IMG/VR virus record: IMGVR_UViG_3300017963_000025
Coordinates: 1 to 64,000 of that record
Length of the DNA: 64,000 nt
DNA from: a virus
Direction: 5' to 3' (one strand)
In this document: positions 1-64,000 of the stretch, piece after piece
Numbering within the stretch: position 1 is the stretch's first letter
How the letters are laid out: each line of letters opens with the position of its first letter
Made by a program: the position numbers and the translations under genes
Notes under the pieces: generated by a model
The model's database searches: none
Told to the model about the DNA's origin: nothing
Seen by the model: the letters and a program-made list of their open reading frames with translations, nothing else

Positions 1-1
1 C

Positions 2-1036
2 AATGAACCTGATGGGCCAAATGGGAGATTAAGAGGAATTTCTATCACAGACGCCGGTACGGGAACCGGGCATACCCTGACTCCGCAGTTTGTATATGAT
101 AACACTATCTGCATAGGTAACAACTCATTGCCAAATGTTTCTGACTCGGTATACTTCGGCGGTGATCACACAAAGTTCATTGTTGACGGGATGTCAGTTC
201 ATAATTCCATACATACTACGCCTACGGCTATTTCCGGGTATTGGTCCGCCTATTGTAAAACAGACACTAATTTTTATTATCAAGACGGTGCGGGGGCAGA
301 ACATCGGATTTTGTCAGCGGACGATATTCCGGACGGTACGGTGACCGGTGAGATGAAATATTGGAACGACACCAATTGGACCAATACCGGAAGCGGTTTG
401 GTGTGGCAAGACACCGCCGTTCGGTTGGATATTACCGGTACGGGAAACCAGTTTCGAATTTTGTACGACGGATCAAATCATACAACCTTGTCAACTGATG
501 TCGGTGGTAATTTCGTACTCACCGCCACCGGAAACAATATCACGTTGGTTGGTGACGCCGGTGTAATCATTGGAAACGGTGCGGCGGATACGGATTATGC
601 GCTTACATTTGACGGAGAAACAAATGACGGCGTAATTACGTGGTTGGAAGACGAGGCGGAATTTAATATAGACAGTGACACCCGTGTTGCGGCAAAATTC
701 AGGTCTGACGTATTGCGGATTACATCCTATATTACCCCTCCGGCATTGTCCACACATACGGACGACTATGCGCCCACAGGTATCGGCACCACGCAAATCA
801 TCATGTTGTCCTCCACGGCAAATATTGAATTGCGTGGTATCTTGGCGCAAAGCGGACATGTGATAAAATTGATAAACGTGGGGACGAGCGATATTAAATT
901 AAAAGCAGGCGCAACATCGTCATTGGAAGCAAATCGATTTGCCATGGTCGGCGATTTTACATTGCAGGATTATGATGTGGTTACCATATGGCATGATCCG
1001 AGTTTGAATCAGTGGCGATTAATATCGGTTACGTAA
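2..1036 (+). CDS. Tail fibre/virion structural protein, C-terminal part (runs off the left edge)
   Basis: Frame open from position 2 to TAA at 1036; G/T/N/D-rich beta-strand composition; followed by small chaperone-like ORFs. Confidence 0.55.
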   Translation, partial: NEPDGPNGRLRGISITDAGTGTGHTLTPQFVYDNTICIGNNSLPNVSDSVYFGGDHTKFIVDGMSVHNSIHTTPTAISGYWSAYCKTDTNFYYQDGAGAEHRILSADDIPDGTVTGEMKYWNDTNWTNTGSGLVWQDTAVRLDITGTGNQFRILYDGSNHTTLSTDVGGNFVLTATGNNITLVGDAGVIIGNGAADTDYALTFDGETNDGVITWLEDEAEFNIDSDTRVAAKFRSDVLRITSYITPPALSTHTDDYAPTGIGTTQIIMLSSTANIELRGILAQSGHVIKLINVGTSDIKLKAGATSSLEANRFAMVGDFTLQDYDVVTIWHDPSLNQWRLISVT

Positions 1037-1053
1037 AAAGGAGAGATTAAAAA

Positions 1054-1338
1054 ATGGCACTCATTAATGAACAAAAAACACAGTTTATGACGGACATTCG
1101 GGCAATCGCGGATTTGATGGTACTGGTACGTGAACGTGCCAGAGCATTGGATCAAAAATGGAACAGTCTGGCCTTTGGTTCCGGCGGAGCAAACGAATTT
1201 GTTGCGGCAGACCTAACCGGCAGTCTGTTTGATGGTTTGGGTATTACCAACCTGACTAATGTGGTAACCACGTTACAAGCATTCGAAACGTGGTTTAATG
1301 CGGGCCATGATGATAATATTGAGAAAGTGAGGGCATAA
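1054..1338 (+). CDS. Hypothetical protein (tail-associated?)
   Basis: AGGAG RBS; tightly coupled to neighbours. Confidence 0.6.
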   Translation: MALINEQKTQFMTDIRAIADLMVLVRERARALDQKWNSLAFGSGGANEFVAADLTGSLFDGLGITNLTNVVTTLQAFETWFNAGHDDNIEKVRA

Positions 1339-1339
1339 T

Positions 1340-1681
1340 ATGGGTTACCAAGACAGGTCGGAATACGCGGAAAACAATATGGCCTTTAGGACACAGATAC
1401 GGTATGCAATGCAAAATGCCGCACAAATGATTATGGGGGAAGCACCTTCTACCGAGCATCACCAAGAAAGGTGTGATTTTGCGCTTATTGTTATGAGGAA
1501 TGGTTATAACGTGAATTCAATCACGTTGGTCATAACTACCAATGGTACGGTCGGTGCGGCAATTGACGGAACAACGGATCACTCAAATCCGGATGCGCCA
1601 AACGTGGTATCCGATACTGACACACAAAATGCCGTGAATTCCCTGTGGAATCATTGGGCGGGGATAATTACCACGACATAA
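1340..1681 (+). CDS. Hypothetical protein (tail-associated?)
   Basis: ATG 1 nt after the previous stop. Confidence 0.6.
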   Translation: MGYQDRSEYAENNMAFRTQIRYAMQNAAQMIMGEAPSTEHHQERCDFALIVMRNGYNVNSITLVITTNGTVGAAIDGTTDHSNPDAPNVVSDTDTQNAVNSLWNHWAGIITTT

Positions 1682-1762
1682 CCCGGATCGTTGCATGTTT
1701 TCCCAAAACGTGTTAAACAATGATTATGGCAATAAACAGATAACAAAGGACAAGAGGTGTTT

Positions 1763-2068
1763 ATGAACGTTAATTTCAACGTAAAATTAGAAACACTTGA
1801 TGGAGAGCCACTACGGGTGAATGATGAAGATTGTTTTCTGAAAAACATCTGTGTTAGTGTACTGCGGGTAACGGATGAAAAATTGGATGCCTGGGAACAA
1901 ATCCGCCGATACGAACTTATGAAGACGATCCATAAATCGGACGGACCCATTGATGTTTCGATTGAGGATTTGAATTTGATCAAACAATTGGTTACGGATA
2001 TCGAGGGGAAAAAAGATATTATCCTCAATGGACAGGTGCTACACTTGCTTGAACACTCAAACGAGTAA
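1763..2068 (+). CDS. Conserved phage hypothetical protein
   Basis: GAGGTG RBS before ATG 1763. Confidence 0.6.
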   Translation: MNVNFNVKLETLDGEPLRVNDEDCFLKNICVSVLRVTDEKLDAWEQIRRYELMKTIHKSDGPIDVSIEDLNLIKQLVTDIEGKKDIILNGQVLHLLEHSNE

Positions 2069-2086
2069 TCCGCAAACGTTTGCGGA
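2069..2086. repeat. Dispersed 18-bp palindrome, copy 1
   Basis: Exact TCCGCAAACGTTTGCGGA directly after TAA and 2 nt upstream of a TTGACA. Confidence 0.97.
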
Positions 2087-2088
2087 CA

Positions 2089-2117
2089 TTGACACTTGCA
2101 CAATACGGTGTTATCCT
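2089..2117 (+). promoter_or_regulatory. Sigma70-type promoter
   Basis: TTGACA-17 nt-TATCCT with extended TG. Confidence 0.55.
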
Positions 2118-2158
2118 ATCCCCCGTTGGTTAGTCATTTCTTACACGGGGGATTTTTT

Positions 2159-2896
2159 ATGGAAGACACGGAAAAACGAAAACGGATAATCAAAGTCATG
2201 CTGAACACCACCCCGAAAAATTGGAAAACCACATTTGAAAATTTGGAGTGTTTGGATTGGGCAATCGGTATGGGTGTAATCACTGACAAGGGACGGATTA
2301 CCAAGGAGGGAAAGGCGATGCTGGCGGGTGCGAAACAGAGGGCAGACGAACTGTTACGGGGTGTCCTATTAAATGAGCGGTATGTCAAAGACGCACCTCC
2401 GAACAAATGGTATTATGGCGGTTTTACCACAAAAGGCGGAAAAACCGTAAATTGGGTACAATCCGGGGGACTGCTTCTGTTGAAGGACAAAAAAGAAATT
2501 CGGGACCGATTCAGAACGGACAATCTTCGGTTTTTGAAAGCAAAAGAACAGGATATCACCGACAAGCTAAACCGGTATTTAGCCGGGGAATGGCACCGGA
2601 CCACCCCGTTTGTTTGGCAAACGCATTTCCTAAATGAGATTAGTCTGATTTGGATGAAGAGAAACGTGCTTGTATCACCGGATGAGCAAAACGAAACCGA
2701 ACCGGATATTAATCTTATTCCGATTCAATCCGCTTACTACGACACCGTTGTCCGTATGGGTGCCGCCCATTTTGAAACACGGGATAAAAAAGAGGGAGAG
2801 AACATGCGGCTTGTTCGGGCATCAGGCAACGGGGTGTTTGCCATTATTGCCGAATACAGTATTGCCGGTCTTCCGATGCCAACAACGGGGGTGTAA
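2159..2896 (+). CDS. Hypothetical protein
   Basis: 245-aa ORF coupled to the polymerase gene. Confidence 0.6.
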   Translation: MEDTEKRKRIIKVMLNTTPKNWKTTFENLECLDWAIGMGVITDKGRITKEGKAMLAGAKQRADELLRGVLLNERYVKDAPPNKWYYGGFTTKGGKTVNWVQSGGLLLLKDKKEIRDRFRTDNLRFLKAKEQDITDKLNRYLAGEWHRTTPFVWQTHFLNEISLIWMKRNVLVSPDEQNETEPDINLIPIQSAYYDTVVRMGAAHFETRDKKEGENMRLVRASGNGVFAIIAEYSIAGLPMPTTGV

Positions 2897-2899
2897 TCA

Positions 2900-5500
2900 A
2901 TGTGCTTGCAGAGCGAATGCGAACTTTACCCAAACAACCATGTCAAAGTACCGTATATCCGTGGGGATAACGGTATCATTTTTTACGGGGAATATCCGGG
3001 ATTCGAAGAGGAACGCCAACGGCTCCCCTTTGTCGGGGAATCCGGACAAATGGCGGCGGCATGTTTTCACGAGGCGGGATTGGATTGGAACCGAACAGCA
3101 AAGATGAACGCGCTACGGTGCAGAATTGACAAGGGAAAATTTTCGGATGGCCGTCTTACCAAAATGATCAAATGTTGTCGCGCCAACACGACGGAGGCAA
3201 TTGCCGCATTGGCCCCCCGTATCATCATCATGGCCGGAAATCTGGCCCTGAAACAACTGACCGGCCGATCCGGTATTACGGCAAACAAAGGGAAGTGGTT
3301 CCGGTCCAAGGACATCGACAATTGCTGGCTATTCCCGGTGAACAACCCGGCGTACATTTGCCGAAATCCACACTTGAAACCCGCGTACATTACCGCCCTG
3401 AACGTGGTAAGGGCGGCTGTTGAAAACAATTTCCAACCGGTGACGGAAATCACCGGCGCATCCTACCAAGAAATACAAAGTTTGAAATCGGAAACCACAA
3501 TTTTTACCGACACCAATGTTTTGATCGGACTGGATACGGAAACCCAGGGGATCAATTGGAATGATCCGAATTTTGTTCCCATATCCTTCTCGGTATCACC
3601 GGTAACAGGGGTGGGGTATGACATTGTGTTGTTTGAGGAAAACGAACAAAGGAATACGCATCAAATTCTCGAATCACTCCGGGGAAAAGTGAACCGGGCG
3701 GACTATCTTTGGCGAACAATCCGGTGGATGAGAAACGGTGAGCCAACGGACGTGCATGTCCGACCGGCATCCGGTTTCATGAGAAAAGTGACCGAGCTAT
3801 GGGAATTGGTAGAGAGTGACCGGATTAAAAAGGTGTTAATGAATGCGAACTATGACTACCACGTATTTGATACCTTGTTTATGGGCGTGTTCGGAAAAAT
3901 ACCCCGGTATCGCGGCTTTGTGGCGGATGTTCAGGCCAATGCCAACCTGATTGATGAAAATCAGTTTGTCAAACCGAATCTGGTATCCCTCCAACTCTCG
4001 TTCACAGACATCACCTCTGCGTATGATCACGCGTTTTCACAAGATTACGACAAAGCGGACATGCTGGCCGTCCCACGGAAACCTCGTGCCTATTATGCGG
4101 CGGCGGACAGTGACACCACCCGGCGGGTGTTCCTCTCTCAATGGAACGTGTTGAATCGGTATCCAAAGCTAAAAAACTACGCGTTAAAATTTACGGTTCC
4201 CACCCTGAACAGTCTGCGGGTGATGGAACGGAACGGCGCACAGGTGGATACCGATCGGTTGCCACGGATGACGGATCGGATGATCTCCACTATGGAAGCA
4301 TACGCCTCTGACATGCTAAAATTGGTGCCAAAAAAGATAAGAAAGCGCCATGAAAATCAGGAGAAATTCACCCGAAAAAAATTTCTCCTGGATATTATGC
4401 TGAACGGTTTCGGAATTAAGTGGAAAAAGAAGTCTCAGAAAACTGGGGAACCCGCATTTGACAAAGAGGTGCGAAAACTCCTGTTGGACCGGGCCACTGG
4501 GGATTGTCTAGAATTTTTGAATCTGTACGGACAATGGCAGGAAACCCACACCTTTGTTACCAGATACCTGAACGGGTTCAAAAAGGCGATTCACGTGGAC
4601 AATCGTATTCACACCAAATTTTCACTGGCCACCACGGTCACCGGCCGGGTGGCATCCTCTGACCCAAACATGCAGAACATCCCAAAGCGGTCCAAACTGG
4701 CAAAAGAAATCCGGTCCCTTATAATACCCCGTCCCGGCTATGTGCTGATGGCGGCGGACGAGTCACAATCCGAATTGCGGTGGATTACATTCCTGTCCGG
4801 TGATCCGGAAATGCACCGGGTGTATCGGGACGGGGGGGACATCCACCTGGAAACCGCCATGTCGATGGCACGACAAATGGAAAAAGAATGGTCGTCCTTG
4901 TCAGAGGATGAAAAAAAAGACATCCGCACCAAAGCAAAGCCGGTAAATTTCGGAGTGGTGTATCTGATCTCCCCGGAGGGATTGAAAACCGATGCAAAGA
5001 CCTCCTATGGTGCGGATATTTCGTTGGAGGATGCGGAAAGCTATATCCGCGCATTCTTCAATAAGTATCGAAATATTCCGTTATACCATCAGAATATGAT
5101 CGCGTTTGCCCAGAAATACGGATACGTTGAATCGGTATTGGGCCGACGACGACGATTGCCAGACATTCGGTCGGACAATATTCGGTTTCGGTCGGATGCG
5201 GAACGACGCGCGGTCAATTTCCCGATTCAGGGACCATCTTCCGATACGGTGCTGATTGCGTTGAATATGATCGAGGATACCGGGTATGATCCGGACGAAT
5301 TCCGTCCGGTACTGTTTATCCACGACGAACTGGTGGCAGAGGTACGGGAGGATAAAATTGATCATTACGCCCACCTGATGAAATGGGCGCTAACCAACCC
5401 AAACATTGTATTCAAACGGGATTTCGGGTTCGAGATGCCGGTCAAACTTGAATCGGATGTTAAAATCGGGTATAATCTGAGTGAGATGGCAGACCTCTGA
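2900..5500 (+). CDS. polA: Family A DNA polymerase with N-terminal family-4 uracil-DNA-glycosylase-like domain (SPO1 type) and 3'-5' exonuclease
   Basis: UDG motif GEYPGFEE..PFVGESG with Cys ligands; exo DTET; TGRVASSDPNMQNIP; motif A DESQSELR; motif B KPVNFGVVY; motif C IHDEL. Confidence 0.95.
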   Translation: MCLQSECELYPNNHVKVPYIRGDNGIIFYGEYPGFEEERQRLPFVGESGQMAAACFHEAGLDWNRTAKMNALRCRIDKGKFSDGRLTKMIKCCRANTTEAIAALAPRIIIMAGNLALKQLTGRSGITANKGKWFRSKDIDNCWLFPVNNPAYICRNPHLKPAYITALNVVRAAVENNFQPVTEITGASYQEIQSLKSETTIFTDTNVLIGLDTETQGINWNDPNFVPISFSVSPVTGVGYDIVLFEENEQRNTHQILESLRGKVNRADYLWRTIRWMRNGEPTDVHVRPASGFMRKVTELWELVESDRIKKVLMNANYDYHVFDTLFMGVFGKIPRYRGFVADVQANANLIDENQFVKPNLVSLQLSFTDITSAYDHAFSQDYDKADMLAVPRKPRAYYAAADSDTTRRVFLSQWNVLNRYPKLKNYALKFTVPTLNSLRVMERNGAQVDTDRLPRMTDRMISTMEAYASDMLKLVPKKIRKRHENQEKFTRKKFLLDIMLNGFGIKWKKKSQKTGEPAFDKEVRKLLLDRATGDCLEFLNLYGQWQETHTFVTRYLNGFKKAIHVDNRIHTKFSLATTVTGRVASSDPNMQNIPKRSKLAKEIRSLIIPRPGYVLMAADESQSELRWITFLSGDPEMHRVYRDGGDIHLETAMSMARQMEKEWSSLSEDEKKDIRTKAKPVNFGVVYLISPEGLKTDAKTSYGADISLEDAESYIRAFFNKYRNIPLYHQNMIAFAQKYGYVESVLGRRRRLPDIRSDNIRFRSDAERRAVNFPIQGPSSDTVLIALNMIEDTGYDPDEFRPVLFIHDELVAEVREDKIDHYAHLMKWALTNPNIVFKRDFGFEMPVKLESDVKIGYNLSEMADL

Positions 5501-5513
5501 TAGGAGCATACCA

Positions 5514-7283
5514 ATGGACGAAAACACAAAACGCCGCGAGGAAAAAACCAAACGACGGGCACTTACGAAAGCCCTGGTAAAGCAAACACAGAAAGAAATT
5601 TCGGCATACCGGGAAAAAAGAGACGCGGTACTCTCCCAACAGATAGAAGCCGAAGCCCCCGAATTTCCCATGGAACGAGTGGGAAACAATATTTTCCTGA
5701 CACCTCCCTATGATCCCCATGAACTTTACGCATGGGCGATACGCTGTGACATTGTGAAGGCGTGTACGGATGCCATGGTCCAAAATGTGGACGGGTTCGG
5801 ATACAAACTGGTGTATCTTGGGGACGACACCACTGTGGATGAGGATGACCCAGAAAAAGAACGTATCAAAAATATTCTGGACCAAGCGAACGAATACCAA
5901 TCATTCACGACCATCCGCAAACGTTTGCGGACGGACTTGGAGGTAATCGGATACGGCGGGATTGAGGTGGTGCGTTACACCGGGGGAGAAATTTTTCTGT
6001 ATCCGATCAAAGCTGTCAATCTGAGAATGACCCAAAAACTCGCCCCTGAAATCCCGGTAAAAATCAATATTAAGCGGGATGGAAAAATTGTAACACTGAC
6101 TGTGAACCGAAAATTCCGGAAATTCGCCCAGGTACGAAGTGATGGTAAAATACGGTATTTCAAAGAATTTGGTGATCCCCGATACCTGAATAAAACCACC
6201 GGGGAATATTTTGACACACCCATCGCACCGGAACAAAATTCCACGGAAATCTGGTTCTTTCGGCATGACTTCGGGGTCAGTGCTTACGGATGCCCACCAT
6301 GGGTCGCCGCAATACTGGATGTCATGGGTCGGTACAAGTCCAAATATATCAACATGGACCTGATGGATTCACAGGGTATCCCCCCGATGCTGATCACCGT
6401 TTCAAACGGGTCACTGACAGACGAGTCCTATGAGGAATTGCAAATCATCCTAGACGCGTTTCGGGGCTATCAGAATTTCAATCGGATTGCCTGTCTCGAA
6501 TCCGAATTTGCGGATACCAGCATTGACGGCACCTCCGGCAGTGGCAATGCAAAAATCGAATTAAAGAACATGGTGGCCTTTCGACAATCCGATCTGATGT
6601 TCAAGGGCTACCTGAAACAAACCGGGGAGGATATTCGCCACACCCGCCGCATCCCCGATCTTTATCTCGGAATATCAGAATCATATACACATGCCACTTC
6701 GAAAGCTGCCCAAGCGGTGGCCGAAGAGCAGGTGTTCATCCCGGAACGTAAAGAATTTGACGAACGGTTCCATTTGGAATTCACCATACCGGAGTTGAAT
6801 GTGCGAAATTGGAAAATGGTGTCAAAAGGCCCGCAGATTGTCGGTGCCTCCCAGATCACCCAGGGGGTAAACGCGTTCAAAGACGCGCTGACTGTAAACT
6901 CTGCCATTGATTTGGCCAACACCGCATTCGGCACTGAAATGAGCCATTTCAGAGAGGAGTGGGCAAAATACCCCATTTCCCTCGTGATGGAATGGATCAA
7001 GCTCGGCAAGATCGATATGCACAGTAAGGTGGATCAAAGTATCACGGATACGATACCGGATAACACGGAACCTCCCCCGGACATGCCGGAGGATTTGCCG
7101 GACAATCAGCAAGAATTATTGAAAGCACTATATAATATTCGGTGCCGGATGGATGATATCTTTAAAAACGATGGCGAAAATTACGCGGCGGAAGAAATGC
7201 TCCCCGACATAATCAAAAATGCCATGCGGTTTATGGCCGACGTGGGAGAGGAGTTGGCATCCTATGACTCGACCGATATTTAA
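5514..7283 (+). CDS. Portal protein, PBSX family
   Basis: LTPPYDP, NVDGFG, DLEVIG..IEVVR, YFKEFGDPR, YGCPPW motifs; TAGGAG RBS before ATG 5514. Confidence 0.88.
   Translation: MDENTKRREEKTKRRALTKALVKQTQKEISAYREKRDAVLSQQIEAEAPEFPMERVGNNIFLTPPYDPHELYAWAIRCDIVKACTDAMVQNVDGFGYKLVYLGDDTTVDEDDPEKERIKNILDQANEYQSFTTIRKRLRTDLEVIGYGGIEVVRYTGGEIFLYPIKAVNLRMTQKLAPEIPVKINIKRDGKIVTLTVNRKFRKFAQVRSDGKIRYFKEFGDPRYLNKTTGEYFDTPIAPEQNSTEIWFFRHDFGVSAYGCPPWVAAILDVMGRYKSKYINMDLMDSQGIPPMLITVSNGSLTDESYEELQIILDAFRGYQNFNRIACLESEFADTSIDGTSGSGNAKIELKNMVAFRQSDLMFKGYLKQTGEDIRHTRRIPDLYLGISESYTHATSKAAQAVAEEQVFIPERKEFDERFHLEFTIPELNVRNWKMVSKGPQIVGASQITQGVNAFKDALTVNSAIDLANTAFGTEMSHFREEWAKYPISLVMEWIKLGKIDMHSKVDQSITDTIPDNTEPPPDMPEDLPDNQQELLKALYNIRCRMDDIFKNDGENYAAEEMLPDIIKNAMRFMADVGEELASYDSTDI
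5914..5931. repeat. 18-bp palindrome, copy 2 (inside portal, IRKRLRT)
   Basis: Exact match. Confidence 0.97.
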
Positions 7284-8154
7284 AGCGGATGTAAGGACCG
7301 AACGGTGGGGTGCCACTACTATGGCATTGTTTGCAAATCTCCGCAAAATTTGGCGGGAGCATTACATCAAACCGGTGGGCCGAATTACCAACGCGTTTGA
7401 CTTCAACCCGAATACCGGACGATACAATGTGGACGAAGAGGCCATTCGAAAAAATATGGCGCAAATCCGGAACAAATCCGCCATGGTATGGAATGCGTCC
7501 GCGCCCTATGTCAAAAAAGCATTTGGGAACGCCACCAAAAAGGGACTGAAACATTTTACAGACCAACAGGCCAAAACCAAATCCGTGTTCGTGTCAAAAC
7601 TGAACCAGGCGGATTGGGACCGGTTGGTGGAAACATCGCTCACGAATCATATGGAATTATTTACCCGCGAATTTCCCGACCGAATTTTGGGTCCGGAGGT
7701 GGAGCGGTTGGTCAATCTGTTTGTCAGTCGGGCGGAAACGGATATTGCGGCAATTGCCACGGTACAGGAACGTATCCGACGACTGGACCAAATGCTGTCC
7801 GGTTATCTTTACGACCTGACCGACGTTACCGTTGGAAGGGCGTGGAACTTCGCAGGGATCAACATGGCCTATGATACCGGCGTGGTTCGCGCGATGATCG
7901 TGGCAATACTGGACGCACTGACGTGTCAGGTGTGCGTCCGGTTACATGGAAAACGGATAGACGTGGCCGCCATGTACAACCGGGCCAACGCGTTTCTGAA
8001 CGCGGACTACGCCAACGCCACCGACGTGGCCAGTGGGTGGCCGTTTCCGCGTATTGCCGACGTGGACAACGTATCCCCCCGAATTATTGAGGCAAGGGGA
8101 TACCTTCCCATGTTTCACAACAAATGCCGGTGTGACATTGTTTTTTTATGGTAA
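7264..8154 (+). CDS. Head morphogenesis protein (Mu gpF/SPP1 gp7-like)
   Basis: C-terminal DALTCQVC..LHGK and PMFHNKCRC motifs; directly downstream of portal. Confidence 0.8.
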   Translation: MTRPIFKADVRTERWGATTMALFANLRKIWREHYIKPVGRITNAFDFNPNTGRYNVDEEAIRKNMAQIRNKSAMVWNASAPYVKKAFGNATKKGLKHFTDQQAKTKSVFVSKLNQADWDRLVETSLTNHMELFTREFPDRILGPEVERLVNLFVSRAETDIAAIATVQERIRRLDQMLSGYLYDLTDVTVGRAWNFAGINMAYDTGVVRAMIVAILDALTCQVCVRLHGKRIDVAAMYNRANAFLNADYANATDVASGWPFPRIADVDNVSPRIIEARGYLPMFHNKCRCDIVFLW

Positions 8155-8155
8155 A

Positions 8156-8173
8156 TCCGCAAACGTTTGCGGA
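8156..8173. repeat. 18-bp palindrome, copy 3
   Basis: Exact match, 1 nt after TAA. Confidence 0.97.
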
Positions 8174-8186
8174 GAGAGGGGGAATT

Positions 8187-8354
8187 GTGGAATTGTCCAA
8201 ACAAAAAATACTGACACCGCAAGAGAAACAATGCCCCTATTGCGGACAGATCATCCAGTATTCGAAAAATCCGTTCAGGCTCATTCGCACCGGAAATTGC
8301 GTTCATTATTACTATGACCCGTTTGGTGGTGACATCGTATTCAAAGAAGGGTAG
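8187..8354 (+). CDS. Small zinc-ribbon hypothetical protein
   Basis: CPYC..CVH; GAGGGG RBS before GTG. Confidence 0.45.
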   Translation: MELSKQKILTPQEKQCPYCGQIIQYSKNPFRLIRTGNCVHYYYDPFGGDIVFKEG

Positions 8355-8359
8355 ACCAA

Positions 8360-8719
8360 ATGTCGTTACAATATTTCAGTATCAACGAATTTCGATGCAA
8401 ATGCGGATGTGGAATGAATCGTATCAGCATGGATTTTGTCACCCGCTTGGATTGCGCCAGAAAACTGGCCGGGGTGCCGTTCGTCATCACCTCCGGATGC
8501 CGATGTCCGACGCATAATCGTGCGGTGGGCGGATCCGCATATTCGTCCCACATGAGGGGGTTGGCGGCGGATATCCGATGTCGGGGAGACGCGGATCGGT
8601 TTCATATTCTAAACGGTCTGATCCGTGCCGGATTTACCCGTATCGGTGTCGGGTCTGACTTTATCCATGTAGATGCCGACACGCGAAAACGGGACGAAAT
8701 TATCTGGGTGTATCGGTAA
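8360..8719 (+). CDS. Peptidase M15A (endolysin-like)
   Basis: FRCKCGCG, ITSGCRC..HN.AVGG..SSHMRGLAADI, FIHVD. Confidence 0.9.
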   Translation: MSLQYFSINEFRCKCGCGMNRISMDFVTRLDCARKLAGVPFVITSGCRCPTHNRAVGGSAYSSHMRGLAADIRCRGDADRFHILNGLIRAGFTRIGVGSDFIHVDADTRKRDEIIWVYR

Positions 8720-8729
8720 CCAATCTTAT

Positions 8730-8801
8730 CGCGGCGTGGGGGAGTGGTCACCCTGCAAGGCTCATGCCCTTGCGACGCAGGTTCGAATCCTGCCGCCGCC
8801 A
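8730..8801 (+). tRNA. tRNA-Met(CAT), initiator type, no encoded CCA
   Basis: Cloverleaf: acceptor CGCGGCG/CGCCGCC with 1:72 mismatch, D arm GGGG/CCCT, anticodon stem CAAGG/CCTTG with loop CTCATGC, T arm GCAGG-TTCGAAT-CCTGC, discriminator A. Confidence 0.85.
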
Positions 8802-8825
8802 TCAAACTTAAAAAGAGGTGTGACA

Positions 8826-9140
8826 ATGGAATTTGGCACGGCATCGGAGGCAGTTGACTTTGTGGACAGACAATTCCGAACCGCGACGGCGCGGGGCGTG
8901 AGTCATTGGGGAACCGGCGGGTGGCCGGAGTGGTCTGTAAAATTTAATCATTTCATCAATAAAAAAATCGAAACCGAGGGAGCGGATTCCGCGTGGTATT
9001 ACGTGCGCCTGTATTGGCAAAACACCACACACAAGCTCGGAAAAGACAAACTGGAACGAAAACCTTTCAATATCCGATTACGCCAGTTGAAAAGTGATAT
9101 CCGTAACTTGACAAAAAACAAAACCTGTGATAGTAAATAG
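8826..9140 (+). CDS. Hypothetical protein
   Basis: GAGGTG RBS. Confidence 0.55.
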   Translation: MEFGTASEAVDFVDRQFRTATARGVSHWGTGGWPEWSVKFNHFINKKIETEGADSAWYYVRLYWQNTTHKLGKDKLERKPFNIRLRQLKSDIRNLTKNKTCDSK

Positions 9141-9176
9141 GGTATCAATCACTTACAACGTAATCGGGAAAAGAAA

Positions 9177-9728
9177 ATGACACATAAGTACTCAGTCCGT
9201 GAGGGAACCTATCGCGGAAGAAATGGCATGCTCCAAAAATTGCGACTGTTCTTTATTGTGGGAGGGAAGGAAATACCACAATATAATATCTTACGGGAAG
9301 GATTAGTCAGACACGCCGATTGTCACAAAACCAGTCCACCCGCACACGACCTTGCATCAGAAATAAACAGGCTTGCAATCCGCGTCAGGTCATCCGTGTA
9401 TTTTGAAACCGAACTGGAGTACTGCAAAGTTTTCGTTTCACAGGAAGGACAGTTCAAACAATTCTATTCCTTTTATCTGCAATTTGTCCAACCCCCGAAA
9501 AAAATCGTTACCATTCGTCCGTTTGATCCTGATTCCCCCCTGATGTTCCGAGGTTCAGTTAGATTCCTAACTAAGGCCGAGGTAATGCAACTAATTGACC
9601 CGACAAGTACGTCGGCAACATTTTATCTGGCACAATCCACACTGCCAAGAAAAGTACTAGAAAACATGATTACTGTGCAAGAAAAAACGATTCGCGGGCA
9701 ACGGAAAATCCGTATCATCGCAAATTAG
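9177..9728 (+). CDS. Hypothetical protein carrying an inverted 60-nt dnaB-derived insert (9338-9397)
   Basis: 183-aa ORF; insert matches the reverse complement of 14612-14671. Confidence 0.6.
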   Translation: MTHKYSVREGTYRGRNGMLQKLRLFFIVGGKEIPQYNILREGLVRHADCHKTSPPAHDLASEINRLAIRVRSSVYFETELEYCKVFVSQEGQFKQFYSFYLQFVQPPKKIVTIRPFDPDSPLMFRGSVRFLTKAEVMQLIDPTSTSATFYLAQSTLPRKVLENMITVQEKTIRGQRKIRIIAN

Positions 9729-9756
9729 AAACAACAATTAGAAAAGGAGAATTAGT

Positions 9757-10131
9757 ATGTCTTTTTGGGCAACATCAAAAGTACCTATTGAAAGTATGCC
9801 ACTATTCTCATCACTTGCGGAAATAAGAGGAATTACAGTGGTAAAAATGGAACATGCCGAAGCTATAAGAAACGGATTAAAAAAAACGCATCGGCTTATG
9901 ATTGCCGATAAAGCAGAGGCATGGGTGGTGAGAGACAAATCCGGCAAATCGTTTCTGTACTGCGATACGGATCGGTCTTATAGCAAATTTGCCCGTAAAC
10001 AGATAAGAGACGGGATGACAATAATGCAGGAGTACACCCTCTGCAAATTGAAAAGTGCAATGGCCGGAAGAACCCTGCGAATCCAAGCGCAGAACGTGGT
10101 TGACAACCGACTGATATTGAAGGTGGCCTGA
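9757..10131 (+). CDS. DUF1257/Ycf35-like protein
   Basis: N-terminal MS-W-T-K-I pattern, C-terminal MQEY..K..A....I motif; lies beside a DUF2997-like gene. Confidence 0.5.
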   Translation: MSFWATSKVPIESMPLFSSLAEIRGITVVKMEHAEAIRNGLKKTHRLMIADKAEAWVVRDKSGKSFLYCDTDRSYSKFARKQIRDGMTIMQEYTLCKLKSAMAGRTLRIQAQNVVDNRLILKVA

Positions 10132-10134
10132 TAT

Positions 10135-10332
10135 ATGAGAGTATGCGAGAAATGTGCGACAGAGAATCACCCGGAATTCACCGAATTCAACACGCGCCTT
10201 GCACGATGCGCAAAGTGCGGAGATATGACATTGTGCATTTTGGAAAAAAATTTGCCACCCCCAAAATCCGTTCCGGTTCTGCCGACTGATAACGGGTACG
10301 ACTATATTTTTGGTAATAGCGAATGGTGGTAG
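10135..10332 (+). CDS. Small zinc-ribbon protein
   Basis: CEKC and CAKC pairs. Confidence 0.5.
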   Translation: MRVCEKCATENHPEFTEFNTRLARCAKCGDMTLCILEKNLPPPKSVPVLPTDNGYDYIFGNSEWW

Positions 10333-10345
10333 AAAGGAGGAATAA

Positions 10346-10528
10346 ATGCAATACACCATAACGGTTGAGGAAGATGGTTCCGTAAGAGTCGAAGGCAACG
10401 GATTTCAGGGAACGGAGTGTGTCAAACACAAAGATATTGACACGTTGCTAAAGGCCATTGGCACGGACAAACGAAATGTCACCATGAAAACCGCACAAAC
10501 CGCTGTTGGTATTCGTCTTCAAACATGA
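10346..10528 (+). CDS. DUF2997-like protein
   Basis: ITVEEDGSVRVEGNGFQGTEC signature; AAGGAGG RBS. Confidence 0.75.
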   Translation: MQYTITVEEDGSVRVEGNGFQGTECVKHKDIDTLLKAIGTDKRNVTMKTAQTAVGIRLQT

Positions 10529-10710
10529 TGAATAAGAGATATATACCGATCAATGATCCAAGATTGTATGCATGCTGTTCCAATGCCACCAGAAAAAAAT
10601 TTCGTGAAAGGATTTTGGAATTGAGAAATAAGGCAATAGCGAAAGGTATGCAACTTTTGGATGAGGACGACGTGCTTGATGAAGTAAAACGACGGAGGGA
10701 CGGAACATGA
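10525..10710 (+). CDS. Hypothetical protein
   Basis: ATGA overlaps at both ends. Confidence 0.5.
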   Translation: MMNKRYIPINDPRLYACCSNATRKKFRERILELRNKAIAKGMQLLDEDDVLDEVKRRRDGT

Positions 10711-10964
10711 TTATAACCATCACGCCGGACGGCAGCATTGAAATGGTTTATAACGATCTAATGGCGGACATACTGAATGACCTGGGAAACCTGTCTTGCC
10801 GACGTGCGTCAAATGTCGTTTTTAACGACACAACCAAAAAATGGGATGTTGTCACAACGAACGGCGATCCCATTCTGTCAGAAAAACGTCGGACAGATGC
10901 TATCAGAAGAGAAATTGATTATCTGGAGTGGTTATTGGAAAACGGGTGGGGGCCACCGAAATAA
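10707..10964 (+). CDS. Conserved small protein usually found with DUF1257/DUF2997
   Basis: ITPDGSI..VY.D....LG.L...RASNV......W pattern. Confidence 0.55.
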   Translation: MIITITPDGSIEMVYNDLMADILNDLGNLSCRRASNVVFNDTTKKWDVVTTNGDPILSEKRRTDAIRREIDYLEWLLENGWGPPK

Positions 10965-11073
10965 TCACAATGGCGGGATCATTTCAACCCCCACCCGCCC
11001 GCTTGCAGAGGTGCAATTGTGGACATCGGATATCCGTGTTATATGAAATTATTCCCGCCACGTCAAGCAAAAA

Positions 11074-11322
11074 ATGAGAGGAATCGAAATGTTTCAGCAT
11101 GAAATGGAATTCCGTGAAGATACGGAAATGATTGATTATGTGTTTGAATTTTTGGGGGTAACCCCCAGGGGCGCAATTATTGTAACGGATGAGAATAACC
11201 GCAAATTATTCCTGCCCCCGGATCATGTCGAACCCGACGAACCTCCGGAAGAACTCGAACCCGGAGAAACCGTGCTAATCCAAATACCCGTGTGGCTGGC
11301 GAAAAAGGAGGGACTTATCTGA
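11074..11322 (+). CDS. Hypothetical protein
   Basis: C-terminal IPVWLAKKEGLI, typical of a small phage family. Confidence 0.55.
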   Translation: MRGIEMFQHEMEFREDTEMIDYVFEFLGVTPRGAIIVTDENNRKLFLPPDHVEPDEPPEELEPGETVLIQIPVWLAKKEGLI

Positions 11323-11690
11323 TGGAGGGACCAAAAATAACGTATAAATGCAAAGTGTGTGGAGAAAAATTGACCGATTTCGAACAATTGCGGAAGCACT
11401 GTCCCCAAGATGAGCGGTTTGAAGATTGGATCAAACCGTTTGAACTTTGTCATTATACTGACGGTTTGTTTTGCAAAGAATGCCGTCAGAAAATAATTGA
11501 CAAACGTATCGCCGAGTTTGACGGGGACACGAAATACACAGATGAAATGATTTGCCCGCATTGCGGCTATGAATACTCGGACAGTTGGGAATTGCAAAGC
11601 GAATCCGACGAAATAATATGTGACGATTGCGGAAACGAATTTAGATATGAAAGAATCGTAACAGCGGAGTATATAACGAGTAAAATCTGA
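11322..11690 (+). CDS. Zinc-finger protein carrying a 23-aa segment identical to the SSB protein
   Basis: Four CxxC pairs; 11373-11441 matches 17977-18045. Confidence 0.65.
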   Translation: MEGPKITYKCKVCGEKLTDFEQLRKHCPQDERFEDWIKPFELCHYTDGLFCKECRQKIIDKRIAEFDGDTKYTDEMICPHCGYEYSDSWELQSESDEIICDDCGNEFRYERIVTAEYITSKI

Positions 11691-11710
11691 AATGAGGAGG
11701 GACTCATCTT

Positions 11711-11947
11711 ATGGCGACAAAAAAATCATTTGTAAAAAATATTTCATGGAACAACCACCCGCCTACTGAGAAGGACTTTCCAATTCTGATTCTTATTTAT
11801 TCGATGGGATCCGAAAAGATATATACGGACATTCTCAGTGCGGATATTATTAAGACGGATTCGCGACCGAATTTCAGCCAAATCACGTTCGGAACGGAAT
11901 ACGTGTGGAAAAGCCTGTTTGATCTGATGGTCCGACATGAAATCTAA
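11711..11947 (+). CDS. Hypothetical protein
   Basis: GAGGAGG RBS. Confidence 0.45.
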   Translation: MATKKSFVKNISWNNHPPTEKDFPILILIYSMGSEKIYTDILSADIIKTDSRPNFSQITFGTEYVWKSLFDLMVRHEI

Positions 11948-12043
11948 AGGAGTAGGAAAATATGTAAATTGTTAAAAGACTTGTATGTGGACCAACGTGA
12001 GTTTATTGGTGGACAAGAAATCAAGTGAGAAAGGAAAAGTGCA

Positions 12044-12274
12044 ATGAGTAAAGCCATTTCATATGAAGATTACCATGCATACGGATGTCCTGCATGTGAG
12101 TCAGGAAACAAAAAGGTTGCCATCCATATCCAGACACCTGTTGACGCATTGCTAATATGTTCGGAGTGCGGAATGGGTTTTATTGTGGCGTTTGACGGTG
12201 CGAAGGAAACACCAAACGGAACCGTTGTCGATCATCCGTTGAAAAAACAGACATGCTTAACGGAGTTGGGATAA
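12044..12274 (+). CDS. Zinc-ribbon hypothetical protein
   Basis: CPAC and CSEC pairs. Confidence 0.5.
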   Translation: MSKAISYEDYHAYGCPACESGNKKVAIHIQTPVDALLICSECGMGFIVAFDGAKETPNGTVVDHPLKKQTCLTELG

Positions 12275-12292
12275 TCCGCAAACGTTTGCGGA
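12275..12292. repeat. 18-bp palindrome, copy 4 (extends to 24 bp, 12272-12295)
   Basis: Exact match directly after TAA. Confidence 0.97.
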
Positions 12293-12368
12293 TTAAAAAT
12301 CATTACATTGTGATACTTTACTCGTCCAAAACAATATCACAATGTAATGATTTGACAGCTACCGTAAA

Positions 12369-12545
12369 ATCCAACCCATGGGAAAATATGGCCTTTTTTT
12401 CCCACCAGCGGGAATATGCGTCCCATGGGCGGGAATATGCGTCCCGCTGGTTGGATGAGTATATAAATATAAGAAATAAGATATAAGAAATAATAAGTGA
12501 ATAATAGCGAAATGAATTCCGCTGCTAGCAATTTTTTTATTTTTT
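12369..12545. other. Candidate replication origin (iterons plus AT-rich tract)
   Basis: GCGGGAATATGCGTCCC at 12408 and 12429 (21-bp period) inside nested inverted repeats, then ATATAAGAAATAAG-type AT-rich repeats; upstream of the initiator gene. Confidence 0.6.
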
Positions 12546-12656
12546 TGGGAAGGTGGATTTCCAGAGGGGAATCCAAAAGTTTGTATCAGCGCTACATTCA
12601 GATAGGATATAGGCGCGGCCAAAAGGTTTTACTTTTTTCAACCCGGAGGTGACAAA

Positions 12657-13544
12657 ATGACCACATTTCGAAAAAACAAATACCAGATTTCGTACCTGAC
12701 CCGCAAATCCGCCACGTTATTTTGTGGAAATACGGATCGGGAAATTGTTTGCCACATCATTGACCGCACATTGTCATGGGGGAAAATAGCCGAATTTATT
12801 CCGTATTCCGAGTTGGTTGAAGGATTCCCGGTATTGTGCTATTTTCCCCGTATATCCAGATCAGCCGCATATCGTTCCGTTTCAAATCTGCTTGACAATG
12901 GCATCATCGGAAGGCATCGGGAAACGCGATGCGTATATTCTGTGAATATTCCGGAATTCTACAAATTGTGGCATCGCATGTTTCACGACGCGCAAGACAA
13001 CAAATTGTGGAATACGGTGAAATCCGTGGAATCCGATATTCTGGACCAATACAACCGGTCGGATATTCGATTTGAACCCCTTACGCTGAGCAGCGAGGCC
13101 ACTATGAATATTGAAACCGCCATCCGTTTTGCCCAACGGAAATCCGTTGCGGCCCGAAAACGCAATGCCGAAAAACCGGTAAAAAATTCAAAACATCTCA
13201 TTTGTCTGATTCGCTATCTGGCGGACGACATGAAGGTGTATATCAACGAATATGTCACCGACAAAGTCCGGGGGCAGATGAACCATTTTATCAAATCCTA
13301 TTGCCCGTCGATCAAAAAAACGCCGGAGTGGTTCGTGCGCGAATCCATGGAGGAGTGGCCCCGGATGTTCAATGAAAAAATTGTGCTGAACCGCATGTTT
13401 TGCTTTGATGAGATGTACCGACGTAAGAACAAAATTTTTGAGCATCTGGTCCGGGACGAGTTGGACGATGCCGAATTCGGACGACCGAATGAACCGAGAG
13501 AAATCCGGATTATTGATTTGCGAACCAAAAAACAGTTGGCCTGA
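12657..13544 (+). CDS. Replication initiator, lambda O-like N-terminal winged HTH
   Basis: IIDRTLSWGK..FIPYSEL...ISRSAAYRSVSNLLDNGII resembles Phage_rep_O; heads the replication operon. Confidence 0.6.
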   Translation: MTTFRKNKYQISYLTRKSATLFCGNTDREIVCHIIDRTLSWGKIAEFIPYSELVEGFPVLCYFPRISRSAAYRSVSNLLDNGIIGRHRETRCVYSVNIPEFYKLWHRMFHDAQDNKLWNTVKSVESDILDQYNRSDIRFEPLTLSSEATMNIETAIRFAQRKSVAARKRNAEKPVKNSKHLICLIRYLADDMKVYINEYVTDKVRGQMNHFIKSYCPSIKKTPEWFVRESMEEWPRMFNEKIVLNRMFCFDEMYRRKNKIFEHLVRDELDDAEFGRPNEPREIRIIDLRTKKQLA

Positions 13545-13553
13545 CCGCGCAGA

Positions 13554-14279
13554 TTGCCGTATTTTCGATCTTTTCATGGCAACCCATATCTGACTATCAA
13601 AAAACAAACAAATGCCGAAATTCGGCAAATGAGAGGCTTTTACGCAATGACAATCACATACCCCTGGTCCGACACCTCCCATATCGAGCCGGACTTGCTG
13701 AAACTGGTAATGACGCATCTTCAAACGAATGTTGCCCGCCAACACGAAATTGACGAAAAAGAACGCATTGAAAAACTTACACTGACGATTCTCAGACAAT
13801 TGGAATCTGCCGAATCGCGCATGCTTTTGGTGGTGTCCGGTGATATCCGCCTCTTGCGAGATTTGTGGGTGGTGCCGGCCACGTACACGCTGACCGTGCG
13901 CCATGACGGAGAAATACCGGAGAGTCGGATCACTGATGCGAATCGTATCGGGGAATGCTACCGCTACCCGACACAACCGGTTCAAAAGGAAATTGATGTA
14001 ATCACCCGCACCGGATTTCTATTGTGGGAAAACATTGGCACCCCGTATTATCTGGCGAAAAGCCGAACGGCGGAAATCGAGGGGGTGTTGTCCGAACGGA
14101 TACGCCTGAAATTGCCCACCGTGTTCAGCCATTTTTCAACGCATTCGGACAACCGCGTTTTTCGGGAAATAAGCGTGTCCGTGGGAACGAAGATTGCCAC
14201 GATTTTGGAACAATGCGCGGATGTGCTGGTGGCCGAGTCCGGCAAGTCCGCTGGAACCGTGACGAAAGTGAGGATGTGA
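13554..14279 (+). CDS. Degenerate DnaC/IstB-like helicase loader
   Basis: FLLWENIG...VLSERIRLKLPTVFS resembles the DnaC C-terminal half; no intact Walker A; lies between initiator and DnaB. Confidence 0.45.
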   Translation: MPYFRSFHGNPYLTIKKQTNAEIRQMRGFYAMTITYPWSDTSHIEPDLLKLVMTHLQTNVARQHEIDEKERIEKLTLTILRQLESAESRMLLVVSGDIRLLRDLWVVPATYTLTVRHDGEIPESRITDANRIGECYRYPTQPVQKEIDVITRTGFLLWENIGTPYYLAKSRTAEIEGVLSERIRLKLPTVFSHFSTHSDNRVFREISVSVGTKIATILEQCADVLVAESGKSAGTVTKVRM

Positions 14280-15556
14280 TGTCGGTGGGCATAGGGCTGA
14301 TTAAGTCGTTGTGTGACCAAAACGTTCGCGCATCCGTTGTGTATGACCATGGGATCGGGGATCATCTGTTTACGCCGGACGAACGCGCCGCGTGGGATTT
14401 TGTTCGGGATTTTTGCACGACCCACGGACGCTATCCGTCTGTTGACACCGTAGTGGGCCATTATCCCGAATTGTCCGTCCGCTTTGACAATATGCCGGAC
14501 GAACCGTTTACCTATTGGGCCGACTTGGGCAAAAAAAGGCGGGTGACCAATCTGGCCAGGGAAATGGCGGACACGGTGCATCGGAGGATGTCCGCAGGTG
14601 CGAATATTGACACGGACGACCTGACGCGAATTGCAAGCCGGTTTATATCGGACGCGCGATCCTGCACAGGGTCAAAAATAGTATCACTAAGTGATATCAC
14701 TGAAGAATTGTTGCGGATGCATGACCACCGCCAACTGGCAACGGGCATTTCCGGTATTCCCACCGGGTTCCCGTTTTTTGACCGGGTGTTTGACGGATTA
14801 CAGACCGGGGACGTGCTGAGTCTGGTGGGGAAGACCGGCATGGGAAAGTCGTTTGTCATGGCGAAGATGTGGAACGCCGCATACGACAACGGGTACAGCC
14901 CGTTCGTGGCATCCATGGAAATGCCAATACCCCAACAGGCACGGCGCACATTGGCCCTGCGCTCACGACTTCCGGGAACGGCGATTCGCGTGGGCCGGTT
15001 GGACTTTGCCGGTCGGGAGTTATTGGGGCATACGGCGGAAGCGGTACGGGAAAACCGACAACAAATCTGGTTTACGGATCATGTCAAATCCGTGGACGAG
15101 ATTGCCGCCGTCGCACGTGACCTTGGGGCAAACCCGATATTTATTGACGGCGCGTATATTATTGACGAAAATGATCGCGGTGCGGTGTGGGAACGTGTGG
15201 GCAAGGTGGCCCAGAATATCCGGGATATGGCGATGAGCCTGGGGGTTAGCGTGGTGAGCAGCTATCAGTTCAACAATTCCGGGGAGGGGTTGCATAATAT
15301 CCATTTTAGCCCGAATATCAAATACCTTGCCAGTATTGTTTTGGGGCTGAGACAGGAGGAACCCCGCCCCGGCGTGGGGCGTGTGCTGAGCACCACCGAA
15401 CGGAAAATATTGGAAATCCTCAAAGGCCGGGAGGGGGAGTATGGGGCTATCGAGGTGGAATGGGATATGCGGCGGACCAATATCTGCCAACGGCGCGTGC
15501 TATGGTCACGGGCGGATGATGACGAATCCGACGGAGGGGACGAATGGAACGAATAA
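14279..15556 (+). CDS. dnaB: DnaB-like replicative helicase
   Basis: GIPTGF..FD....GLQ.GD, GKTGMGKS, SMEM, IFIDG, YQFN, KGREGE. Confidence 0.9.
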   Translation: MSVGIGLIKSLCDQNVRASVVYDHGIGDHLFTPDERAAWDFVRDFCTTHGRYPSVDTVVGHYPELSVRFDNMPDEPFTYWADLGKKRRVTNLAREMADTVHRRMSAGANIDTDDLTRIASRFISDARSCTGSKIVSLSDITEELLRMHDHRQLATGISGIPTGFPFFDRVFDGLQTGDVLSLVGKTGMGKSFVMAKMWNAAYDNGYSPFVASMEMPIPQQARRTLALRSRLPGTAIRVGRLDFAGRELLGHTAEAVRENRQQIWFTDHVKSVDEIAAVARDLGANPIFIDGAYIIDENDRGAVWERVGKVAQNIRDMAMSLGVSVVSSYQFNNSGEGLHNIHFSPNIKYLASIVLGLRQEEPRPGVGRVLSTTERKILEILKGREGEYGAIEVEWDMRRTNICQRRVLWSRADDDESDGGDEWNE

Positions 15557-16143
15557 ACATTGTAGGGTTGGAACAAGAGCGACGGATTATGGAAATCGCG
15601 GTCACCGGGAATCACGGGGCCATGCTGATTGGTCGAAAGAACAGTGGCAAACGGCTCATGATGAGGGAATTTCTAAACATAATCGGTTATCCTGATTCCG
15701 TACTGACCCATGCGTCCAACAAATATGTGGGACCGGATGACAGTTGTCTGGTGTTTGACCCGGCGTATTGCCACAACGGGAGTGTGCTGGCGAACAAACG
15801 ACACGGACGGGTGGGATGGAAAGACGTGGCCGGAAATCCGAAACAGGAATCTATGATTCACGTGGCAAAGCGTGTTTTTTTAGCGCGTTATTTTTTGTAT
15901 GAGAAGCCGTTCGATTATGATGCAATCCGAAAAAAATCGGACGGCGTTACATTGAAACTGATTGAGGAGGCATACGACCGGTTGTCACTGAATTCCGGGG
16001 ATGTCGTGGATTTGATGAACGTGGCCTACACGATTTTTATTTTGTCCCGTGAAAAAAAATTGGGTGTCGGACATGTTGCGGAGGCAATCGCCTACTGCCC
16101 ACAAAAATTGGATCATGAGCATGAAAAAAGAAACGATCCTTAG
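15544..16143 (+). CDS. Truncated ComM/YifB (Mg-chelatase-like AAA+) homologue
   Basis: IVGLEQERRIMEIAVTGNHGAMLIGRKNSGK matches the ComM AAA start; EAYDRLSL....MNVAYTI..L....HVAEAIAY matches the ComM C-terminus; middle missing. Confidence 0.65.
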   Translation: MERINIVGLEQERRIMEIAVTGNHGAMLIGRKNSGKRLMMREFLNIIGYPDSVLTHASNKYVGPDDSCLVFDPAYCHNGSVLANKRHGRVGWKDVAGNPKQESMIHVAKRVFLARYFLYEKPFDYDAIRKKSDGVTLKLIEEAYDRLSLNSGDVVDLMNVAYTIFILSREKKLGVGHVAEAIAYCPQKLDHEHEKRNDP

Positions 16144-17119
16144 ATTTCTGAACGCATTGGGCGCGGACATGACGCGGATGCGTATTCGGGGGGACTGGAT
16201 GAACGTGCGGTGTCCGTTGGCACATATTACCCACACCAACGGGGATGCGCATCCGAGTTGCGGAATTCTGATATCCGATGACGGACCGGCAATATACCAT
16301 TGTTTCGGGTGTTCCGGGGGCAAACCGGAGTCGTTGTCGTGGATGGTCCACACGATGTGGGTTGCCACGGGACGATACCCGACAGATGCGGCAAAGATAC
16401 TGGCCAGTGAAAATTTTGTATCAGAGAGTGACGCTCCGGTATTTGATTGGGACATCCGCAAACGTTTGCGGATGACACCCCTGGATGCCGACGTGTTGAA
16501 GCAATATCCGCCATTGTCCGACAGCGTATCGTGCCTGACCGCCATGGTGGTCCGGAACTGGCTTACGGAATGCAGGGGGTTGGCTCCAAGCATAATTGAC
16601 ACGCACGGGTTGCGGTATTCCCCAGAGAATTGTACCGTGGTGTTTCCGCTGACAGATCATGCCGGGAACATTTTTGTGTTGCAAGAGCGGATGATTGGTA
16701 CGAAAAAAATGTGGACCGTAAATGAAAACACGTCCGGTGTGCATGTTGACTACCCCACAATTCGCCATGCGGGGTGTTGGATGAATCTTAAAAACGCGGA
16801 TTGGGGTCGCCCCGTGATGCTGGTGGAAAGCGGATTTGACGCGGGCCGGATTGCGTCTCTCGGGTTTGACAATGTGATTGCGTCCGGGGGTACGGGTGTT
16901 ACTCCCGCGCAAATCGGGGCGTTGGCCGGTCACACGTATATTTTGGGATATGACAATGATCGGGCAGGTCAACAGGCAATGGCAAGAATTGCCCGTATGT
17001 TGGGGAATCATACGGTGTATGTGGCGGATTGGGGCGTGGTGGGGGTTAAGGACGGTGGTGATTTGGTTAATGCGGAACAATTAAAAAAAGTTTTGACGAA
17101 TACACGCCGCATGACTTGA
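16121..17119 (+). CDS. DNA primase (zinc-binding domain plus TOPRIM)
   Basis: CPL..H...HPS, CFGC; VESGFDA, YDNDRAG, KDGGD. Confidence 0.85.
   Translation: MKKETILRFLNALGADMTRMRIRGDWMNVRCPLAHITHTNGDAHPSCGILISDDGPAIYHCFGCSGGKPESLSWMVHTMWVATGRYPTDAAKILASENFVSESDAPVFDWDIRKRLRMTPLDADVLKQYPPLSDSVSCLTAMVVRNWLTECRGLAPSIIDTHGLRYSPENCTVVFPLTDHAGNIFVLQERMIGTKKMWTVNENTSGVHVDYPTIRHAGCWMNLKNADWGRPVMLVESGFDAGRIASLGFDNVIASGGTGVTPAQIGALAGHTYILGYDNDRAGQQAMARIARMLGNHTVYVADWGVVGVKDGGDLVNAEQLKKVLTNTRRMT
16455..16472. repeat. 18-bp palindrome, copy 5 (inside primase)
   Basis: Exact match; extends to 22 bp. Confidence 0.97.
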
Positions 17120-17178
17120 CTACCGATGAAAAAAACGGTATCTTTTAGTAATTTCAACAAAAAAAGGGGAAAAAATAA

Positions 17179-17409
17179 ATGAGTGAAAAATTGGTTAAAT
17201 TGTTGCTTAGACAGTACATTACCCAACTGAACGAAATTCAACAGGAAATTTTGGGATCACTGCCAGACGAATGTTTAAACAATACGGACAACGAAGGAAA
17301 CAAGTTTTCACCTCCGTGTATTGGAAGAGAAATACTCCACTATCCGATTCTGGACGGATTGGGCGATTTTATTAGTCGGATGCAGATGGACGAGGATTTG
17401 CTCGAATAA
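17179..17409 (+). CDS. Hypothetical protein
   Basis: ORF between primase and SSB. Confidence 0.45.
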   Translation: MSEKLVKLLLRQYITQLNEIQQEILGSLPDECLNNTDNEGNKFSPPCIGREILHYPILDGLGDFISRMQMDEDLLE

Positions 17410-17460
17410 AAAAATAATTACAAGGACAAAACAAAGAAACAAAAGAACGGAGAGGAAAAA

Positions 17461-18297
17461 ATGAATGATTGGTGCATTACCGGTGAAAAAGGATGGGATA
17501 TTGCGGAACAAGACGCGAAAGACAGACAACAGAGGTATGAAGAAAACAAGAAAATCAAATACCGATTTCGGATTCCGCCGAACAGTGAGGCCACGGTGCT
17601 GTGGTTGGACAACCTTTGGTATTTTCTGTATGAACATTCGGTCAGGTTGAACGGGTATTTTAGCCGGATGACCTGTATTCAGTCCAAGGAGGATTGTCCG
17701 GAATGTTTGCGCGGAGGAAGGCGCATATTCGGTGTGGCGTCTACAATTATTCGCCTGACGCCCTATGTTACGAGAAAAGGAGAACAACGAAATTATATGA
17801 AGTGTCCCGTGGTGTTCAGCGGGAAAGCGTTGGAAAATATCAAAACCCAACACCAAAATATGGATAAGAATATGATCGGATTGGTGTACCGGTTCAGACG
17901 CGGGTCCGACTCCAAAAGTTGTGCCACCGGGGAGGATTTCACCCCCATAATGCAAAACGGATCGGTGATCCGAATCACCGATTTTGAACAATTGCGGAAG
18001 CATTGTCCGCAGGATGAGCGATTTGAAGACTGGATCAAACCGTTTGATTATACCGAACAATTCCCGTTTTATCCGGCGGATGTGATGCGTCGAAAGCTCG
18101 GTATCCCGGACCCGATGGGCGCGGCGCAGCCCCACGGAACGGAAAGCACCGATTTGAATTCCATATTCGGAACGAATGCCGTGTCCGTCGCACCGACACC
18201 CGATTCTGGCGCACCTGCCAATATTGATGATTTGTTTGCAGGCGGGGGGTCACAACAAACAGAAACAGTGCCACCGGACGATGACATACCATTTTGA
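17461..18297 (+). CDS. ssb: Single-stranded DNA-binding protein (gp32-like, zinc-binding)
   Basis: RFRIP, EH..C...CPEC, acidic tail ending DDDIPF. Confidence 0.8.
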   Translation: MNDWCITGEKGWDIAEQDAKDRQQRYEENKKIKYRFRIPPNSEATVLWLDNLWYFLYEHSVRLNGYFSRMTCIQSKEDCPECLRGGRRIFGVASTIIRLTPYVTRKGEQRNYMKCPVVFSGKALENIKTQHQNMDKNMIGLVYRFRRGSDSKSCATGEDFTPIMQNGSVIRITDFEQLRKHCPQDERFEDWIKPFDYTEQFPFYPADVMRRKLGIPDPMGAAQPHGTESTDLNSIFGTNAVSVAPTPDSGAPANIDDLFAGGGSQQTETVPPDDDIPF

Positions 18298-19679
18298 TGA
18301 AATTCAGCGAGGCCACAGTCAGTACCCATGTGTTCGTTCCGAAGCATGAGGTAGATCCGGATTTGTTGGATGATTACGTCATCGAATCCGCATTTGAGGA
18401 TAATCGGCACGTAATCCGGACCTATGCGGAAACCGGTCGGCATATCGGATTCCCACGGAATTGTTTGCCACCGGGTTTTCGGGCAGAAAAGGTCTATGAC
18501 TTGCGTGTCACCGGCCCGAAAACCTACGGCACATTCACTTCCGAACTAAGACCGGACCAGTCCGACATTGTAAGGCGCACATTGGCAATATTACGCACCG
18601 AGGGCGGTGTGGTGATTCATGCTGATCCTGCTTACGGAAAAACCGTGTGTATTTTGAATATTCTGACCGAATTAAAGCGGCGGGCCATAGTTTTGGTACA
18701 CAAGAGGGATTTGGTATGGCAATGGGTGGAAAGAATCATACAACACACCACCATACCCCGGTCCCAGGTTGCGGTTGCGATGGACGGTGAAGTTGGTGCG
18801 TTGGACGGAAAAAATATTCTTGTCGGGTTGGTACATACTATCGGAAAAAATTGTTGGGGAGAGACACTTACGCACTGGCCGGGGGTGGTGGTGTTCGACG
18901 AAGTTCATAGCAGTGTGCCTCCGCAAACGTTTGCGGACGTGGCGGCAATGTTTCCAGCCAAATACCGAATCGGGGCTACTGCCACTCCACGGAGACAAGA
19001 CCGGATGCACCGGGTGTTTGAGCACCATATTGCAAGTTCGCGTCATCATGTCCGGGCGGTGGCTCCAACCCAAAACAAATCCGTGATCGTAATACATCGC
19101 TATTATGACCGTCATAAAATGCCGATTGAAGCGAAAAGCGTTCATGCAATTCGCGCACAGCTTTTTTATATCTTGATGAGTGACCCCGTGCGGAACCAAC
19201 TGATTGTCAACTATGTGTCATCGTTTGTGTCCGGGGGTCGCCGGGTGATTGTCGTATCAGATCGCATCTATCATTTGGCGGTGTTGGCGGCGATGACCCG
19301 GAAGAAACATCCGGACAAACAAGTCGGATTTTATACGAATCAGGTTGCGGTGCTGGACGAATACTGGACAGAGATTCGACGTACCACAAACACCAAAGCC
19401 GATCTTGATCTTACGGCCAAATATGCGGATGTGATATTCGCCACTTACAAAATGTTGGGGGAGGGGACCGATTTGGAAAATGTATCCGGAATGATTTATG
19501 CGATGCCCCGGACGGAGGTGGAGCAGTCCAAGGGTCGTATCGAGGGGCCGCGATCCGGCGGAAAAAAGCCCGTGGTAGTGGATATTTGGGACATGGTGTA
19601 CCCAACGGCCACGGGTTATGCAAAAAAGCGGATGTCGCATTATCAGTCGGTGGGTGCGTCCGTACATTACAGGGGGTAG
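18297..19679 (+). CDS. Superfamily 2 DEAD/H helicase
   Basis: AYGKT, DEVH, TATP, EGTD, QSKGRI. Confidence 0.9.
   Translation: MKFSEATVSTHVFVPKHEVDPDLLDDYVIESAFEDNRHVIRTYAETGRHIGFPRNCLPPGFRAEKVYDLRVTGPKTYGTFTSELRPDQSDIVRRTLAILRTEGGVVIHADPAYGKTVCILNILTELKRRAIVLVHKRDLVWQWVERIIQHTTIPRSQVAVAMDGEVGALDGKNILVGLVHTIGKNCWGETLTHWPGVVVFDEVHSSVPPQTFADVAAMFPAKYRIGATATPRRQDRMHRVFEHHIASSRHHVRAVAPTQNKSVIVIHRYYDRHKMPIEAKSVHAIRAQLFYILMSDPVRNQLIVNYVSSFVSGGRRVIVVSDRIYHLAVLAAMTRKKHPDKQVGFYTNQVAVLDEYWTEIRRTTNTKADLDLTAKYADVIFATYKMLGEGTDLENVSGMIYAMPRTEVEQSKGRIEGPRSGGKKPVVVDIWDMVYPTATGYAKKRMSHYQSVGASVHYRG
18920..18937. repeat. 18-bp palindrome, copy 6 (inside helicase, just after DEVH)
   Basis: Exact match. Confidence 0.97.
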
Positions 19680-19681
19680 AC

Positions 19682-20125
19682 ATGGCATCGTCATCGGACT
19701 ATCAAAAAGAATATTACCGGAGAAACCGGGAAGAAATTTTAAAGCAGAGAAAGAAACGATACCAGGAGGATAAGGATTATCGGGAGGGGTTGAAGACAAA
19801 GGCATTACAGAAGCACCATGCCAACAAACCCCCGAAAAAAAACAGGCTGGTGGTGAATGCGGATGGGAAAACTTTTTACACCACCGGTTACTTGTCAAAG
19901 ATGACCGGAATTAATATGATGACGATTCATTATTACATCCGGCACGGGATTATCCCGAACGCAAAAATTGTCCGTTGCGGATGGAAAATTTACACTGAGG
20001 AACAGATCGAAATTATCCGAGACGCGTTTGCGCCGTATGGCACCAAACGGAAGTCCGGTGAGGATTTGGAGCAAATCAAATTGAAAATACAAAAAGGATT
20101 CAACGCATGCCAAAAAAGAAAATAA
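19682..20125 (+). CDS. MerR-type HTH DNA-binding protein
   Basis: YTTGYLSKMTGI...TIHYY...GIIP......GWKIYTEEQI. Confidence 0.7.
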   Translation: MASSSDYQKEYYRRNREEILKQRKKRYQEDKDYREGLKTKALQKHHANKPPKKNRLVVNADGKTFYTTGYLSKMTGINMMTIHYYIRHGIIPNAKIVRCGWKIYTEEQIEIIRDAFAPYGTKRKSGEDLEQIKLKIQKGFNACQKRK

Positions 20126-20439
20126 CCGAAAAAACAGGAACCATTGAAGTGGAGAGTACCGTATTTCATTACGGGCAGGAAGTGGTTGGGGATCGGCAGA
20201 ACAAAAAGATTGAGGTTCGTCCGTTTGAAACGGACACCGCCACCGTGTCCGTGAAGATGGGTATGACTATTCCCACCCAACCCTATGCGTCCGTTCGTAT
20301 TGATGTGATGCTGTCCACACCATGTTATGTCGAGGAGATGGAGGGGGTATACAATGATCTCCGGACAATGACACAAATGATTGTCACCGAGGAAAAACGG
20401 CGGATTGATGAGTGGATCGAAAAGAAAAAGGCACTGTGA
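20107..20439 (+). CDS. Hypothetical protein
   Basis: Coupled ORF. Confidence 0.55.
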   Translation: MPKKKITEKTGTIEVESTVFHYGQEVVGDRQNKKIEVRPFETDTATVSVKMGMTIPTQPYASVRIDVMLSTPCYVEEMEGVYNDLRTMTQMIVTEEKRRIDEWIEKKKAL

Positions 20440-20441
20440 TC

Positions 20442-20600
20442 ATGACCAAATATCTGATTATTGCAAATGTCGTAATTTTCATTTTCCTTATGCTGGCACT
20501 GATTTGGGGGGCCGGGTACGGGATTATCAAGATATGTTTTTCCATGAATCTGGTACTGGCGGCGGCCATCGTTTGCGTGGTGGTGATGCGGAGGGGATAA
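20442..20600 (+). CDS. Small two-TM membrane protein
   Basis: Two hydrophobic stretches. Confidence 0.45.
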   Translation: MTKYLIIANVVIFIFLMLALIWGAGYGIIKICFSMNLVLAAAIVCVVVMRRG

Positions 20601-20606
20601 CATATC

Positions 20607-21734
20607 ATGCCTAATCTTGACGCCATCATCAAGGGCCACAACCGGTCTTACGGGGACGGGACCATTCGGAGCGGTCGCCAATTGCCCCGCGATCCCAAAC
20701 GGATACCCACCGGTGTGTTTGTCGCGGATTATATTTCCGGGGGCGGATTGCCGTTATGGGGGACAACCTGTTTTTGGGGAGGTGAGTCCGGGGGTAAAAC
20801 CACGTTGGCGCTCAATACGGTAAAATCCGCACAGTTGCTTTGTTGGAGATGCTTTGAATACCATTGGTTTTGCAAATGCGAAGATGGCCCACTCCGGAAG
20901 AAAGTGTATTTCGGGGAGGTGGAGAACACGACGGATACCGAGTGGGCGGAAGCGGTCGGAGTGGACCCGGACCAATGGGTGATTGGACAGGGAGAAACCG
21001 GCGAGGAGCACATGAATATTGCCAAAGCGGTGATCCAGGCCGACGATGTGGGACTGATTATCATCGATTCGGTGGCCGCACTTACGCCGGGGGCTGAAAT
21101 GGACACGGATTTTGAGGATTTGGGAAAACTGATGGCGAAACAAGCCATATTAATGACCAAAGCCACACGGATTTTGAAACAACAAATGATTCGTGAGATG
21201 CGAAGAGGCCACCCGGTGGCATTGTTATGCACCAACCAGTTACGAACAAAAATAGGGCAGTTATACGGCAGCCCGGAAACGATGTCAGGCGGGCATGGGA
21301 TGCGTCACGAATTCTCCTTATTGCTGCGGTGTGGAAAGATTAGTTTGAAAGATGGCACACCGGACAAACTTTATAAGAATAAAAAGGACAAATGGGGGAA
21401 TGAGCTTGCATCCCGACACAACCTGTCCGTAAAAAAATCCAAGGTGCTGACCCTGGGCGGTCAGGCCGAATATCTCCGGGTGAAACAGGAAATTCCGGAA
21501 CGTCGTATCCGGCGCGGGGGCATCGACGATGTTGACCTGATTATGAAAGAGGCGAGAGCGGCGGGAATCATTACGGATGAAAAATCAAAGGGGTGGAAAT
21601 TTTGCGGGGAGCACATCAAAACGTTGGACGTTATATACGAGTTGTTGGCATCGAACGATCAATACCGACTGAAAACCCAGTGCGATATCATTAAGTTCAG
21701 AAAAGACGAATTGAAAGCCGGGGTGACCGATTGA
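20607..21734 (+). CDS. recA: RecA/UvsX-like recombinase
   Basis: RIPTG..D...GGGLP, GGESGGKT, IIDSVAAL, NQLR.KIG..YGSPET.SGG. Confidence 0.92.
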   Translation: MPNLDAIIKGHNRSYGDGTIRSGRQLPRDPKRIPTGVFVADYISGGGLPLWGTTCFWGGESGGKTTLALNTVKSAQLLCWRCFEYHWFCKCEDGPLRKKVYFGEVENTTDTEWAEAVGVDPDQWVIGQGETGEEHMNIAKAVIQADDVGLIIIDSVAALTPGAEMDTDFEDLGKLMAKQAILMTKATRILKQQMIREMRRGHPVALLCTNQLRTKIGQLYGSPETMSGGHGMRHEFSLLLRCGKISLKDGTPDKLYKNKKDKWGNELASRHNLSVKKSKVLTLGGQAEYLRVKQEIPERRIRRGGIDDVDLIMKEARAAGIITDEKSKGWKFCGEHIKTLDVIYELLASNDQYRLKTQCDIIKFRKDELKAGVTD

Positions 21735-22204
21735 GATTATTTTGCAAAGAATGCGGGGGCGTGTTATACGGCTATCCACGACATTTTCATAAGGGCATGG
21801 ATACTCTGTGCTCCCTCCGGTGTATGTGGAAGTGGGGGAAAACAAAACGAGTGGTGCCGGATATTCGTGTGCATCATTCCCAGGAATTTGCCGAATTCCG
21901 TAGCCGATTTGAGATTATGTTTGCGGAATGGCTGACCGTCAACGGATTCCCTGTGATTTACGAACAGTATTTATTCAGGCTTGGGGATCACGGATCATAT
22001 ACCCCGGATTTTTTTATCCCGGACGCGGGATTTGTGGAAGTCAAAGGCGTGTGGCATCCTGGGCAGCGTAAGAAAATGGACCGATTTATGGCGGAATATC
22101 CGGAAATTCCCATTGTATTGTTGCCGTGGCCGGTGAACATCCAACTATGTCCGCAAACGTTTGCGGACGACGGAGACGTGTCCGATGTACGCAGAATTTT
22201 ATGA
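21731..22204 (+). CDS. PD-(D/E)xK endonuclease (T7 endonuclease I-like)
   Basis: FRSRFE, YE, YTPDF, VEVKG. Confidence 0.75.
   Translation: MRLFCKECGGVLYGYPRHFHKGMDTLCSLRCMWKWGKTKRVVPDIRVHHSQEFAEFRSRFEIMFAEWLTVNGFPVIYEQYLFRLGDHGSYTPDFFIPDAGFVEVKGVWHPGQRKKMDRFMAEYPEIPIVLLPWPVNIQLCPQTFADDGDVSDVRRIL
22150..22167. repeat. 18-bp palindrome, copy 7
   Basis: Exact match in the 3' end of the endonuclease gene. Confidence 0.97.
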
Positions 22205-23156
22205 TATGCTTGCTGACTGGCGATTGGGCCGTATCCCCGTTACGGAAGAGAGCAACACGATTGTTCCAAAAAATCCGACAAGTCCGGATGCTCTTGCGGC
22301 GGATCGGACACGCCTGTTGGGTCTGGGACCGGACAATGATCAGGAATACGTCGGATTTCCACGGGCAAGCAGTATCCACGATACCTGTATTCGCCATCAT
22401 GTGATCGGATATAGGCACCGTATCCTCCGTTCGAATCGAAGTATCGGGTCAAATCTGAAACTGACATTTTTACAGGGGAGCGCCATCCACAAACTGGCGC
22501 AAAATACGAATGCGTTTTTCGGAGAGGATGAAAAAATCGGTAAGTGGAAATGTTTGGCGTGTGGGAAGACGCACCCGTTTGGGACGCACCCAGGCCAGTG
22601 TGATTATTGCGAAGCCGAAAAACCCGCAGTGACATACAAAGAGAATTACACCAAAATTGACCGACCCGGAAAATTTCAGGCCACCACCCACCAGGATATG
22701 TTTATTCGGGATACGGACGGGGCCATACGGGTGGTGGAATTTAAAACGATGGCCACGTCCACATTTCGGGATTTGGTGTCTCCGCTGGCGGCACATGAAT
22801 GGCAGGTCATATTGACATCGACCATGGCGGCGGCGGACCTTGAATTGAGGAAGATTGAGCCGGTTTCCTGTGACTACGCCTATATCCTGTACATTTCCAA
22901 GGGGCATCTGAAAGGCACGTTTCCATTGAAAATGTTTCGGGTGGACCGAACGGAAAAATTGTGGAGCAGGATTCGGGAAAAAGTCAGGCTGTTTGCTACC
23001 CATACGGCGGAAAAGACCCTGCCGGAACCACATCCGGAGTGTGTGTCATCCGGTTTTGACGCATGGCGGACCCGGATGTGTCCGTGCAAAAAAATGTGCC
23101 AAACATACAGAAATTACAATGATGGTGAAATTCCTGAGTGGGAGGGCGATACATGA
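22185..23156 (+). CDS. Cas4-like PD-(D/E)xK exonuclease
   Basis: RASSI..C.R, G.AIH, D, VEFKT, Q, C-terminal Cys cluster. Confidence 0.7.
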   Translation: MYAEFYDMLADWRLGRIPVTEESNTIVPKNPTSPDALAADRTRLLGLGPDNDQEYVGFPRASSIHDTCIRHHVIGYRHRILRSNRSIGSNLKLTFLQGSAIHKLAQNTNAFFGEDEKIGKWKCLACGKTHPFGTHPGQCDYCEAEKPAVTYKENYTKIDRPGKFQATTHQDMFIRDTDGAIRVVEFKTMATSTFRDLVSPLAAHEWQVILTSTMAAADLELRKIEPVSCDYAYILYISKGHLKGTFPLKMFRVDRTEKLWSRIREKVRLFATHTAEKTLPEPHPECVSSGFDAWRTRMCPCKKMCQTYRNYNDGEIPEWEGDT

Positions 23157-23638
23157 TCTTGATTGGAGTTGATCCCGGTCTTGACGGGGCTATGGCTGTT
23201 TTGGCAGATGGAAAAGTTGTTTTTTTTGACACTCCCACCATCAACACAAAAAGCGGGAAAAGAAATAAGCGTGAATATAACATTGCTGAGATGGCACAGC
23301 GTCTTCGGAAACTGGACGATCCGGATATTAAAGTTTTAATCGCAATAGAAAAAATTCATGCAATGCCAAAGCAGGGAGTTTCATCCATGTTTAGCATGGG
23401 GTTCGGGTTTGGTATTTGGCAAGGAATACTTGCCGCGTATCAAATTCCCTATACGCTGGTTCCGCCGAAAATATGGAAAAATAAAATTGTCGGTGTGGGG
23501 AAAGACAAGGAAGCATCTCGGCTAAAAGCAATTCAGTTGTTTCCGAAATGTGCCGAACAATTAAAGCGAAAAAAAGACCATAATCGGGCCGAAGCCCTTT
23601 TAATTGCGGAATACACGCGACAAACACATCAATTATGA
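23153..23638 (+). CDS. RuvC-like Holliday junction resolvase
   Basis: IGVDPG..GA, IEK, QGVSSMFS.G...G, P..WK, RAEALLIA. Confidence 0.88.
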   Translation: MILIGVDPGLDGAMAVLADGKVVFFDTPTINTKSGKRNKREYNIAEMAQRLRKLDDPDIKVLIAIEKIHAMPKQGVSSMFSMGFGFGIWQGILAAYQIPYTLVPPKIWKNKIVGVGKDKEASRLKAIQLFPKCAEQLKRKKDHNRAEALLIAEYTRQTHQL

Positions 23639-23639
23639 A

Positions 23640-23657
23640 TCCGCAAACGTTTTCGGA
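23640..23657. repeat. 18-bp palindrome, copy 8 (1 mismatch)
   Basis: TCCGCAAACGTTTTCGGA after TGA, 7 nt upstream of a TTGACA. Confidence 0.9.
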
Positions 23658-23664
23658 TTTTCCA

Positions 23665-23693
23665 TTGACAATTTCCCAAATAGGATGTATTAT
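23665..23693 (+). promoter_or_regulatory. Sigma70-type promoter
   Basis: TTGACA-17 nt-TATTAT. Confidence 0.7.
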
Positions 23694-23736
23694 AACAAAT
23701 GTTTTTTTTCAATAATATATTTACGGGGGAATGGGA

Positions 23737-25368
23737 ATGAACCAAGTATCATTGGCACAATATTTGGCTGCGGGATATTCCGGTATTCATCTGAGAACGG
23801 ATGATATTCATGAAGCACGGTGCTTCATCATCAATTCGCTAAAATCGGTCGAACTGGCCGAAGGTGACCGAAAGGTCACAATGCTGGACCGAATGACGAT
23901 TTATGAGTGGGAACCCCGTTTTGGGGGTGGAAGACTTGCCGAAATACCAAATGATTATGCAGACGGGGTGTATGACGATGATGAATGGGAATCCGAGTCC
24001 AAAACAATTGACGATATGTTTATCGCTATGGAAGAGAAGGACCATGCCCTGTGTATCGTTAGGAATTCACGATCCTATTTGGAGGAAAGTCCGACCAATA
24101 CCGCAACCAATGCTACGACTATTGCGGCGGCAACGGACGCACTGATTATGGCCAAAGATCGGGGGAGCGCGTTTGTATTTCTGGGCAGCATATTCAAACC
24201 AGCCCAAGAGATAGATTACCTGATTACCGTGGTGGATTCGCCCTACCCCACCCGTCGTGATATCCGAGACAAAGCGCGGGCCATGGCGGAAAGCGCGGAA
24301 ATTGTCCCTGACAAAAGAGACAAACAGTACGCGACTTTTGAACGTAGCATTGCCGATGCCGCTATTGCCGGTTCCGGTATGAGTCACATGGCGGTTGAAA
24401 ACGCACTGTCATTGTCCATTGCATTGACGGGGGCATTTGATCATCGTATCATCATGAACGAAAAATCCGCCGAAATCCGGAAATCCGACGTATTAGAATA
24501 TTTTCCGGTGGATGAGGGATTGAAATATGTTGGTGGGATGGATTTGTTGAAAATGTATCTTTCGAAACGAAAAAACGCATTGGGAGAGGATGCGGAAAAA
24601 TTCGGTATCCTTCCCCCGAAAGGCATTTTGTTGGCGGGTATTCCCGGCACCGGAAAAAGTTTGGTGGCGAAGGCCGTATCATGTGAGTTTGGATGGCCAT
24701 GCCTTCGGTTGGATATGGGGAAAGTGTTCCGGTCCTATGTCGGGCAATCCGAAGCGGCTATCCGAAATGCGCTACAAGTGGCAGAGGCGGTGTCTCCGTG
24801 TGTGTTGTTTATTGACGAAATTGAGAAATCCGTTGCCGGGGCCGGATCGGATACGGATTCCGGTACGAGTTCACGGGTGGTTTCCACGTTGCTCACATGG
24901 AGACAGGAAACCACGAAACCCGTTTTTCTGGCGTGTACGGCAAACAAGGTGAGCGCAATCCCCCCGGAATTGATGCGGCATGGCAGGTTGGATGCTGTGT
25001 TTTTCACAGACACGCCAAACTATGCGGAGCGAGCGGAGATATTCAGAATTCATTTGGAAAAAAAACGGCGCGACCCTGACATGTTCGACATTGCGGAATT
25101 GGCGGAACAATCGGCAGAGTTTATCGGGTCGGAGATTGAGCAATGCATTATGGATGCGTTATATTCGGCGTTCGACCAGAAAACCGAAATAACCACGGAC
25201 CATATTCTCCGGGAAATCCTACAGACCAAACCCCTGTCTGTCAGGAATGCAGAGGAAGTCCGGTACATTCGGGAGTGGGGTATGTCGCGTGCAAGGCCCG
25301 TGAGTTCGAAATATGACGGGGATAGATCAAGGAAAAAGGGGCGTGTGCTCCGAACAATAAAAAATTAA
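23737..25368 (+). CDS. AAA+ ATPase, Ycf46-like
   Basis: VGGMDLLK, PKGILL.GIPGTGKSL.AKA, FIDEIEK, TAN....PPEL.R.GRLD, PLS. Confidence 0.9.
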   Translation: MNQVSLAQYLAAGYSGIHLRTDDIHEARCFIINSLKSVELAEGDRKVTMLDRMTIYEWEPRFGGGRLAEIPNDYADGVYDDDEWESESKTIDDMFIAMEEKDHALCIVRNSRSYLEESPTNTATNATTIAAATDALIMAKDRGSAFVFLGSIFKPAQEIDYLITVVDSPYPTRRDIRDKARAMAESAEIVPDKRDKQYATFERSIADAAIAGSGMSHMAVENALSLSIALTGAFDHRIIMNEKSAEIRKSDVLEYFPVDEGLKYVGGMDLLKMYLSKRKNALGEDAEKFGILPPKGILLAGIPGTGKSLVAKAVSCEFGWPCLRLDMGKVFRSYVGQSEAAIRNALQVAEAVSPCVLFIDEIEKSVAGAGSDTDSGTSSRVVSTLLTWRQETTKPVFLACTANKVSAIPPELMRHGRLDAVFFTDTPNYAERAEIFRIHLEKKRRDPDMFDIAELAEQSAEFIGSEIEQCIMDALYSAFDQKTEITTDHILREILQTKPLSVRNAEEVRYIREWGMSRARPVSSKYDGDRSRKKGRVLRTIKN

Positions 25369-25386
25369 CAAGAGAGGAATAATTCC

Positions 25387-26349
25387 ATGGCAAAAGCAAA
25401 ACTTGAAACAAAAACGAATGTGGGGCAGAGTACGATCAGCAAAACCGCGAGATCCCTGTACGATGCGATTATTAGTGCGGACAGTGTGATTGATGATTCG
25501 TTTGTGTCTTTGGCAGAAAATCTCCACAAGTTCAGTTCGATGGAATACTACCAACAATTCGGGTATTCCAGATTCACAGAGTTTGCGGAGAAAGAGGTAC
25601 GGATCGGTTCCCGGAAATCCGAATACATGGTGAAAATATGGAATTTCGTCAAGGATTGTGGTATTCCTACGAAAGAAGTAAAAAAACTCGGATGGTCAAA
25701 GATGAAAGAGGTGGCGCGGGTGGCATCCGTTGAAACCGCAAAGGCGTGGATGGAAAAAGCAAAAATGATGTCCACGCGGGATTTAATCGCGGAGGTGAAA
25801 AAACACAAAAATCCGTCAAAACCGGGAGATGAAAACGGAAGCACGACCGAGTTTAAATTCACTGTGGACACGGACGAATCCACCATTGTCACGGATGCCA
25901 CTAATTTGGCGAAGACACTCGGAGCGAAAACGGATGCGGATGCCATGCTGGTGATTTGTCAAGAGTGGATGGAGTTCAAGGGGGAAAGTCCGGTCATCAC
26001 GCCACTGGATACAATGCTTAAATACATGGCAGCTAATTACGGCGTGATCCTGACGGTTGCGGAACAACCTGAATCTGCGGAGGTGGCGGCGGAAAAAGAA
26101 TCAAAAGAATCGGCAAAGAGAAAAGAAACAAAAAAGAAAACAAAACCGGATGCAAAGCCGAAAAAATCCAGAAAAATCGTGAAGACCGTTCCACCGCCGG
26201 ATACAAGCTATAGCCCGGAAAGGGAACTGGACCGTATTATCGGAACCGAACCTCCTCCCCCGGAATTTGATTCGTTGGAATCAATTATGGCTGGTAGTGC
26301 GAAGGAAAAAGGAACGGATGATTTCGATTTGGACGCATTTCTGGGGTAA
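25387..26349 (+). CDS. Hypothetical protein (possible DNA-binding)
   Basis: GAGG RBS; GWSK motif, Lys-rich then acidic tail. Confidence 0.6.
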   Translation: MAKAKLETKTNVGQSTISKTARSLYDAIISADSVIDDSFVSLAENLHKFSSMEYYQQFGYSRFTEFAEKEVRIGSRKSEYMVKIWNFVKDCGIPTKEVKKLGWSKMKEVARVASVETAKAWMEKAKMMSTRDLIAEVKKHKNPSKPGDENGSTTEFKFTVDTDESTIVTDATNLAKTLGAKTDADAMLVICQEWMEFKGESPVITPLDTMLKYMAANYGVILTVAEQPESAEVAAEKESKESAKRKETKKKTKPDAKPKKSRKIVKTVPPPDTSYSPERELDRIIGTEPPPPEFDSLESIMAGSAKEKGTDDFDLDAFLG

Positions 26350-26352
26350 TTA

Positions 26353-27267
26353 ATGGATACGATTCCGTTTGAAAAAATGCCTGTTTGGTTGGTGAGGAAT
26401 GGTGTCCGCACCGGATTAAGATATGCAATTCGTCAATCGGATTGGACCTTGGCGCGGACCTGCCTCGAAAAAATATTGCCAGATGATGGTATGTCATGGC
26501 TACAATGGAATATTCCCATTGCCATTGCCCATGATGCTTGTCATCTCATTCCGTTGATTGCCAAAGTTGATCATGCGGACGCAGATACATTTAGAAAATT
26601 GGTGGCAACGATTACGTTGTCCCCAAAAAATCAGGATGCCTATTCCCTGTCCGTGAGCAGCCCGTTTGAAGAACAGATGCCAATTGAAACTGAGCAAACC
26701 CTGTATTGGATTAGCCGGGGCTATTTTGTACATGAAAGATTGCGAGAGTGGGCAGTTGGGAAAGGGTGTGCCGAGGATGTTCTTGACCCGATCAATCGTC
26801 GTGTGGCTATGGGCGGACGCGCTGAGGACACCAAGACGTTTGTGGCGTGTCATGTGATTCTGGCAAACCGGGAGGTTGAGTCTCCCCGACTTGGTAAACC
26901 AGTGGTTTACCAATTATCTGATGAGTTGCCCTTGGTTTGTTTTGGCCCTGAAGGTCAGGTCGGCCGAGATATTGAGCGTCGGTTCGAGAAAACGTGTCTG
27001 TATAAATACGATATGGATATGATTCATATAATTCGGCTATGGCGTGAATTCATGTATGAGAGGGTACCATTAACGAAACTGCATCCGGATAGCCGCTACT
27101 ATAGGAAACGGCTTGAAACGAACACAATATATCAGGATTATTCGGCCCATGATATGTGGGCGTTATGGAAAAAATCATTAAAACATGATATAACAGAGTG
27201 TATTCGATATGTAATTGAAGAGGAGATAAGACAATGGAATTTGTCGGTCCCGTCGCAAAGGCCCTAA
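26353..27267 (+). CDS. Hypothetical protein
   Basis: 304-aa coupled ORF. Confidence 0.6.
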   Translation: MDTIPFEKMPVWLVRNGVRTGLRYAIRQSDWTLARTCLEKILPDDGMSWLQWNIPIAIAHDACHLIPLIAKVDHADADTFRKLVATITLSPKNQDAYSLSVSSPFEEQMPIETEQTLYWISRGYFVHERLREWAVGKGCAEDVLDPINRRVAMGGRAEDTKTFVACHVILANREVESPRLGKPVVYQLSDELPLVCFGPEGQVGRDIERRFEKTCLYKYDMDMIHIIRLWREFMYERVPLTKLHPDSRYYRKRLETNTIYQDYSAHDMWALWKKSLKHDITECIRYVIEEEIRQWNLSVPSQRP

Positions 27268-28178
27268 AGAAGGACAACGGAAAAGTGTTCCCCGGTATTC
27301 GGTGGGAACACCAGGAGCAAGTCAAATTGCCAATCCGGTTGCTATACTATAATGGTTGGAACCCAAATGAAATGACTGAAAGCGAGTTTAACGCGCTATC
27401 CGGAAACGTGGACGAAGTGGCTATGCTTGACCCCGTGTTGGTCGTGCCGTGGACTACTACCGAACAACAGGTAGAAATCGAGGATCGTCTTTATACAGCG
27501 GATCATGGGCAGGTGGTGACAGACTGTGGAGAGGTGGTGTTCCGTGTCGTGGACGGGGAACACCGAACCGAACAGCAACGGATTGCGGATGCGGAGTATA
27601 TTCCCTGTATCATCGGACATCCGGAACGGTTGGACGAATTCATGCAGAAAAAACAGACCATGCGTATGAACATGATCCGGGGAAAACTGAACCGGAAAAA
27701 GTTCAATGCCCTGGTTGAGGATTTCATAAACAACTACGGGACGGACATGGATGCGTTGCCGGATGAACTTGGGTTTTCGGATTCAAAGGAATTCTATCGC
27801 ATGATTGACGTGGCGCGGGAATCCCTGCCGGAAGACCTTCAGAAAGAATTTGACCGGGTGAAGGACGGTATCACAAACATTGATGATCTGGGTGCGGTGA
27901 TCAATCGGTTGTTTTCCGAGTTTGGTGACACCGTACCTGCGAACTATATGATTTTGGATTTCGGAGGCAAGGACCATATCTGGGTCAAAATATCAGTGGG
28001 GAAGTTTGACACCATGCGCCGGGTGGCGGATGACATTCGAAAGCACGGGCATACGTTTGATTCCATGATCTGTCATATTTTGGAACATCTGAATATCGAA
28101 AAATATGTCGAGCGTTATGGGGGTCAGTTGGAATTGATCGAATCACATCCGCAAACGTTTGCGGACGAGGAGGATTGA
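27234..28178 (+). CDS. ParB/Srx N-terminal domain protein
   Basis: WNPNEM....F.AL...V.....LDPVLV, VVDGEHR, IPCII, MN.IRG. Confidence 0.8.
   Translation: MEFVGPVAKALKKDNGKVFPGIRWEHQEQVKLPIRLLYYNGWNPNEMTESEFNALSGNVDEVAMLDPVLVVPWTTTEQQVEIEDRLYTADHGQVVTDCGEVVFRVVDGEHRTEQQRIADAEYIPCIIGHPERLDEFMQKKQTMRMNMIRGKLNRKKFNALVEDFINNYGTDMDALPDELGFSDSKEFYRMIDVARESLPEDLQKEFDRVKDGITNIDDLGAVINRLFSEFGDTVPANYMILDFGGKDHIWVKISVGKFDTMRRVADDIRKHGHTFDSMICHILEHLNIEKYVERYGGQLELIESHPQTFADEED
28148..28165. repeat. 18-bp palindrome, copy 9 (3' end of ParB-like gene)
   Basis: Exact match. Confidence 0.97.
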
Positions 28179-28550
28179 CTATGGCGTGGGTCGTGAAATG
28201 GAAGAGCAAAAAAACAAATATGTCCGGTTCCGCAGGGACATTTCAAGAAAAAGCGGCGGCAAATGATCACGCAAAAAATTTGAATCGGGATCATAAAGAA
28301 TTCCACCATTGGGTGGAAAAAATTAAAAAATAACACAAGCGGAGGGGAAACGTGATTGATTTTGGAATAGGTGATAAAAAGAAAGTGTCAAGAATATGCT
28401 CCGGGTGCGGCTTGCCCATTGAGGAGAGCAAACAGATTAAGGGGTTGCCGAGAAACAAGTGTTTTGTGTGCCAATCATTCGAATCATACAGCGGACACGA
28501 AAAACCACCGTTTTCGTTCAAAATCCCCCGTTTTTGGAAGAGCGAAAAAG

Positions 28551-29276
28551 ATGAAATTAAATGAGAAATCCGCCACCATGTCCGGCAGCAAGGGGGTCAT
28601 GAAACAACTACGGGAGTACGTATCCCCGGCTGGAAAGAAAGCGTCATGGATGCGTCACCTGAATGACCGGCAGTTGGCGGAAGTATACCATCGCCTGAAA
28701 ATGGGACAATCCCCCTATCGGATTGCGAGGATTGTACAGGATGATTGGGGAATGTGTACAAAGTCGGAAGCCCGATCTGTTGCGCGGACAATCACCAAAT
28801 TTAAGCATGACATCATCGGTGATATTTCATGTGTCAAAGACCCGAAGACCAAGGAGTGCAAGGATAGTCGCAATGTTAAAATTCGTGCCAAGCGGGTGGT
28901 TGAAAAGCTGGATACGGTCGGACGCCTCCGCTGGCTTACCGAGGTGCAGACAGACCGGGTGGAAATGTGGGTGGAAAAAGAGAAGATCACCGGCATCCCC
29001 TTGGCACGAACGGACGAGGCAGTAAGAACCTTGGCCGGGTTATTACGGGATTTGAATGATCTGCAAATCAAGTTGGGGTTGTTGGATGCCCGTGAACCCC
29101 AGATCGGGGTTCATATCCAACAGGTGTTCAACAATGTACTTCCCACCGAGACGGCGGAAAGCCTGGGAATGATCAATGCTACCAACAAATTCATTGACAT
29201 GCTGAAATCGGATGATTCCGTGATTGACATACCTGTGGAAGATATCAAGACAACCAGTAATGCGGAGGGGGAGTAA
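28551..29276 (+). CDS. Putative terminase small subunit
   Basis: HTH-like N-terminus, helical core; directly upstream of TerL. Confidence 0.5.
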   Translation: MKLNEKSATMSGSKGVMKQLREYVSPAGKKASWMRHLNDRQLAEVYHRLKMGQSPYRIARIVQDDWGMCTKSEARSVARTITKFKHDIIGDISCVKDPKTKECKDSRNVKIRAKRVVEKLDTVGRLRWLTEVQTDRVEMWVEKEKITGIPLARTDEAVRTLAGLLRDLNDLQIKLGLLDAREPQIGVHIQQVFNNVLPTETAESLGMINATNKFIDMLKSDDSVIDIPVEDIKTTSNAEGE

Positions 29277-29279
29277 TCG

Positions 29280-31328
29280 GTGGAATTGATCCAACGGAAC
29301 CGGTGTATTGATATGATTCGGAACATGGGGACGGATGCGGGGCTGTCCCCCCGAAACATGATTATCCTTACGTCCATGGTGGAATCCGTGCCGTTTGTTA
29401 AGCATGACAGTGAGGAGTACTGCCAGTTAAACGATATCATGAGCTTCGCACAGAATTTCCGGGATGCGGTTAAACATAGTGATTCCAGCTTTCTCCACCG
29501 GAAACGTGGATTGAAATACAAGATCGTTGATTTTGAGGAGTTTGCCGAATCACGGGAATACCTTGACCAAAAGGCAAGCATCCGACCGCGTATCAAACAA
29601 GAATTGATGCGGTTGTTTAATCCCGCCAATGATTTTATTGAGGTGGTGCTCGGCGGGGCCATTGGGGTGGGGAAAAACTATTTTAACGATTTGGCAATGG
29701 CCTACATGCTGTACAGGCTCAGTTGTTACCACGACCCGCAACTTGAATTCGGCTTGGCCCCCGGTTCCTCCATGATTTTTATCATGCAGTCGAAAAGTGA
29801 AAAGCTGGCGAAGAAGGTCATTTTTGATCAGTTTGCAAGCAAATTGGCACGGTCCCCCTATTTCACCAAGCTGTTTCCGTATGACAAAAATGTCAAATCC
29901 GAAATGCGGTTTCCGAATCAGATATCCGTGCTCCCTGTCGGAGGTAACGAAACCGCCGCGCTCGGGATGAATGTTTGGAGCGCGTCCATTGACGAAATGA
30001 ATTTCATGACACGCACCACGGACAGTATGCATGTACGGTTTAGCAATGAGAGTGAATATGACCAAGCGCAAGTGTTGTACAACCACCTGATCCGGCGAAT
30101 GTACGCACGGTTCCAGGAATTCGGAAAAATACCCGGAAAGCTGATTCTGATTTCTTCCACCAATTACGAGGGGGATTTCATTTCCCGAAAAATCGAGGAA
30201 GCGCAAACCGACGATAGTATTTTTGTGATGAGTCTGGCGCAATGGGAATCGGTTCCCGCCGAAAAGTATTGCGGTGAAAAGTTCTTGGTGGAGGTTGGGA
30301 ATACCCGAAAACGAACCCGCATTGTCAATTCCAAGGAGGAAGCAGTGGACCCGGACGACGTGGTGGAGGTGCCGGTGGAATACCGGAAACAATTCGAAAC
30401 CGATCCGGAAGGGTCCATGCGTGACCTGGGGGGTCGTGCGGTGGCGGGAAAAAACAAATTCATCCCATTCCGTGAACAGATTGAGGAGTGTTTTCAAAAA
30501 TACGAGGAAGCGACCGGGGGTCGCACGTTGTTCCGGTATCCCATCGTGGACTTTTCTCAGATATTGGACATGGACCGACCGGATTTTTCGGAGATTGTGG
30601 ATTTGGAATACATTCGTGATTTTATCCTTGATCCCGCCCAGGTATTCGCAATCCATGGCGACCCCGGACTGACGGGGGATGTGTTCGGCCTCAGTGTGGG
30701 GCGGATTGTCGGATATGTATTTAGTCAATTCAGTGCTCCTCCATATGAATTCGAACCCCATGAACAAGAATTGGCGGAAATGCATCAGCGTATCACATCC
30801 GGCCAACCTATCCGATTACCTATTTTTATGATTGACGGATTGATGGGGATTGCCGCGCCACACAACGACGAAGTGGACTTTGACACCGTGCGTGATCTGG
30901 TGTTGTTCCTGAAACGGCATGTTAATATTCAGTGGGCCACTGCGGATACTTATCAAAGCGCGAATATGATTCAGGGGTTTAGGCGGGCGGGGATTCGATC
31001 CGGTCCCCTCTCCGTAGACGGAACAAAGGGAGCGGTGAAATATTTGGATTTGAAATACGCGCTGAAAGATACACGGGTGTGGCTGCCGCGTATTCCGTTG
31101 GTACAAAAAGAACTGACCGAACTGATTCGAAAACCGGACGGGAGTATTGACCATCCCCGTGGCGGTTCGAAGGATTTGGCGGATGGCGTATGTGGTACGA
31201 CCCATATTCTATTCCGAAAAGAGGCGGTCAAGGATATGAGACAACGACGACCACGGGGAAACCGACCGATTTCGCGCCGACCCACGCGTAAGTTAAGGGG
31301 TCGGCGGAAAATCAGACGTATTCTATAG
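29280..31328 (+). CDS. terL: Terminase large subunit
   Basis: Walker A GAIGVGK, IDEMNF, ISS motif, nuclease HGDPG...D, TAD.YQS, DHP.GGSKDLAD. Confidence 0.88.
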   Translation: MELIQRNRCIDMIRNMGTDAGLSPRNMIILTSMVESVPFVKHDSEEYCQLNDIMSFAQNFRDAVKHSDSSFLHRKRGLKYKIVDFEEFAESREYLDQKASIRPRIKQELMRLFNPANDFIEVVLGGAIGVGKNYFNDLAMAYMLYRLSCYHDPQLEFGLAPGSSMIFIMQSKSEKLAKKVIFDQFASKLARSPYFTKLFPYDKNVKSEMRFPNQISVLPVGGNETAALGMNVWSASIDEMNFMTRTTDSMHVRFSNESEYDQAQVLYNHLIRRMYARFQEFGKIPGKLILISSTNYEGDFISRKIEEAQTDDSIFVMSLAQWESVPAEKYCGEKFLVEVGNTRKRTRIVNSKEEAVDPDDVVEVPVEYRKQFETDPEGSMRDLGGRAVAGKNKFIPFREQIEECFQKYEEATGGRTLFRYPIVDFSQILDMDRPDFSEIVDLEYIRDFILDPAQVFAIHGDPGLTGDVFGLSVGRIVGYVFSQFSAPPYEFEPHEQELAEMHQRITSGQPIRLPIFMIDGLMGIAAPHNDEVDFDTVRDLVLFLKRHVNIQWATADTYQSANMIQGFRRAGIRSGPLSVDGTKGAVKYLDLKYALKDTRVWLPRIPLVQKELTELIRKPDGSIDHPRGGSKDLADGVCGTTHILFRKEAVKDMRQRRPRGNRPISRRPTRKLRGRRKIRRIL

Positions 31329-31364
31329 TGGACAGACGAAACGTAGGTGAAAGGAATTAGAACA

Positions 31365-31763
31365 ATGACACTGAGGGATATTGTGAAAGCATGTGAGTGG
31401 AAAAGAAGGATGATCCATGACCATCCTGAGCCATACCAGATGGTAGTAACAGGATTGCAAGTTGGAAATACGAAAGGGAATATTGTTTGGGAAAAATACG
31501 TCGGATACGTTGTTCAAGTCAGAAAAAAAGCCGGGGCGTTCGGGTCGGATATGGTGTTTATTCGCCATCCGGACGGGTCTTTGACGACTCATGAAAACCA
31601 ATCCTACTGTGGCTTGTCACCAGAAATTATCGAAGAAATAAAGAAACTGTATCCGGATGGAATGATAGAAGAGGATATGGAATACGACGGGCCGTATTCC
31701 ATAAACGGAAAACACCCAAGAGTTGGAAAAATTATTGAGCCGGAAAATGGGTATTATACATAA
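31365..31763 (+). CDS. Conserved phage hypothetical protein
   Basis: GYVVQVRK..G.FGSD...RHPDGSL..HENQ pattern. Confidence 0.6.
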   Translation: MTLRDIVKACEWKRRMIHDHPEPYQMVVTGLQVGNTKGNIVWEKYVGYVVQVRKKAGAFGSDMVFIRHPDGSLTTHENQSYCGLSPEIIEEIKKLYPDGMIEEDMEYDGPYSINGKHPRVGKIIEPENGYYT

Positions 31764-32078
31764 GAACGTTGTTTGACAACCTTTCACATTCTTTGCACCT
31801 ATTCTCAATCGTAGGTGCTTCGGAATAATCAAAAAAGAAGATACAAGAAAGTGGGCGATAATGAATAATACGGAACCATTTGATCCGAAAGACATCTTTG
31901 ACATAGAAGAGGCATTGGAAAAGGGGGAGATACTTGAGATTCCGGTGGAAGAATACCGAAATTTTAAAGACGCCTGTGCGATTACGGGAGCCGATCTGAG
32001 TGATTGCCAAGCATACCCGGACCCATATAATATGACCGTGGTAATCGTCCCAACAAAATGAAGGAGAGATGTGCTTTG

Positions 32079-32507
32079 ATGAAAAAAAACATAATGAATG
32101 TCTGTATCGTGGTTATCTTGCTGTTTGGTCTGTCCGCTTGTACCACACGAAGTGGCGCATTGGGGGTATCGGCGGGATTGTGGCGGACCAACGAACGTAC
32201 CACTCAAGTGAAATGCGGAGAGGGAGACAACACGACAAAAATGCAGACCAGTGTGGCCGTGACCAATGATGCCCTTAAATCCTCATTGGAAGTGTTGGCG
32301 GCGGCACGGGTGGCCGTGGACAGTATGCGGTCGATTCTGAGCTATGACGGAAAGAGTTTGGCCCCGAACACCTACCGAAGCAACAATTTGCCCGTGAATT
32401 TCGATGTCTGGCAAGAGGGAGAGGATGTGTTAATCCGGACCCACCATGGGATTTATCGGATTACACAGGATGGGAAGGTCAAAAAAGACAAGGGGAGCGT
32501 GTGGTAA
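32079..32507 (+). CDS. Predicted lipoprotein
   Basis: MKK plus hydrophobic stretch plus LSAC lipobox. Confidence 0.6.
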   Translation: MKKNIMNVCIVVILLFGLSACTTRSGALGVSAGLWRTNERTTQVKCGEGDNTTKMQTSVAVTNDALKSSLEVLAAARVAVDSMRSILSYDGKSLAPNTYRSNNLPVNFDVWQEGEDVLIRTHHGIYRITQDGKVKKDKGSVW

Positions 32508-32510
32508 CCG

Positions 32511-32528
32511 TCCGCAAACGTTTGCGGA
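32511..32528. repeat. 18-bp palindrome, copy 10
   Basis: Exact match, 3 nt after TAA. Confidence 0.97.
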
Positions 32529-32758
32529 TTCGCAATTATTAAACCGTCCAAAAATGTATGAAACGGACTAAGGGGCATGTGGTGAGAATATTAGAAAAAT
32601 TTATTGACAAGGCGATTTCCTCTTTCTATTGCAGTCGCATCAAAGTCAAACACCAAATATCCCATGACCTTTTTTGCAATTCCGAACAATTTTCAAAACA
32701 GGTGGGCATGCCCTTTTCCAAACAAAACAGGTGAATTTGACAGAGAGGAGCGTAAAAA

Positions 32759-33244
32759 ATGAAAAAAATGTTGGCAGTGGTATTGGTGGTAATCGTGCTT
32801 GGGTCATTTGTGGCCTATGCGGCAACGGATACGGACATATCTGGCATGGTATCCGAACAGGCCGGGGATTTGCAAGGATTGATGGGGCTGATAGCAAAAA
32901 TTATTGTTGCGGTGGCATCCCCGTTGGCGGCGTTGGCGATTGCCACCTATCTGGTGATGCGGTTCCATAACTTTATAAGACGACGTATTGGACAATCCGC
33001 CTATAGAAGGATGGGTTTGGGGGTGAAGTCCACCTTGCGGATTGGCACAGCCACGGGTAGTGTGCTGGCACGAATTCACCGGGAAAATTTGGACGGATTT
33101 TTTGCCTATGTGTTGCCTGACGGGGATGCTACGGCTACCGTGGACGAGGAAATATTTTTCAGTTGGATCGGGTGGGAGTGCGCCCAGGTGAACATTATCC
33201 GAAACATTGATTTGAAAGAAGAACCCAAAAAGGAGGCATCATGA
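32759..33244 (+). CDS. Membrane protein (signal peptide plus TM helix)
   Basis: MKKMLAVVLVV..AYA signal, second hydrophobic helix; AGGAG RBS. Confidence 0.6.
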   Translation: MKKMLAVVLVVIVLGSFVAYAATDTDISGMVSEQAGDLQGLMGLIAKIIVAVASPLAALAIATYLVMRFHNFIRRRIGQSAYRRMGLGVKSTLRIGTATGSVLARIHRENLDGFFAYVLPDGDATATVDEEIFFSWIGWECAQVNIIRNIDLKEEPKKEAS

Positions 33245-33561
33245 AAAACGAGGATATCAGAAAAGCAGTCGAAGCCTATGAAGGTATCGGAGATTTGCTC
33301 GACTCAATCAAAGGGATTGACGGGAGCAACGGCCTGATTGCCCGTATTGCGGATGTGTGGCGGGTGACCGAATTGGTGGTTAGGGCAGTGGAGGAACAAT
33401 CCGACACGAATACCTCCGATGAAAAACTTAATGCCGCAGTGGAGACGTTGGACGCATTGTGCGAATTTGATAATTTTTGGTTGGAATTGGCTGACGGTAT
33501 TCTGTTCAAGATGTTGATTAGCGCAACCGTTCATGTGATGAATTCCAGGGAAGAGTGGTAA
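33241..33561 (+). CDS. Hypothetical protein
   Basis: AGGAGG RBS, ATGA overlap. Confidence 0.6.
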   Translation: MKNEDIRKAVEAYEGIGDLLDSIKGIDGSNGLIARIADVWRVTELVVRAVEEQSDTNTSDEKLNAAVETLDALCEFDNFWLELADGILFKMLISATVHVMNSREEW

Positions 33562-33755
33562 ATCGCGGTCAGTTAGACACCCATCAAAAACGAGTGATAC
33601 ACAAACCTAATCGGAGGGATATGTGGGAATCATAAGAAAAGGCATTGTGTACGGCAAAACAATCACAAGCTACAAAAACCCTCTCCGCAAATTGTGGAAC
33701 ATCCGCAAACGGCGGGGGGAGTCCAAAGAAAAGAAATGGGAAAAGGAAAACAAAC

Positions 33756-34070
33756 ATGCCAACGAACAAACATAACCGACCAGGGTATAACGGCCTGTTG
33801 ACCCGCGTGGCGCATGAAATATCCCAAATCGCCGGAAAAAGTGGTAAGACGTTGCTGGCGGGGATGGATAATAAAAACGAATTGGACTTGTACCACTGCA
33901 AATCCAAGGAGGATTTGGCGAGCATGGCGGATACCTACGCCAAAAGCATGGGGGTGGAATTCCCGAAAGACGCGGATTTTCGCATATTGTCCATCCTTGC
34001 CGGTCTGCGACACATTGCCAGTTTGGACGAAGCCACCTATGGAAAAATTATGTCCGGAAAGCTGATGTAA
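33756..34070 (+). CDS. Hypothetical protein
   Basis: AAGGA RBS before ATG 33756. Confidence 0.5.
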   Translation: MPTNKHNRPGYNGLLTRVAHEISQIAGKSGKTLLAGMDNKNELDLYHCKSKEDLASMADTYAKSMGVEFPKDADFRILSILAGLRHIASLDEATYGKIMSGKLM

Positions 34071-34072
34071 CC

Positions 34073-34456
34073 ATGAAAAAACATGATATTATGCTATGTA
34101 TTGTGGATGAGGATAGTGGTGCCATTGTCAGCGATATTGTATTGGGGTTGTGGGACGGAACGGAAATACTCGCATCTGAGAACAACGGTTATGTTTATTT
34201 TGATGATATTCCGGTCGGTGTCCACCGTATCTATACCATGTGTGATGTGTTTCGGATAAGCGTGAAATGTTCCGGAACCGGCAAAATATGGAAAAAGGGA
34301 TTTAGCTATCCGCAGAAGTACGGGACCATATTGGGCGAAATGACGAGTTATGCCGTGGGTACCTCTGTTATTTCATCCATATTCAAACAACCTGATGTTG
34401 GGAAGGCATGGGAAAATTATAAACGCGACCAACTAAAATTATGTCCGGGAAATTGA
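34073..34456 (+). CDS. Hypothetical protein
   Basis: Coupled ORF; its 5' region is duplicated at about 34435-34509. Confidence 0.5.
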   Translation: MKKHDIMLCIVDEDSGAIVSDIVLGLWDGTEILASENNGYVYFDDIPVGVHRIYTMCDVFRISVKCSGTGKIWKKGFSYPQKYGTILGEMTSYAVGTSVISSIFKQPDVGKAWENYKRDQLKLCPGN

Positions 34457-34894
34457 TGTAACCGTGAAAAAACATGACATTCTTCTACGCATTGTGGATG
34501 AGGATAGTGATAAATTCCAGGGAAGAATGGTAAATCGTGGTCAGTGAGTCACCCAATTAAATACAAGTGAGATGAGGGGTAAAGTGATAAAGTGGGCAGA
34601 GGTGCGAATCGGCAAAATTATACTGCGATGGAAGTATACCGATTATGACAGTTTACGAAGCGGCGGAATATTTCTACAGGGATGGGTGTGTCAGTAAAAG
34701 GTTGTGGGATTTTATCAAGGATGACGTTTCGGATTTTATTCGCATGGTTAATCCGGATCGACATCGTTGTTTTTTTGTTTTTTTTATTAGCGAATCTGAC
34801 AGGAGGGATATGTGGGGATCGTAATAAAAGAATGGTGTAATAATCTGTTGTATCAAAATTGGGAGTGTAACGCATTAATGAAAGGTTAGGAGAT

Positions 34895-35245
34895 GTGGCC
34901 ATGGCGTATGAGTATGATGGTTCAGTCAAAATGGAAATGTATATCATAACGGAAATGCATGCGTATGGATTGGGGTCGGAAGAAATTGACAGAATTGTTA
35001 ACTATACACAATGCACTCGGTGTTCCCTGTATGAGGTGTGGGACCATTACAAAACAATTATTGCCATGGGGAACACGATACTATCCGATGTTACCGCCCG
35101 TGCGTCAGTTACGGACATAGGAACTGTCAAAGATATGATATCCATGGAGATTAAACGAAGAAAGCCCGAAAAGCCGCCAATCTGCAAACCGGTAAAATCG
35201 GATTTCCCGATCCGGCGTAAAATACTCTTGACAAATTCACTATAA
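34895..35245 (+). CDS. Hypothetical protein
   Basis: AGGAG RBS. Confidence 0.5.
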   Translation: MAMAYEYDGSVKMEMYIITEMHAYGLGSEEIDRIVNYTQCTRCSLYEVWDHYKTIIAMGNTILSDVTARASVTDIGTVKDMISMEIKRRKPEKPPICKPVKSDFPIRRKILLTNSL

Positions 35246-35256
35246 GGCAGTAATAT
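35228..35256 (+). promoter_or_regulatory. Sigma70-type promoter
   Basis: TTGACA-17 nt-TAATAT. Confidence 0.6.
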
Positions 35257-35439
35257 GATCATATATATCATATAACGTTAACATGAACAAAAGGGGTGCG
35301 TCGTGTGACTACTATTTTGCCGGATGGTCATCTGGTACGGTCAATAGGTGAGTTATAAAATTCAGAATTCAGGGTTTCGCGTAAAGGGGGGGGGCGGGTT
35401 GTCTCGTTCCCCTTTGCTTTCAATTGCAGAGGGGTGCAT

Positions 35440-35778
35440 ATGCATGATGATATCAGCAACATGGCTTCGACAACGGAATTGGTGGCATTGCACGACAAGT
35501 CCAAAACATGGTTTGCCAAAAATGCCAAAAAAGGAAAACTGCACAGAATAAAAGTCGGCCGACAATGGTTCTATGATCCATACGAAGTACTGGAACTGAT
35601 CAAAAGTGAAATCAGCCACGGGGAACGGAAATGGGATTGCGTATCCTATGGGAATTGCGTGTTTTCGTGGGCAAAGCGAAATATCCATCGGAACGACAAT
35701 CCGTGTCGGACGTGTTCCAATTATCGGTCAAACGGGGGAATTGAAAATGAGATCAAAAGTATCTATGACGTTTCTTGA
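35440..35778 (+). CDS. Excisionase-like HTH protein with Cys-rich C-terminus
   Basis: AKKGKL..IKVGRQWFYD..EV. Confidence 0.55.
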   Translation: MHDDISNMASTTELVALHDKSKTWFAKNAKKGKLHRIKVGRQWFYDPYEVLELIKSEISHGERKWDCVSYGNCVFSWAKRNIHRNDNPCRTCSNYRSNGGIENEIKSIYDVS

Positions 35779-36019
35779 ATGGCGAACGGAGGCAGAAAGG
35801 CTGTTCGGTGGGAATCCGGATGCGTGGTCATTCGAATGTCCGGTATGCGGACATGTTGCACGTACGGATGACTGGCGGAAAATCGGCAAAGGTGGTATGG
35901 CCGGTTACGGATGTATCGAATGCTTGCATACTGATGTGGAAAAGAACCCTGTCAGGGTGGTGCATACTGACGGTACGGTTATAAACATGTTTGATTTTGC
36001 AGAGGATTGTGGAAAATGA
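35747..36019 (+). CDS. VVA0879-like protein
   Basis: EW..EA.RLFG.....W.FECPVCGHV, C-terminal FDFA. Confidence 0.6.
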   Translation: MRSKVSMTFLEWRTEAERLFGGNPDAWSFECPVCGHVARTDDWRKIGKGGMAGYGCIECLHTDVEKNPVRVVHTDGTVINMFDFAEDCGK

Positions 36020-36204
36020 GCGACATTATCATGATGGTGGGGAATATTTGTAGCGGAAAGTCCGTATTGGCGAGAAAGTTTGCCAATCGTGGGTATGCGG
36101 TTATTAGTATGGATGCGATTCAGACGGGTGTTGCCGGAGGCTTGTACGACAGATACGATCCGAAAAAGAATACGGCTTTCCAAGGATGGGCGCCGGAGGG
36201 GTAA
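36016..36204 (+). pseudogene. N-terminal fragment of a P-loop kinase (AAA_33/PNK-like)
   Basis: IMMVGNICSGKS...VISMD, truncated after about 60 aa. Confidence 0.6.
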
Positions 36205-36599
36205 ACGCACTCGGATTTATAATCAAGCAATTAAAAAACCCGAGGCTTGCAATCATTGACACACTGGCGAAGTTCCGGCCGGCGCAGAACGGGAAGGATA
36301 ATAATATATATGATCGGGATTACGAGCACATAGCGAAATTGAAGGAATTGGCGGACTATTTCGGAATATCGTTGCTTGTCATTCATCACGTAAGAAAGAG
36401 CTACGCCGAGGACATTGTTGATTCGGTTTCAGGGACTGCCGGCATAACAGGCGCGGCGGACGGTTGGCTTATCATGGAGAAAACACAGACAGGAGCCACG
36501 CTGCATGTTGACGGTCGTGATGTGGAGAGAAAAAAGCAGATCGGAAATCATTCAGAGAGGACGAAGCGAAAGCGATGTCCACTTACACTCTTGACCTGA
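36186..36599 (+). pseudogene. Internal fragment of a RepA/AAA_25 helicase
   Basis: IIDTL, IHHVRK, SGT.G.TGAAD; no Walker A. Confidence 0.65.
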
Positions 36600-36625
36600 T
36601 AAGCAAGGATTTATGAGGAGGTAGC

Positions 36626-36820
36626 ATGTATATAGTAAGACTGGAAGATGGAGGAAGTTTGTCAAATGGTGTATGGCTTGCTCAATGGGAAGGCGATCCC
36701 GGTCGAACGCTGAGAAAACACAACGCTGAACGATTTAAAGATATTGGAAGTGCCGAAAAGGCTCTGACAAAAGCCAGAGAATACAGACAGTTTAAAAATG
36801 CAAGAATCGAAGAATTATGA
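36626..36820 (+). CDS. Hypothetical protein
   Basis: GAGGAGG RBS; GDPGRT motif. Confidence 0.55.
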   Translation: MYIVRLEDGGSLSNGVWLAQWEGDPGRTLRKHNAERFKDIGSAEKALTKAREYRQFKNARIEEL

Positions 36821-37191
36821 TGAGCACCATGCACACCAACCGTACACACCACTCACCCGGCGCTACCCGTGCCGTCCACCACACCGGAAGGCCTTGCTCG
36901 AAGTGTGGGAAACGGACAATGAGCGTGAACAGAATATGTGATTCATGTTCAACAGGCGTTGGCGGAGACATTGAAAAGCTGTATCATTCAAGGGAGTGGA
37001 AACGTGTATCAAGGCATGTCATGCTACGCGACATGTATAAGTGTCAGCAATGCGCCGGATTGGCACGTATCGTGCATCACATATTGCCAACACGGACCAA
37101 CCCGGAAAGGTTTTTTGACAGCGGAAACTGCATTGCTCTGTGTGTTGAGTGTCACGACGTGATACATGGGAGGAAGAAAGAATGCGAATGA
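36817..37191 (+). CDS. HNH endonuclease
   Basis: Y.SREW..., RD...CQQC...VHHI...N..ALC..CH...H. Confidence 0.85.
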   Translation: MMSTMHTNRTHHSPGATRAVHHTGRPCSKCGKRTMSVNRICDSCSTGVGGDIEKLYHSREWKRVSRHVMLRDMYKCQQCAGLARIVHHILPTRTNPERFFDSGNCIALCVECHDVIHGRKKECE

Positions 37192-37811
37192 ATCACTCGT
37201 GTAAAGGCTTGATTGTCGCGGCTTCGCGTATGGGGGCGGTTGTAATCGCTATGGTATCAAGCTTTGGCGAGAGTTCGGGGAAATGGAGAGACGCAGAAAC
37301 AATTTCGACAACATAGAAAAAGAACATGATGTGTTGATTGTCTGTGATGAAATCAACCTATGTGTCGAAAATGTTCCCATCTGCGTGAAGCTGTGGCAAA
37401 AGCGTGTCTGTGGCACGAACAAGACGCGATTGTAAAAAGTGATGATGACGGGAAATGCCCGATATGCGGAGGTCCTGTAAAAATTGTGAATGTGTGTGTG
37501 GGAATATGAACATCTCGAAAATATGCCCACGATGCGGACGCACCTTTCCGAATATGAAAGCGCACATCCGCTGTTCATGCGGTTCAGTGATAGGTGATTG
37601 TTTCAGGTGCGGGCGGGCTATGGAAATTATTGACCATAGTCCGCTGTGCGAAAACTGCTTACAAGAAAGGGATGAAAATGGACATTGTGAAAATCGTAGT
37701 GGCAATCTGGCAAGCGCTCCCCGATAATTCCCGTCGGGAAATTATCGAAAATCTTGAAGAGGATATTGGAAAATTATTGTCGGAAATTTTCCGACTGATA
37801 TTGGAGGACAG

Positions 37812-37949
37812 ATGAGCTTCGAAATCGCAAAATATTATGCGGCAAGCGATATTGTTCCGGCACATTTCAGAAAGCCGGAAAACGCGTTCATCGCGTTACA
37901 GATGGCAGAACGCATGAATATTGACCCCTTCATGCTAATGCAGAATTGA
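37812..37949 (+). pseudogene. N-terminal fragment of a RecT-like recombinase
   Basis: Hand translation MSFEIAKYYAASDIVPAHFRKPENAFIALQMAERMNIDPFMLMQN*; GGAGG RBS. Confidence 0.6.
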
Positions 37950-37950
37950 A

Positions 37951-38286
37951 GCCCCGGATATATCAGAGGGATTTTCGGAAATCCGTACCCCTCCGGTACG
38001 GTATCGGGTACATGCCGCAGACTTTGACGGATGGTTGGCAGAGAATGACTATCCTGATATTGGTGACCCCATCACTGAAAATGTGCGCAAAATAAAGGAA
38101 TTATATGAAGATTTGTCCAATTTTGTTATCATTTGGACCTGTCGGCACGGGGATACGTTGAATCAGGCACGGTGGTGGTTACGTCAAAATGACATTCCGT
38201 TTGACGCAATCAATTAGAATCCATTGTTTGAAACGGGAAGCCGCAAAATATTTGCACATATGTATTTTGACGACCGGAACGGGTAG
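37951..38286 (+). pseudogene. HAD-family phosphatase with in-frame TAG and no start codon
   Basis: ADFDG...YPDIG, IIWTCR, FDAIN*N (TAG 38215-38217), RKIFAHMYFDDR. Confidence 0.7.
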
Positions 38287-38830
38287 TGTACAATAAGCAG
38301 AGGAGGGTATTGTGTTTTGGGGGAAAGGAAAAAAAGTAATGTGTGGTGTATGCCATAAATGGGTGGAAAAGTCGAAACTAAAAAAATTGTGGCATACGGA
38401 CATCGTGACGGATTCGGACAATTCGCAACGGGCCGAGGGTCCGTTCCAACCTATTCTGATTTGCAATGAATGCATGAAAATGAAGGTGAATACCTAACAG
38501 GGGGGAGAGTGAAACGTATCAAACTTATATTTGTCGTGGTGGTTATAACATTCCTGTGTGGTTGTGTCAGTGGGGAGAAAAAGCCAATGAATGACAATAT
38601 CGACCCAATCCGCCAACAACATGAGCTAAAAAGGAATATTGATCTTGATGCTTGACAATATCCCTATGTATGTGCTAATCTGGGATATCAGGAAACAGGA
38701 AGAACAAAGCATAATCGTCAATGGCTTGGCTTGACAATAACAATTTTTTCCTTGTTCCGACTGTTTCCCTATTCCCTCGGTGGCGGGGGGCCGGGTGGCT
38801 CCCCGCTTTTTTATATTAGGAGGGGTGTGT

Positions 38831-39517
38831 ATGATACCGAACTTTGAACTTAGACACATGAAGCCGACAAGCGCAAAACTTTTTATGCGTCGATGGCATT
38901 ATACGCATACGTGCGGAAATATTGTTTGTGCGCACGGATTTTATGTGGAAAACCGACTATCCGCGATTGTTTCCTATACGCCTCCCGTGGGGCGGCACCT
39001 CCCAAACAGCATTTTGGAAAACGGGATTTACTCGGAATTTTTGGAATTGCAGAGATTGTTTACACATGACCGATTGCCGAAAAACAGTGAATCCAAGTGC
39101 GTGTCAATGAGTTTGAAGCGATTGAAACAGGATTATCCGAAGGTGGTTGTGGTCGTATCCTATGCGGATTCCGGGGCGGGTCATGTGGGATACGTATATC
39201 AGGCGACTAACTGGATTTATACTGGGAAAGCGTCCAACGAGCTTAAGATATTTATCGACGGAAAACGGGTTCACCGACGATCTTTGGTGGCAAGATACGG
39301 GACATCCGGGGTGCAAAAATTAAAATCCATGGGTCTGGATATTCGTGTGAGTGACGAACGGTTCCACAAACACCGCTATATTTTTGTTTTGGCCTCGTCA
39401 AAACGGGAACGGAAGCGAACGGTGCGACGGTTGAAGGTGACCCCGCTTCCGTACCCAAAGGGAAATATTCGGTATTACGATTGCGGGGCGAGTTGCTTTG
39501 ACAAGATAGAAGGATAA
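38831..39517 (+). CDS. Mom-like adenine-modification protein (GNAT fold)
   Basis: WHY, ELQRL....PKNSES, VSYAD...GHVGYVYQATNW.YTG, HKHRY. Confidence 0.75.
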   Translation: MIPNFELRHMKPTSAKLFMRRWHYTHTCGNIVCAHGFYVENRLSAIVSYTPPVGRHLPNSILENGIYSEFLELQRLFTHDRLPKNSESKCVSMSLKRLKQDYPKVVVVVSYADSGAGHVGYVYQATNWIYTGKASNELKIFIDGKRVHRRSLVARYGTSGVQKLKSMGLDIRVSDERFHKHRYIFVLASSKRERKRTVRRLKVTPLPYPKGNIRYYDCGASCFDKIEG

Positions 39518-39735
39518 TTGTTATGACACGTGCATGGTCGTGGAAGTGTAAGAAATGCGGGATGACACACTCATTCATCCTTTTTAACCCCAGGCCCCCC
39601 GGACGGTATAAAAAATGTGACAATACCGAATGCGGAGGATTGATGGAACGGTATGAATTGGGGGAGCAATTTTATACTATGATATATGCTTCGAGATCAG
39701 CAGGAACCGGCCAAATTCAGCGGCGGGCTTGAAGG

Positions 39736-40314
39736 ATGAGAGAGCTTTCGCTTTTCACGGGGGCCGGCGGCGGGCTGCTTGCTGGCATGAAGCTCGGATG
39801 GGAGCCAGTAGGTTATGTCGAAAACAACGACTATCGGCAGCGAGTTATCAGGCAAAGGATTATTGACGGTTTCTTGCCAAAGGCACCGATCTTCGGTGAT
39901 ATCAAAGCATTCGTTAGTGAAGGGTACGCCGCAAGCTATCAGGGAATGGTTGATATCATTAGCGGCGGATTCCCCTGCCAGGACATCTCCGTTGCCGGAA
40001 AAGGCAAAGGTATTACCGGTAAAAAATCATCTCTCTGGTTTGCAATGGCCGATGCCATACGCATCATTCGACCCCGATACGTATTCATTGAAAACAGCCC
40101 AATGCTCCTTACTCGCGGATTCGAGTACGTCCTTGGTTCGCTTTTCGAAATGGGGTATGATGCGACGTGGGGTATTATATCCGCTGCCGACGTTGGCGCG
40201 TGGCATATCAGGAAAAGAATCTGGATTTTTGCTTCCCACACCGACGGTAAACGGCAACTACAACCGAAAAGGCGCGTCCAAACATTCGGGGGACGGATTG
40301 GCCACGGCAATTAA
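39736..40314 (+). CDS. C5 cytosine methyltransferase, N-terminal chain (motifs I-VIII)
   Basis: LFTGAGG, GGFPCQD.S, ENS, H.RKRIW. Confidence 0.88.
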   Translation: MRELSLFTGAGGGLLAGMKLGWEPVGYVENNDYRQRVIRQRIIDGFLPKAPIFGDIKAFVSEGYAASYQGMVDIISGGFPCQDISVAGKGKGITGKKSSLWFAMADAIRIIRPRYVFIENSPMLLTRGFEYVLGSLFEMGYDATWGIISAADVGAWHIRKRIWIFASHTDGKRQLQPKRRVQTFGGRIGHGN

Positions 40315-40669
40315 ACGACTGCTCCACACATCGACGGTACAGGATGCAAAAAATAATGCTTCGGGAAGTCATGCGAATCCGAAACACACCGGTTTTCTAA
40401 ATCCCGACTGGGTGGAATGGTTCATGGGATGGCCGGTGGGATGGTCCGATGTCAGAACGCTGAATAAACTTGTGTGGCTCCCGATAAACATGTGGCCTAA
40501 TATTAAGCCAATCACGTACAAAAAAGAAAACAGAAGAAATCGCGTCAAAGCTATCGGTGACGGGCAGGTTCCGCAGGCGGCGATTCTGGCATGGAATATC
40601 TTGTCTGGTCCGCAAACGTTTGCGGACTTAATCCAGTGTTTTACCCCCGGTTTGACCGGGGGTAAGTAA
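39815..40669 (+). CDS. C5 cytosine methyltransferase second chain (TRD plus motifs IX-X) in an overlapping frame; start uncertain
   Basis: DSPARTS, WGMM..G, LPTP, LNPDWVEWFMGWP.GW, RVKAIGDGQVPQ. Confidence 0.75.
   Translation: MSKTTTIGSELSGKGLLTVSCQRHRSSVISKHSLVKGTPQAIREWLISLAADSPARTSPLPEKAKVLPVKNHLSGLQWPMPYASFDPDTYSLKTAQCSLLADSSTSLVRFSKWGMMRRGVLYPLPTLARGISGKESGFLLPTPTVNGNYNRKGASKHSGDGLATAIKRLLHTSTVQDAKNNASGSHANPKHTGFLNPDWVEWFMGWPVGWSDVRTLNKLVWLPINMWPNIKPITYKKENRRNRVKAIGDGQVPQAAILAWNILSGPQTFADLIQCFTPGLTGGK
40609..40626. repeat. 18-bp palindrome, copy 11
   Basis: Exact match. Confidence 0.97.
40641..40665. terminator. Hairpin between convergent transcription units
   Basis: TTACCCCCGG-TTTGA-CCGGGGGTAA. 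Confidence 0.65.
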
Positions 40670-40701
40670 TACTGCTATTCGCTTTTAAATTGGTATTTGG
40701 T

Positions 40702-40908
40702 TTATTTCACCATTAACCGTATCAAAAATAGAAGATCATTTCCTTCTTCCAAATCATGCCATGGCACCTTCCTCGAATACTCTTCGTTCGGAACCTGTAT
40801 GACAGCATGTTCCTCACAAGCCCCTATAATCTGACCTTGTATGTCATTTTTAATCATAACAACTGAATTTTGTTTAATTGTTCCATCCAAAATGTCTTGA
40901 TAAGTCAT
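40702..40908 (-). CDS. Hypothetical early protein
   Basis: AAGGAG RBS on the minus strand. Confidence 0.55.
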   Translation of the reverse strand: MTYQDILDGTIKQNSVVMIKNDIQGQIIGACEEHAVIQVPNEEYSRKVPWHDLEEGNDLLFLIRLMVK

Positions 40909-41022
40909 TTGTTAATCTCCTTTTTATGATACACAGTAAAGTCGGTTTTGCCGTTCAATCGCCACGCTGTTTCATTTTTTTCCTTTTTGTTTTTCATGCT
41001 CTTGCAGTCTCTTTCGTTGTTA

Positions 41023-41214
41023 TTATAGTAAATCACATTCAGAATCGAACACGATTCTCTCATCCTCGTAGCCATAATTTTCGACCACAGTGCCGCCGTT
41101 TGTAATGCAGCATCTTTCAGCTTCCTCCTGTTCTTCCCATATCATGGCGTCAGGATATTCACTAACAAACTTATTCCCGTCAAAAAATTTTTCCTCGTAT
41201 TTTATTATAAACAT
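41023..41214 (-). CDS. Hypothetical early protein
   Basis: AAGGGG RBS; truncated paralogue at 42002-42079. Confidence 0.6.
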   Translation of the reverse strand: MFIIKYEEKFFDGNKFVSEYPDAMIWEEQEEAERCCITNGGTVVENYGYEDERIVFDSECDLL

Positions 41215-41324
41215 TTGTTTCCCCTTTCTTTTGCGTATTCTGCTTCATAATGGCATTGCGTCAAACACATATTCTTTTCGTTGCATGCCCGCCGAAGCGG
41301 GCTGGTTGCGGACGTTTGATTGTA

Positions 41325-41858
41325 CTATATTAGGACCATGTTATTTCCAGCAATATTTGTTTCAATATGTGTGGGTTTTGAATCAACAGGCTTGCCCATA
41401 TTTTCCTTGTAAATGAAATCCGAAACATGGTATGCGTTTACAAACTCTTGCGGGTACACATCATTGACTGGCATGTCCAACTTAATGCTGCCGTCCCGTG
41501 ACCTTCCAACCAACCAACGTTCACCCTCAATCGACACACGTACCATTTCATCCTCTTCGGCATTAGCCGTGCCATTTCGGATAATATCAAGATATTTGCA
41601 ACTTGCCTCATCCTGCAATTCGTCAGAAAGACGAACTTGGACAAATGTGTTTGCTCCGTAGCGTAGTACGTCGCCAGTTGCATGGTCACGTTTGAGTACT
41701 TCAAAATTAGTTGCGAATTCTTCCACATCCCTGAAATTTACAGCTCTGTCACGAACCGTAAACAGGATCAGTCCATCCATGTCTCTGACGCTAACTTGCT
41801 TTGTATTGTATCCCAATGTTTGTTTCATTTCTTTTCTGATTTGCTTCGTTGTTGTCAT
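41325..41858 (-). CDS. Conserved phage early protein
   Basis: AAGGAG RBS before ATG 41858, downstream of the repeated promoter. Confidence 0.65.
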   Translation of the reverse strand: MTTTKQIRKEMKQTLGYNTKQVSVRDMDGLILFTVRDRAVNFRDVEEFATNFEVLKRDHATGDVLRYGANTFVQVRLSDELQDEASCKYLDIIRNGTANAEEDEMVRVSIEGERWLVGRSRDGSIKLDMPVNDVYPQEFVNAYHVSDFIYKENMGKPVDSKPTHIETNIAGNNMVLI

Positions 41859-41880
41859 GGCTTGGCTCCTTTTTGGTTTG

Positions 41881-41976
41881 GGTTTCTCTCGCTGTCTGGA
41901 ATATATAATAATTCCTTTTAAGGCAATTGTCAAGTATTATTTTTCATATTTTTATTTTTTTTACACGGATGTACAC
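41881..41976 (-). promoter_or_regulatory. Repeated strong early promoter (96-bp exact inverted copy of 46280-46375)
   Basis: A-tract UP element plus TTGACA-17 nt-TATTAT. Confidence 0.85.
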
Positions 41977-42001
41977 TAATGAGTACCTGTTTTTATTTTG
42001 G

Positions 42002-42079
42002 TTATTTCGTCCATTCCGGATACTCATCCGTCCATCGATTTCCGTCGAAAAATTTTTCACTGTGCTTTATTATGAACAT
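42002..42079 (-). pseudogene. 25-aa truncated paralogue of 41023-41214
   Basis: MFIIKHSEKFFDGNRWTDEYPEWTK* versus MFIIKYEEKFFDGNKFVSEYPD. Confidence 0.6.
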
Positions 42080-42119
42080 CTTTCCCTCTATTGCTTTAGT
42101 GTTTTCCCCGTTACTGATT

Positions 42120-42193
42120 AATATCAGTAATGCCTTATAAGGAAATTGTCAAGCATTATTTTCACATCGAACAAACTTTACACGGATGTACAC
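42120..42193 (-). promoter_or_regulatory. Diverged copy of the repeated promoter
   Basis: GTGTACATCCGTGTAAA box, then AAAATAATGCTTGACAATTTCCTTA. Confidence 0.65.
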
Positions 42194-42333
42194 TGTCGGA
42201 TAATACCACACCCTGGCCATGCCACTTTCGGCACGATGTGGGGCATACGTGTAACACGGAAGGCACACGGCACAGGCAATCTGCAACTGTAGTTGCAGAT
42301 ATGTGTAACGTATTGATATCACAAGGATTGTTA

Positions 42334-42351
42334 TCCGCAAACGTTTGCGGA
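42334..42351. repeat. 18-bp palindrome, copy 12
   Basis: Exact match in the non-coding region. Confidence 0.97.
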
Positions 42352-42888
42352 CATGTGGGAAGTCTGGAAACGCTATGCACAATCCGATTTGTGTGTGCGG
42401 ATACCATGCTTGTCCGATGTCCGTTGGTGCGGAACCAGGATGTGGCGGGCAGAAACAGAATCATGGTTGGCCGAGATAAAATCGTGGGGGGTCGAAATCC
42501 GGAATTAGAAATCCATACGTAAGCAAAGGAAATAACGATATACATAGTATGAGCATGAGTAATAATGCATAATCGTGGCAGGGAGACAAGCGTAACACCA
42601 GCAATACAAGCATAGCGCAGTAATAACGTAAGCATCAATGCTGTGGTCGTGGGAGTCGGGAAACTAACAGACAACAGGTAATAAGAAGAACAATAAGAAA
42701 TCGTGGGGTCGATAACAACAACTGGCAATTACACACATCCTTTACAAATTCACAGAACATATATTATATACGGAACAATAGCAACAAGCAACAGACAGTA
42801 TGTAATCACGGGATCGATCCACCATACAGCATAGCGGGAACCGACTGTATGTCGTGGAACATCTGTTTCACATTGAGCATTAAACATT

Positions 42889-42950
42889 GAAACATTTGTA
42901 AACATTTGTTGAAACATTTGTTGAAACATTTGTTGAAACATTTGTTGAAA
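42889..42950 (+). repeat. Tandem repeat, 12-bp unit AAACATTTGTTG x4 plus degenerate copies
   Basis: Directly visible. Confidence 0.9.
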
Positions 42951-43935
42951 AAAGCCTTACCGCTCAAACCTAGAGTATCAAGGGTTTACGTTAGCCAACC
43001 TAGCTTAGCCAACCTGGAAGAACATGCGAATCGTGTACAAAATAACCGAAAACAACCCAATATGATTATATTGGGTTATATTTTACACAAATGTACACGT
43101 AAAATGACGCGCTTTAGCGTGAAATCGTGCTTGCGTCATGCGTTTTAAGGCAATTGCGTCATGGATCACGATGCGAAAATCTCAGGCATACCCGGTGTTG
43201 CCAGCCCAGTGTAGTATACTTTCAATTGTGATGTCAATATGTTACGATTTATGGCAATCTTCAAGTTGACAATCTTTCAATTGCGGTATCCGTATGCGGT
43301 GGCGGGGTATTGCCCTTCCCGGAATTGACGCAATCATCCCATTTTTTCCGTATGGTTTCCGCCTGAAACCGGGAAAATCGCTTGTGTCATTTTGCGTCAT
43401 GAACTTGATCTTGGCACTAATTTTTACAATTCTCGTAACTGACTGATATAATTGCAGATCGAAAATTTCTGAGACGCAGGGAAGGTCGTCTTGCTTTCTG
43501 CCATATTTTGCTGTTTTGCGTCATAAATCGGGGGAAATCGGGGTGTTTTTTCGCATTTTTTGGCTGATTTTGCCGGATTTTCTTGCTATTTTCCCTATCT
43601 CCGCCGGTTATTTCCTTATTTTTCCATTGGAATATTGGGAATTGATCCATACCCTATTTGGTATTGCTCCTGCTTTTCACTTATTCAGTAATATCAATGG
43701 GTTACGAATTCGAGTACATGGTGAAATCCCGTTGTTTTGCGTCATATTGCGTCAAAACCCGCTACTTTTTTCAAGTTATGGCTAACTTCCAGAACGTATT
43801 GATATGATTACAAATCGAAAATTTTGAGTCTACAGGGGTTGTCGCAAAATCACCTTGTGGTAACCCGCTGTTTTGCGTCATTTTTTACCTGATTTCGGAG
43901 TGAATTGGAAACGGGAAACACGGGAGAAATGGGAA

Positions 43936-44047
43936 CCGAACATTATTCTGCCAATGACTGGTTTAACAGAACAATGTTCGGCAAATTGCATTATACATAC
44001 GCAGAATAATATTCGGTATTGTTCTTGAATTGCCGAATATTATTCTG
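43936..44047. repeat. Four 15-bp CAGAAYAATRTTCGG boxes forming two inverted pairs
   Basis: 43936(-), 43967(+), 44002(+), 44033(-). Confidence 0.8.
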
Positions 44048-44460
44048 TGCTTAGATCGCTTTCAGATAACCATCCGCTTTCATCTCCGTTATCGTACCTG
44101 ATTTTATATTTTTCCCAAATGATTGGTTTTTTAAAAGCTGGTAGCGATCTGTTCTGTATGCATATTATTGTTGCCCCCATATTTTTATTCAACCCAGAAG
44201 CCATGTGTGCCGGTGACAAAATATCATGCCAAGTTTTTTATCCTGCGACCACGATCTTAGAAGATCGTTGTCTTCCCCGATGGTATCCCCGCATCCGTCC
44301 GCGCTACAGGTAAATTTTCTGACGAAACACGGATCTGTGTGGTTGAGGGAAAAGCATCCGGAATCACAATAGTAGTGGTCAAATCGACAACACCGATAAT
44401 CCGGTGTCCTTATCCTATTATTTATATTATCACAAAAGAAGACTATTAAAAAGTTAAAAA

Positions 44461-44733
44461 TTACGCTTTCAAATGTTCTTTTATTATTTCAGCAAATTGT
44501 TCTTCAAGCTCATCAATTTCCTTTTCGATATTTAATGGGAACAATATTCTAAATGTGTGATAAATACGGCTTGGAAAGTCAAAATATCCATTATCACAAT
44601 GTTTGTCTATTTCGATATCAAATTCGTCTTCTTTCACTCCGATGTTTTCCGCAACGTTGGCGAGAACGGGATCGTCCGAAATTTCTTCCGCTGCAAAATA
44701 GCTGTAGCCCAATTTTGTGAATTCGTATCTCAT
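44461..44733 (-). CDS. Hypothetical acidic early protein
   Basis: AAGGAGGT RBS. Confidence 0.6.
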   Translation of the reverse strand: MRYEFTKLGYSYFAAEEISDDPVLANVAENIGVKEDEFDIEIDKHCDNGYFDFPSRIYHTFRILFPLNIEKEIDELEEQFAEIIKEHLKA

Positions 44734-44772
44734 GATACCTCCTTTTCTGTCAGGGTAAATCCAAGGGTGTCA

Positions 44773-44790
44773 TCCGCAAACGTTTGCGGA
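44773..44790. repeat. 18-bp palindrome, copy 13
   Basis: Exact match, intergenic. Confidence 0.97.
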
Positions 44791-44851
44791 TTTTTCTGTT
44801 GATTCGCTGAGACATTCCGCCCAGCTTGCCCGTCTGGCCATGACGGCAAAA

Positions 44852-45178
44852 TTATACTCTGCCAAACAAAATGTCAATCGGGTTAACACCGGTCATATCC
44901 TGTCTTTCCTCCAAATCTTCCTTGTCCAAGGTGATTTCATACCCTGCCAATTCATTTCTGTGAAAATCAAGGCTGTGCTGCGTGTTTCGTATGATAGATG
45001 CCTTGGTCTGGCCAATTACTCCGGGGAACAAGTGACCAAACTTTGCCACTGCTTCTTTGGCCGACATTTTTTTAACTTCGGCAAGTCTGCTTTCCAGGGT
45101 GTTGATGATTTCTCTCAATCTCAGGGTTTCTTCAAAATTTTCTATCCCGTAGATTTTTGTTTCGGTTGCGTTTGTCAT
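44852..45178 (-). CDS. Hypothetical early protein
   Basis: AAGGGGGT RBS downstream of a repeated promoter. Confidence 0.6.
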   Translation of the reverse strand: MTNATETKIYGIENFEETLRLREIINTLESRLAEVKKMSAKEAVAKFGHLFPGVIGQTKASIIRNTQHSLDFHRNELAGYEITLDKEDLEERQDMTGVNPIDILFGRV

Positions 45179-45218
45179 GTCGACCCCCTTTTTGGTTAGT
45201 GTGTTTCCCCGTTACTGA

Positions 45219-45283
45219 AATATATAATAATTCCTTTTAAGGAAATTGTCAAGCATTATTTTTCATATTTTTTATTTTTTTTA
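45219..45283 (-). promoter_or_regulatory. Repeated strong early promoter
   Basis: TTGACA (45247-45252 on minus)-17 nt-TATTAT with A-tract. Confidence 0.85.
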
Positions 45284-45374
45284 CATGATAACCGTCCAAG
45301 GCCATCCTGGCCACACGGTCAGGGGGCCATTCCGACAGAAATTCGTTCCAGCCCGCTCGAAGCGGGCTACTTTG

Positions 45375-45392
45375 TCCGCAAACGTTTGCGGG
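45375..45392. repeat. Palindrome, copy 14 (16-bp core perfect, last base G)
   Basis: TCCGCAAACGTTTGCGGG. Confidence 0.93.
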
Positions 45393-45465
45393 GTTATATT
45401 GACATGTGTTTTATCTGTTCGGCAAGTATGGCGCATCGCTCTCTTATTTTTATATATCCAATGCG

Positions 45466-45876
45466 CTATTCTCCCCCGATAGTATGCCCGCATCCGTCCA
45501 CGCCACAGGTGAGTTTTCTGGCAAAACACGGATATGTGTGGTCAAGAGAAAAGCATCTGTAATGGCAATAGTGTTGAAAAAAATTACACCAGTAATCCGG
45601 TGCAAGGTTTGCACACATTTTTTTGCTCAGAAATTTTTCAACAGCATCAACGTCACTATGAGCCATAAAAAATGAGAATTTTTCATGACCAAACTGATAA
45701 TCGAAAAGCATGTAATCGTATATTTCAGGTGGTTTGATTGTCAAGCCTTGGGGGAAACGCAATGAAAATTCCGTATCAGGCCATGCGGCTACAAAAAATC
45801 GCCCTATTACCGTAATCTTTTCTCCGTGCTTCGGTCCTCCGATACAATACGCCGTTACTTTTTGGGCATTTTCCAT
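45466..45876 (-). CDS. Hypothetical protein; 3' part duplicated near 44285-44406
   Basis: AAGGAG RBS; IGGP.HG motif. Confidence 0.5.
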   Translation of the reverse strand: MENAQKVTAYCIGGPKHGEKITVIGRFFVAAWPDTEFSLRFPQGLTIKPPEIYDYMLFDYQFGHEKFSFFMAHSDVDAVEKFLSKKMCANLAPDYWCNFFQHYCHYRCFSLDHTYPCFARKLTCGVDGCGHTIGGE

Positions 45877-45893
45877 TTGACTCTCCTTTTTTG

Positions 45894-46154
45894 TCAGAAT
45901 TCAAGCCAACCCGTGCGGCGGGATTTTTTGTATTGATTTGCAGCTCCGCCCCATTCCAATAGCCACCCAAATTCCCGATCAAATACCCGCCCGCACCTGG
46001 TTTCAAATAATTCCCTTTCTTCCCCTTCGCACAACGAGAAAAATGATCTTTTTACAATTGCCGAATTTCGAGAATATAAACCACTCCCACATTTTAGATA
46101 ATATGCTATTTTTTTCCCGTTATATATTTTCACAGCTTTACCTCCCATGTCCAT
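45894..46154 (-). CDS. Hypothetical early protein
   Basis: Downstream of a repeated promoter. Confidence 0.45.
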   Translation of the reverse strand: MDMGGKAVKIYNGKKIAYYLKCGSGLYSRNSAIVKRSFFSLCEGEERELFETRCGRVFDREFGWLLEWGGAANQYKKSRRTGWLEF

Positions 46155-46197
46155 GTGTCGGCCCCCTTGTGGTTAAGTGTTTTCCCCATGTTCTGAG

Positions 46198-46245
46198 TAT
46201 ATAATAATTCCTTTTAAGGCAATTGTCAAGTATTATTTTTCATAT
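46198..46245 (-). promoter_or_regulatory. Repeated strong early promoter (leftward half of a divergent pair)
   Basis: TTGACA 46224-46229 on minus, same 17-nt spacer, TATTAT. Confidence 0.85.
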
Positions 46246-46279
46246 AACCGAATATTTGCGAGAGAGCGTTATTTTGATG

Positions 46280-46375
46280 GTGTACATCCGTGTAAAAAAA
46301 ATAAAAATATGAAAAATAATACTTGACAATTGCCTTAAAAGGAATTATTATATATTCCAGACAGCGAGAGAAACC
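46280..46375 (+). promoter_or_regulatory. Repeated strong early promoter (rightward)
   Basis: TTGACA 46323-46328, TATTAT 46346-46351, UP element. Confidence 0.88.
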
Positions 46376-46396
46376 GACAACCACGGGAGAAAGACA

Positions 46397-46840
46397 ATGA
46401 AAAAGCAATCCGCTATTGGAAAAATTCTGAGGGACATCCATACAAGTTATGTTACCGGAAAACCTCTTGATATGCGTCGTCATCCGGCCCATGTTAAAAC
46501 CAGGGTCATAGATTTTGGTTGGATGATCCATAGTGACACCGGACGATGGTACGGGAATCTTGTTCGGGATTGTTACCAACGTCTTTCCACTGCGGAATTG
46601 TATGAAATATTTTTGGATATGGTCCGTGATCTGGGACCGGAATATGTCGGCGGGATGATAAGAACATCCGACATATGGGATAGCGTTCTTAACGTATCCG
46701 CAGACAAAGCAAATAGGCGGTTGGATATCATGCAATATCTTGAAAGGCTTGACCGTAACGGGTATATCGTATTCCAATATGCCGGAGACGTATGGTCAAT
46801 AACCATTATTAGGGAGGGGAAAATCAATGACCATATTTGA
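46397..46840 (+). CDS. Hypothetical early protein
   Basis: GGAG RBS after the promoter. Confidence 0.6.
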   Translation: MKKQSAIGKILRDIHTSYVTGKPLDMRRHPAHVKTRVIDFGWMIHSDTGRWYGNLVRDCYQRLSTAELYEIFLDMVRDLGPEYVGGMIRTSDIWDSVLNVSADKANRRLDIMQYLERLDRNGYIVFQYAGDVWSITIIREGKINDHI

Positions 46841-48098
46841 GGAAAGCGGATACATACTGGAAAACAGATTGGCTGATTTCCAAAAGTCAGTCAAAACCCT
46901 GAATAGGCGATTCACCAAAAAGGGAATATCAACGGTCAAAATCGAAGTTGGCGAGGTTGAAACAAGTGAAATCAATCTTCCCACAAGTGATGACGGGGAT
47001 GATCATACCGCTATCCGTGAATTCGTTACGATCCGTGAAGTGTTCGTGAAAATTACGTGGGAAGCCGAACTGTGTATTTCCGGTTATAAATTGGTTTCGG
47101 CGTTGGAAAATGTCGAGGACAAAATTTTTGCAAACAACGTCCCCAAAGAAGCACTCCTGGAAATGCCGGCAAAGATTGTTTGTGACCATTGCGGCACCAA
47201 CCGCCGCCGCCGCCGCTATGCCTATGTGTTGGAAAATACGGAAACCGGAAAGCAGATTATGGTAGGCAAACAATGTCTCCGGGATTTCCTTGGACACGAT
47301 CCCGCGCTGCTAATCGAGGCAGCGGCGTTCAAGTTTGATCTTCGTGACTTTGGTTTGCCCGATGACGATGATTACGGATCATCTTACAACCGAGGTGATG
47401 TCTCTTTCGGTCTTATAAAATATTTGTCGGTTTCATTCGGCGTAATCGACAAATACGGCTATGTCAGGGCATCGGACCCCGACAAAAGGCCGACACGAGA
47501 CAGGGTAAACAGTCATATCGGCCAATCATTGGACAGACGCGGAACGACAGAACAGGAAAGGTCCGAGTTTTCCGATATCTCTGAAAGAGCAAAGAAATAC
47601 TCGGACAAAATTGATACGGTGATTGGTTATTTTGAATCAATCACCGAGGACGCGAATAACAGCTACCTTCATAATATCAGAAATATTCTGGAAATGGGCA
47701 GTGTGCCGAAAAAATATTCAGGATATGTGGTTTCCATGCCAAGTGTGTGGCTTCGGCATGAGGAAAAAATGAGGGCGGAATCGGACAATACTTCCGAATT
47801 TGTGGGCAAACCAAAAGAACGGCTAAGAGATTTGCAACTGATGGTTAAAGGTGTAAGGGCTTTTGACGGTGCATACGGCCCCACCTATCTTTACACATTT
47901 TCGGATGAAACCGGAAACCTGTTTAAGTGGTTTTCGAGTAAATACGCCGGGTTGGAAACAGAAGACGAGGTGACCCTTGACGGCACCGTAAGGAATCATG
48001 TCACAGACAGGTATATGAACAACCAACACGTAACCGTGCTGACTCGGTGCAAACTTTACGAATCAAACCAGAGAAAGGGGGGATGCCATGCAACATAA
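46827..48098 (+). CDS. Conserved phage protein with zinc finger and C-terminal OB-fold-like region
   Basis: CDHCG.NR.R, VGKQCL.DFLG; SEFVG...ER, D..GN...WF.S, GTV..H, TVLTRCK. Confidence 0.65.
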   Translation: MTIFEESGYILENRLADFQKSVKTLNRRFTKKGISTVKIEVGEVETSEINLPTSDDGDDHTAIREFVTIREVFVKITWEAELCISGYKLVSALENVEDKIFANNVPKEALLEMPAKIVCDHCGTNRRRRRYAYVLENTETGKQIMVGKQCLRDFLGHDPALLIEAAAFKFDLRDFGLPDDDDYGSSYNRGDVSFGLIKYLSVSFGVIDKYGYVRASDPDKRPTRDRVNSHIGQSLDRRGTTEQERSEFSDISERAKKYSDKIDTVIGYFESITEDANNSYLHNIRNILEMGSVPKKYSGYVVSMPSVWLRHEEKMRAESDNTSEFVGKPKERLRDLQLMVKGVRAFDGAYGPTYLYTFSDETGNLFKWFSSKYAGLETEDEVTLDGTVRNHVTDRYMNNQHVTVLTRCKLYESNQRKGGCHAT

Positions 48099-48376
48099 AT
48101 AACGGCAAGACCGGGGAAATTTAAAACCAAACTCGGACGAACCCAAACTGTTCACGCAAAACAGTCCCCGGTCGAACCGTGATGTCAAAAACGTATTTGT
48201 CACACGGTGAGGAGAAAAGAATGGTCGAAAACTTTTTGCTTGTCACACGAAAAGCGGATATTACATTCCTTACCATATTTTCACCATGTATTCGGATTTT
48301 TCATGTCCCCCCTACCAAACGGGGACTAAAATTATATGATATTTTGAATCGATTTTTCCTGTTGGGAGATAGCGCT

Positions 48377-49948
48377 GTGAATAAACAAAAGTATGAATTT
48401 GAGGACGAACCTATCAGGGGATATCCTGAACTCAGATGGCAGGGGAAACGTCCTTTCCGGTCCACCCAGTTTTACCCGGCTCAGTTGAAGGAAACGTACG
48501 GGAAACCTGTGGACGGATGGCTTAACAGGATATATTGGGGAGACAATCATCAAGTTATGAGTCACCTAATGAAGGAATTCAGGGGAAAAGTGCAGTTGAT
48601 TTATATAGATCCTCCGTTTAACAGCAAGGCGGAGTATAAAAAGAAAGTGATTTTGAAAGGAAAGCACCATTCGGTATTTGAAGAGAAACAATATACTGAT
48701 ATCTGGACAAACGATGATTATTTGCAGTTCATGTATGAACGATTGATATTATGCCGAGAATTGCTATCTGATCAAGGAAGCATATATATTCATTTAGGCC
48801 CAAATATAAGCCATTATGTAAAAACAATAGTCGATGGAGTTTTCGGCCCTTCAAATTTTTTAAATGAATTAATTTGGAAAAGAGCTTTCGGTCATAGTGA
48901 TTCAGGAAAATTTGGAGCTATTCATGATATAATTTTATTTTATGGAAAAAACAAACAAAGGATATGGAATAAACTTTTCCAGAAACCTGATAAAGAATAT
49001 ATTAACCGTTTCTTTGATAGTTATGACAAAGAAAGAAACGAGAGATACCAGCGGCTTAGTCTCTCGGCAGGGGGATTGACAGGAGGAGGTTATGACTATG
49101 AGTACAAGGGAGTACGAACAAACTGGCGATGTCCACTTTCCACTTTAAAAAAGCATGATAAAGAAAAAAGGCTGCATTGGCCAAAAAATGGCGGTGTACC
49201 ACGCTTGAAGAAATATGAAAGCGAATACAAAGGGATGCCTATACAAGACTTATGGCTCGACATTAGTAAGATTCATAATCAGTCTCCAGAACTATACGGT
49301 TATCCTACTCAAAAGCCAGAAGCTCTTCTCGAACGTATAATCATGGCCTCTTCCAACCCAAGTGATCTTGTCTTGGATTGTTTCATGGGGTCCGGAACAA
49401 CACAAGCCGTTGCAATGAAACTCGGTCGCCGCTTTATCGGAGCCGACATCAATCTCGGCGCTATTCAGATAACCACAAAGCGCCTCCTGTCCGTGGCCGC
49501 CAATCTGAAACAGCAAAACGCCCAGGTCCAAATCGATACCGATTCAGATGATGATTTGATCCATTACACCGGCTTTTCCGTGTACAACGTGGAAATTCTC
49601 CGGGATGAAGCAAATCTCGAATTCAAGCGGGACTCTGAGGCGAAAGTCATTGTGAGCAATGGTAAACTGGTCATTGAACAGTTTTATCCCATGAATCTTC
49701 TACAAAAACTAAGTCTGTTCGAAGAAAATGTCGAAGACTGGCGAGAACTTACGGAATCCGTCATGGTCGACTGGAATTATGACGGTGATGTATTGCGGCC
49801 GGAAATCACCGACATTCCGGGAAAGAACAAACTGGTCAAAGGCGAGTACAAAATCCCGAAAAAGTATAGCAGAATAAGAGTTAAGATAACTGATATGCTG
49901 TCGGAACACTGGGAAGGCGATGTGTCAATGGCTATGCGCGGTCAATAG
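48377..49948 (+). CDS. N6-adenine methyltransferase, type III R-M Mod-like
   Basis: WGDN..M, LIYIDPPF, YPTQKPE.LLERII, VLDCFMGSGTT. Confidence 0.88.
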   Translation: MNKQKYEFEDEPIRGYPELRWQGKRPFRSTQFYPAQLKETYGKPVDGWLNRIYWGDNHQVMSHLMKEFRGKVQLIYIDPPFNSKAEYKKKVILKGKHHSVFEEKQYTDIWTNDDYLQFMYERLILCRELLSDQGSIYIHLGPNISHYVKTIVDGVFGPSNFLNELIWKRAFGHSDSGKFGAIHDIILFYGKNKQRIWNKLFQKPDKEYINRFFDSYDKERNERYQRLSLSAGGLTGGGYDYEYKGVRTNWRCPLSTLKKHDKEKRLHWPKNGGVPRLKKYESEYKGMPIQDLWLDISKIHNQSPELYGYPTQKPEALLERIIMASSNPSDLVLDCFMGSGTTQAVAMKLGRRFIGADINLGAIQITTKRLLSVAANLKQQNAQVQIDTDSDDDLIHYTGFSVYNVEILRDEANLEFKRDSEAKVIVSNGKLVIEQFYPMNLLQKLSLFEENVEDWRELTESVMVDWNYDGDVLRPEITDIPGKNKLVKGEYKIPKKYSRIRVKITDMLSEHWEGDVSMAMRGQ

Positions 49949-50057
49949 GAATGAGTGTGAATCGAATTGATGCGAATATTGTGAATTGAAAGAAACGGAC
50001 AAGGGAAGGTATGTCCTTCTGTCCTCTTCACTTTCCCAATTCTTTTGAAAAAAACTA

Positions 50058-50131
50058 AAAAAATATGAAAAATAATGCTTGACAATTGCCTTAAAAGGAA
50101 TTATTATATATTTCAGACAGCGAGAGAAACC
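50058..50131 (+). promoter_or_regulatory. Repeated strong early promoter
   Basis: TTGACA 50079-50084, TATTAT 50102-50107, same leader CAGACAGCGAGAGAAACC. Confidence 0.88.
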
Positions 50132-50149
50132 CAAAACAAAAAGGATATG

Positions 50150-50167
50150 TCCGCAAACGTTTGCGGA
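50150..50167. repeat. 18-bp palindrome, copy 15 (5' leader, just before the RBS)
   Basis: Exact match; extends to 22 bp. Confidence 0.97.
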
Positions 50168-50184
50168 CAGAAAAGGAGGGTCAA

Positions 50185-50481
50185 ATGAATAGGTTAAAAA
50201 AAATTTATTCGGATTGTAAAGTCTTGGGTTTGAGTCAAATGATAGTGGATGGTTCCAAATGGTATGATACACAGGTGACTGATTTTAATGATATTATGAT
50301 TATTGCCGAACGAGGCTGTGATGGCCTCGGGCGCAAAATTCGCAAAATGGCATTGTCTTTACAAGACATTGATGGCTGCCAAAAACTTGTTGATTTTGAC
50401 CCGGAAGAAATTTTGCTTATTTACGGTGATCAAATAAAAAAAAGAGAGAATTCGGATACCGACGTATGGAGGGAAATATGA
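50185..50481 (+). CDS. Hypothetical protein
   Basis: AAGGAGG RBS. Confidence 0.55.
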   Translation: MNRLKKIYSDCKVLGLSQMIVDGSKWYDTQVTDFNDIMIIAERGCDGLGRKIRKMALSLQDIDGCQKLVDFDPEEILLIYGDQIKKRENSDTDVWREI

Positions 50482-50750
50482 TGATCTGCTATGCACTCAT
50501 TAACAAACAGAAACGATATGCCAGTCGGGTACAGTGTGACCGTTCGTTTGTCGAATCCGTAATGTTGAACCATGATGTGCTTCGCGGGATGTGCAAAATA
50601 GAATTCGGCGCTCATCCGGTAATATTCGATTCCTTAACGGAAGTGAAGAAAATTGCCACACATAAAGGATTGCGCGTGGTCACGCTGAAAAAATGGTTTA
50701 CCGACTTTATAGAGGGAAAATCAAAGCAGATTTTAAGTGAGTCAACGTGA
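50478..50750 (+). CDS. Hypothetical protein
   Basis: GGAGG RBS, ATGA overlap. Confidence 0.5.
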   Translation: MMICYALINKQKRYASRVQCDRSFVESVMLNHDVLRGMCKIEFGAHPVIFDSLTEVKKIATHKGLRVVTLKKWFTDFIEGKSKQILSEST

Positions 50751-50841
50751 GATGAGAAAACCAAACTTTATGAGTCACCCATATTAGATAAGTGAGGCCG
50801 AAATCTTAAAGACGCCGTAAGCAAACGGAGGAATATTACAT

Positions 50842-51297
50842 ATGAAGTATGACAAAGAATTGTTTCGTGCGGCAATCGCCATTGCCAGGGACCGCAAAAT
50901 CAATGATTATACGCACATCAAACTGATTTATGATAATTTGCATGATACATTCAAAGGAACATCCGAACAGTCTCAACGCACAACGGATAAAACAGATGGT
51001 ATACCGAAACTACCGACAGATATCAATCCGATCATTGTCGTTCGAAGAACTGCTAATTTTGATAATGCCTGTGACACGGCAAACCGATTAGTGGCAGAAT
51101 TACTAAAACGTGATGGGGGCGGGGATTATGATGCTATGCCGGAGTTTGATAGTGTGTGGCATGCCCTCCGTATTTCACTGGTAACATATTATATGTATAC
51201 CCATATAACCCGCCTTATTCATGTTTACGAGTTTGAGGTATCCGTAACCTGTCAGAAGAAAGATGATGTTTATGTGAAAGAATTAGCGGAAACTTAA
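50842..51297 (+). CDS. Hypothetical protein
   Basis: GGAGG RBS. Confidence 0.55.
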   Translation: MKYDKELFRAAIAIARDRKINDYTHIKLIYDNLHDTFKGTSEQSQRTTDKTDGIPKLPTDINPIIVVRRTANFDNACDTANRLVAELLKRDGGGDYDAMPEFDSVWHALRISLVTYYMYTHITRLIHVYEFEVSVTCQKKDDVYVKELAET

Positions 51298-51373
51298 CAT
51301 CGCAGTAAAGATTGAATCCCGGTTATATTTTATATTCATCACGCAAAATACATCCAAATGAAAGAGGTGTAAC

Positions 51374-51610
51374 ATGGAAATAAAACCACTGGTAAGAGGT
51401 TGTTATGATGTTCAAAAACTGCGCATCCAATTTGGAAACCGGATATGCACCGCGTTCAAGACCAAAATTGGAATCAAACCGCGGAGGCAAACGACAACCA
51501 TTAGCGTCATTAATTATAAGACAACCAAAGAAGTAAATAAAGAGATGATGGCGGCAGAGACATTGAACAATAACAATAGAAGGAGGGAATGGGAAAATGA
51601 CCAAATTTGA
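51374..51610 (+). pseudogene. N-terminal fragment of a phage IS110/Nop-domain (Tas-like) protein
   Basis: LVRGCYDVQKLRIQFGNRI..FK.KIG..P resembles the start of phage IS110-related proteins (from memory); resemblance ends after about 36 aa. Confidence 0.5.
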
Positions 51611-51770
51611 AGCGGATACCAAGATGCGGGATATTGTTCTGGAAACCCGCAGGGATGTGGAGTCCATAAAGTTCTACAGAGAAAACGGTCATACGGCGGC
51701 ATGTGCCAAACGTATGGTATTTGAAGGAAAAAACTGTAATTGTGGTGTTAAGGAAAAAACGGAATAACCG

Positions 51771-51788
51771 TCCGCAAACGTTTGCGGA
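51771..51788. repeat. 18-bp palindrome, copy 16
   Basis: Exact match; shares the TAACCG flank with copy 10. Confidence 0.97.
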
Positions 51789-51811
51789 TGAAAAAAGGGA
51801 GGAAACAAATT

Positions 51812-52159
51812 ATGAAACTGATCAACCTGACTCCGCATCCGGTGGTTATTATTGGTGATGATGCTGAAATTGCTATTGAAATCCCACCAGAAAAGAAATC
51901 GGCACGACTGGCGGAGAGCACGGTGCCATTGTCCCCCGTTGAATGCGACGGCGTAACGATTCCGATGCTAAAAAAGACTTATGTGACAGCGGAAAATTTA
52001 CCAGATGAACAACCCGACACACGGTATATTGTATCCGTGCTGGTGTTGCTGGCCCTAAGGGATATCCGCCATGATTTGGTCTGCCCGGATACCGGCCCAG
52101 GTAGCGTGGTTCGGGATGCGGACGGGAATATTATCGGTATCAGACGGTTGCAAAAATAG
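51812..52159 (+). CDS. Conserved hypothetical protein (NLTPH family)
   Basis: INLTPH, LP......YIVS, R.DL..P, VRD..G.IIG. Confidence 0.65.
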   Translation: MKLINLTPHPVVIIGDDAEIAIEIPPEKKSARLAESTVPLSPVECDGVTIPMLKKTYVTAENLPDEQPDTRYIVSVLVLLALRDIRHDLVCPDTGPGSVVRDADGNIIGIRRLQK

Positions 52160-53799
52160 GGAGAAACATGTTCAAAATCACCCGACTCACCAAAAATCTG
52201 GAGATTACCGCGAGGATTGTCAAAGCTTATGCCAAATCATTGGGCGGAGGGTGTGACATAGACCTGACAGACAAGGACAATCCCATATTTTTGGGCGGGG
52301 ATCATGTGTTGGAAGACGCCTGTTACAAAGAGGCGTTGAAACATATTTCACAACAAAACATGGAGGAAGAAGATGAACACCTATGAATACGAATTACGCA
52401 GATTGAAGCATTATACGAAACCAAAAGAGGACCGGGAAAAATTGGAATATCCGGTAACGGGGGGTGACTCGGAATATAAATGGGTATGTTCCCTATGTGG
52501 CAATTTACATACGCCAAACACCCCATGCCAATGTACAAGATAAATGGGAGGGTACAATGACTACACGATGTTCGACATATAAGAAAATTATTGTCATACG
52601 TCGCCGTACTTTGAACGGAAGATTTTAATGAATAATTTATTAAGAGGAGGAAACCATGTTTGAATTTTTGAAACCGCTGAATTGTTGTTCCCGATGTATC
52701 GGGGAAAGTACGTCTGACAATTGCGACGGGTGTCTTGGCACACCGTGCGGACTTTGCTATTGGTGCAAAAAGACCAAAAATGAAACGATTGATTTGTCAT
52801 CGGTTACGGATGACAAGCATTCCTACCAACCCAAAAAACCGGAGTAACCACATGCCTAAAAAGTGGCCGATATGGAAGACGAAAAGTGAGAAAGTAGTAA
52901 TCAAAAAAAAGACTTCTTCCGGAAATACGTGTCAGACCAAATGCCCGTTGTGCGGGCATTTACAGAAAATTAGTATTACCAATTGGACATGCAAGAAATG
53001 CCATGGAAACATGGTGCCAAACGGAGGTTAGTATGGAAAAAAAGAAAAAAACAATTCCACATACCCAGGGGATGCACAAGTTTGTCTGCGTGGTGTGTAA
53101 AACCGAGTTCAGTACCAAAAATACCCGTTGGCGGGGGGTCACCACGCACGGCCCCGGCGAGAATGACAAGATTTATCATATCTGTGAGGATTGCCGGGGT
53201 CCGCTTGACGAACTAATTGAAAACGGATTTGTAAAGAAGTGTAACTGCTGGGAGTGGCGGTGCCGGAGGGATCATGGGGAATAGCAGATTATATCAAGTA
53301 AAGTTTGCCGGACAGGAAGATACGTTCGTTGCCGATGCGGACGAAATGGACATCACCGGCAACGGGGATCTGGTGTTGTTCAGCGGGAAGCGGGCGTGGC
53401 TTGCCGTCGCCAAAGGTGCGTGGGTGTGGTGCAAGCGAACGGACGAATCCCCGGAGAAAAAGAAACGGAAGTGGTCACTATAAATAACGAGCGGGTTTGG
53501 GCGTAGACGCGGATCGATAGGAAACCATGCCATGGCGGCTTGCCGAGCGACAGGTGAAATAACTGTGAACAGAAAGAGAGGTGCGGTATGAAATGGAAAA
53601 CATTTAGTGTGAGGGATATCCATACCCTGTGTCGTTTTCAAAAACAGGCAAGTGATGAAAATCGGATATTTGTGTCATCCACGAAAACGAACGGGTTCGT
53701 TTTCCACGTCGGTGATGACGATAGCAGTTTTTCGTTTCGTTCGGAGGTGGAGACAGACATTCGGTACGGAAACGCGAAAGAGAGAAAGGGAGGTGTCGG

Positions 53800-54048
53800 A
53801 TGAAAAATTACACAGCGGTATTAAATTTTGAAAAAAAAGGCGTATCCTTGGAATTTGCGGACTTTCCGGGATGTGCGTTGGTGGGAAACAATGCGAATTG
53901 GGTAAAAGAAAACGCACCCTCCACATTGGCAGAGCATGTATGGCGGATGAGAAGCAGCGGGCATTATATACCCGATCCCGCACCATACTGGAAGGTAGTA
54001 TCAGACAACACCGATGCCCACGGATTTTTTTCCGTGGTGATTGATTAA
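53800..54048 (+). CDS. HicB-like antitoxin (orphan)
   Basis: Y.AV......V.LEF.DFPGC...G....L..H.......IP.P. Confidence 0.6.
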   Translation: MKNYTAVLNFEKKGVSLEFADFPGCALVGNNANWVKENAPSTLAEHVWRMRSSGHYIPDPAPYWKVVSDNTDAHGFFSVVID

Positions 54049-54472
54049 TCAGGAGGTCGTATGGGAACATTATATCCGAAAGATGCAATTGACCAATTGG
54101 TTTCGTACCCGACACAATCAAACCGGAATGTTCTTCTTTCCGTTATTCGGTGTTACTTGTCCGACGTGCGTGAAGCATATGAGGAATATGTGGAAAAAAT
54201 TTCGAGCATTCCTCCGGATTTGAGGCCGAGTTTGCAAGAAATTATCGACGAATACGAATATGCGCAGATGATCTGTGAAGACTATGGGGGATAATATGAT
54301 TCCGGTGGTGAAACCAAAAAAACTGTACTGTGAAAAGTGCGGGGTGCCGAAGCCGGAGCATCCGAACGACAATGGGTGGATGATGTCCTTTGTCCGTGTG
54401 CTGTGTCCGCATTGTCGCAACACGGACAAGGAGGATTCCACCTATCCGGATCGGGATAAACCATAGCAAGTC

Positions 54473-54502
54473 AAACCGGTCCTCTTCGGGCCGGTTTTTT
54501 TA
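54473..54502 (+). terminator. Rho-independent terminator
   Basis: AAACCGGTCC-TCTTC-GGGCCGGTTT plus T tract. Confidence 0.8.
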
Positions 54503-54573
54503 TTTGACAAATCCCCGCTTCCTTTTGTATGTTGGAAATAATTCCATACCAAACATACGGGAGGACAACCCAC

Positions 54574-55089
54574 ATGAAAAAAGAATTCCTTGACGCAATG
54601 AATGTCCATATGCTGGCAGAATTGCAATCATCCTATGTGTATATGTCCATGGCAGCATGGTTGGATTTTTCCAACCGTCCGGGGATGGCGAAATGGATGA
54701 TGAAACAGGCTGCGGAGGAGCACGAACACGCGCTCATGTTCTACCGGCATATTACTGACCGGGGCGGACGGGCCGTATGGCCAAACTTGCCCCAATTGAA
54801 AATCAATTGGAAAAACTGTACGGAGCTGTGGACCGACACATACAACCACGAAAAGGAGATTACCCAAAAAATCCAAAATCTGTTGGCACTGGCCCGAAAG
54901 AGCGGGGAACACCCCTCCGAATATTTCCTCATCGAATTTTTGGCGGAACAAATCGAGGAGGAAAAGATGACGCATGATATCCTGATGAAGATCAAATCTG
55001 TGGAGGGGGACGCATCCGGTATGATCTTTATGGATGACAAATTGGGAAAACGATCTGGGACCGAACCAATGCCAAAATTGGCCGACTGA
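54574..55089 (+). CDS. ftnA: Non-haem ferritin
   Basis: E..SS.VY.SMA.W, EE..HA..F, HEK.IT..I..L, FL.EQ.EEE; GGAGG RBS. Confidence 0.92.
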   Translation: MKKEFLDAMNVHMLAELQSSYVYMSMAAWLDFSNRPGMAKWMMKQAAEEHEHALMFYRHITDRGGRAVWPNLPQLKINWKNCTELWTDTYNHEKEITQKIQNLLALARKSGEHPSEYFLIEFLAEQIEEEKMTHDILMKIKSVEGDASGMIFMDDKLGKRSGTEPMPKLAD

Positions 55090-55107
55090 TACCCAAAAAA
55101 TCGAATA

Positions 55108-55125
55108 TCCGCAACCGTTTGCGGA
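55108..55125. repeat. 18-bp palindrome, copy 17 (1 mismatch)
   Basis: TCCGCAACCGTTTGCGGA. Confidence 0.9.
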
Positions 55126-55245
55126 GTTGGTTGGTGTGCCACGGTGCAAAATTGACGTCTATTTTTCATCCTGTCATAGTATCCTTATCTGCTAACGTGA
55201 TCACAATGGCCATGTGACAAACGATGATAAGGGGGAATCATTCCA

Positions 55246-55899
55246 ATGGAAGAAAATCATAACTATGACAAGGAGAATACCATGCAAAACAACAGTGGCG
55301 TAGGATTCACGGATGCGGGGGTGTTGGCGCTTTTGGCGGATACCGCGAGAGCCGGGAGAGGCGGAGGCTATTGGGGCGGAGAGGGTTACGGACCGGGAGG
55401 TTACGGACCGTTTTCGTCTCCGAGTTCTACCGCCGTCCGACTGGAACGGAATGCCAAAGCAACCGAGGATGAGGCGGATTGTACCCGTCAATTGTTCGGA
55501 CAGGCATTCTCGTCAATTCGGGATGCTTTTGAAAATCAGACGCGTTCCGGTCAGTTCAACGATCTGTGCCAAAGAATTTCTCAGAATGATGTACGGGTTA
55601 CGGACAACCAATTCCGTGCGGAGCTGCGAAATTCGGACAGAATCGCGGCACTACAACAAATGGTCAATGATTTTCGTGCCGAAGCTGCAAAGTGCTGTTG
55701 CGACAACAGATTAGAACTGTGTCAGGTCGAAAGCCGGTTGTCTGCAAAGATGGAAGCACTGTCCAAAGAAAGCGTATTGCGTGATCTGAACCGGGCCGAA
55801 CGGCAGTTGCAGACGCAGACAATTATTAGCACCTGTGGCTGCGGGTGCCAGGGCGGTGTCCGGCCATGCCCGCCCCATCCGCATCCACACCCTCACTAG
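55246..55899 (+). CDS. Gly-rich, coiled-coil, CCC-containing phage protein
   Basis: GGGYWGG, KCCCD, CGCGC, PH repeats. Confidence 0.6.
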   Translation: MEENHNYDKENTMQNNSGVGFTDAGVLALLADTARAGRGGGYWGGEGYGPGGYGPFSSPSSTAVRLERNAKATEDEADCTRQLFGQAFSSIRDAFENQTRSGQFNDLCQRISQNDVRVTDNQFRAELRNSDRIAALQQMVNDFRAEAAKCCCDNRLELCQVESRLSAKMEALSKESVLRDLNRAERQLQTQTIISTCGCGCQGGVRPCPPHPHPHPH

Positions 55900-56303
55900 G
55901 CCCCGGACATCCGTGTCCCGAAGGTATTCTGGCGTTGTATGAGGAATTTCTTCAACGCCAGAAACAGGCGCAGGGCCAGGGGCAGTTCAGCGATGATGAT
56001 GTGAACATTAACATCAATGTGGACCAAACCGCCGACGCAACCGGCGGTGAGGGAGGTTCGGGGCAGAACGACAACGGGGATAGAAAAGTTGAAATCTGCC
56101 ACGACGGGCAAACACTCGAAGTATCTGTAAACGCATTACCCGCACATTATGGTCACGGCGATACATTGGGGCCATGCCCCCCGGTGATTGACGCGGGGGT
56201 CACCACGGCAACACCGCCAACGGAAGCAAAGACAAACGGATCATCTGGCCTTCCCAACGGGATTGGGCTGAAAAACGGAAACGGTACTACGCCGGACGCA
56301 TAA
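55845..56303 (+). CDS. Probable frameshifted continuation of the previous gene, with a KVxICH...AH..HGD..GPC domain
   Basis: No good start or RBS; GPGHPCP continues the PHPHPH tract. Confidence 0.45.
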   Translation: MPGRCPAMPAPSASTPSLGPGHPCPEGILALYEEFLQRQKQAQGQGQFSDDDVNININVDQTADATGGEGGSGQNDNGDRKVEICHDGQTLEVSVNALPAHYGHGDTLGPCPPVIDAGVTTATPPTEAKTNGSSGLPNGIGLKNGNGTTPDA

Positions 56304-56327
56304 ACGCGGGACGGCATGACAATTATC

Positions 56328-56373
56328 GGGCGGATATTCCGATTTAAAATCGGGGTGTCCGCCTTTTGTTTTT
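56328..56373 (+). terminator. Rho-independent terminator
   Basis: GGCGGATATTCCGATT/AATCGGGGTGTCCGCC plus T tract. Confidence 0.75.
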
Positions 56374-56416
56374 GGTCGAACGATACTTGACAATTGCCCT
56401 ATAGGGTGTTAGTATA

Positions 56417-56986
56417 ATGGGAGCTGACAGGGTGACAACAGATGAACAGGTCAGGAGAGGATTGAAAAAAATGCGGGTGGGCAATGCCTACCGGGTAAAA
56501 TTACCGGATGATTTGTCCGCTGATGAACTGAATGAATTGAATATTGTGCGCGGGGATAGTATTGTGGTTCATGTGGTGGCCCATGTGGAGTGTCAACTTG
56601 TGGTACGCTATTGGCTGAAACAACGGCGGGTATGGCGGTATTCGGTGGAATCTCCCGCACTGTTCTTGTCAGATGACATTGCATGGGTGTCGAAAGCCAC
56701 GGATATCCGACGATGTGCCAAACCAAGGTTTGGTTACGGGCCGTGCGGGTTCAGAAAAGAGGCCGAATGGCGGATATTATTGGTTATTTGGCAAATGTAT
56801 AGGGATAAAATCCCGTCCGGGAAGATTGCCGATGCGCTCAATCATGCGGGATACCGGGATAGCCGATCCAAATCCGTATCCGGGTTATGGACATCGTCCC
56901 GTGTCAATCGGATGATTCGCGCCATCAAAACGGACGGATGTTACAATGAAATCAAAACAGGAGGGAATAATAATGTGGCCGTTTAA
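56417..56986 (+). CDS. Protein with a C-terminal serine-recombinase-type DNA-binding (Recombinase) domain and no catalytic domain
   Basis: FGYG.....E....I..MY....S..IADALN..G.......W....V..MI. Confidence 0.5.
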   Translation: MGADRVTTDEQVRRGLKKMRVGNAYRVKLPDDLSADELNELNIVRGDSIVVHVVAHVECQLVVRYWLKQRRVWRYSVESPALFLSDDIAWVSKATDIRRCAKPRFGYGPCGFRKEAEWRILLVIWQMYRDKIPSGKIADALNHAGYRDSRSKSVSGLWTSSRVNRMIRAIKTDGCYNEIKTGGNNNVAV

Positions 56987-57176
56987 AAAAGCCGGAAGCA
57001 ACCGTCCAACAGACCAGATGGAGGACCGCATCAGGGAACTGTATGCGATCAAAGCGGAACGCGGGCATTTGACAAAATCGGAACAAGCTGAATTCGACAC
57101 ATTGGAAACCGCATGGTTTAACAAAAACCAAGAAAAACTACGGTCTATGGCCGAACGTCCGTGCTACAAAATAAAC

Positions 57177-57205
57177 TTGACAAATTCCGAATAAGGTGTT
57201 ATTCT
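57177..57205 (+). promoter_or_regulatory. Sigma70-type promoter
   Basis: TTGACA-17 nt-TATTCT with TG extension. Confidence 0.6.
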
Positions 57206-57245
57206 ATATTTTGATAAAATATAATTGAAGGAGGAATAACACCGC

Positions 57246-57566
57246 ATGGAAAAGCAAAGGAATATTATCGCTGTCGGCAAAATCGCAGATCAGATGGGAG
57301 TATCCGTTCGGACAGTCCGTGGATGGACGGATATACTGATTAAAAACGGACACGCACGGAGAATCGGAGGGGGTGCGGTTCGTGGCCGCTATATCTATTA
57401 TAGTACGTCAATTCCGTTCCTTCGGATACGAAACGCAATACCAATCACCGTTCGCGAAAATGCCACTTACGTAAACGGGCGTGGTTGGTATGTCGGTGAG
57501 GAAAAAATAGGAAAAAATATGAATGATGCCTATGACTACCTGATTCGGGAGGGTATCGTTCAATAA
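57246..57566 (+). CDS. HTH DNA-binding protein
   Basis: IADQMGVSVRTVRGW; AAGGAGG RBS. Confidence 0.65.
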   Translation: MEKQRNIIAVGKIADQMGVSVRTVRGWTDILIKNGHARRIGGGAVRGRYIYYSTSIPFLRIRNAIPITVRENATYVNGRGWYVGEEKIGKNMNDAYDYLIREGIVQ

Positions 57567-57585
57567 CAAAACGGGGTATCGGAAA

Positions 57586-58107
57586 ATGAAATTAATCAGA
57601 ATTATTTTTGCGGGAATCGTGTTGTCTTTTTTCGGGTGTGACGTATTGGATGACGACGATAACGGGGAGCCGGAACCGGCAGAGGTTACGGACGTATCCG
57701 ACCGGTGGGTATCCTCCGAGTTTATCCGCGTGGCGGGAATCCGCGACTATTTGTATGCGGATATTGTGTTTTTGTCCGGCTCGAATTCCTTCCGGGGGTA
57801 CGTGGCCGAGTACTCCACCTGTGTGGAGCATACAGAGGAGGTTGCGTTTTGCATGGACAAGCGGGATGCGACGGACCCCGTGTCCGGGTTATGGTCCCCG
57901 GAAAATGACGTGGGGTATCTTACAATCAACGGGATTGATTACGCCCTGTCCAAAACTTCCGAAGACGCGTATCACATTGAGTGGGTGTTGGTATCAGAGG
58001 AAAACCGATATAATAATTGGTATGTCCTTATGTATAAACAGCTTATCACAAAAAGTTACAAGGATAATGGTCAGGATTGTCAGCATCCTGATTCATGGTA
58101 TTGCTAG
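57586..58107 (+). CDS. Predicted lipoprotein
   Basis: Hydrophobic signal plus FFGC lipobox, acidic linker. Confidence 0.6.
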   Translation: MKLIRIIFAGIVLSFFGCDVLDDDDNGEPEPAEVTDVSDRWVSSEFIRVAGIRDYLYADIVFLSGSNSFRGYVAEYSTCVEHTEEVAFCMDKRDATDPVSGLWSPENDVGYLTINGIDYALSKTSEDAYHIEWVLVSEENRYNNWYVLMYKQLITKSYKDNGQDCQHPDSWYC

Positions 58108-58338
58108 TTTCCCTGCTGATGTTCCGGAGCGGAGACATTTGACCACGATTTTGACGTGGGAGTCATAGAGGCGTTTGACGGAACGGGTGACTTGTGGGTG
58201 GAATAGTAACCCTCTTAAAACCGATAACTTAGTGGGAAACCCCGGAGTGGTCACATGATACAAAATGGCCGGAATCAGCGAGAAGGATTTTGCACTATAA
58301 TATGCGCAAGAAATCAATTAATCGTCGTAGGAGACAAT

Positions 58339-58842
58339 ATGATGCAACAAAAAGAATCCGAAGCGCGGACGCATTGCAGTGATCATGGCGGTATTGATTT
58401 TGAGCTGGAAAGCGATGAGCGAGCGCTTCCCGAGCTTGTCGTTGAAATAAATCAGGCGGCTTTCAAGCAATTCAAAAACAAGAGTTTTCACCTGGATACG
58501 TATTGTTTCGATTCGAAGCCTGAAATGCGGTTTTTTGACATCATTCTCAGAAGCGATGATGTCCGTAAAGTTTATTTCACGGGCATGCTGACGCATGGCC
58601 AAAGCGATTTCTATATTCATTACATTGATCCGGAGGTATCGGGGGTGCGGACATACTATCCGGATTTTTTGATCGAAAAAAAGGACGGTTCATATGTGAT
58701 CGTTGAGATCAAGGGAGAGCACAAGCTGGACGATCCGGTTGTCGAATCCAAAAAGAAGTTTGCGGAACAAATGGCAACGGACAATCGCGGAAAAAGAACA
58801 CGAAAGAGATTGACTTATTTCCTTCCCGATTTATCGTCCTGA
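58339..58842 (+). pseudogene. C-terminal nuclease-domain fragment of a type III restriction (Res) subunit
   Basis: FDS.PE, F.I.Y, YYPDFL, IVEIKG. Confidence 0.7.
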
Positions 58843-58852
58843 AAGTGTCAAA

Positions 58853-58870
58853 ACCGCAAACGTTTGCGGA
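58853..58870. repeat. Palindrome, copy 18 (16-bp core perfect, first base A)
   Basis: ACCGCAAACGTTTGCGGA. Confidence 0.93.
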
Positions 58871-58893
58871 TAGAAAGAAAGGGGGGAATAATA

Positions 58894-59271
58894 TTGGATT
58901 TGTATTGTGAACAATGCGGCGAATACCTGTGCCGGTTGGTGATGGAAAACGGCCAACCCATGGCGCTAAACAATGAAAACATGGAGGGCGATCCCTATGT
59001 CTACGCATCCGGAAAAATGGAAATAGGTGTGTGCGGGAATTGCCTGAAAGAAACGCGGAAATCCGCAAACTCGGATTTGTGTGACGCGCTGAATGATCAA
59101 ATTGACGACACCCTGATGCCATTCGAAGCGCGGTTTGTTGAGTTGTCAGAGGAAATTCTGAATGAGGACATATCAAATAGGGACGCATCGAACAAAATAT
59201 CAGAATTGTGGAAAGATATTGATCGCGCCTTGTCAAAATTGGACGAGGCAATACCGGAGGAGGACGAATGA
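58894..59271 (+). CDS. Zinc-binding/coiled-coil hypothetical protein
   Basis: CEQC, CGNC. Confidence 0.5.
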   Translation: MDLYCEQCGEYLCRLVMENGQPMALNNENMEGDPYVYASGKMEIGVCGNCLKETRKSANSDLCDALNDQIDDTLMPFEARFVELSEEILNEDISNRDASNKISELWKDIDRALSKLDEAIPEEDE

Positions 59272-59506
59272 CACCCGAACACAAAAAAGAAATTCACACC
59301 GCCATGGTCGAACGTGACAAACTTCGGTTGGAGACTACGGCATCATACAGAAACCTTGTTTACGGGAAGGCGACTTCTTCCCAATATTCGACAATCGCCA
59401 CTCAGCTAAGACGCGCCCACATGCGTGTCTTGGATTTGTTGGACGAATACGGTATCGATATTTCCATGGCAGAGGACACACGTGCGTTTGCCGATGTTGA
59501 TCTGCC

Positions 59507-59938
59507 ATGCGTGACCCACACCTATCAGTGAACACCAACCCGTTTGACATTGGGTATCTCACCGTGGCATTATGGGATATCGACCATTGCTTTTACGGGC
59601 GGGGGTATCGTCATCTTACGGACGGACGGGAATTTTCGGTGGCGGTCGAAATCCGGACCCATTATGAGTATGTGGAAGTATTGCCCAAACATATGTGGGG
59701 TACGCTGATGCTGACCAGCATCCCAAACACCATCTTTCAAAAACTGTTGTTTGGCCATGCCAGAAAATTCGGATATCGGTTGCGTCGTATCGGGTTGCTG
59801 AAAAGCCAGGAGTACATTACCGGCAGTACGCCGGAAGCCGTGTTCCATATCCTCGGATTACACCCCGTGCCGCATTGGGAATGGGTAGCCGGATACGGTG
59901 ACTATTTACAAACGGAGAAAACCAAATGGAGAAAATGA
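59507..59938 (+). CDS. PolX/Pol-beta thumb-domain-like protein
   Basis: WG..ML......F...L...ARK.GYRL...GL........T.E.VF..LGL..VP. Confidence 0.55.
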   Translation: MRDPHLSVNTNPFDIGYLTVALWDIDHCFYGRGYRHLTDGREFSVAVEIRTHYEYVEVLPKHMWGTLMLTSIPNTIFQKLLFGHARKFGYRLRRIGLLKSQEYITGSTPEAVFHILGLHPVPHWEWVAGYGDYLQTEKTKWRK

Positions 59939-59970
59939 AATTGCTTGATCTTTTTTGCGGTGCGGGGTGA
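59935..59970 (+). pseudogene. 11-aa stub of a C5 methyltransferase (MKLLDLFCGAG*)
   Basis: Exact motif I followed by TGA. Confidence 0.55.
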
Positions 59971-60515
59971 CGGATATTACTGCGTTACGGGTTACGGTGG
60001 TAGTATAAAAGGGGCCGGTGGGAAAAGAGTTAAAAATCCGGCCACCGGCCTATACCGAATATATTGGAAAATATCTGATAGTGGCGGCGGGTTCCTTTAT
60101 TGAAAATCATAATGTGTGTCATGGAGGAGAAATGATACGAGTATTCCCAAAGCGAACGAAGAAACGATGCTGTACGGAATGCAGTCTTCGAAACTTGGAG
60201 GGTGTGTGTGAGGAATGCGGAGGGGAACCATGTCAGAATTGCATCTATTGTAGGAGCGTTAGGAATCAGACGCGGGATGACATGAAAAGACGAGACAGTA
60301 TAAAGAAATGGACAAAAAAGGAATAACATGTCAAAGGTAATCTGGCTGAGAGGTGCGGACACCAAGAAACACGCATTTGTTGACAAATACGCGACCAGTG
60401 CTTTGTGTGGCAAACAACGGGAGGCAAAAAACTGGATCATTTTAAGGCATCGCACGAAGAAATGCCCGCGCTGCATGAAAATTATGAAAGACTATGACAA
60501 CTGCGGAGGAACCGA

Positions 60516-61189
60516 ATGAAAGCACCGTTCCCCTACTTCGGCGGAAAAAGCAAGGTGGCATCGTTTGTCTGGGCCGCGCTCGGTGACCCGGAACACTACA
60601 TGGAGCCATTTTTCGGGTCCGCGGTGTTGCTGAACCGTCCCAGATGGACACCGGATCGAAATTACAGCGAAACCGTGTGCGACAAAGACGGATTTCTTGC
60701 CAATGTGTGGCGGGGAATACAAATACACCCGGAGGAAGTGGCAAAGTGGTGTGACTGGCCGATAAACGATTACGCCACGTCCGTGTGGTATGCGGGGACT
60801 TTGAGCGAATTCTCGGCGGGAATTGGCAAGACAAATCCTGGAAATCCGTGGGGATTTTCTTTGACCCGCCCTACGGGGACCCTGACAGAGAGGCTGGTCT
60901 GTATGAGGAAGACGGGTTCGACATTGCGGAACGGGTGGAGGCATGGTGCCTGAAACGATACAAGAAAAAATCACACCGAATCGTGGTCGCCGGGTATGAC
61001 ACCAAATACGAAAAGCTGGTTGATGCCGGGTGGAGACGGGTTCGGTGGTCCGCCCAAGGCGGGTATGCAAGTACGGGAAAATCGGAAAGGGGAAAAACAA
61101 ACCGACACCGGGAAATGCTGTTTGTTTCTCCCCATTGTAAAATCACTCCCATATTAAGAATGATAAGAAAGGGGAATGTGAGTCAATGA
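60516..61189 (+). pseudogene. Dam-like (D12 class) adenine methyltransferase split by an internal deletion/frameshift
   Basis: PFPYFGGKS, Y.EPFFGS in one frame; FDPPY and C-terminus in another frame from about 60785. Confidence 0.75.
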
Positions 61190-61644
61190 AAAAGACGTTT
61201 GAAGAGGTGATCAATTGGATCGGTACGCAGAATAAAACGGACAAACATAATCTGGAAAAAATGGCGGATTACGGATACCAACTGAGCAGAATGAAAGACA
61301 CCGTGTCCAAAGCATGGGAAAAATGGCGTAGAAAAATGATCGACTATGCGGACGGAACAAACACAACGATTGGCACGGAAAACGGAATTACCGTGCGCAT
61401 TGCGCATGGAAACCGCTACGAGTATGGCACCCCCGCAGAACTTATAAAATTGCTTGAAAAAGAGGGAAAGACCCACCTGTTGGACCATCTACTGAAAGTG
61501 AACACCGGGAAACTAAAAGCAATGTTGGGTGAGGAAACTCTGCGTGAATATGATTTTGTTCAAACATTTCCGCAGGAGGGGGCACCGACCATTCGGTTTT
61601 CGAAACATCCGAACCAAGGGATCGCGGAATCAGTGACAGAATAA
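61186..61644 (+). CDS. Hypothetical protein
   Basis: ATGA overlap; followed by a terminator. Confidence 0.55.
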   Translation: MKKTFEEVINWIGTQNKTDKHNLEKMADYGYQLSRMKDTVSKAWEKWRRKMIDYADGTNTTIGTENGITVRIAHGNRYEYGTPAELIKLLEKEGKTHLLDHLLKVNTGKLKAMLGEETLREYDFVQTFPQEGAPTIRFSKHPNQGIAESVTE

Positions 61645-61673
61645 CGGTCCCAAACACCGTCGGGTTTCCCAGT

Positions 61674-61714
61674 AAAACCGTGCATTTGTGCCTGTCACAT
61701 TGCACGGTTTTTTT
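61674..61714 (+). terminator. Rho-independent terminator
   Basis: AAAACCGTGCA...TGCACGGTTTT plus T tract. Confidence 0.7.
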
Positions 61715-61916
61715 ATTTACATATTTGAAATTCGTATAATTCTCACACAATGTGATAGCACATATCCCCCCAATTTTCCCCCAAATTTATTTAATTTGTC
61801 TAACACTCCGTATTTCCTATAAAATTCTATCACCTTCCGTCGCTCAGTTTGAAATGAGTTGACAAAGTATTGTATATGTCAATTGATACTATTGATATTT
61901 TCGATACGAGTCGGAG

Positions 61917-62498
61917 GTGGACGTGATTAAAAATTACCGATTGAAATCCGAAGAAAAACGGTTGGTCGTTTCCGAGGTGTATGTTCCCGGCGATGTGGAT
62001 TTGCAGGGGGATATGATGAGCGTTGAACAAGTGGAAAAAATGGCCTTCGAATTTATGAAAAACCAGCGCACCGGCAATGTGGACGTGAATCATGACTTCA
62101 CCCCATCCGGTGCGTTTGTTGTTGAATCATGGATTGCCCGCCCCAACGATCCGGACGGGTTCAGGGAAGGGGCATGGGCCGTAACAATCCATATTCCGGA
62201 TGACACCCTGTGGGCCAAGGTAAAATCCGGCGACCTGAATGCCCTTTCCATGGCTGGTAAGACCAAAACCGAATCCGGAAAACAGGTGGTGTCCCTCATT
62301 ACCGGGCTGGACGGATTTACCGAAAAATCCGCCTGTCCGGGGTTACCAGAACATCGGCATCCGGTCAGTGTGGCATGGAAGGACGGCGAAATCGGTGGAA
62401 AAACCGAAATCGCGTTTGATCACGACCACGACATCATTTCACTATCCGCCACCGGGGAAACACTCGGACATGCCCACCGGTTGGTGGTGGAGGATTAG
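61917..62498 (+). CDS. XkdF-like prohead serine protease
   Basis: V..EVYVP...D.QGD, A.EFM, DVNHD, VVESWIA, GAW, W.KVKSG.L.A.S. Confidence 0.85.
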   Translation: MDVIKNYRLKSEEKRLVVSEVYVPGDVDLQGDMMSVEQVEKMAFEFMKNQRTGNVDVNHDFTPSGAFVVESWIARPNDPDGFREGAWAVTIHIPDDTLWAKVKSGDLNALSMAGKTKTESGKQVVSLITGLDGFTEKSACPGLPEHRHPVSVAWKDGEIGGKTEIAFDHDHDIISLSATGETLGHAHRLVVED

Positions 62499-62500
62499 CC

Positions 62501-63478
62501 ATGCCAGTCAGAGCGTCCAAAATACAAAAAGAGGAAGATGTGACTATGTTGGCAGACATGGACGTGCGATACATTTCTTTGGTGCCGCACGGTGCGAACG
62601 GTCGCAGTTTCCGCGTTGTCAAAAAATACGAAAAGGAGTCATTGACTATGAAATCAATTCACCGAATTATTTCTCATGGGAAAACACCCTATGCGGATAT
62701 TGTTAAAAACAATCCGTGGCTGCAATCCCTTGGGGGGGATGTCGTAAAAACGGATAATGGGTGGTACGTCGAGCATTTGCCACAAGACCAGTTTGCGGAA
62801 AAATCCTGGCAGATTCAAAAAATCACGGAGGATGTGTTTATCCTGTCCGGTGAACTCACCACGGACAGGGCGGATGCAGTGATCCCGCCGGACACTACGA
62901 AATCCATTGGCGTGGCCGCCATGGATGCCCAGGTAAAAACAGGGGAGACGAAAAAAAGCGAACTCACCAGACCGTTCGGGGAGATGGTCGGAACGGAAAC
63001 TGACGCGTTGCTCGGCGTGGTATTTGGCGCACTGAAGCAAACGGCGGGGAACGGGAAAAGCCGAAAGAAAACCGTGCTGAACGCGATTGATGCCTATCGG
63101 GAATTCATGGATTCCGGATTGGACATGATCGGTGCGGAGGCATTGGAATTGTCCTACCCGGCCACACCGGCCCCGGAAGACACTTCGGATGTTGTGCAAA
63201 CGGAATTTGTTGAAATCACCAACCCCACGGATGACGTGGTGAAGCTGGTGGAAACCCTGAAAGGCGCGGGGGTATTCCCCAAACTACCGGAAGAAAATCC
63301 GGAGGTGGCCGAACTGAAAACCACGATTGCCGAACTGACGGAAAGGGTGAAAAATTTGTCTGGGCAACCCACTGCGATATCGGCATCTGTCGAGGATGAC
63401 GATGTAACAGCAGGCACGTCCGCAACCACAACCGAACCGGACCCGGATGAAAAACTTTTCAGTGGGGTACTGGTTTAA
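62501..63478 (+). CDS. Head maturation/scaffold protein
   Basis: L.D.DV..ISLV..GAN...F..VK, acidic coiled-coil tail; directly upstream of the capsid gene. Confidence 0.6.
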   Translation: MPVRASKIQKEEDVTMLADMDVRYISLVPHGANGRSFRVVKKYEKESLTMKSIHRIISHGKTPYADIVKNNPWLQSLGGDVVKTDNGWYVEHLPQDQFAEKSWQIQKITEDVFILSGELTTDRADAVIPPDTTKSIGVAAMDAQVKTGETKKSELTRPFGEMVGTETDALLGVVFGALKQTAGNGKSRKKTVLNAIDAYREFMDSGLDMIGAEALELSYPATPAPEDTSDVVQTEFVEITNPTDDVVKLVETLKGAGVFPKLPEENPEVAELKTTIAELTERVKNLSGQPTAISASVEDDDVTAGTSATTTEPDPDEKLFSGVLV

Positions 63479-63496
63479 TCCGCAAACGTTTGCGGA
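63479..63496. repeat. 18-bp palindrome, copy 19
   Basis: Exact match directly after TAA, upstream of the capsid RBS. Confidence 0.97.
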
Positions 63497-63529
63497 TGAC
63501 CCAAAAAAATTCGACGGAGGATATATATT

Positions 63530-64000
63530 ATGAAAGGTTCGAAAATTGTTGAAAAAGCGGACATCGCAGTCAGCAATCTGATTAGCGACGGCGGATATCT
63601 CAACCCGGAACAGTCTGACCGGTTCATCCAAATGCTGCAAGACCAGCCCACCATTCTCAGGGCTGTACGTACCGTACGTATGAACGCGCCACAACGGAAA
63701 ATTGAGAAAATCGGATTCGGTTCTCGTATTCTACGGGCCGCGCCGGCCAGTGGCACCGCGCTTGCCGCAGGGGACCGAAGTGCGCCCACTACGGATATGG
63801 TAACACTCACCACCAAAGAGGTGATTGCCCAGGTCAATCTGCCCTATGACGTGCTCGAAGACAATATCGAGCGGGGCAACCTGAATTCAACCATCATGAG
63901 CATGATGGCTGAACGGGTGGCACTGGACAGTGAGGAGTGGTTGCTTTTGGCGGACACCGGGTCAGGGGATGCGTTTCTGGCGCTGGCGGACGGTGCCATT
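63530..64000 (+). CDS. Major capsid protein (XkdG/PBSX-like), partial
   Basis: GGAGG RBS; hand translation MKGSKIVEKADIAVSNLISDGGYLNPEQSDRFIQ...KIGFGSRILRAA...LPYDVLEDNIE; open to the window end. Confidence 0.88.
   Translation, partial: MKGSKIVEKADIAVSNLISDGGYLNPEQSDRFIQMLQDQPTILRAVRTVRMNAPQRKIEKIGFGSRILRAAPASGTALAAGDRSAPTTDMVTLTTKEVIAQVNLPYDVLEDNIERGNLNSTIMSMMAERVALDSEEWLLLADTGSGDAFLALADGAI

What the first reader, a model, noticed from the sequence alone, without database searches (positions are those of the whole stretch)
2069..63496. Genome-wide 18-bp perfect palindrome (19 copies): candidate undescribed phage DNA-site system
Seen: TCCGCAAACGTTTGCGGA occurs exactly at 2069, 5914, 8156, 12275, 16455, 18920, 22150, 28148, 32511, 40609, 42334, 44773, 50150, 51771 and 63479. 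Single-mismatch copies lie at 23640, 45375, 55108 and 58853. The flanks extend the consensus to RTCCGCAAACGTTTGCGGAY. An 18-mer is not expected even twice by chance in 64 kb. The copies cover structural, replication, early and non-coding regions alike. There is no loop and no T tract, so it looks like a site for a dimeric protein in dsDNA. Known analogues: 16-bp parS and Noc NBS palindromes bound by ParB-family proteins, phiC31 conserved inverted repeats and L5 stoperators bound by repressors. Inference: a phage-encoded protein marks the whole genome at these sites, for partition, compaction, protection or transcriptional silencing.
Basis: partly seen in the sequence, partly recalled or inferred. 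Interest (0 to 1): 0.92.

Follow-up and report, generated by a model that had tools for sequence, protein, structure and literature searches.

The report
Evenly spaced phage palindrome docking sites
This 85-kb phage keeps one exact 18-base DNA palindrome about every 4 kb around its genome, and its distant relatives keep their own version of it. The copies are most likely docking sites for a phage protein resembling the DNA-binding part of the chromosome-partition protein ParB, but what the array does is unknown.

Summary
All 15 exact and 4 one-mismatch copies lie at the stated coordinates, against 0.01 expected. The whole 85,381-bp genome has 22.

It is not a private oddity. Phages whose helicase is only 24-38% identical carry 9-35 copies of the same design, TGCAA-N4-TTGCA. 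They include the cultured Stenotrophomonas phage DLP3, Rhizobium RHph_TM16 and Rhodobacter RcZahn. This phage uses CCGCAA-ACGT-TTGCGG.

In every one of the seven genomes tested the spacing is more even than random. Copies are 3-5 fold enriched between genes, yet about half lie inside genes, in a preferred reading frame. One is written into a conserved helicase motif, so it was not inserted.

The terminator, host-repeat, mobile-element and host LacI/PurR readings fit poorly. The best reading is a dsDNA site for a dimeric phage protein.

The kind is known but unexplained (Cluster O mycobacteriophage 17-bp repeats; KorB-OB on RK2). This scan has already noted such arrays on other phage DNA.

The parts
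2069..2086 (.). Palindrome copy, exact. It starts 0 nt after a stop codon, and a TTGACA-17-TATCCT promoter-like site (2089-2117) starts 2 nt downstream.
5914..5931 (.). Palindrome copy, exact, inside the portal-like gene (reads I-R-K-R-L-R).
8156..8173 (.). Palindrome copy, exact, 1 nt after the stop of the MuF-like gene 7219-8154.
12275..12292 (.). Palindrome copy, exact, 0 nt after the stop of ORF 12044-12274.
16455..16472 (.). Palindrome copy, exact, inside the primase gene (reads I-R-K-R-L-R).
18920..18937 (.). Palindrome copy, exact, inside the SF2 helicase gene. It encodes PPQTFAD, which aligns with the family-conserved motif SVPPxTFAPV, so it is written in and not inserted.
22150..22167 (.). 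Palindrome copy, exact, in the 3' end of the RuvC-like resolvase gene (reads PQTFAD).
23640..23657 (.). Palindrome copy, 1 mismatch, 1 nt after a stop codon and 7 nt before the -35 of TTGACA-17-TATTAT (about 23665-23693). That promoter-like site heads the operon AAA-ATPase / 25387 / 26353 / ParB-like / terminase.
   Evidence: the promoter was read from the sequence
28148..28165 (.). Palindrome copy, exact, in the last 13 codons of the ParB-like gene (reads PQTFAD).
32511..32528 (.). Palindrome copy, exact, 3 nt after a stop codon.
40609..40626 (.). Palindrome copy, exact, in the 3' end of ORF 39815-40669 (reads PQTFAD).
42334..42351 (.). Palindrome copy, exact, in the minus-strand gene block. 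Its coding status is uncertain.
44773..44790 (.). Palindrome copy, exact, between minus-strand ORFs and followed by a T run.
45375..45392 (.). Palindrome copy, 1 mismatch, intergenic, with a TTGACA hexamer 6 nt downstream.
50150..50167 (.). Palindrome copy, exact, intergenic, directly before the ribosome-binding site of ORF 50185-50481.
51771..51788 (.). Palindrome copy, exact, 3 nt after a stop codon and before the ribosome-binding site of the next ORF.
55108..55125 (.). Palindrome copy, 1 mismatch, intergenic.
58853..58870 (.). Palindrome copy, 1 mismatch, 10 nt after a stop codon.
63479..63496 (.). Palindrome copy, exact, 0 nt after a stop codon and 33 nt before the major capsid gene.
25387..26349 (+). 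Best candidate binder. A 320-aa protein with a well-modelled helical core (residues about 13-146) that has the fold of the ParB/Spo0J/Noc DNA-binding domain, then a K/E-rich linker and a conserved C-terminal peptide. It has no ParB N-terminal domain.
27234..28178 (+). ParB/Srx-type protein with GEHR in place of the ParB GERR box. The whole fold resembles C-terminally truncated ParB, Noc and KorB. The helix that reads DNA in ParB is acidic here. Possible partner of 25387-26349.
23731..25368 (+). AAA-type ATPase, first gene of the operon that begins at the 23640 copy.
19682..20125 (+). MerR-type winged-helix protein next to the helicase gene. Rival candidate binder.

Best explanation
The 18-bp palindrome is this phage's version of a lineage-wide array of dyad-symmetric DNA sites. 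The common core is TGCAA-N4-TTGCA, and here it is CCGCAA-ACGT-TTGCGG. Selection keeps one copy about every 4 kb around the genome. Copies sit in short gaps after stop codons where possible. Otherwise they are written into coding sequence in a frame that encodes harmless residues. I infer that each copy is a double-stranded docking site for a dimer of a phage-encoded protein. The best candidate is the product of 25387-26349, a stand-alone ParB/Noc-type DNA-binding domain. It may act with the neighbouring ParB/Srx-type nucleotide-binding protein 27234-28178, the two together resembling a ParB split in two. Both are expressed from an operon whose promoter-like site abuts a palindrome copy. The regular spacing suggests a genome-wide job such as loading, marking or organising the whole phage chromosome, rather than control of individual promoters. 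Shown here: the array, its conservation in relatives, its even spacing and its in-situ origin inside genes. Inferred: who binds it and what the binding does.
Confidence: 0.5

Rival explanations
1. The MerR-type winged-helix protein 19682-20125, encoded next to the SF2 helicase, is the dimer that binds the palindromes. It would act as a global transcription or replication-recombination regulator.
For: MerR_1 scores 3e-6, above the Pfam cut-off. The family profile hits solved MerR and CadR DNA-binding domains at 7.6e-7. MerR proteins bind palindromes as dimers (general knowledge). The gene sits in a conserved position after the helicase in G000, G002-G006 and DLP3. In SIO-2 it is recognised by hhalign at 98.9% probability. 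In this phage, TIH and GWK replace the conserved TIR and GWR in the helix and wing. That could match the altered site arms.
Against: It was not detected in G007 (22 sites, record only 74% complete) or RcZahn (9 sites). In RHph_TM16 (17 sites) there is only a weak partial hit elsewhere in the genome. The gene after the helicase in RcZahn and RHph_TM16 is unrelated. The family is poorly conserved (22-35% identity), while the site core is highly conserved. It lacks the long coiled-coil of classical MerR dimers.
Confidence: 0.15
2. The element works as a hairpin in RNA or single-stranded DNA, for example as an intercistronic mRNA stabiliser, a processing site or a pause site.
For: At least 12 of 22 copies sit in short intergenic gaps, many 0-4 nt after a stop codon. 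The predicted hairpin is -9.5 to -11.1 kcal/mol with z-scores of -2.4 to -3.7.
Against: The four variant copies break pairing rather than compensate, and the loop bases are as invariant as the stem. In relatives the conserved stem is only 5 bp. About half of all copies lie inside genes. The perfect palindrome has no strand. The orientation of the asymmetric centres does not follow transcription consistently, since G005 and DLP3 are biased in opposite directions. There is no T tract, and no copy is called a terminator.
Confidence: 0.08
3. The copies are operators for a host LacI/PurR-type repressor. The phage would use them to sense host purine or sugar state, or to titrate the repressor.
For: The core GCAAACGTTTGC is the PurR box of E. 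coli and also occurs in a paper on the LacI-family regulator MalR (papers found: PMC3159470, PMC3739930, PMC4451989). The central CG step is typical of LacI-family operators (general knowledge).
Against: The phage has no LacI-type HTH. Relatives infecting very different hosts keep the arms but change the centre, some losing the CG step entirely: TCAA in DLP3, G005, G007 and RcZahn, CATA in RHph_TM16. Even spacing and writing into genes are not expected of a metabolic regulon.
Confidence: 0.05
4. It is a selfish or passively acquired repeat: a REP-like miniature palindrome spread by a transposase or copied from the host.
For: One Spirochaetota MAG holds the same 18-mer 14 times exactly and 63 times at up to 2 mismatches.
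Against: In that MAG the 18-mer is the core of a 30-bp palindrome with compensatory variants. It occurs once per 67 kb in DNA of about 57% GC, against once per 3.9 kb at 47.6% GC in the phage. The phage flanks do not match the longer element. The helicase copy is not an insertion. The phage has no Y1/RAYT transposase. Relatives have their own versions, and sites are over-dispersed.
Confidence: 0.03

Closest known systems
17-bp dyad repeat of Cluster O mycobacteriophages (Corndog; TGTTCGGNNNCCGAACA; PMC4351075, PMC6439249)
   Same: Dozens of copies are spread over a 70-kb phage genome. The arms are invariant and the centre is variable. Some copies lie between genes and many inside them. Orientation has no link to transcription, and most copies are not at promoters. 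The authors predicted a dimeric DNA-binding protein and left the function unknown. [quoted passage not shown]
   Different: The sequence and arm-spacer geometry differ (7-3-7 against 5/7-4-5/7). The phage lineage and hosts are unrelated. Here the design is shown to persist across very distant relatives, the even spacing is tested statistically, and a ParB-DNA-binding-domain-like candidate is named.
KorB and its twelve OB operators on IncP plasmid RK2 (PMC13768133, PMC13584720)
   Same: A short palindrome is dispersed about every 5 kb over a roughly 60-kb replicon. Some copies are at promoters and others far from any. It is read by the HTH domain of a ParB-family protein that then acts at a distance as a CTP-dependent sliding clamp. 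KorB is among the best fold matches of 27234-28178.
   Different: KorB is one polypeptide with a working HTH, and it has partners KorA, TrbA and IncC. Here the DNA-binding-domain-like protein and the Srx/NTP-domain protein are separate genes. No ParA/IncC type ATPase is encoded. CTP binding, clamping and repression are all untested.
Chromosomal ParB-parS and Noc-NBS
   Same: 14-16 bp palindromes read by a dimeric ParB-type DNA-binding domain. Sites are tolerated inside genes, including the parB gene's own 3' end in Bacillus subtilis (general knowledge). The model of 25387-26349 aligns best to these DNA-binding domains.
   Different: parS sites are few and cluster near the origin. Here 22 sites tile the whole genome evenly, there is no ParA, and the sequence is unrelated to parS or NBS.
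Stoperators of mycobacteriophage L5 and conserved inverted repeats of phiC31
   Same: Many copies of one short site are spread through a phage genome, often in short intergenic gaps, and are bound by a phage regulator.
   Different: Stoperators are asymmetric and oriented with transcription, and are bound by the prophage repressor (as summarised in PMC4351075). This site is a perfect palindrome. No CI-type HTH_3 protein or tyrosine integrase is found, and half the sites are inside genes.

Membership tests
Genome-wide dyad-repeat arrays of phages (Cluster O type) | Tens of copies of one dyad-symmetric 14-18 bp site spread over the whole phage genome | tested here: met
   22 copies in 85 kb against 0.01 expected in the window
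Genome-wide dyad-repeat arrays of phages (Cluster O type) | Copies lie both between and inside genes, and most are not at promoters | tested here: met
   At least 12 intergenic, 6 clearly coding, and only 2-3 next to promoter-like sites
Genome-wide dyad-repeat arrays of phages (Cluster O type) | The array is conserved among related phages | tested here: met
   The same core design is found in G002-G007, DLP3, RHph_TM16 and RcZahn
ParB-parS partition system | A ParB protein with an N-terminal CTP-binding Srx-like domain (GERRxRA box) | tested here: inconclusive
   27234-28178 has the ParB/Noc/KorB fold and reads GEHR in place of GERR. Nucleotide binding is untested.
ParB-parS partition system | A sequence-reading HTH DNA-binding domain in the same protein | tested here: inconclusive
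ParB-parS partition system | A partner ParA (Walker-type) ATPase | tested here: not met
   PF01656 and PF13614 give no match in six frames of the complete genome, while the controls are positive
ParB-parS partition system | A few parS sites clustered at one centromere region | tested here: not met
   22 sites are evenly dispersed, CV 0.50, P = 5e-4
KorB-OB global regulation (IncP plasmids) | Dispersed palindromic operators on one replicon, some at promoters and some far from any | tested here: met
   22 dispersed sites. 2069 and 23640 lie 2-7 nt upstream of -35 hexamers, and the others are far from promoter-like sites.
KorB-OB global regulation (IncP plasmids) | CTP-dependent clamp loading at the operator and clamp-locking partners (KorA/TrbA) | not testable with these tools
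   This needs biochemistry. No KorA or TrbA search was made.
L5-type stoperators | An asymmetric site oriented with transcription and bound by the prophage repressor | tested here: not met
   The site is a perfect palindrome, and no HTH_3 repressor or tyrosine integrase is found
REP elements with RAYT transposase | A hairpin family with compensatory arm variation and an associated Y1 transposase | tested here: not met
   No variant is compensatory, there is no PF01797 match, and the helicase copy is not an insertion
LacI/PurR operators | A cognate LacI-family repressor and a conserved central CG step | tested here: not met
   The phage has no PF00356 match, and relatives replace the centre with TCAA or CATA. 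The host is unknown, so a host repressor cannot be excluded.
Intrinsic terminators | A GC-rich stem followed by a T run | tested here: not met
   Only 2 of 22 copies are followed by a T run, and none of the six copies in 1-20 kb is called

The most novel reading that the evidence does not exclude
A large and widespread group of 60-100 kb tailed phages, infecting Stenotrophomonas, Rhizobium, Rhodobacter, Vibrio and unknown marine-sediment hosts, uses a two-gene 'split ParB' without any ParA. One gene gives a stand-alone ParB-type DNA-binding protein and the other an Srx/NTP-binding ParB-like protein. The pair would load at a lattice of palindromes every ~4 kb and so coat, silence, protect or organise the entire phage chromosome. 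That would be a virus-wide use of ParB-type clamps not described for phages.
Probability: 0.3. Interest if true: 0.85.

Novelty: new variant of a known kind. Interest (0 to 1): 0.62.

Why it matters
Genome-wide dyad repeats in phages have been recorded since at least 2015 (Cluster O mycobacteriophages) without any binder or function. This case adds four things. The site design TGCAA-N4-TTGCA outlasts almost all sequence similarity between phages of very different hosts. Its spacing is actively kept even. Copies are written into conserved protein motifs. A concrete, testable candidate is named: a ParB-type DNA-binding domain encoded beside a ParB/Srx protein. The candidate family is large, with 5,684 cluster representatives at E of 0.001 or better. 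Cultured members of the lineage exist (DLP3, DLP5, RHph_TM16, RcZahn). The long-standing question of what these arrays do could therefore be tested directly by EMSA, ChIP-seq and site mutagenesis. If ParB-type clamps tile whole phage genomes, that bears on phage chromosome organisation, prophage-plasmid silencing and defence evasion.

Tried and rejected
- **Close relatives.** megablast of 20 kb against 50,697 phage records gave no match. A single-protein search of IMG/VR with the DNA polymerase gave only remote hits.
- **Exact 18-mer elsewhere.** IMG/VR gave two single-copy hits, at least one of them inside coding sequence. In the genome and metagenome collections, all stretches held one copy each, apart from the many contigs of one Spirochaetota MAG. 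That MAG was rejected as source or host evidence.
I could not fetch the other two contigs that hold identical proteins, nor the contigs of the 48%-identity helicase relative.
- **LacI HTH and HTH_3 (Cro/CI)** are absent from the genome.
- **Ten ORFs scanned with Pfam as candidate regulators.** Four have no Pfam match (35440-35778, and the small minus-strand ORFs 41325-41933, 42162-42728 and 44461-44733). 57246-57566 and 56417-56986 have only sub-threshold hits. No ORF between 31.3 and 61.9 kb has a homologue in three or more relatives, so they were set aside.
- **MerR-like word-index search** found only the protein itself.
- **Pfam on the 25387 family** gave nothing. The PDB sequence profile also gave nothing.
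- **Domain-fusion test.** Longer homologues with about 170 extra N-terminal residues carry no Pfam ParB_N domain, so there is no Rosetta-stone support.
- **Covariation** of GW[S/T/A]K with the site centre is only partial.
- **Orientation of asymmetric centres** against transcription is inconsistent between genomes.
- **sigma-54 promoter and IHF consensus** were considered from memory and rejected by eye, because key bases do not match.
- **Site-specific nicking of the T5 type** was considered and rejected for a perfect palindrome.
- **Expression.** No RNA holder is listed among public runs, so expression could not be examined.
- **Errors on my side.** One promoter-scan call failed on a size limit. 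The G002 row of the spacing test used a faulty pattern, so I rely on its CV of 0.50 instead.
Full report
**1. The observation**

A pattern search finds TCCGCAAACGTTTGCGGA exactly at the 15 stated coordinates and with one mismatch at the 4 stated coordinates. Nothing more appears at two mismatches. Shuffled sequence gives 0.01 matches on average.

The window is the first 64 kb of an 85,381-bp IMG/VR virus record with a 123-bp terminal direct repeat. The rest of that record holds three more exact copies, so the genome has 22.

The flanks extend the symmetry. A purine precedes 21 of 22 copies and a pyrimidine follows 19 of 22.

The four variants (G14T, A18G, A8C, T1A) are single and uncompensated.

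**2. Where the copies sit**

The genome is almost entirely transcribed rightwards, apart from a block at about 40-46 kb.

Many copies begin 0-4 nt after a stop codon, in a short gap before the next ribosome-binding site. Examples are 2069, 8156, 12275, 23640, 32511, 51771, 63479, 66638, 74403 and 80234.

Two copies (2069, 23640) lie 2-7 nt upstream of good TTGACA-17-TATxxT promoter-like sites.

Six copies are clearly inside genes. These are the portal-like gene, primase, SF2 helicase, RuvC-like resolvase, the ParB-like gene and ORF 39815-40669. They use only two frames, PQTFAD four times and IRKRLR twice.

In the helicase the copy encodes PPQTFAD. That stretch aligns column for column with the family-wide motif SVPPxTFAPV in 14 homologues of 33-48% identity. 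The site was therefore written into pre-existing codons and not inserted.

No copy in 1-20 kb is scored as a terminator, and only two of 22 are followed by a T run.

**3. Not a host repeat**

The exact 18-mer occurs as scattered single copies in public genomes and metagenomes. The one exception is a Spirochaetota MAG, with 14 exact copies and 63 at up to 2 mismatches in 4.2 Mb.

There it is the core of a 30-bp palindrome (GATAGG-core-CCTATC) with compensatory arm variants. That makes it a REP-like hairpin family. It occurs once per 67 kb in DNA of about 57% GC.

The phage has one copy per 3.9 kb at 47.6% GC, and its flanks do not match the longer element. I treat the shared 18-mer as coincidence between palindrome families.

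**4. The key result: relatives carry the same design**

No close relative is in the phage or IMG/VR collections. A profile of the helicase family retrieved 24 IMG/VR loci whose helicases are 24-38% identical.

Their most repeated words are palindromes of the same build. Over whole records, GCAA-N4-TTGC occurs as follows, against 0-2 for the reversed control pattern:

| Record | Size | Copies | Typical form |
|---|---|---|---|
| G002 | 98 kb | 24 | GCAAGCG[C/A]TTGC |
| G003 | 98 kb | 18 | TTTGCAAACGTTTGCAAA |
| G004 | 100 kb | 18 | GCAAGCG[C/A]TTGC |
| G005 | 88 kb | 16 | GCAATCAATTGC |
| G006 | 60 kb | 15 | GCAAGCGATTGC |

Cultured phages of the same broad group have it too. Stenotrophomonas phage DLP3 has 24 exact TGCAATCAATTGCA and 31 TGCAA-N4-TTGCA. 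Other counts of TGCAA-N4-TTGCA are G007 22, Rhizobium phage RHph_TM16 17, Rhodobacter phage RcZahn 9 and Vibrio phage SIO-2 3 strict plus degenerate forms, with controls 0.

Gene order is shared with DLP3: PolA, portal and the following genes; DnaB, primase, SF2 helicase, small regulator, RecA-like, RuvC; then ParB-like, TerS, TerL.

The window's palindrome is thus the local allele of an old, lineage-wide site, with CCGCAA arms in place of TGCAA.

**5. Properties shared across the lineage**

- **Even spacing.** The coefficient of variation of the gaps is 0.35-0.59 in all seven genomes tested. Random placement gives about 0.93. P was 5e-4 for this phage and at most 0.025 in the five others whose simulation was valid. 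The G002 row of that test used a faulty pattern, so for G002 I rely on its CV of 0.50.
- **Location.** Sites are enriched 2-5 fold in intergenic DNA in most genomes, yet about half lie in genes. Most of those use the frame xxG-CAA-xxx-xTT-GCx.
- **Turnover.** Positions are only partly conserved between relatives. For example, the helicase carries a site at different codons in G000, G003/G004 and G006, and none in DLP3.
- **Orientation.** The orientation of asymmetric centres does not follow transcription consistently, since G005 and DLP3 are biased in opposite directions.

Together these features point to a DNA-level function that needs sites distributed along the whole chromosome, not gene-by-gene control.

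**6. Who binds it?**

The genome has no LacI HTH, Cro/CI HTH, ParA-type ATPase, Y1 transposase or tyrosine integrase. Three conserved candidates remain.

(a) **25387-26349, a 320-aa protein.**
- It has no Pfam hit.
- Its model has a confident helical core, with pLDDT above 90 for residues about 20-140.
- Foldseek E-values are not significant, but ParB and Noc DNA-binding domains recur in the list.
- The family is present in every motif-bearing genome examined, including SIO-2, RcZahn, RHph_TM16 and G007, and absent from motif-less KellEzio.
- A site lies 74-153 nt upstream of the operon or gene that encodes it in G000, G003, G004 and DLP3.
- This phage alone has C instead of T in the arms, and it alone reads SRKSE where the others read YRKAM in the putative recognition helix.
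- The family is large, with 5,684 representatives at E of 0.001 or better.

(b) **27234-28178, a ParB-like protein.**
- It matches phrog_26387 at 3e-56, and its homologues carry PF02195.
- Foldseek ranks ParB, Noc and KorB first at about 1e-7.
- It keeps GEHR and N-x-x-R counterparts of the ParB nucleotide-binding boxes.
- The helix that reads DNA in ParB is acidic here.
- The same subfamily occurs in Arthrobacter phage KellEzio, which has no such array.
- A site lies at its 3' end in three of six genomes.

(c) **19682-20125, a MerR-type winged helix.**
- It is conserved after the helicase in most relatives and in SIO-2.
- It was not detected in G007 or RcZahn, and only as a weak partial hit elsewhere in RHph_TM16, although all three have arrays. 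G007 is only 74% complete.

I rank (a) first, possibly acting with (b) as a ParB split into a DNA-reading part and a nucleotide-binding part. Candidate (c) is the main rival.

**7. How it most likely works**

*Shown here:* a selected, evenly spaced, lineage-conserved array of dyad sites.

*Inferred:* a dimer of the 25387-26349 protein docks on each palindrome. The adjacent ParB/Srx protein may be recruited or loaded there. Spacing of about 4 kb would let a sliding or bridging factor reach the whole genome.

The copy abutting the promoter-like site of the ATPase / 25387 / 26353 / ParB-like / terminase operon would give autoregulation.

*Purpose:* unknown. DLP5 is reported to persist as a phagemid and DLP3 forms stable lysogens (PMC5834331, PMC7326821). 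Silencing or maintenance of an extrachromosomal prophage is therefore one option. Others are chromosome organisation for recombination-dependent replication or packaging, and protection from host nucleases.

**8. Comparison with what is known**

The closest phenomenon is the unexplained 17-bp dyad repeat of Cluster O mycobacteriophages. It has 34 copies in Corndog, about half of them in or near ORFs, with no meaningful orientation and a predicted dimeric binder (PMC4351075).

The closest mechanism is KorB with its twelve OB palindromes on the 60-kb plasmid RK2. KorB is a ParB-family CTP-dependent clamp that loads at OB and acts at a distance (PMC13768133, PMC13584720).

Classical ParABS membership fails on two tested features: there is no ParA, and the sites are dispersed rather than clustered. 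L5 stoperators, REP/RAYT elements, LacI/PurR operators and intrinsic terminators each fail a defining feature.

A full-text search for the core strings found only PurR/LacI-family operator papers and incidental hits, and no phage paper. The DLP3 and Rhodobacter phage papers do not mention the motif.

**9. Earlier notes of this scan**

After reaching the above, I found that the scan has already logged such evenly spaced palindrome arrays on other phage DNA: 64 notes in at least 58 genomes. One concerns a 14-bp TGCAACWWGTTGCA array, which is clearly the same lineage. Another proposes a two-gene split ParB.

Notes on this same genome mention the even spacing, the writing into conserved protein sequence, and the ATPase / DNA-binding / ParB-like operon. 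These agree with my results but are not independent evidence.

**10. Verdict**

The interpretation as a protein site of the ParB type is partly supported. Binder and function are unproven.

The finding is a new variant of a known but unexplained kind. It is interesting mainly because it is now directly testable in cultured relatives.

Noticed in passing
L012, L020, L024, L037 and 10 further loci (Spirochaetota MAG JTS-AC98, G001): The same 18-mer is the core of a 30-bp perfect palindrome, GATAGG-core-CCTATC. The 4.2-Mb MAG holds 63 copies at up to 2 mismatches, with compensatory arm variants (for example CCCGCAAACGTTTGCGGG and TCCGCAAGCGCTTGCGGA). It looks like a REP-type hairpin family. No transposase search was made there.
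   Followed up: partly
window 38780-39517 (+): Mom-family protein (PF25680, E 3.7e-46), suggesting adenine hypermodification of the phage DNA. A 575-aa DNA methyltransferase lies at 48221-49948.
   Followed up: no
window 27234-28178 (+), residues about 75-100: The ParB-like protein has an insertion of roughly 25 residues relative to all homologues. This probably explains why Pfam PF02195 misses it although its homologues carry that domain.
   Followed up: partly
window 40609-45392: Four palindrome copies lie within 5 kb, in the only block of minus-strand small genes. This is denser than elsewhere and may be a regulatory region. None of the four small ORFs tested there has a Pfam match.
   Followed up: partly
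proteins P0028, P0032 (helicase homologues) and P0090 (homologue of 25387-26349): Relatives of two core genes carry inteins: Hint with homing-endonuclease domains, and Hint plus LAGLIDADG in P0090.
   Followed up: no
window 25387-26349 (+), C-terminus: A long K/E-rich low-complexity linker ends in a conserved acidic-hydrophobic peptide (D-I/L-D-x-x-L-G-L-D in relatives). It looks like a partner-docking tail, but the partner is unknown.
   Followed up: no
whole record G000, ends: There is a 123-bp exact direct terminal repeat. It could be a true terminal redundancy or an assembly overlap of a circularly permuted genome. Near-identical DNA is held by one sediment and one seawater metagenome run.
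   Followed up: no
L005 1007-1024 (IMG/VR contig 3300034686_000070): A single copy of the exact 18-mer lies in an open frame there and encodes NPQTFADLGF. This shows that the palindrome's preferred frame yields an ordinary peptide.
   Followed up: no

Follow-up and report, generated by a model that had tools for sequence, protein, structure and literature searches.

What does an 18-bp palindrome do when a phage carries it, nearly unchanged, every few kilobases along its chromosome? The DNA that raises this question belongs to an 85-kb marine phage whose record spans 85,381 bp, including a terminal repeat of 123 bp; the window analyzed here is the initial 64 kb (64,000 nt) of that record. The palindrome, TCCGCAAACGTTTGCGGA, occurred 19 times in the 64,000-nt window (15 perfect copies and 4 with a single mismatch) and 22 times on the circular 85,258-bp genome, where 18 of the 22 were perfect over all 18 bp. 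Copies beyond the window lie at 66638, 74403, and 80234, and there were none with two or three mismatches anywhere in the genome. An earlier note on this DNA had given the 19 positions and the 18 gaps between them, computed by hand, and all of these proved exact. The arms of the palindrome in this phage read CGCA...TGCG, extended to 18 bp. Its copies in the window are placed as follows.

Site 1, 2069..2086: perfect; starts right where the stop codon of the preceding gene ends; a promoter-like element (TTGACA-17-TATCCT) starts 2 bp downstream, ahead of a winged-helix gene
Site 2, 5914..5931: perfect; within the portal gene, encoding I-RKRLR-T in the conserved IRKxxR block
Site 3, 8156..8173: perfect; intergenic, 1 nt past a stop codon and 13 nt ahead of the next start
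Site 4, 12275..12292: perfect; immediately past a stop codon, followed by an inverted repeat with a 17-bp stem and TTGACA
Site 5, 16455..16472: perfect; within the primase (Toprim) gene, encoding RKRLR
Site 6, 18920..18937: perfect; within the SF2 helicase gene shortly past the DEVH motif, encoding PQTFAD
Site 7, 22150..22167: perfect; 3' end of an endonuclease I-like gene, next start 17 nt on
Site 8, 23640..23657: one mismatch; intergenic, ahead of a conserved early-type promoter of the AAA ATPase operon, whose -35 lies 7 bp downstream
Site 9, 28148..28165: perfect; final codons of a ParB-like gene (PQTFAD), next start 15 nt on
Site 10, 32511..32528: perfect; intergenic, 3 nt past a stop codon
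Site 11, 40609..40626: perfect; 3' part of a called 225-aa ORF, followed by a terminator-like hairpin
Site 12, 42334..42351: perfect; region of divergent transcription
Site 13, 44773..44790: perfect; among minus-strand genes, with a T run after it
Site 14, 45375..45392: one mismatch; 602 bp from site 13, the only short gap
Site 15, 50150..50167: perfect; about 40 nt downstream of a conserved promoter (50075-50108), start codon 17 nt on
Site 16, 51771..51788: perfect; intergenic, 3 nt past a stop codon
Site 17, 55108..55125: one mismatch; intergenic, promoter-like TTGACG 26 nt downstream
Site 18, 58853..58870: one mismatch; intergenic
Site 19, 63479..63496: perfect; immediately past a stop codon, major capsid gene 33 nt on

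Genome-wide, 13 of the 22 sites were intergenic, most of them located past a stop codon and ahead of the ribosome-binding site that comes next (P=1e-8). Six lay within well-supported genes, where the reading frames keep conserved protein sequence, as in the IRKxxR block of the portal. Because 22 copies were observed against a chance expectation of 0.07, and because the intragenic copies keep conserved protein sequence, the 18-bp site is real and strongly constrained. The 5.5-kb tape measure gene of this phage carried no site.

The earlier note had described the spacing as more even than random, with a mean of about 3.4 kb and a CV of about 0.5, and our calculations agree: the 18 gaps in the window averaged 3,412 bp with a CV of 0.49, and 19 uniform points gave a CV this low or lower with P ~1e-3 (9e-4). 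On the circular genome (22 gaps) the CV was 0.50, with P=5e-4 against uniform placement and, using gene-boundary nulls built on crude gene calls made in this analysis, P=4e-5 against random gene starts and P=8e-5 against a mixed null; none of 50,000 permutations was as even when sites were drawn from random intergenic gaps of at least 18 bp. Permutation of the full genome, which the note had proposed with a null restricted to gene boundaries, thus rules out chance, a gene-boundary artefact, and operon structure as the source of the evenness, and the regularity persisted both over the remaining genome and across the phage family. Since neighboring sites were separated by anywhere from 1 to 28 genes, the spacing is even in base pairs and uneven in gene count.

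What found no support here was the proposal of a maintained maximum distance of 4.5-5 kb. Only one gap exceeds 4.8 kb in the window, as the note had observed, but the remainder of the genome adds gaps of 7,765, 5,831, and 7,093 bp, such that 4 of the 22 gaps measure 5.8-8.1 kb. The gap distribution was gamma-like, with a shape of 3-7, and once the deficit of short gaps was modelled the largest gap was unremarkable (P=0.22 here, 0.04-0.37 in cultured relatives). The robust observation is that the evenness stems mainly from missing gaps below ~1-1.4 kb.

Is the array peculiar to this phage? An exact 18-mer scan of IMG/VR returned just two unrelated single-copy contigs, and the ~150 single-copy loci from metagenome and genome scans likewise led to no relatives. 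We defined a phage family through homologues of the portal, comprising siphoviruses of 80-110 kb; relatives reached via the major capsid protein (L011-L090) showed no repeated palindromes, leaving the portal as the informative marker. Most family members carried a 16-bp palindrome of their own, TGCA-N6-TGCA, invariant in any one genome and changing from one genome to the next, on a common scaffold of (T)TGCA-N6-TGCA(A). The 23 related IMG/VR loci with their own TGCA-N6-TGCA were evenly spaced (Fisher P 6e-20, or 5e-17 once 4 possibly redundant loci were dropped; pooled CV 0.44). Whole-genome CVs in cultured phages were 0.46 for DLP5 (31 sites), 0.37 for V-YDF132, 0.56 for SM1, 0.58 for L338C, and 0.48-0.50 for RcTiptonus, all five genomes being even at P<=8e-4; RcZahn had a looser array (CV 0.62) of 28 generic sites versus 1.3 expected. 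A palindrome 0.83-1.15 kb upstream of PolA, the position of site 1 here, was kept in 8 close relatives with other motifs.

In RcTiptonus, 27 of 52 sites fell within genes (the tape measure gene has 3 of them, terminase and PolA 2 each), and among relatives whose motifs have an asymmetric central 2 bp, both orientations were found; together these features indicate an orientation-independent function at the level of DNA. RcTiptonus and RcZahn infect a common Rhodobacter host strain with different motif centers. As the motif is constant within each genome, variable between genomes, and different between two phages of one host strain, its specificity is set by the phage. The intragenic sites of RcTiptonus and the family-wide evenness point to a DNA-level, phage-specified protein-binding array.

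Four genes of the window bear on which protein this might be.

2159..2896, plus strand: fast-evolving winged-helix-like protein with a weak PF24409 match; rival candidate binder
19682..20125, plus strand: MerR-type HTH protein of 147 aa, after the SF2 helicase gene (Pfam MerR_1 E=2e-6); rival candidate binder
23731..25368, plus strand: AAA+ ATPase of 545 aa, whose gene opens the operon closed by the ParB-like gene
27234..28178, plus strand: ParB-like protein of 314 aa, without a ParA partner, with an N-terminal ParB NTPase fold, a helical middle, and a C-terminal domain

We consider the ParB-like protein the leading candidate binder, one that would recognize the palindrome. Its gene is the last in the AAA ATPase operon, three small ORFs (1.1 kb) separate it from the large terminase gene downstream, and the AAA+ ATPase itself was conserved in 6 of 6 cultured relatives. 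Homologues of the protein carry PF02195; this phage's own copy fell below the Pfam threshold for ParB_N (E=0.49), and Pfam found no HTH in it. A family profile searched against the PDB retrieved the N-domains of ParB, Noc, and Spo0J at E=2e-14 to 1e-8, and the NTPase fold was recovered from structure as well (Foldseek E ~3e-7; VIA Z 11-12, rmsd 1.8-2.0 over 92-97 residues). The best structural matches of the AF2 model were KorB and Noc, with a VIA Z of 12.2 to KorB and 11.5 to ParB. Helices 135-229, modelled at pLDDT 50-85, form a putative DNA-binding region: they align with the DNA-binding domains of both KorB (Z 12.2 and rmsd 4.7 over 28-212 of the model) and Noc (Z 9.8 over 26-234). The ParB/Srx NTPase fold is able to bind CTP, ATP, or GTP (PMC12704722). 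The canonical CTP box II (GERRxR/GERRxRA) is not kept: this protein and its close homologues have DGEHR at that place, the distant homologues SGHHR. An N..RG resembling box III is conserved. Searches of the complete genome for ParA with PF01656 and PF13614 gave no match, while all control genomes matched.

The full-length ParB-like protein was present in this phage, DLP5, RcZahn, RcTiptonus, and V-YDF132, and together with an array in 6 large IMG/VR records. Another 11 uncultured loci that carry an array or copies of the motif also encode it (L318 being partial, with no motif found). SM1, L338C, and two complete IMG/VR genomes (G016 and G017) have arrays and encode only divergent ParB_N proteins, and the array-poor relatives G009 and G011 encode ParB_N proteins too. 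Presence or absence does not discriminate, since hardly any member of the family lacks a ParB_N protein altogether. The helix following a conserved MGF turn varied with motif class, a covariation that is weak and confounded by phylogeny. One phage ParB-like protein is known to hold another job, that of activating thymine dioxygenases (PMC13229309), which is a different system; a family search of this genome found no Tet_JBP gene.

Our preferred reading, held tentatively and at somewhat below even weight, is that the palindromes are dsDNA sites for a phage-encoded dimeric protein, likeliest the ParA-less ParB-like protein, and that the array is an organ of the whole family. The earlier note had suggested a spreading or looping protein, or else a ratchet in genome entry or packaging; a divergent ParB-like protein is indeed encoded at 27234-28178, making a protein that acts over kilobases a reasonable reading, though its binding to the palindrome, its spreading, and their purpose are what we infer. 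Sites would be placed in short intergenic gaps where possible and encoded in coding sequence where needed, at least ~1-1.4 kb apart and typically ~2-4 kb. The protein would load at each as a dimer or clamp and act over ~1 kb to either side by sliding or spreading. A second site inside a covered stretch would add nothing and be lost, while a long uncovered stretch would favor a new site; such loss and gain would produce gamma-like spacing and near-complete coverage of the chromosome. Candidate purposes of this coverage are global silencing, clearing polymerases off the DNA before packaging, compaction, and shielding from host nucleases. An upper gap limit, which a strict coverage model predicts, is only weakly supported.

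The closest precedent is the repeat of Cluster O mycobacteriophages such as Corndog, a 17-bp palindrome (7-3-7) present in 34-37 copies per ~70-kb genome and invariant within a genome; its authors suggested that a dimeric protein binds it and thought a part in transcription doubtful (PMC4351075). As in this family, copies are both intergenic and intragenic, the center shows no orientation bias, and the genomes encode ParB-like and AAA ATPase proteins (PMC4351075). The lineage and motif are unrelated, however, so that the likeness is one of analogy and not homology, and the Corndog array was not even in our analysis (CV 0.93, dense at the right end, with gaps up to 6.9 kb). No spacing analysis or family-wide motif turnover was reported for Cluster O (PMC4351075).

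Plasmid and bacterial systems offer a second comparison, and with it a precedent for numerous dispersed palindromes recognized by ParB relatives. The KorB-OB sites of plasmid RK2 and those of Noc, like the palindromes here, are many copies of a 13-16 bp palindrome scattered over a replicon, and in Bacillus subtilis the Noc sites are dispersed over the chromosome. KorB and Noc are ParB-fold proteins that load at their sites and slide over kilobases without dependence on ParA, and the phage protein is likened to them by fold. We know of no description of even spacing for OB or Noc sites. By sliding away from its sites, KorB acts over a distance (PMC11790492, PMC13768133) and brings about silencing there (PMC11790492). 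In the phage protein, by contrast, box II is non-canonical and no KorA-like partner was identified. The replicon also differs from RK2 and B. subtilis, being a lytic phage chromosome in at least some family members; the RcF phages are apparently virulent (PMC8601537). RcF members with the densest arrays showed no sign of lysogeny.

Other phages disperse sites as well. Cluster A stoperators and the C1 operators of phage P1 comprise tens of short sites, mostly in short intergenic gaps, through which one phage protein exerts genome-wide control; they are asymmetric, derive from temperate immunity systems, and, in the case of stoperators, are oriented with transcription. The present array is instead palindromic, orientation-free, often intragenic in relatives, and evenly spaced. 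The phage-plasmid N15 has four dispersed centromere sites, a ParB-type protein, and a ParA-type partner; it shares with this phage the pairing of a ParB-type protein and multiple palindromic sites spread over the genome of a phage, and differs in having four sites and a ParA-type partner as against 22 sites and no ParA. DLP5, a member of the present family, is an episomal prophage maintained as a phagemid (PMC5834331, PMC7326821).

Several alternatives would account for parts of these data. A non-spreading phage transcription factor, MerR-like or winged-helix, could use the sites as operators, acting as a genome-wide roadblock or repressor in the manner of stoperators or as an activator; in the roadblock version, one block per transcript stretch would suffice and give even spacing. 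Dyad symmetry suits a dimeric HTH protein, promoter-like elements adjoin four of the sites (2069, 23640, 45375, and 55108), and the stop-to-ribosome-binding-site placement of most of the 13 intergenic sites (P=1e-8) fits as well. The winged-helix gene closely follows site 1 with its promoter and precedes PolA, with positional orthologues in 7 close relatives (20-37% identity), each behind that phage's own palindrome; this arrangement of site and promoter, kept in 8 relatives, has the look of classic autoregulation. MerR-like proteins are found in this phage, V-YDF132, DLP5, SM1, and L338C. Most sites have no promoter close by, however, many sites of relatives lie deep within long genes, no member of the winged-helix family was detected in array-bearing distant relatives, and neither RcTiptonus nor RcZahn yielded a MerR-like protein. 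Single-sequence IMG/VR searches with either protein yielded essentially no relatives. Point binding alone also leaves spacing that is even in base pairs and uneven in gene count unexplained, and the Cluster O authors thought a transcriptional role unlikely for their repeat (PMC4351075). We judge transcription-factor operators unlikely, and consider it improbable that the palindromes act as ssDNA hairpins in replication or recombination, whether for lagging-strand priming, helicase loading, or entry of a junction-resolving enzyme. Spacing of 1.8-3.9 kb does fall within the size range of bacterial and phage Okazaki fragments, a palindrome functions on both strands, and the family conserves a large replication and recombination module (DnaB, primase, SSB, SF2 helicase, RecA, endonuclease I, a Cas4-like nuclease, and RuvC). 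Against this, the stem has just 7 bp and the loop 4 nt (-8.9 kcal/mol as RNA), the signals of known primases are 3 nt long, and structure alone requires neither a self-complementary loop nor TGCA arms throughout the family.

The same hairpin could act as RNA, as a processing, stabilizer, terminator, or translational-regulator site in polycistronic transcripts, and most sites are indeed transcribed between a stop codon and the next ribosome-binding site, with T runs after a few (44773 and 23640). This is very improbable, as the 4 variant copies disrupt pairing with no compensating change, the loop itself is palindromic, T runs are absent at most sites, about half of RcTiptonus sites are intragenic, and asymmetric centers occur in both orientations despite one-directional transcription. 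A selfish or enzymatic sequence, either a mobile element of palindromic form or a target that a phage enzyme nicks, cleaves, or modifies, as with T5-type nick motifs, has an equally slight probability: copies are near-identical within a genome, the phage encodes DNA methyltransferases and a Mom-like modifier, and nicks at motifs exist in other phages (PMC11780129), yet intragenic copies are part of conserved protein sequence and not insertions, sites lack flanking duplications or extra sequence, and known nick motifs are asymmetric and on one strand only, those of PMC11780129 being a different system. Least probable of all is binding by a host LacI/PurR-type regulator, for purine or sugar sensing or as a repressor sponge. 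The core GCAAACGTTTGC matches the PurR box of E. coli (string in PMC3159470), and the exact 18-mer occurs singly in ~150 unrelated bacterial or metagenome loci, often beside GCAAACG-like boxes, the contexts mostly resembling LacI operators or arising by coincidence of coding (PQTFAD in a conserved ORF). However, the phage lacks a LacI domain; AACGTT is one among 64 possible palindromic centers, and locus L282 has it with TTGCA arms; and relatives on many hosts keep the architecture with other centers, even two phages of one Rhodobacter strain differing. Searches of the phage's own genome also gave no match to Sigma70_r4, and none to T7-type RNA polymerase, for which the control likewise failed to match, so that this negative carries no information.

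Searches of the accessible literature on motif strings and on evenly spaced phage palindromes returned no description of such an array, nor was one mentioned in the genome papers of DLP5, SM1, V-YDF132, L338C, RcTiptonus, or RcZahn. The array of this phage, together with the versions in its relatives, points to an undescribed genome-wide protein-binding system, possibly of ParB-like loading sites. A broader proposition, which we regard as doubtful, is that one widespread family of tailed phages possesses a whole-chromosome ParB-type system in which evenly spaced, phage-specific palindromes load a ParA-less, ParB-like NTPase clamp that coats the chromosome in lytic growth, with site and protein specificity co-evolving; such coating might silence transcription, prepare for packaging, or hide the DNA from host defences. 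If the ParB-like reading is correct, this would be a natural case of a virus organizing its whole chromosome by a regular lattice of specific protein-binding sites, the spacing of that lattice (~1.8-3.9 kb, minimum ~1 kb) would be a genomic read-out of the action distance of the bound protein, and the known roles of ParA-less ParB-fold proteins, common in phages and mostly unexplained, would be widened. Motif turnover on the fixed TGCA-N6-TGCA scaffold provides a data set for the joint change in specificity of a protein and dozens of sites, and the presence of the array in six cultured, published phages (DLP5, SM1, V-YDF132, L338C, RcTiptonus, and RcZahn) makes it testable at the bench.

One Spirochaetota MAG held 21 copies nested in a 30-bp palindrome; with a GC content of 53-60% versus 47% for the phage, and no other link, we treated it as coincidence or a separate repeat family. 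A search of sequencing runs listed no RNA runs with phage sequence and DNA matches in two runs only, from sediment and seawater metagenomes.

The phage record, whose first 64 kb make up the window, runs to 85,381 bp and ends in a 123-bp terminal repeat, giving a circular length of 85,258 bp. The 18-bp perfect palindrome TCCGCAAACGTTTGCGGA occurs 19 times in the window, as 15 perfect copies and 4 with one mismatch, compared with 0.07 matches expected in shuffled sequence; no copies with two or three mismatches were found in the genome. Three more, at 66638, 74403 and 80234, bring the genome-wide count to 22. The gaps computed by hand in the earlier note, from the sequence alone, implied 19 palindrome positions, all of which proved exact.

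The claim that these gaps are more even than random held under permutation. The coefficient of variation (CV) is 0.49 in the window (P = 9e-4 against 19 uniform points) and 0.50 for the 22 circular gaps (P = 5e-4 against uniform placement), so that significance survives on the whole circle despite a sparser part beyond the window. Placement at gene or operon boundaries, which the note had raised as a competing null, was rejected as well: in null models resting on crude gene calls, 22 sites at random gene starts would be expected to show a CV of 1.05 (P = 4e-5 for the CV seen), a mixed null gave P = 8e-5, and sites put at random into intergenic gaps of 18 bp or longer reached the observed CV in 0 of 50,000 trials. 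Between 1 and 28 genes separate neighbouring palindromes. Together, these results show a regularity of distance in base pairs rather than of genes or operons. The largest gap (32.5-40.6 kb), described previously as fragment-rich, does contain two palindrome half-sites (TCCGCAAA and TCCGCAAACG) 18 bp apart at 33684-33711, which could be remnants of a decayed site.

Repeated palindromes were absent among relatives found through the capsid protein. A family of 80-110 kb phages emerges from portal homologues at 30-46% identity, and most of its loci carry their own multi-copy palindrome on a shared (T)TGCA-N6-TGCA(A) scaffold, for example TTGCAAACGTTTGCAA, TTGCAATCGATTGCAA, TTGCAACCGGTTGCAA, TTGCAGGTACCTGCAA, TTGCAGGAACCTGCAA and TTGAAATCGATTTCAA. 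Copies are near-identical inside one genome, and the centre, sometimes with the arms, varies between genomes. Across 23 uncultured portal-family loci with at least five sites each, gap CVs were mostly 0.14-0.55, where null means were 0.73-0.89; the pooled normalised CV was 0.44, and Fisher's combined P was 6e-20 (5e-17 without four possibly redundant loci). A site 0.83-1.15 kb upstream of PolA keeps its position in eight close relatives with different motifs, while other array positions turn over among close relatives, indicating that spacing is conserved as positions and sequences drift. Six cultured phages, scored over whole genomes, also bear the array.

Palindrome arrays in cultured relatives (phage; sites; gap CV)
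Stenotrophomonas phage DLP5; 31; 0.46
Vibrio phage V-YDF132; 33 (gaps 1,252-4,421 bp); 0.37
Pseudomonas phage SM1; 30; 0.56
Rhizobium phage L338C; 43; 0.58
Rhodobacter phage RcTiptonus; 42-52; 0.48-0.50
RcZahn; 28 looser TGCA-N6-TGCA sites (1.3 expected); 0.62

Even spacing is thus confirmed, and greatly strengthened by its replication in relatives. The palindromes go unmentioned in the genome papers of RcTiptonus and RcZahn (PMC8601537) and of DLP3 and DLP5 (PMC7326821, PMC5834331), and a string and keyword search of open-access papers and preprints returned no description of the array. Besides its palindromes, L338C (loci L353-L358) contains an asymmetric motif, ATCCTTTGTCAA, 22 times; this may be a phage-specific promoter or represent another class of site.

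A gamma model with shape 3.2-7.4 fits the gap distributions; an exponential model was rejected (summed delta-AIC about 120), and gamma outperformed a pure hard-core model by 30 AIC units. The robust feature is that gaps below about 1-1.4 kb are scarce. Given that minimum distance, the largest gap is weakly small in DLP5 and V-YDF132 (P = 0.04-0.05), with P = 0.22-0.37 in the other genomes, this phage included. A maintained maximum gap is at best a secondary effect, and the 4.5-5 kb cap proposed in the earlier note is unsupported. Outside the window the array is sparser (gaps of 3,159, 7,765, 5,831 and 7,093 bp), and the last three break a limit of about 4.8 kb.

The phage is a siphovirus with almost all genes on the plus strand, and sequencing runs containing its DNA came from only one sediment and one seawater metagenome. 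We identified genes for replication and recombination (PolA-UDG fusion, DnaB, primase, SF2 helicase, RecA, endonuclease I, PD-(D/E)XK nuclease, RuvC), for structure and packaging (portal, large terminase homologue, protease, major capsid protein, 1,850-aa tape measure protein), and for a MerR-type HTH protein, an AAA ATPase, a Mom-like protein and two methyltransferase-like proteins. Thirteen of the 22 sites are fully intergenic in a genome that is 9.5% non-coding (enrichment P = 1e-8), usually 0-3 nt past a stop codon and 13-33 nt ahead of the next start, and four abut sigma-70-like promoter elements. Six fall within well-supported genes (portal, primase, SF2 helicase, the 3' ends of the endonuclease I and ParB-like genes, and one further ORF), with intragenic sites translated as RKRLR or PQTFAD. 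The portal palindrome overlies a conserved IRKxxR block and is thus encoded in the protein sequence rather than inserted. RcTiptonus has 27 of its 52 sites inside genes, among them three in the tape measure gene and two each in terminase and PolA.

The perfect dyad, centre included, the indifference to orientation, the frequent intragenic placement, the phage-specific sequence and the presence in apparently virulent members such as the RcF phages (PMC8601537) together point to a dimeric protein, encoded by the phage, that recognises the palindromes as double-stranded DNA. Motifs with an asymmetric central 2 bp occur in both orientations despite one-way transcription. We set RNA hairpins aside: variant copies break the stem with no compensating change, the loop is a palindrome too, and relatives have many sites inside genes. 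Mobile elements and nick sites were likewise set aside, as insertion footprints are lacking and the motif is symmetric. Binding by a host LacI/PurR-type factor would suit the palindrome core, which is a PurR box, and the single-copy occurrence of the 18-mer at operator-like places in many bacteria; we set this reading aside, however, as a search found no LacI domain in the phage genome and related phages use other motif centres, even two on one host strain. Three phage genes encode candidate binders:

27234-28178, plus strand: ParB-like protein, 314 aa
19682-20125: MerR-type HTH protein
2159-2896: fast-evolving winged-helix-like protein

Following the suggestion of ParB in the earlier note, we tested the genome for this protein. 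Pfam ParB_N stayed sub-threshold, and the 27234-28178 product has a homologue in RcTiptonus, gp23, whose annotation is ParB-like nuclease domain protein; in both phages the gene lies 0.7-1.1 kb upstream of the terminase gene. Homologues of the product carry PF02195, a profile of its family hits structures of ParB, Noc and Spo0J (E = 2e-14), and an AF2 model (pLDDT 73) best matches ParB, KorB and Noc. Comparison through this model gave Z 12.2 over 154 residues for KorB, DNA-binding region included, and Z 11.5 with rmsd 1.8-2.0 for ParB N-domains. Box II of the family, DGEHR or SGHHR, departs from the canonical CTP motif, and ParA was not found in this genome. The helix that follows a conserved MGF turn differs between motif classes, an association confounded by phylogeny. 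Full-length proteins of this ParB subfamily are always accompanied by an array. On the other side, divergent ParB_N proteins are the only ones in four array-bearing genomes (SM1, L338C and two complete uncultured ones), and relatives poor in sites encode ParB_N proteins as well. The MerR-type gene, as a rival, keeps a syntenic position behind the SF2 helicase gene and is present in five of seven genomes. The winged-helix-like gene comes directly after the positionally conserved site and its promoter, yet its product is detectable in close relatives only. We infer both binder and purpose. The interpretation in the earlier note gains partial support: a ParB-like protein could plausibly act at a distance, but the 5-kb spacing limit lacks support. 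At 60106-60252, a weak ParB_N-like match (E = 0.015) is broken by an in-frame TGA; a second ParB-domain gene, either decayed or recoded, may lie here, and DLP3 and DLP5 encode two such proteins.

Genome-wide operator sets such as stoperators and the C1 operators of P1 are analogous to this array, but their sites are asymmetric. The closest parallel is a 17-bp palindrome in Cluster O mycobacteriophages, with 34-37 intergenic and intragenic copies of unknown function in a genome that also encodes a ParB-like protein and an AAA ATPase (PMC4351075); unlike this array, its spacing, measured here, is uneven (CV 0.93). KorB (PMC11790492) and Noc provide mechanistic models, each a ParB-fold clamp with many dispersed palindromes and kilobase-range action.

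The same 18-mer occurs elsewhere. A Spirochaetota MAG (G001; 4.2 Mb, GC 53-60%; loci L172, L180, L184, L197, L210, L212, L215, L225, L226, L230, L232, L233, L237, L241) has 21 copies, 14 of them exact, nested in a 30-bp perfect palindrome, GATAGG-18mer-CCTATC, in intergenic positions and sometimes with extra half-site repeats. They look like a REP-, MITE- or regulon-type repeat, and we found no link between them and the phage. In five unrelated Clostridia-type viral or genomic contigs (L005, L092, L117, L194, L239), the exact 18-mer forms part of a conserved ORF of 305-334 aa, which reads it as NPQTFADLG and adjoins a 500-620-aa ORF; this is a coding coincidence, not an array.

A second, unrelated repeat family is a conserved sigma-70-like promoter, CTTGACA-N17-TATTAT, in about 11 copies:

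23661-23694, 35224-35257, 38630-38666, 46319-46352, 50075-50108, 56383-56416, 57173-57206, plus strand: promoter copies
41909-41943, 42128-42162, 45228-45262, 46205-46239, minus strand: promoter copies

The spacer holds its own small palindrome (TTCCTTTTAAGGAA-like). Copies cluster at 41.9-57.2 kb in both orientations and are embedded in longer repeats, including 96-nt arms (41881-41976/46280-46375) that are 100% complementary; these are probably the early promoters, with spacers that contain an operator. At 42900-42959, in a low-GC, divergently transcribed region (40.7-46.1 kb), four to five tandem repeats of the 12-bp unit AAACATTTGTTG form an iteron-like array, possibly at an origin or a site of regulation. 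Two copies of a 71-nt stretch, at 11373-11443 and 17977-18047, are 92% identical and link a small ORF with the SSB-like gene, and other local duplications pair 34044-34118 with 34435-34509 and 33535-33583 with 34507-34555. The family A DNA polymerase at 2900-5500 has an N-terminal uracil-DNA-glycosylase-superfamily domain (residues 23-165), and the portal gene directly follows, an unusual order common to the closest relatives. A full-length Mom-family protein at 38831-39517 (Pfam E = 3e-46) suggests, from sequence, adenine hypermodification of the phage DNA; the genome also encodes an N6/N4 methyltransferase at 48221-49948.

Follow-up and report, generated by a model that had tools for sequence, protein, structure and literature searches.

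Why would a phage repeat a single palindromic word along its genome, both between genes and within them? The repeat unit is a perfect 18-bp palindrome, TCCGCAAACGTTTGCGGA, which as the conserved unit is longer than its 14-mer core. The 85,381-bp genome of this uncultured phage contains 18 exact and four one-mismatch copies of the 18-mer (22 in total; six intragenic and 16 intergenic), and no copy with two or three mismatches was found in the genome. The window, namely the whole stretch of 64,000 nt analyzed here, holds 19 of the copies (Table 1), and the core was detected in the window 17 times exactly and twice with one mismatch against an expectation of 0.01. We searched for a close relative of the phage sharing the same motif and found none.

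Table 1. Copies of the 18-bp palindrome in the 64,000-nt window and the genes discussed in the text.
Feature	Position	Strand	Remarks
18-mer, exact	2069..2086	.	Intergenic; right after stop codon; 2 nt upstream of TTGACA-N17-TATCCT promoter-like site
Portal gene	5514..7283	+	PF04860 and homologues
18-mer, exact	5914..5931	.	In portal gene; reads I-RKRLR-T (portal residues 134-140)
18-mer, exact	8156..8173	.	Intergenic; stop 1 nt before, next start 13 nt on
18-mer, exact	12275..12292	.	Intergenic; right after stop; within 24-bp palindrome, followed by separate 19-nt perfect inverted repeat
Toprim primase gene	16049..17119	+	
18-mer, exact	16455..16472	.	In primase gene; reads IRKRLRM
SF2 (ResIII/DEAD) helicase gene	18294..19679	+	
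18-mer, exact	18920..18937	.	In helicase gene, just past motif II; reads P-PQTFA-D
MerR-type helix-turn-helix protein	19682..20125	+	Adjoins helicase; in 5 nearest relatives only
18-mer, exact	22150..22167	.	In variable C-terminal tail of endonuclease I-like resolvase; 37 nt to stop, 17 nt to next start (22185)
18-mer, one mismatch	23640..23657	.	Intergenic; stop 1 nt before; upstream of TTGACA-N17-TATTAT promoter-like site
ParB/Noc/KorB-fold protein	27234..28178	+	phrog_26387, E 3e-56; three small ORFs upstream of large terminase gene
18-mer, exact	28148..28165	.	In acidic C-terminal tail of ParB-like gene; 13 nt to stop, 15 nt to next start
18-mer, exact	32511..32528	.	Intergenic; stop 3 nt before
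18-mer, exact	40609..40626	.	In C-terminal tail of MTase-like gene; begins 2 residues past conserved end (GNGQVPQ..AW.IL)
18-mer, exact	42334..42351	.	Intergenic; within apparently non-coding stretch of ~2.5 kb
18-mer, exact	44773..44790	.	Intergenic; flanked by two minus-strand genes
18-mer, one mismatch	45375..45392	.	Intergenic; past terminator-like hairpin, adjoins TTGACA hexamer
18-mer, exact	50150..50167	.	Intergenic; next start 17 nt on
18-mer, exact	51771..51788	.	Intergenic; stop 3 nt before, next start 23 nt on
18-mer, one mismatch	55108..55125	.	Intergenic; stop 18 nt before
18-mer, one mismatch	58853..58870	.	Intergenic; stop 10 nt before, next start 23 nt on
18-mer, exact	63479..63496	.	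Intergenic; right after stop, next start 33 nt on

The palindrome inside genes

An earlier, sequence-only reading placed six intragenic copies between positions 5914 and 40626, in the genes for a portal, a Toprim primase, an SF2 helicase, endonuclease I, a ParB-like protein, and an MTase-like protein, and both the copies and all six gene labels held. Direct reading of the 18-mer gave the same three stop-free frames as had been described (SANVCG, PQTFA, and RKRLR); the intragenic copies read PQTFAD four times and IRKRLR twice.

The same reading regarded the palindrome as written into conserved protein sequence through the choice of codons, with the portal and helicase peptides aligning to their families without gaps. 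For these two genes the view stood. The alignment of 35 portals has no indel at the palindrome; among the residues beneath it, R135 and R139 hardly vary, K136 and I134 are shared by 26 and 22 of the 35 sequences, respectively, and R137 and L138 are variable positions. At the helicase site, the family consensus is SVPP-x-TFA-P-V, and the near relatives in the alignment of 36 helicases carry no indel. The 18-mer ends with two bases of the Asp codon of D214, a residue standing where 25 of the 36 relatives have Pro. Given the peptide and the phage's own codon usage, the exact DNA is expected with P = 6e-4 in the portal and P = 1.8e-3 in the helicase. These values and the Asp in place of the usual Pro support codon tuning as the origin of the exact sites, and both sites make use of conserved residues with tuned codons.

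The remaining four copies do not lie in conserved protein sequence. In the primase, a conserved Trp and a PLPxxV block flank the variable linker that carries the site; the linker is equal in length to that in 10 homologues, and the cultured phage RcTiptonus and a further related locus (L166) carry motifs of their own within the same linker of ~30 aa. The endonuclease I, ParB-like, and MTase-like genes each carry the site in a variable C-terminal tail, no more than 45 nt ahead of the stop codon, and in the first two it is also 15-17 nt upstream of the start of the next gene. The tails of the T7-type endonuclease I and the ParB-like protein are of normal length compared with their homologues, with no indel at the palindrome. 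The MTase-like gene is DNA methyltransferase-like (phrog_1008, E 1e-25); its tail comprises 21 aa versus 1-16 aa in 11 aligned homologues, and a GC-rich terminator-like hairpin lies directly 3' of the palindrome. Altogether, neither a 6-aa insertion nor another indel that would be the signature of a miniature mobile element was detected at the five assessable sites, and the sixth, in the MTase-like gene, is in a tail longer than those of the homologues.

Spacing along the genome and the sites of related phages

The palindrome occurs at a mean density of ~1 per 4 kb, and its copies are spaced far more evenly than expected by chance (CV of the inter-site spacing 0.50 vs 0.94). The under-dispersion had a P of 2e-4 under the uniform null, 2e-4 under the junction-aware null, and 6e-5 under the junction-only null. 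The coverage of the genome is not strict, because two gaps of ~8 kb without a palindrome remain. The sequence-only reading proposed that the density of sites along the DNA is under selection, and this is supported by the under-dispersion (P ~2e-4 across the three nulls) as well as by the even spacing in relatives and the intragenic position of about half of the sites in RcTiptonus (see below). As for the intergenic copies, a stop codon precedes 10 of the 16 by 0-3 nt, and for 11 the next start follows at a distance of 13-33 nt. Two of them passed a strict search for -35/-10 patterns, and a few more adjoin -35-like hexamers. Nearly all genes of the phage are on one strand.

We compared 57 portal-related loci with a length of 10 kb or more. 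In 28 of them, a single 14-bp inverted repeat of the TG[CA]A type is present at least four times, with one copy per 1.5-4.2 kb, and the rest have at most three copies of any such repeat, mostly one. Four cultured phages, namely RcTiptonus, JP1, L338C, and HJ05, were found to possess such a repeat of their own. In the 94 kb of RcTiptonus there are 48 copies, with 25 lying inside annotated genes and a spacing CV of 0.48 (P < 5e-5). The motif of JP1 has a 12-bp core identical to that of the present phage, and L338C and HJ05 each have their own version. Even spacing with P < 0.05 was observed in eight of the 16 partial relative loci tested.

The motifs of many relatives match TGNAA-NCGN-TTNCA, and in many the two bases at the center are not palindromic but do not vary within a genome. 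The motifs with asymmetric centers are found in both orientations at ~50:50, although the genes in these loci are co-directional. Relatives with different hosts have a private motif each, several of which lack the central CG (AA, CA, or TA). Variant sites numbered 68 in 11 genomes; the dyad is broken in 66 of them, and the other two carry compensating changes. The sequence itself, rather than base pairing, is the conserved property of the sites. The trait is kept among relatives sharing 22-47% identity in the ParB-like protein and 28-46% in the portal, each with its own motif, implying its long-term maintenance.

Parallels in other replicons

The closest published parallel, which we regard as an analogue and not a relative, is the 17-bp dyad repeat of the Cluster O mycobacteriophages. 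In Corndog and its relatives, each genome of ~70 kb harbors over 30 copies with invariant arms. The copies are found within ORFs (11 of them clearly in coding sequence) as well as between them, mostly away from promoters, and the orientation of the site has no meaning; the authors predicted the binding of a dimeric protein with a role other than transcription initiation, and the gene complement of these phages includes a ParB-like domain protein and an AAA ATPase (Cresawn et al., 2015, PMC4351075). The present phage likewise has tens of copies of one short inverted repeat, both intragenic and intergenic, and most of them are not at promoters. On the other hand, the Cluster O repeat has a 7-N3-7 form with a variable spacer (TGTTCGG-N3-CCGAACA) in contrast to the gapless 18-bp palindrome, and both the phage lineage and the host differ. 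No Mycobacterium phage was among the organism groups listed in our portal search of the phages collection. The Cluster O report mentions no even spacing, no tuning of codons at conserved residues, and no turnover of the motif across a clade.

KorB of the IncP plasmid RK2 is a CTP-dependent clamp of the ParB family that loads at the palindromic OB and slides up to ~1.5 kb, and the OB sites are dispersed over RK2, some of them far from promoters (McLean et al., 2025, PMC11790492). The phage resembles this system in having a palindromic site of 13-18 bp on a replicon and a predicted ParB/Noc/KorB-fold protein, and the sliding range of KorB matches the lattice of 2-4 kb. Unlike OB, the sites of the phage are more numerous and evenly spaced, and many of those in the clade are intragenic; furthermore, the HTH-like segment of the phage ParB-like protein is acidic, and the protein showed no co-variation with the motif in 12 sequences.

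The sequence-only reading compared the palindrome with Chi, KOPS, and DNA uptake sequences, which are asymmetric, strand-oriented words read by host machinery and not evenly spaced. The likeness is that of a short word dense inside genes via codon choice. As mechanistic models they are poor, because these words are oriented and not evenly spaced, in contrast to an under-dispersed palindrome that has no orientation and is private to each phage lineage. The stoperators of Cluster A phages are asymmetric, oriented with transcription, and bound by the immunity repressor of a temperate phage. Those of L5 and Bxb1 are, like the palindrome, many dispersed exact short sites that often overlap stop or start codons in short gaps (in part from PMC4351075). 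In contrast to them, the palindrome is perfect and the asymmetric centers in relatives occur in both orientations. We recognized no integrase or repressor among the phage ORFs scanned.

Possible reader of the palindrome and competing explanations

We lean toward the view that the palindromes together form an array, extending over the genome, at which a dimeric, phage-encoded dsDNA-binding factor would bind or load, and that this factor needs roughly even coverage of the whole chromosome. The putative reader would bind the palindromes as a protein dimer and would act by covering the genome, for instance as a clamp loaded at a site and sliding 1-2 kb like KorB, or alternatively as a looping or coating protein. 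Where a gap exists, the site would be squeezed in between a stop codon and the following ribosome-binding site; elsewhere, it would go into coding sequence where the protein tolerates it, such as a variable linker (primase), a variable C-terminal tail, or a pre-adapted conserved peptide (IRK..R in the portal and PP.TFA in the helicase).

The ParB/KorB-fold protein is tentatively put forward as the leading candidate for this reader, albeit a weak one. Its profile matched the N-terminal domains of ParB, Noc, Spo0J, and KorB in the PDB (E 3e-12 to 1e-6), the best Foldseek matches were ParB, Noc, and KorB, and the gene is among only 14 genes common to the phage and RcTiptonus by sequence. All nine relatives with the close phrog_26387 type show a clear motif, and a ParB_N protein is present in 18 of the 19 large relatives. 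The presence of ParB_N is weak evidence because it is common in large phages, and its association with the motif is confounded by phylogeny. The predicted ParB_N fold is present, with GEHR in box II (GERR in ParB) and an altered box III, and the segment equivalent to the HTH is acidic, not basic. Despite the shared 12-bp core, the ParB-like protein of JP1 clusters with that of RcTiptonus (39% identity), not with that of the present phage (24%), and no co-variation between protein and motif was seen in 12 sequences. Neither a ParA nor a KorA partner was recognized among the ~70 larger ORFs of the 64-kb window that were searched against Pfam. An alternative candidate, ranked after the ParB/KorB-fold protein, is the MerR-type HTH protein.

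The many intergenic copies immediately past stop codons would fit a role at the mRNA level there too, and count against the docking of a protein on DNA. When transcribed, the palindrome would give a 7-9-bp hairpin with an ACGU loop (-10 to -14 kcal/mol), leaving the ribosome-binding site free, and could be a processing site, a barrier to 3'-exonucleases, or a means of translational coupling in long operons; the position of 11 copies shortly before the next start and the location of nearly all genes on one strand agree with this. We nevertheless consider an RNA-level element unlikely, since three copies are deep within essential genes, about half of the copies in RcTiptonus are intragenic, and the spacing is even irrespective of gene boundaries. 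In addition, the broken dyads mean base pairs lost without compensation, the asymmetric loops occur in either orientation inside co-directional operons, and some copies lie in non-coding DNA or are flanked by minus-strand genes. The Rfam search found tRNA only. The broken dyads also bear on the idea that the palindromes are cut, nicked, or extruded as cruciforms, being hot spots of recombination or replication restart or targets of DNA modification. One gene block of the phage contains an endonuclease I-like resolvase, a RuvC-like protein, RecA, and a PD-(D/E)XK nuclease, and in one variant of this idea the two resolvases, RecA, and the Cas4-like nuclease would act on the palindromes. A Mom-family protein and two methyltransferase-like genes are encoded as well, recombination-dependent replication would be served by evenly spaced entry points, and the constant non-palindromic center in many relatives is compatible with an enzyme target. 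Even so, a role as DNA structure or enzyme target appears quite improbable to us, as the property conserved is not structure, and a stem of 7-9 bp is short for extruding a cruciform.

If the palindrome were mobile or self-copying, insertion or the gene conversion of near-matches would have multiplied it without each site being selected. The identity of the copies over 18 bp with no intermediate decay could mean a recent spread, the overlong MTase-like tail speaks for this explanation, and asymmetric centers constant within a genome would fit copying. This explanation is very unlikely in our view: five of the six intragenic sites are without length change, the listing of flanks shows no visible flanking duplications, even spacing is not expected from insertion, and distant relatives keep the trait with motifs of their own. 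The core GCAAACGTTTGC, which resembles the PurR box, is also a classic LacI-family operator, and the palindrome has the form of LacI/PurR/MalR operators (14-16-bp palindrome, GCAA half-sites, and a central CG). Phage genomes might then soak up or recruit a host repressor of this type. The 14-mer core is the MalR operator of Streptococcus pneumoniae (PMC4451989), the exact 18-mer was found singly in each of 80 unrelated metagenome contigs, as the operator of a regulator might be, and the TGNAA-NCGN-TTNCA form fits many relatives. However, a decoy needs neither even spacing nor intragenic placement, and relatives of different hosts have private motifs, several without the central CG, rendering hijack or titration of such a regulator highly improbable. 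No LacI-family protein was found among the ~70 phage ORFs scanned against Pfam.

We return to the proposed array of binding sites for a phage protein. The same site architecture spans a large phage clade, in which each lineage has its own motif. As many related phages keep a palindrome of their own in this manner, it would most likely be a genome-wide docking code for a phage DNA-binding protein.

The palindrome and its distribution along the genome

The phage record is 85,381 bp long with 123-bp terminal repeats and a GC content of 46.6%, and the window is its first 64 kb. Nearly all genes lie on the plus strand and are preceded by strong GGAGG ribosome-binding sites. In the window, the 14-mer core of the palindrome was found in 17 exact and two one-mismatch copies against 0.01 expected, and the flanks extend the conserved unit to an 18-bp perfect palindrome (TCCGCAAACGTTTGCGGA). 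The whole genome carries 18 exact and four one-mismatch copies of the 18-mer. The whole-genome mismatch spectrum is bimodal (18, 4, 0, 0, and 1 sites at 0, 1, 2, 3, and 4 mismatches, respectively, with the background beyond) and contains no decaying copies.

According to our own gene calls, 16 of the 22 copies are intergenic and six are intragenic. Ten of the intergenic copies begin 0-3 nt past a stop codon, and 11 sit 13-33 nt upstream of the next start. A strict search for the -35/-10 pattern flagged just two copies (2069 and 23640), and a few others adjoin -35-like hexamers. The intragenic copies are the same six picked out by the sequence-only reading, and every gene label it gave was confirmed: portal, Toprim primase, SF2 helicase, T7-type endonuclease I, ParB-like nuclease, and methyltransferase-like protein. 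The site is read as PQTFAD in four of these genes and as IRKRLR in two. The third frame, SANVCG, is free of stops, yet no credible gene uses it; the ORF at 42130-42522, which would read the site in this frame, was rejected as a gene, as it matched no family and lies among junk-like ORFs.

The spacing of the 22 sites is much more even than chance, with a coefficient of variation (CV) of the gaps of 0.50 vs 0.94 for random placement. The P value for even spacing was 2e-4 under uniform placement, 2e-4 with 16 gene junctions plus six random positions, and 6e-5 with junctions only. This evenness supports the earlier proposal of selection for site density along the DNA, albeit with imperfect coverage, as gaps of 7.1-8.1 kb are present.

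The features located in the window are summarized in the table. The Mom-family protein, the methyltransferase-like protein, and the N6/N4 methyltransferase together hint at modification of the phage DNA. The stretch lacking a credible gene may be an origin or control region. Two imperfect inverted repeats follow the perfect one, up to position 12455, and all three are accommodated in a 364-nt gap between genes. A ferritin-like gene was also found in this phage.

Coordinates of features in the window
Feature	Position	Remark
Family A DNA polymerase	2900-5500	N-terminal uracil-DNA-glycosylase-superfamily domain; adjoins the portal gene
tRNA-Met gene	8729-8803	CAT; the only copy
Perfect inverted repeat	12297-12353	19-nt repeat, 19-nt spacer; immediately after the palindrome at 12275
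Match to a separate contig	16454-16486	33 nt including the palindrome; one mismatch
MerR-type HTH protein	19682-20125	Adjoins the helicase gene
AAA ATPase	23737-25368	Among the 14 genes common to RcTiptonus by sequence
ParB-like protein	27234-28178	phrog_26387 match
Terminase	29280-31328	Far from the polymerase and portal genes
Mom-family protein	38780-39517	E 4e-46
Methyltransferase-like protein	39815-40669	
Stretch without a credible gene	41900-44400	~2.5 kb; minus-strand genes on either side; one palindrome copy
Rejected ORF	42130-42522	Reads the site as SANVCG
12-bp tandem repeat	42887-42950	TTGAAACATTTG x5.5; inside the stretch without a credible gene
N6/N4 methyltransferase	48179-49948	
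Ferritin-like gene	54529-55089	Dps/ferritin family

Sites within protein-coding genes

The sequence-only reading held that the palindrome had been written by codon choice into conserved protein sequence rather than inserted, and that the portal and helicase align with their families without gaps. The latter claim was upheld: no gap was found at the site across 35 aligned portal sequences or among the near relatives of the helicase. The family consensus at the portal site is I-R-K-[LKR]-[ML]-R-x-D, in which R135 and R139 hardly vary; the identical IRKRLR is found in one relative. The helicase site directly follows motif II, where the consensus of 36 sequences is SVPP-x-TFA-P-V. Asp occurs there in this phage alone, Pro being found in 25 of the 36, and the Asp codon provides the final two bases of the 18-mer.

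With respect to conserved sequence, the first claim applies to the portal and helicase but not to the other four genes. The primase site takes the place of a variable linker of equal length, flanked by a conserved Trp and PLPxxV. The proposed search of the portal, primase, and helicase for indels recovered none. We rejected a clade-wide conservation of the primase site position, since only three of 16 phages have a site in this gene, all three within the same variable linker. Endonuclease I and the ParB-like protein carry the site in their C-terminal tails, which are variable in sequence and normal in length, shortly before the start of the next gene. The site in the methyltransferase-like gene starts two residues past the point where family conservation ends. 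It lies in a tail of 21 aa vs 1-16 aa in the aligned homologues (taken from a representative search), and this tail may be an extension. No homologue of this gene was found in the five nearest relatives.

Given the peptide and the codon usage of the phage, the probability of the exact site DNA is 6e-4 in the portal and 1.8e-3 in the helicase. Based on the gap-free alignments, the linker and tails of normal length, and these probabilities, we conclude that the copies were written in at places tolerated by the proteins. The observation is real, and the reading from sequence was essentially right.

Palindrome lattices in related phages and a candidate reader

Two metagenome DNA runs, labelled sediment and seawater, contain the phage and appear to be a single data set entered twice. 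The contigs of both are identical to the window with no variants; no RNA sequencing run containing the phage was listed. The portal is at best ~33% identical to those of cultured phages and ~45% to metagenomic portals, and, judged by sequence, no cultured phage is close. Neither a near-identity DNA search of phage records nor a single-protein locus search in viral contigs yielded a match, and three contigs on record encode portal and helicase proteins identical to those of this phage. Exact 18-mer scans returned only single-copy matches, in two viral contigs and 80 metagenome contigs, and thus revealed no close relative sharing the motif. A separate 3.3-kb contig of higher depth from the same sample shares a stretch including the palindrome (see the table), and the sample may contain a second phage carrying this motif.

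A profile search based on the portal alignment retrieved 80 related viral loci, and motif counts were made on the 57 that reach 10 kb. In 28 of the 57, we detected at least four copies of one 14-bp inverted repeat, at one per 1.5-4.2 kb; the rest had three or fewer copies of any such repeat, mostly just one. All of the repeats in the 28 loci start with TGCA, TGAA, or TGAT, and the versions are private to lineages (e.g., TGCAAGCGATTGCA, TGCAGGAACCTGCA, and TGAAATCGATTTCA). The hosts must be diverse, because the GC content ranges from 31% to 61%. Even spacing was found at P<0.05 in eight of the 16 partial loci tested, and the intragenic copies of the relatives prefer the frame reading [LV]-Q-x-x-A.

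Among cultured phages, Rhodobacter phage RcTiptonus (MW677527) has 48 evenly spaced copies of TGCAATCGATTGCA in 94 kb (CV 0.48, P<5e-5), 25 of which are inside genes in the GenBank annotation, including those for the terminase, tape measure, polymerase, primase, and helicase. A half-site variant, TACAATCGATTGCA, occurs there in 12 copies with TACAAT upstream, a few having a -35-like hexamer 17 nt upstream, and the mirrored form in just 3-5; some of these variants may double as -10 promoter elements. In Agrobacterium phage JP1 (PQ741606), TTGCAAACGTTTGCAA recurs at intervals of 2-3.8 kb, with 11 copies over 31 kb. Its motif shares an identical 12-bp core with that of this phage, although the two are only distant relatives with ParB-like proteins 24% identical. 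Rhizobium phage L338C and Aeromonas phage HJ05 each carry a version of the motif peculiar to them. The repeat goes unmentioned in the published description of RcTiptonus, and a literature text search with the motif strings of this phage and its relatives found no phage paper. Our finding is one face of a lattice of evenly spaced palindromes that is clade-wide and apparently undescribed.

This phage and RcTiptonus have just 14 genes in common by sequence, which, replication and structural genes aside, are those for a ParB-like protein and an AAA ATPase. The profile of the ParB-like family matches the N-terminal domains of ParB, Noc, Spo0J, and KorB (E 3e-12 to 1e-6), box II is retained as GEHR, and a structural model of moderate confidence (pLDDT 65) has ParB, Noc, and KorB as its top matches. 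ParB_N proteins are present in 18 of 19 large relatives, and the close type (phrog_26387-like) in nine, all with a clear motif. Of the seven nearer genomes examined, four, this phage among them, have a motif site within ~130 bp of the 3' end of the ParB-like gene. On the other hand, the segment matching the ParB helix-turn-helix is acidic, the protein follows phylogeny rather than motif, and ParB_N proteins are common among large phages. We regard the ParB-like protein as a weak candidate for the reader of the palindrome. The MerR-type HTH protein is kept only in the five nearest relatives, and the HTH protein at the syntenic position in RcTiptonus gave no Pfam match.

Proposed recognition of the palindrome and comparison with known systems

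Placement at gene junctions would suit an element of the mRNA, and the transcribed palindrome could fold into a hairpin of -10 to -14 kcal/mol. However, copies lie deep within essential genes, and the even spacing is independent of gene boundaries. In relatives with all genes in one direction, motifs with an asymmetric center are about equally frequent in both orientations. Furthermore, among 68 variant sites from 11 genomes, a base pair is broken in 66 and compensated in only two. Conservation applies to the sequence of two half-sites, which is the form in which a dimeric protein binding double-stranded DNA recognizes its site. The core of the motif in this phage also equals a classic operator of the LacI/PurR/MalR type in the literature, and a decoy for a host regulator is a minor alternative to a site read by a phage protein.

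Among published systems, the closest is the 17-bp dyad repeat described in Cluster O mycobacteriophages, of which Corndog has 34 copies, 11 clearly intragenic and most away from promoters (PMC4351075). The repeat has no known function; the authors of that study predicted that a dimer binds it and acts in something other than transcription initiation. A ParB-like protein and an AAA ATPase are encoded by Cluster O phages as well (PMC4351075). Mechanistically, the best model is KorB from plasmid RK2, a CTP clamp of the ParB family. KorB is loaded at scattered palindromic OB sites, from which it can slide as far as 1.5 kb (PMC11790492); by analogy, such a range would tile a lattice of 2-4 kb. In contrast to the palindrome here, stoperators, Chi, KOPS, and uptake sequences all have an orientation.

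We tentatively entertain a broader proposal, which we consider rather doubtful at present: a large clade of tailed phages of 60-110 kb with hosts of 31-61% GC, including the cultured Rhodobacter, Agrobacterium, Rhizobium, and Aeromonas phages, would share an undescribed genome-tiling system, in which a lineage-private palindrome of 14-18 bp recurs every 2-4 kb, is rewritten when specificity changes, is imposed on essential proteins, and is read by a phage factor needing whole-chromosome coverage. Such tiling could mark or shield the phage's own DNA, load a sliding clamp to control expression or keep out host nucleases, or organize the DNA for replication and packaging. As the trait is found in cultured RcTiptonus, JP1, L338C, and HJ05, the question can be addressed at the bench. 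In annotation, the sites could pass wrongly for terminators, operators, or mobile elements. Should our reading hold, essential phage proteins across a wide clade have sequences constrained by a DNA-level code, and a conserved proline of the helicase was given up for a site. An even, lineage-private lattice points to a whole-genome process, such as coating, clamp loading, looping, or self-marking, that is absent from current models of phage biology.

Follow-up and report, generated by a model that had tools for sequence, protein, structure and literature searches.

An inverted dnaB fragment in a surface loop of an unrelated phage gene: a probable templated-insertion scar

Introduction

How did a fragment of a replicative helicase gene come to lie, backwards and in frame, inside an unrelated gene of the same phage, and does it do anything there? 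This question is raised by a stretch of about 60 nucleotides in the gene at 9177-9728 of the DNA presented here. Our window covers the first 64 kb of a virus record of 85,381 bp, a complete genome with 123-nt direct terminal repeats. The preliminary description of the locus took the piece to be part of a foreign dnaB allele, and proposed that it could be either a repair scar or an antisense element directed against competitors. Here we consider the match itself, the gene that received it, the gene from which it came, the pattern of base differences between the two copies and the genome in which they lie.

Results

An inverted copy of a dnaB segment

When reverse-complemented, 9338-9397 reads TDDLTRIASLFISDARSCAG; the corresponding stretch of the resident dnaB gene, 14612-14671, reads TDDLTRIASRFISDARSCTG. 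Between the two, 46 of 60 bases are the same, as are 18 of 20 residues; eight of the 20 codons are identical, ten differ synonymously and two non-synonymously, exactly the counts originally given for this pair, and the resemblance to the resident DnaB is thereby confirmed. The match is two bases longer, covering 9338-9399 on the minus strand and 14610-14671 on the plus strand (48/62, 77%). It ends abruptly on each side, the flanks of both copies being unrelated. Read forwards, the patch encodes residues 55-74 of its host protein, ORF183 (PAHDLASEINRLAIRVRSSV), and its minus strand reads as the DnaB-like sequence above; the resident segment encodes DnaB residues 112-131. The patch at 9338-9399 is homologous to dnaB 14610-14671. 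Searching the phage's own 85-kb genome with blastn returned the pair with E values of 5e-11, 1e-9 and 6e-8, and a repeat search found it as an inverted repeat of 55 nt at 82%. A degenerate 48-nt pattern for the peptide has two sites in the window, the patch and dnaB, and none in 100 shuffles. A chance match was considered and rejected, with E ~1e-9 for the patch against dnaB. The template gene lies 5.2 kb from the patch. At the junctions no more than 1-2 nt are shared, and the match spans 61-62 nt for a frame-keeping insertion of 60 or 63 nt, as judged from the two present-day copies.

The recipient gene and its loop

ORF183 (9177-9728, plus strand) belongs to a phage family with no assigned function, which has a beta-rich core and C-terminal helices, and the patch falls in a loop of variable length. 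An exhaustive HMMER search recovered 92 relatives of 160-230 aa. No family in Pfam or PHROGs matched the protein, nothing in the PDB exceeded Z 3.9 (Foldseek, VIA-align), the ESM Atlas gave nothing usable, and its fold relatives are uncharacterised phage proteins only. The reading frame 9177-9728 is open and the family profile runs stop-free over 9177-9725 (E = 3.6e-52), in line with the earlier statement that the inserted length leaves the host frame intact.

An AlphaFold model based on the family alignment reached pLDDT 88 and pTM 0.80. Model residues 51-70, which correspond to the patch, have a pLDDT of about 59 and are the sole internal stretch of low confidence. Given that low pLDDT is limited to the patch in an otherwise confident model, the patch is predicted to be an excursion from the ORF183 fold, placed in a permissive variable loop. 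This surface loop is 32 aa long (12 + 20), against a family median of 13 and a range of 8-44, and in comparison with the short-loop homologue P0026 there are 21 extra residues at the patch site. These figures bear out the claim that the segment is extra in its host gene, on the basis of family loop lengths and P0026.

Approximately 375 nt upstream of ORF183, a tRNA-Met gene (anticodon CAT, 8729-8803) lies inside a mechanically called ORF at 8673-9140, which is for this reason probably not a gene over its full length.

The source gene

The dnaB gene (14279-15556, plus strand) codes for a 425-aa replicative helicase, although its mechanically called ORF already begins at 14024. Its C-terminal ATPase domain matches PF03796 at 1.4e-19 and phrog_19 at 3e-35. 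The closest relatives among 5.8 billion proteins share only 30-36% identity with it, and residues 112-131 align to four relatives in this range without an indel. In the DnaB model, which is of low confidence (pLDDT 57), the copied segment corresponds to approximately one whole helix (112-130), it aligns with an equivalent helix, and the helix just after it (137-154) is probably the linker. As the segment is native to DnaB whereas ORF183 has it as an addition, the direction of copying is from dnaB to ORF183, and DnaB is the origin of the segment, as had been proposed. The donor allele was a different matter. The preliminary description placed it in a related phage; the degenerate pattern found none in IMG/VR, JGI metagenome contigs or GTDB genomes, and none was present in the set of 5.8 billion proteins.

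What the base differences say

The ten synonymous codons had been taken as proof that the two copies diverged under DnaB coding constraint. This argument is confounded, given that the third codon positions of the antisense frame of ORF183 coincide with those of the dnaB frame. Eleven of the 14 changes are at third positions (binomial P = 7e-4); since these positions are common to both frames, the bias proves nothing alone and fits constraint in either frame. The non-synonymous codons number two in the dnaB frame and five in the ORF183 frame. If 11 third-position changes and three others are placed at random, two or fewer dnaB non-synonymous codons are obtained with P = 0.02, and the ORF183 count is ordinary. 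We then used a mutation-acceptance simulation (omega 0.05) to calculate the probability of the observed pair of non-synonymous counts. This was 0.09 with all changes under dnaB constraint, 0.02 with half under dnaB and half under ORF183 constraint, 0.002 with half of the changes neutral, and below 1/4000 under ORF183 constraint only or under neutrality. The simulation thus puts dnaB-frame constraint about 5-fold ahead of joint constraint by the two frames, and 50-fold or more ahead of neutral drift. The Nei-Gojobori method gives pS 0.73 and pN 0.046 in the dnaB frame, and dN/dS comes to about 0.02 for the dnaB reading and about 0.1 for that of ORF183. Simulation and Nei-Gojobori values both favour the dnaB frame, and therefore most of the divergence reflects dnaB genes that parted as alleles rather than a decaying copy in ORF183. 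Divergence under DnaB constraint is consequently supported as the best-fitting model, although constraint in both frames trails it by a factor of about five only. A comparison of codon usage between the patch and resident dnaB was uninformative.

The differences are not evenly spread along the patch. In the half that we call alpha (9363-9399, minus strand), 34 of 37 bases (92%) are identical to dnaB 14610-14646 and third positions differ in two of 11 codons; the three differences leave the ORF183 residues unchanged, and in the dnaB frame one of the three is an L/R change. In the beta half (9338-9362, minus strand), 14 of 25 bases (56%) are identical to dnaB 14647-14671 and all nine third positions differ, with eight of nine residues kept in the dnaB frame against five of nine in the ORF183 frame. 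A permutation test for a change-point gave P = 0.0014 for third positions and P = 0.01 for all bases. The changes in alpha look like drift after insertion, those in beta like allelic divergence. We think that the simplest reading of the change-point is that the donor and resident dnaB alleles are mutually mosaic, with a junction near codon 123, which, judging from the low-confidence model, may be close to the border between N-terminal domain and linker. Ectopic conversion of alpha, or selection on alpha at the nucleotide level, are other possible causes. The view of the patch as a foreign allele is accordingly upheld in part: beta is saturated at synonymous sites, but alpha is 92% identical to the resident gene, no donor was found, and the data are accounted for just as well by a later exchange of the resident allele.

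Assembly and genome context

The genome is a metagenome assembly, which raises the question of whether the patch is an assembly artefact or stems from two strains joined in a chimera. In the independent Logan assembly of two runs, a single contig of 36,936 nt covers 9000-15600 with 0 differences and a depth of about 22-23 in both; these runs are one sediment and one seawater metagenome, and either may be the phage's own source. No second-strain contig at >=80% identity was found in the same two runs. The exact ORF183 and DnaB proteins occur on three contigs, and assemblers are not misled by repeats such as an inverted 62-mer of 77% identity. We therefore hold an artefact to be very improbable.

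An annotated phage collection contained no DNA relative of 9000-15600 and no tblastn match for ORF183, and none was found in IMG/VR with ORF183, DnaB and the long-loop proteins P0035 and P0037 as queries. A search of sequencing runs for RNA runs containing the stretch listed none. Over the surroundings of the patch, Rfam reported tRNA only, and promoter and terminator scans around the patch gave no more hits than shuffled sequence. The genes called around the patch, from 2.9 to 19.7 kb, are on the plus strand. Among the proteins that the phage encodes are a family A polymerase of its own, a RecA/UvsX-like recombinase, an exonuclease and helicases. In the polymerase (2900-5500), an N-terminal domain of the uracil-DNA-glycosylase superfamily (PF03167, residues 23-165) is fused to the exonuclease and polymerase domains. 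Beyond the window, near the right end of the genome (82629-84149), a long diverged tandem-repeat array lies in coding sequence, with units of about 100-400 nt at 60-70% identity.

Other ectopic patches in the same genome

The patch in ORF183 has company. A second patch of 71 nt (11373-11443, plus strand) lies in a zinc-finger ORF at 11292-11690 and is a same-sense, in-frame copy of part of ssb, with six differences, all at synonymous third positions. Its source (17977-18047, plus strand) is in the gp32-like ssDNA-binding protein gene at 17461-18297, where it is native and aligns with LRKY..DLIKAVDY of distant SSBs. The product of this gene has tblastn matches of 25-27% to annotated phage SSBs, which share the same primase-SSB-helicase gene order. 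Because the segment is native in the SSB alignment, ssb is the donor and the zinc-finger gene the recipient. The opposite assignment, in which the segment is native to the zinc-finger gene, where it appears to complete a C2H2-like motif, was rejected by that alignment. Synonymous divergence does not differ significantly between the dnaB and ssb patches (pS 0.73 vs 0.50, Fisher P = 0.24), so that both could go back to a single donor lineage or a single swap of alleles.

A third candidate is a perfect 27-nt inverted match between 25615-25641 and 48273-48299, for which the chance expectation is about 1e-6. One copy forms codons 77-85 (KSEYMVKIW) of the ORF at 25387-26349. The other is in the non-coding leader of an N6/N4 DNA methyltransferase gene, about 80 nt upstream of its likely GTG start (48378), and is followed by a GTCCCC...GGGGAC hairpin; the duplex of the two 27-mers is predicted at -41 kcal/mol. 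The pair could be a third templated insertion, or else an antisense pair involving the leader or a small RNA. A self-tblastx of the genome revealed no further patches. Taking the ssb patch and the 27-mer together with the dnaB patch, the insertion process looks recurrent in this genome and arbitrary in orientation.

About 20 copies of a perfect 18-nt palindrome (TCCGCAAACGTTTGCGGA) occur between 2069 and 63496, spaced by about 4 kb (for example at 8156, 12275, 16455 and 18920). The copies at 8156 and 12275 bracket a block that holds both recipient genes, and the next ones flank the block with dnaB and that with ssb; both donor genes are in downstream replication blocks. That the palindromes are module borders for recombination is speculation on our part.

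Discussion

We consider the patch to be, more likely than not though with appreciable doubt, the scar of a templated insertion of the template-switch kind or the MMBIR kind (break-induced replication that is mediated by microhomology), received by a permissive loop from a diverged or since-replaced dnaB allele. Most likely it is a harmless product of error-prone DNA copying or repair and not a regulator or a weapon; we infer its lack of function. It is not a new biological system. Template-switch mutations of the type described by Ripley and Lovett occur in T4 and E. coli. In our case, while the DNA was replicated or a break repaired, a nascent end would have switched to the opposite strand as template, copied some 60 nt of a dnaB gene there and then returned, leaving the piece in the surface loop of ORF183. 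The insertion would have survived because its length is a multiple of three, it holds no stop in the host frame and the loop tolerates insertions; by our estimate, a random inverted insertion keeps the ORF open in about 1 in 8 cases (1/3 x (61/64)^20). The dnaB gene that served as template would not have been the present resident allele over its whole length, which would make the patch a small fossil of another dnaB allele. The template might have belonged to a related co-infecting phage. Alternatively, the insertion might have taken place within one genome, with resident dnaB from about codon 123 onward later replaced through recombination with a relative. A single history can explain everything, in which insertions within the genome were followed by replacement of the replication genes from mid-dnaB onward, or equally of the accessory block, by those of a relative; direct capture of fragments from a co-infecting relative is equally possible. 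Both the template-switch mechanism and the allele history are what we infer from the two copies. The polymerase, recombinase, exonuclease and helicases that the phage encodes are of the type that supports recombination-dependent replication in T4 (PMC3016281).

Points that speak against reading the patch as such a scar are that the template is 5.2 kb away, that the donor was not found in the collections searched, and that the change-point needs an extra event. The closest parallel is with MMBIR-type templated insertions (Osia et al., 2021, PMC8421209). As in those events, tens of bases were copied from elsewhere, often from the opposite strand, the flanks are undisrupted, the insertion is tolerated where it is harmless and several events are seen per genome. 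Classical template-switch insertions, however, copy from within about 100 bp (PMC8421209), and the present case differs from them in the distance of its template, in its allele-like synonymous changes, and in being in frame in a phage gene.

Mosaicism among phages, as described by Hendrix, arises through illegitimate and homologous recombination between relatives, and homologous modules are exchanged in place. It would account for the allele-like appearance of the patch and for the abrupt change of identity at one point, maybe near a domain border of DnaB. The difference is that our 62-nt fragment is ectopic, inverted and in an unrelated gene. With diversity-generating retroelements, too, a phage genome carries a short coding segment twice, as imperfect copies, but here the copies are inverted and in unrelated genes, without a reverse transcriptase. 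Such an element was rejected as a candidate, as no PF00078 reverse transcriptase is present in the complete 85-kb genome and the mismatches are not adenine-specific (the differences between patch and dnaB include T/C, G/A, T/G, T/A, A/C and G/C).

The templated-insertion scar has to be weighed against an older history, and against readings in which the patch has a function. An inverted copy could have been made long ago from resident dnaB, after which each copy drifted under the constraint of its own protein, the shared third positions sparing both. Coincident third positions, dN/dS values that are low in both frames (~0.02 and ~0.1) and the three changes in alpha, synonymous in the ORF183 frame with one L/R in the dnaB frame, are all in keeping with this, and the perfect 27-nt match shows that copies within the genome do happen. 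Nonetheless, pure dnaB constraint gives the observed counts about 5 times the probability that this history does, beta keeps the DnaB peptide (8/9) better than the ORF183 peptide (5/9), and strong purifying selection would have to act on a new loop of low model confidence. We judge this old copy to be unlikely. Somewhat less likely again is that the patch, and alpha in particular, is kept as an embedded antisense element, because ORF183 mRNA pairs with the dnaB mRNA of the phage itself or of a competitor and lowers helicase expression. ORF183 and dnaB are both on the plus strand, so their transcripts are complementary. The whole patch is predicted to form a duplex of -73 kcal/mol with dnaB mRNA, and alpha, with 34 of 37 bases complementary, one of -57 kcal/mol, against -15 +/- 3 in shuffles. 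Synonymous sites are more conserved in alpha than in beta, and the ORF at 25387-26349 and the methyltransferase leader share their perfect 27-nt complementarity. However, beta pairs no better than shuffled sequence, and the full duplex has 48 Watson-Crick pairs, one G-U pair and 13 mismatches; with one of the 14 changes rescued by G-U there is no sign of selection for pairing, and the mismatches track codon third positions. An inverted insertion in a genome read mostly from one strand gives complementarity for free, no Rfam family matches the patch, and the parallel ssb patch is in sense orientation and unable to pair.

Replication proteins, the helicase included, act in trans during co-infection. 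A competitor could therefore use resident DnaB, and a weapon aimed at its dnaB would be weak; together with the scarce G-U rescue and the sense orientation of the ssb patch, this leaves the competitor-directed option of the preliminary description without support. Phage antisense regulators such as P1/P7 c4 and lambda OOP are small non-coding RNAs dedicated to this task, each with a promoter and terminator of its own and with conserved pairing. They resemble the present case in the tens of bases that are complementary between two phage transcripts, but here the complementary stretch is in a coding loop, its mismatches are at third positions and no selection for pairing is seen. A bolder version holds that this lineage places pieces of its own or of competitors' genes in reverse into other transcripts as antisense segments (alpha against dnaB, the 27-mer against the methyltransferase leader), and we find this improbable; if true, reversed segments would couple or silence distant genes, as a form of RNA control embedded in coding sequence or of interference between phages. 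Finally, the minus strand could hold a nested gene, a 44-codon ORF (9457-9323) whose peptide would mimic, or compete with, one helix of the DnaB N-terminal hairpin. The frame is open across the patch, the patch corresponds to a predicted whole DnaB helix (residues 112-130) and 18 of 20 residues of the DnaB-frame peptide are conserved. Yet the frame has TTG starts only and a poor ribosome-binding site, it ends four codons past the patch, the called neighbours (2.9-19.7 kb) are on the plus strand, promoter-like hits are no commoner than in shuffles, and the DnaB model on which the helix is based is of low confidence (pLDDT 57). Such a gene is hardly to be expected.

With the templated-insertion scar as the preferred reading, ORF183 offers a natural example of a phage protein that gained a new 20-residue loop, made by reading part of another gene in antisense. 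Preserved in the scar is a dnaB allele absent from the databases searched, and the scar may also show where alleles were joined by recombination within dnaB. That a single 85-kb genome has three events of this kind suggests that phage genes regularly gain novelty from short templated insertions, an under-described source, and such insertions may serve to trace past co-infection or allele replacement.
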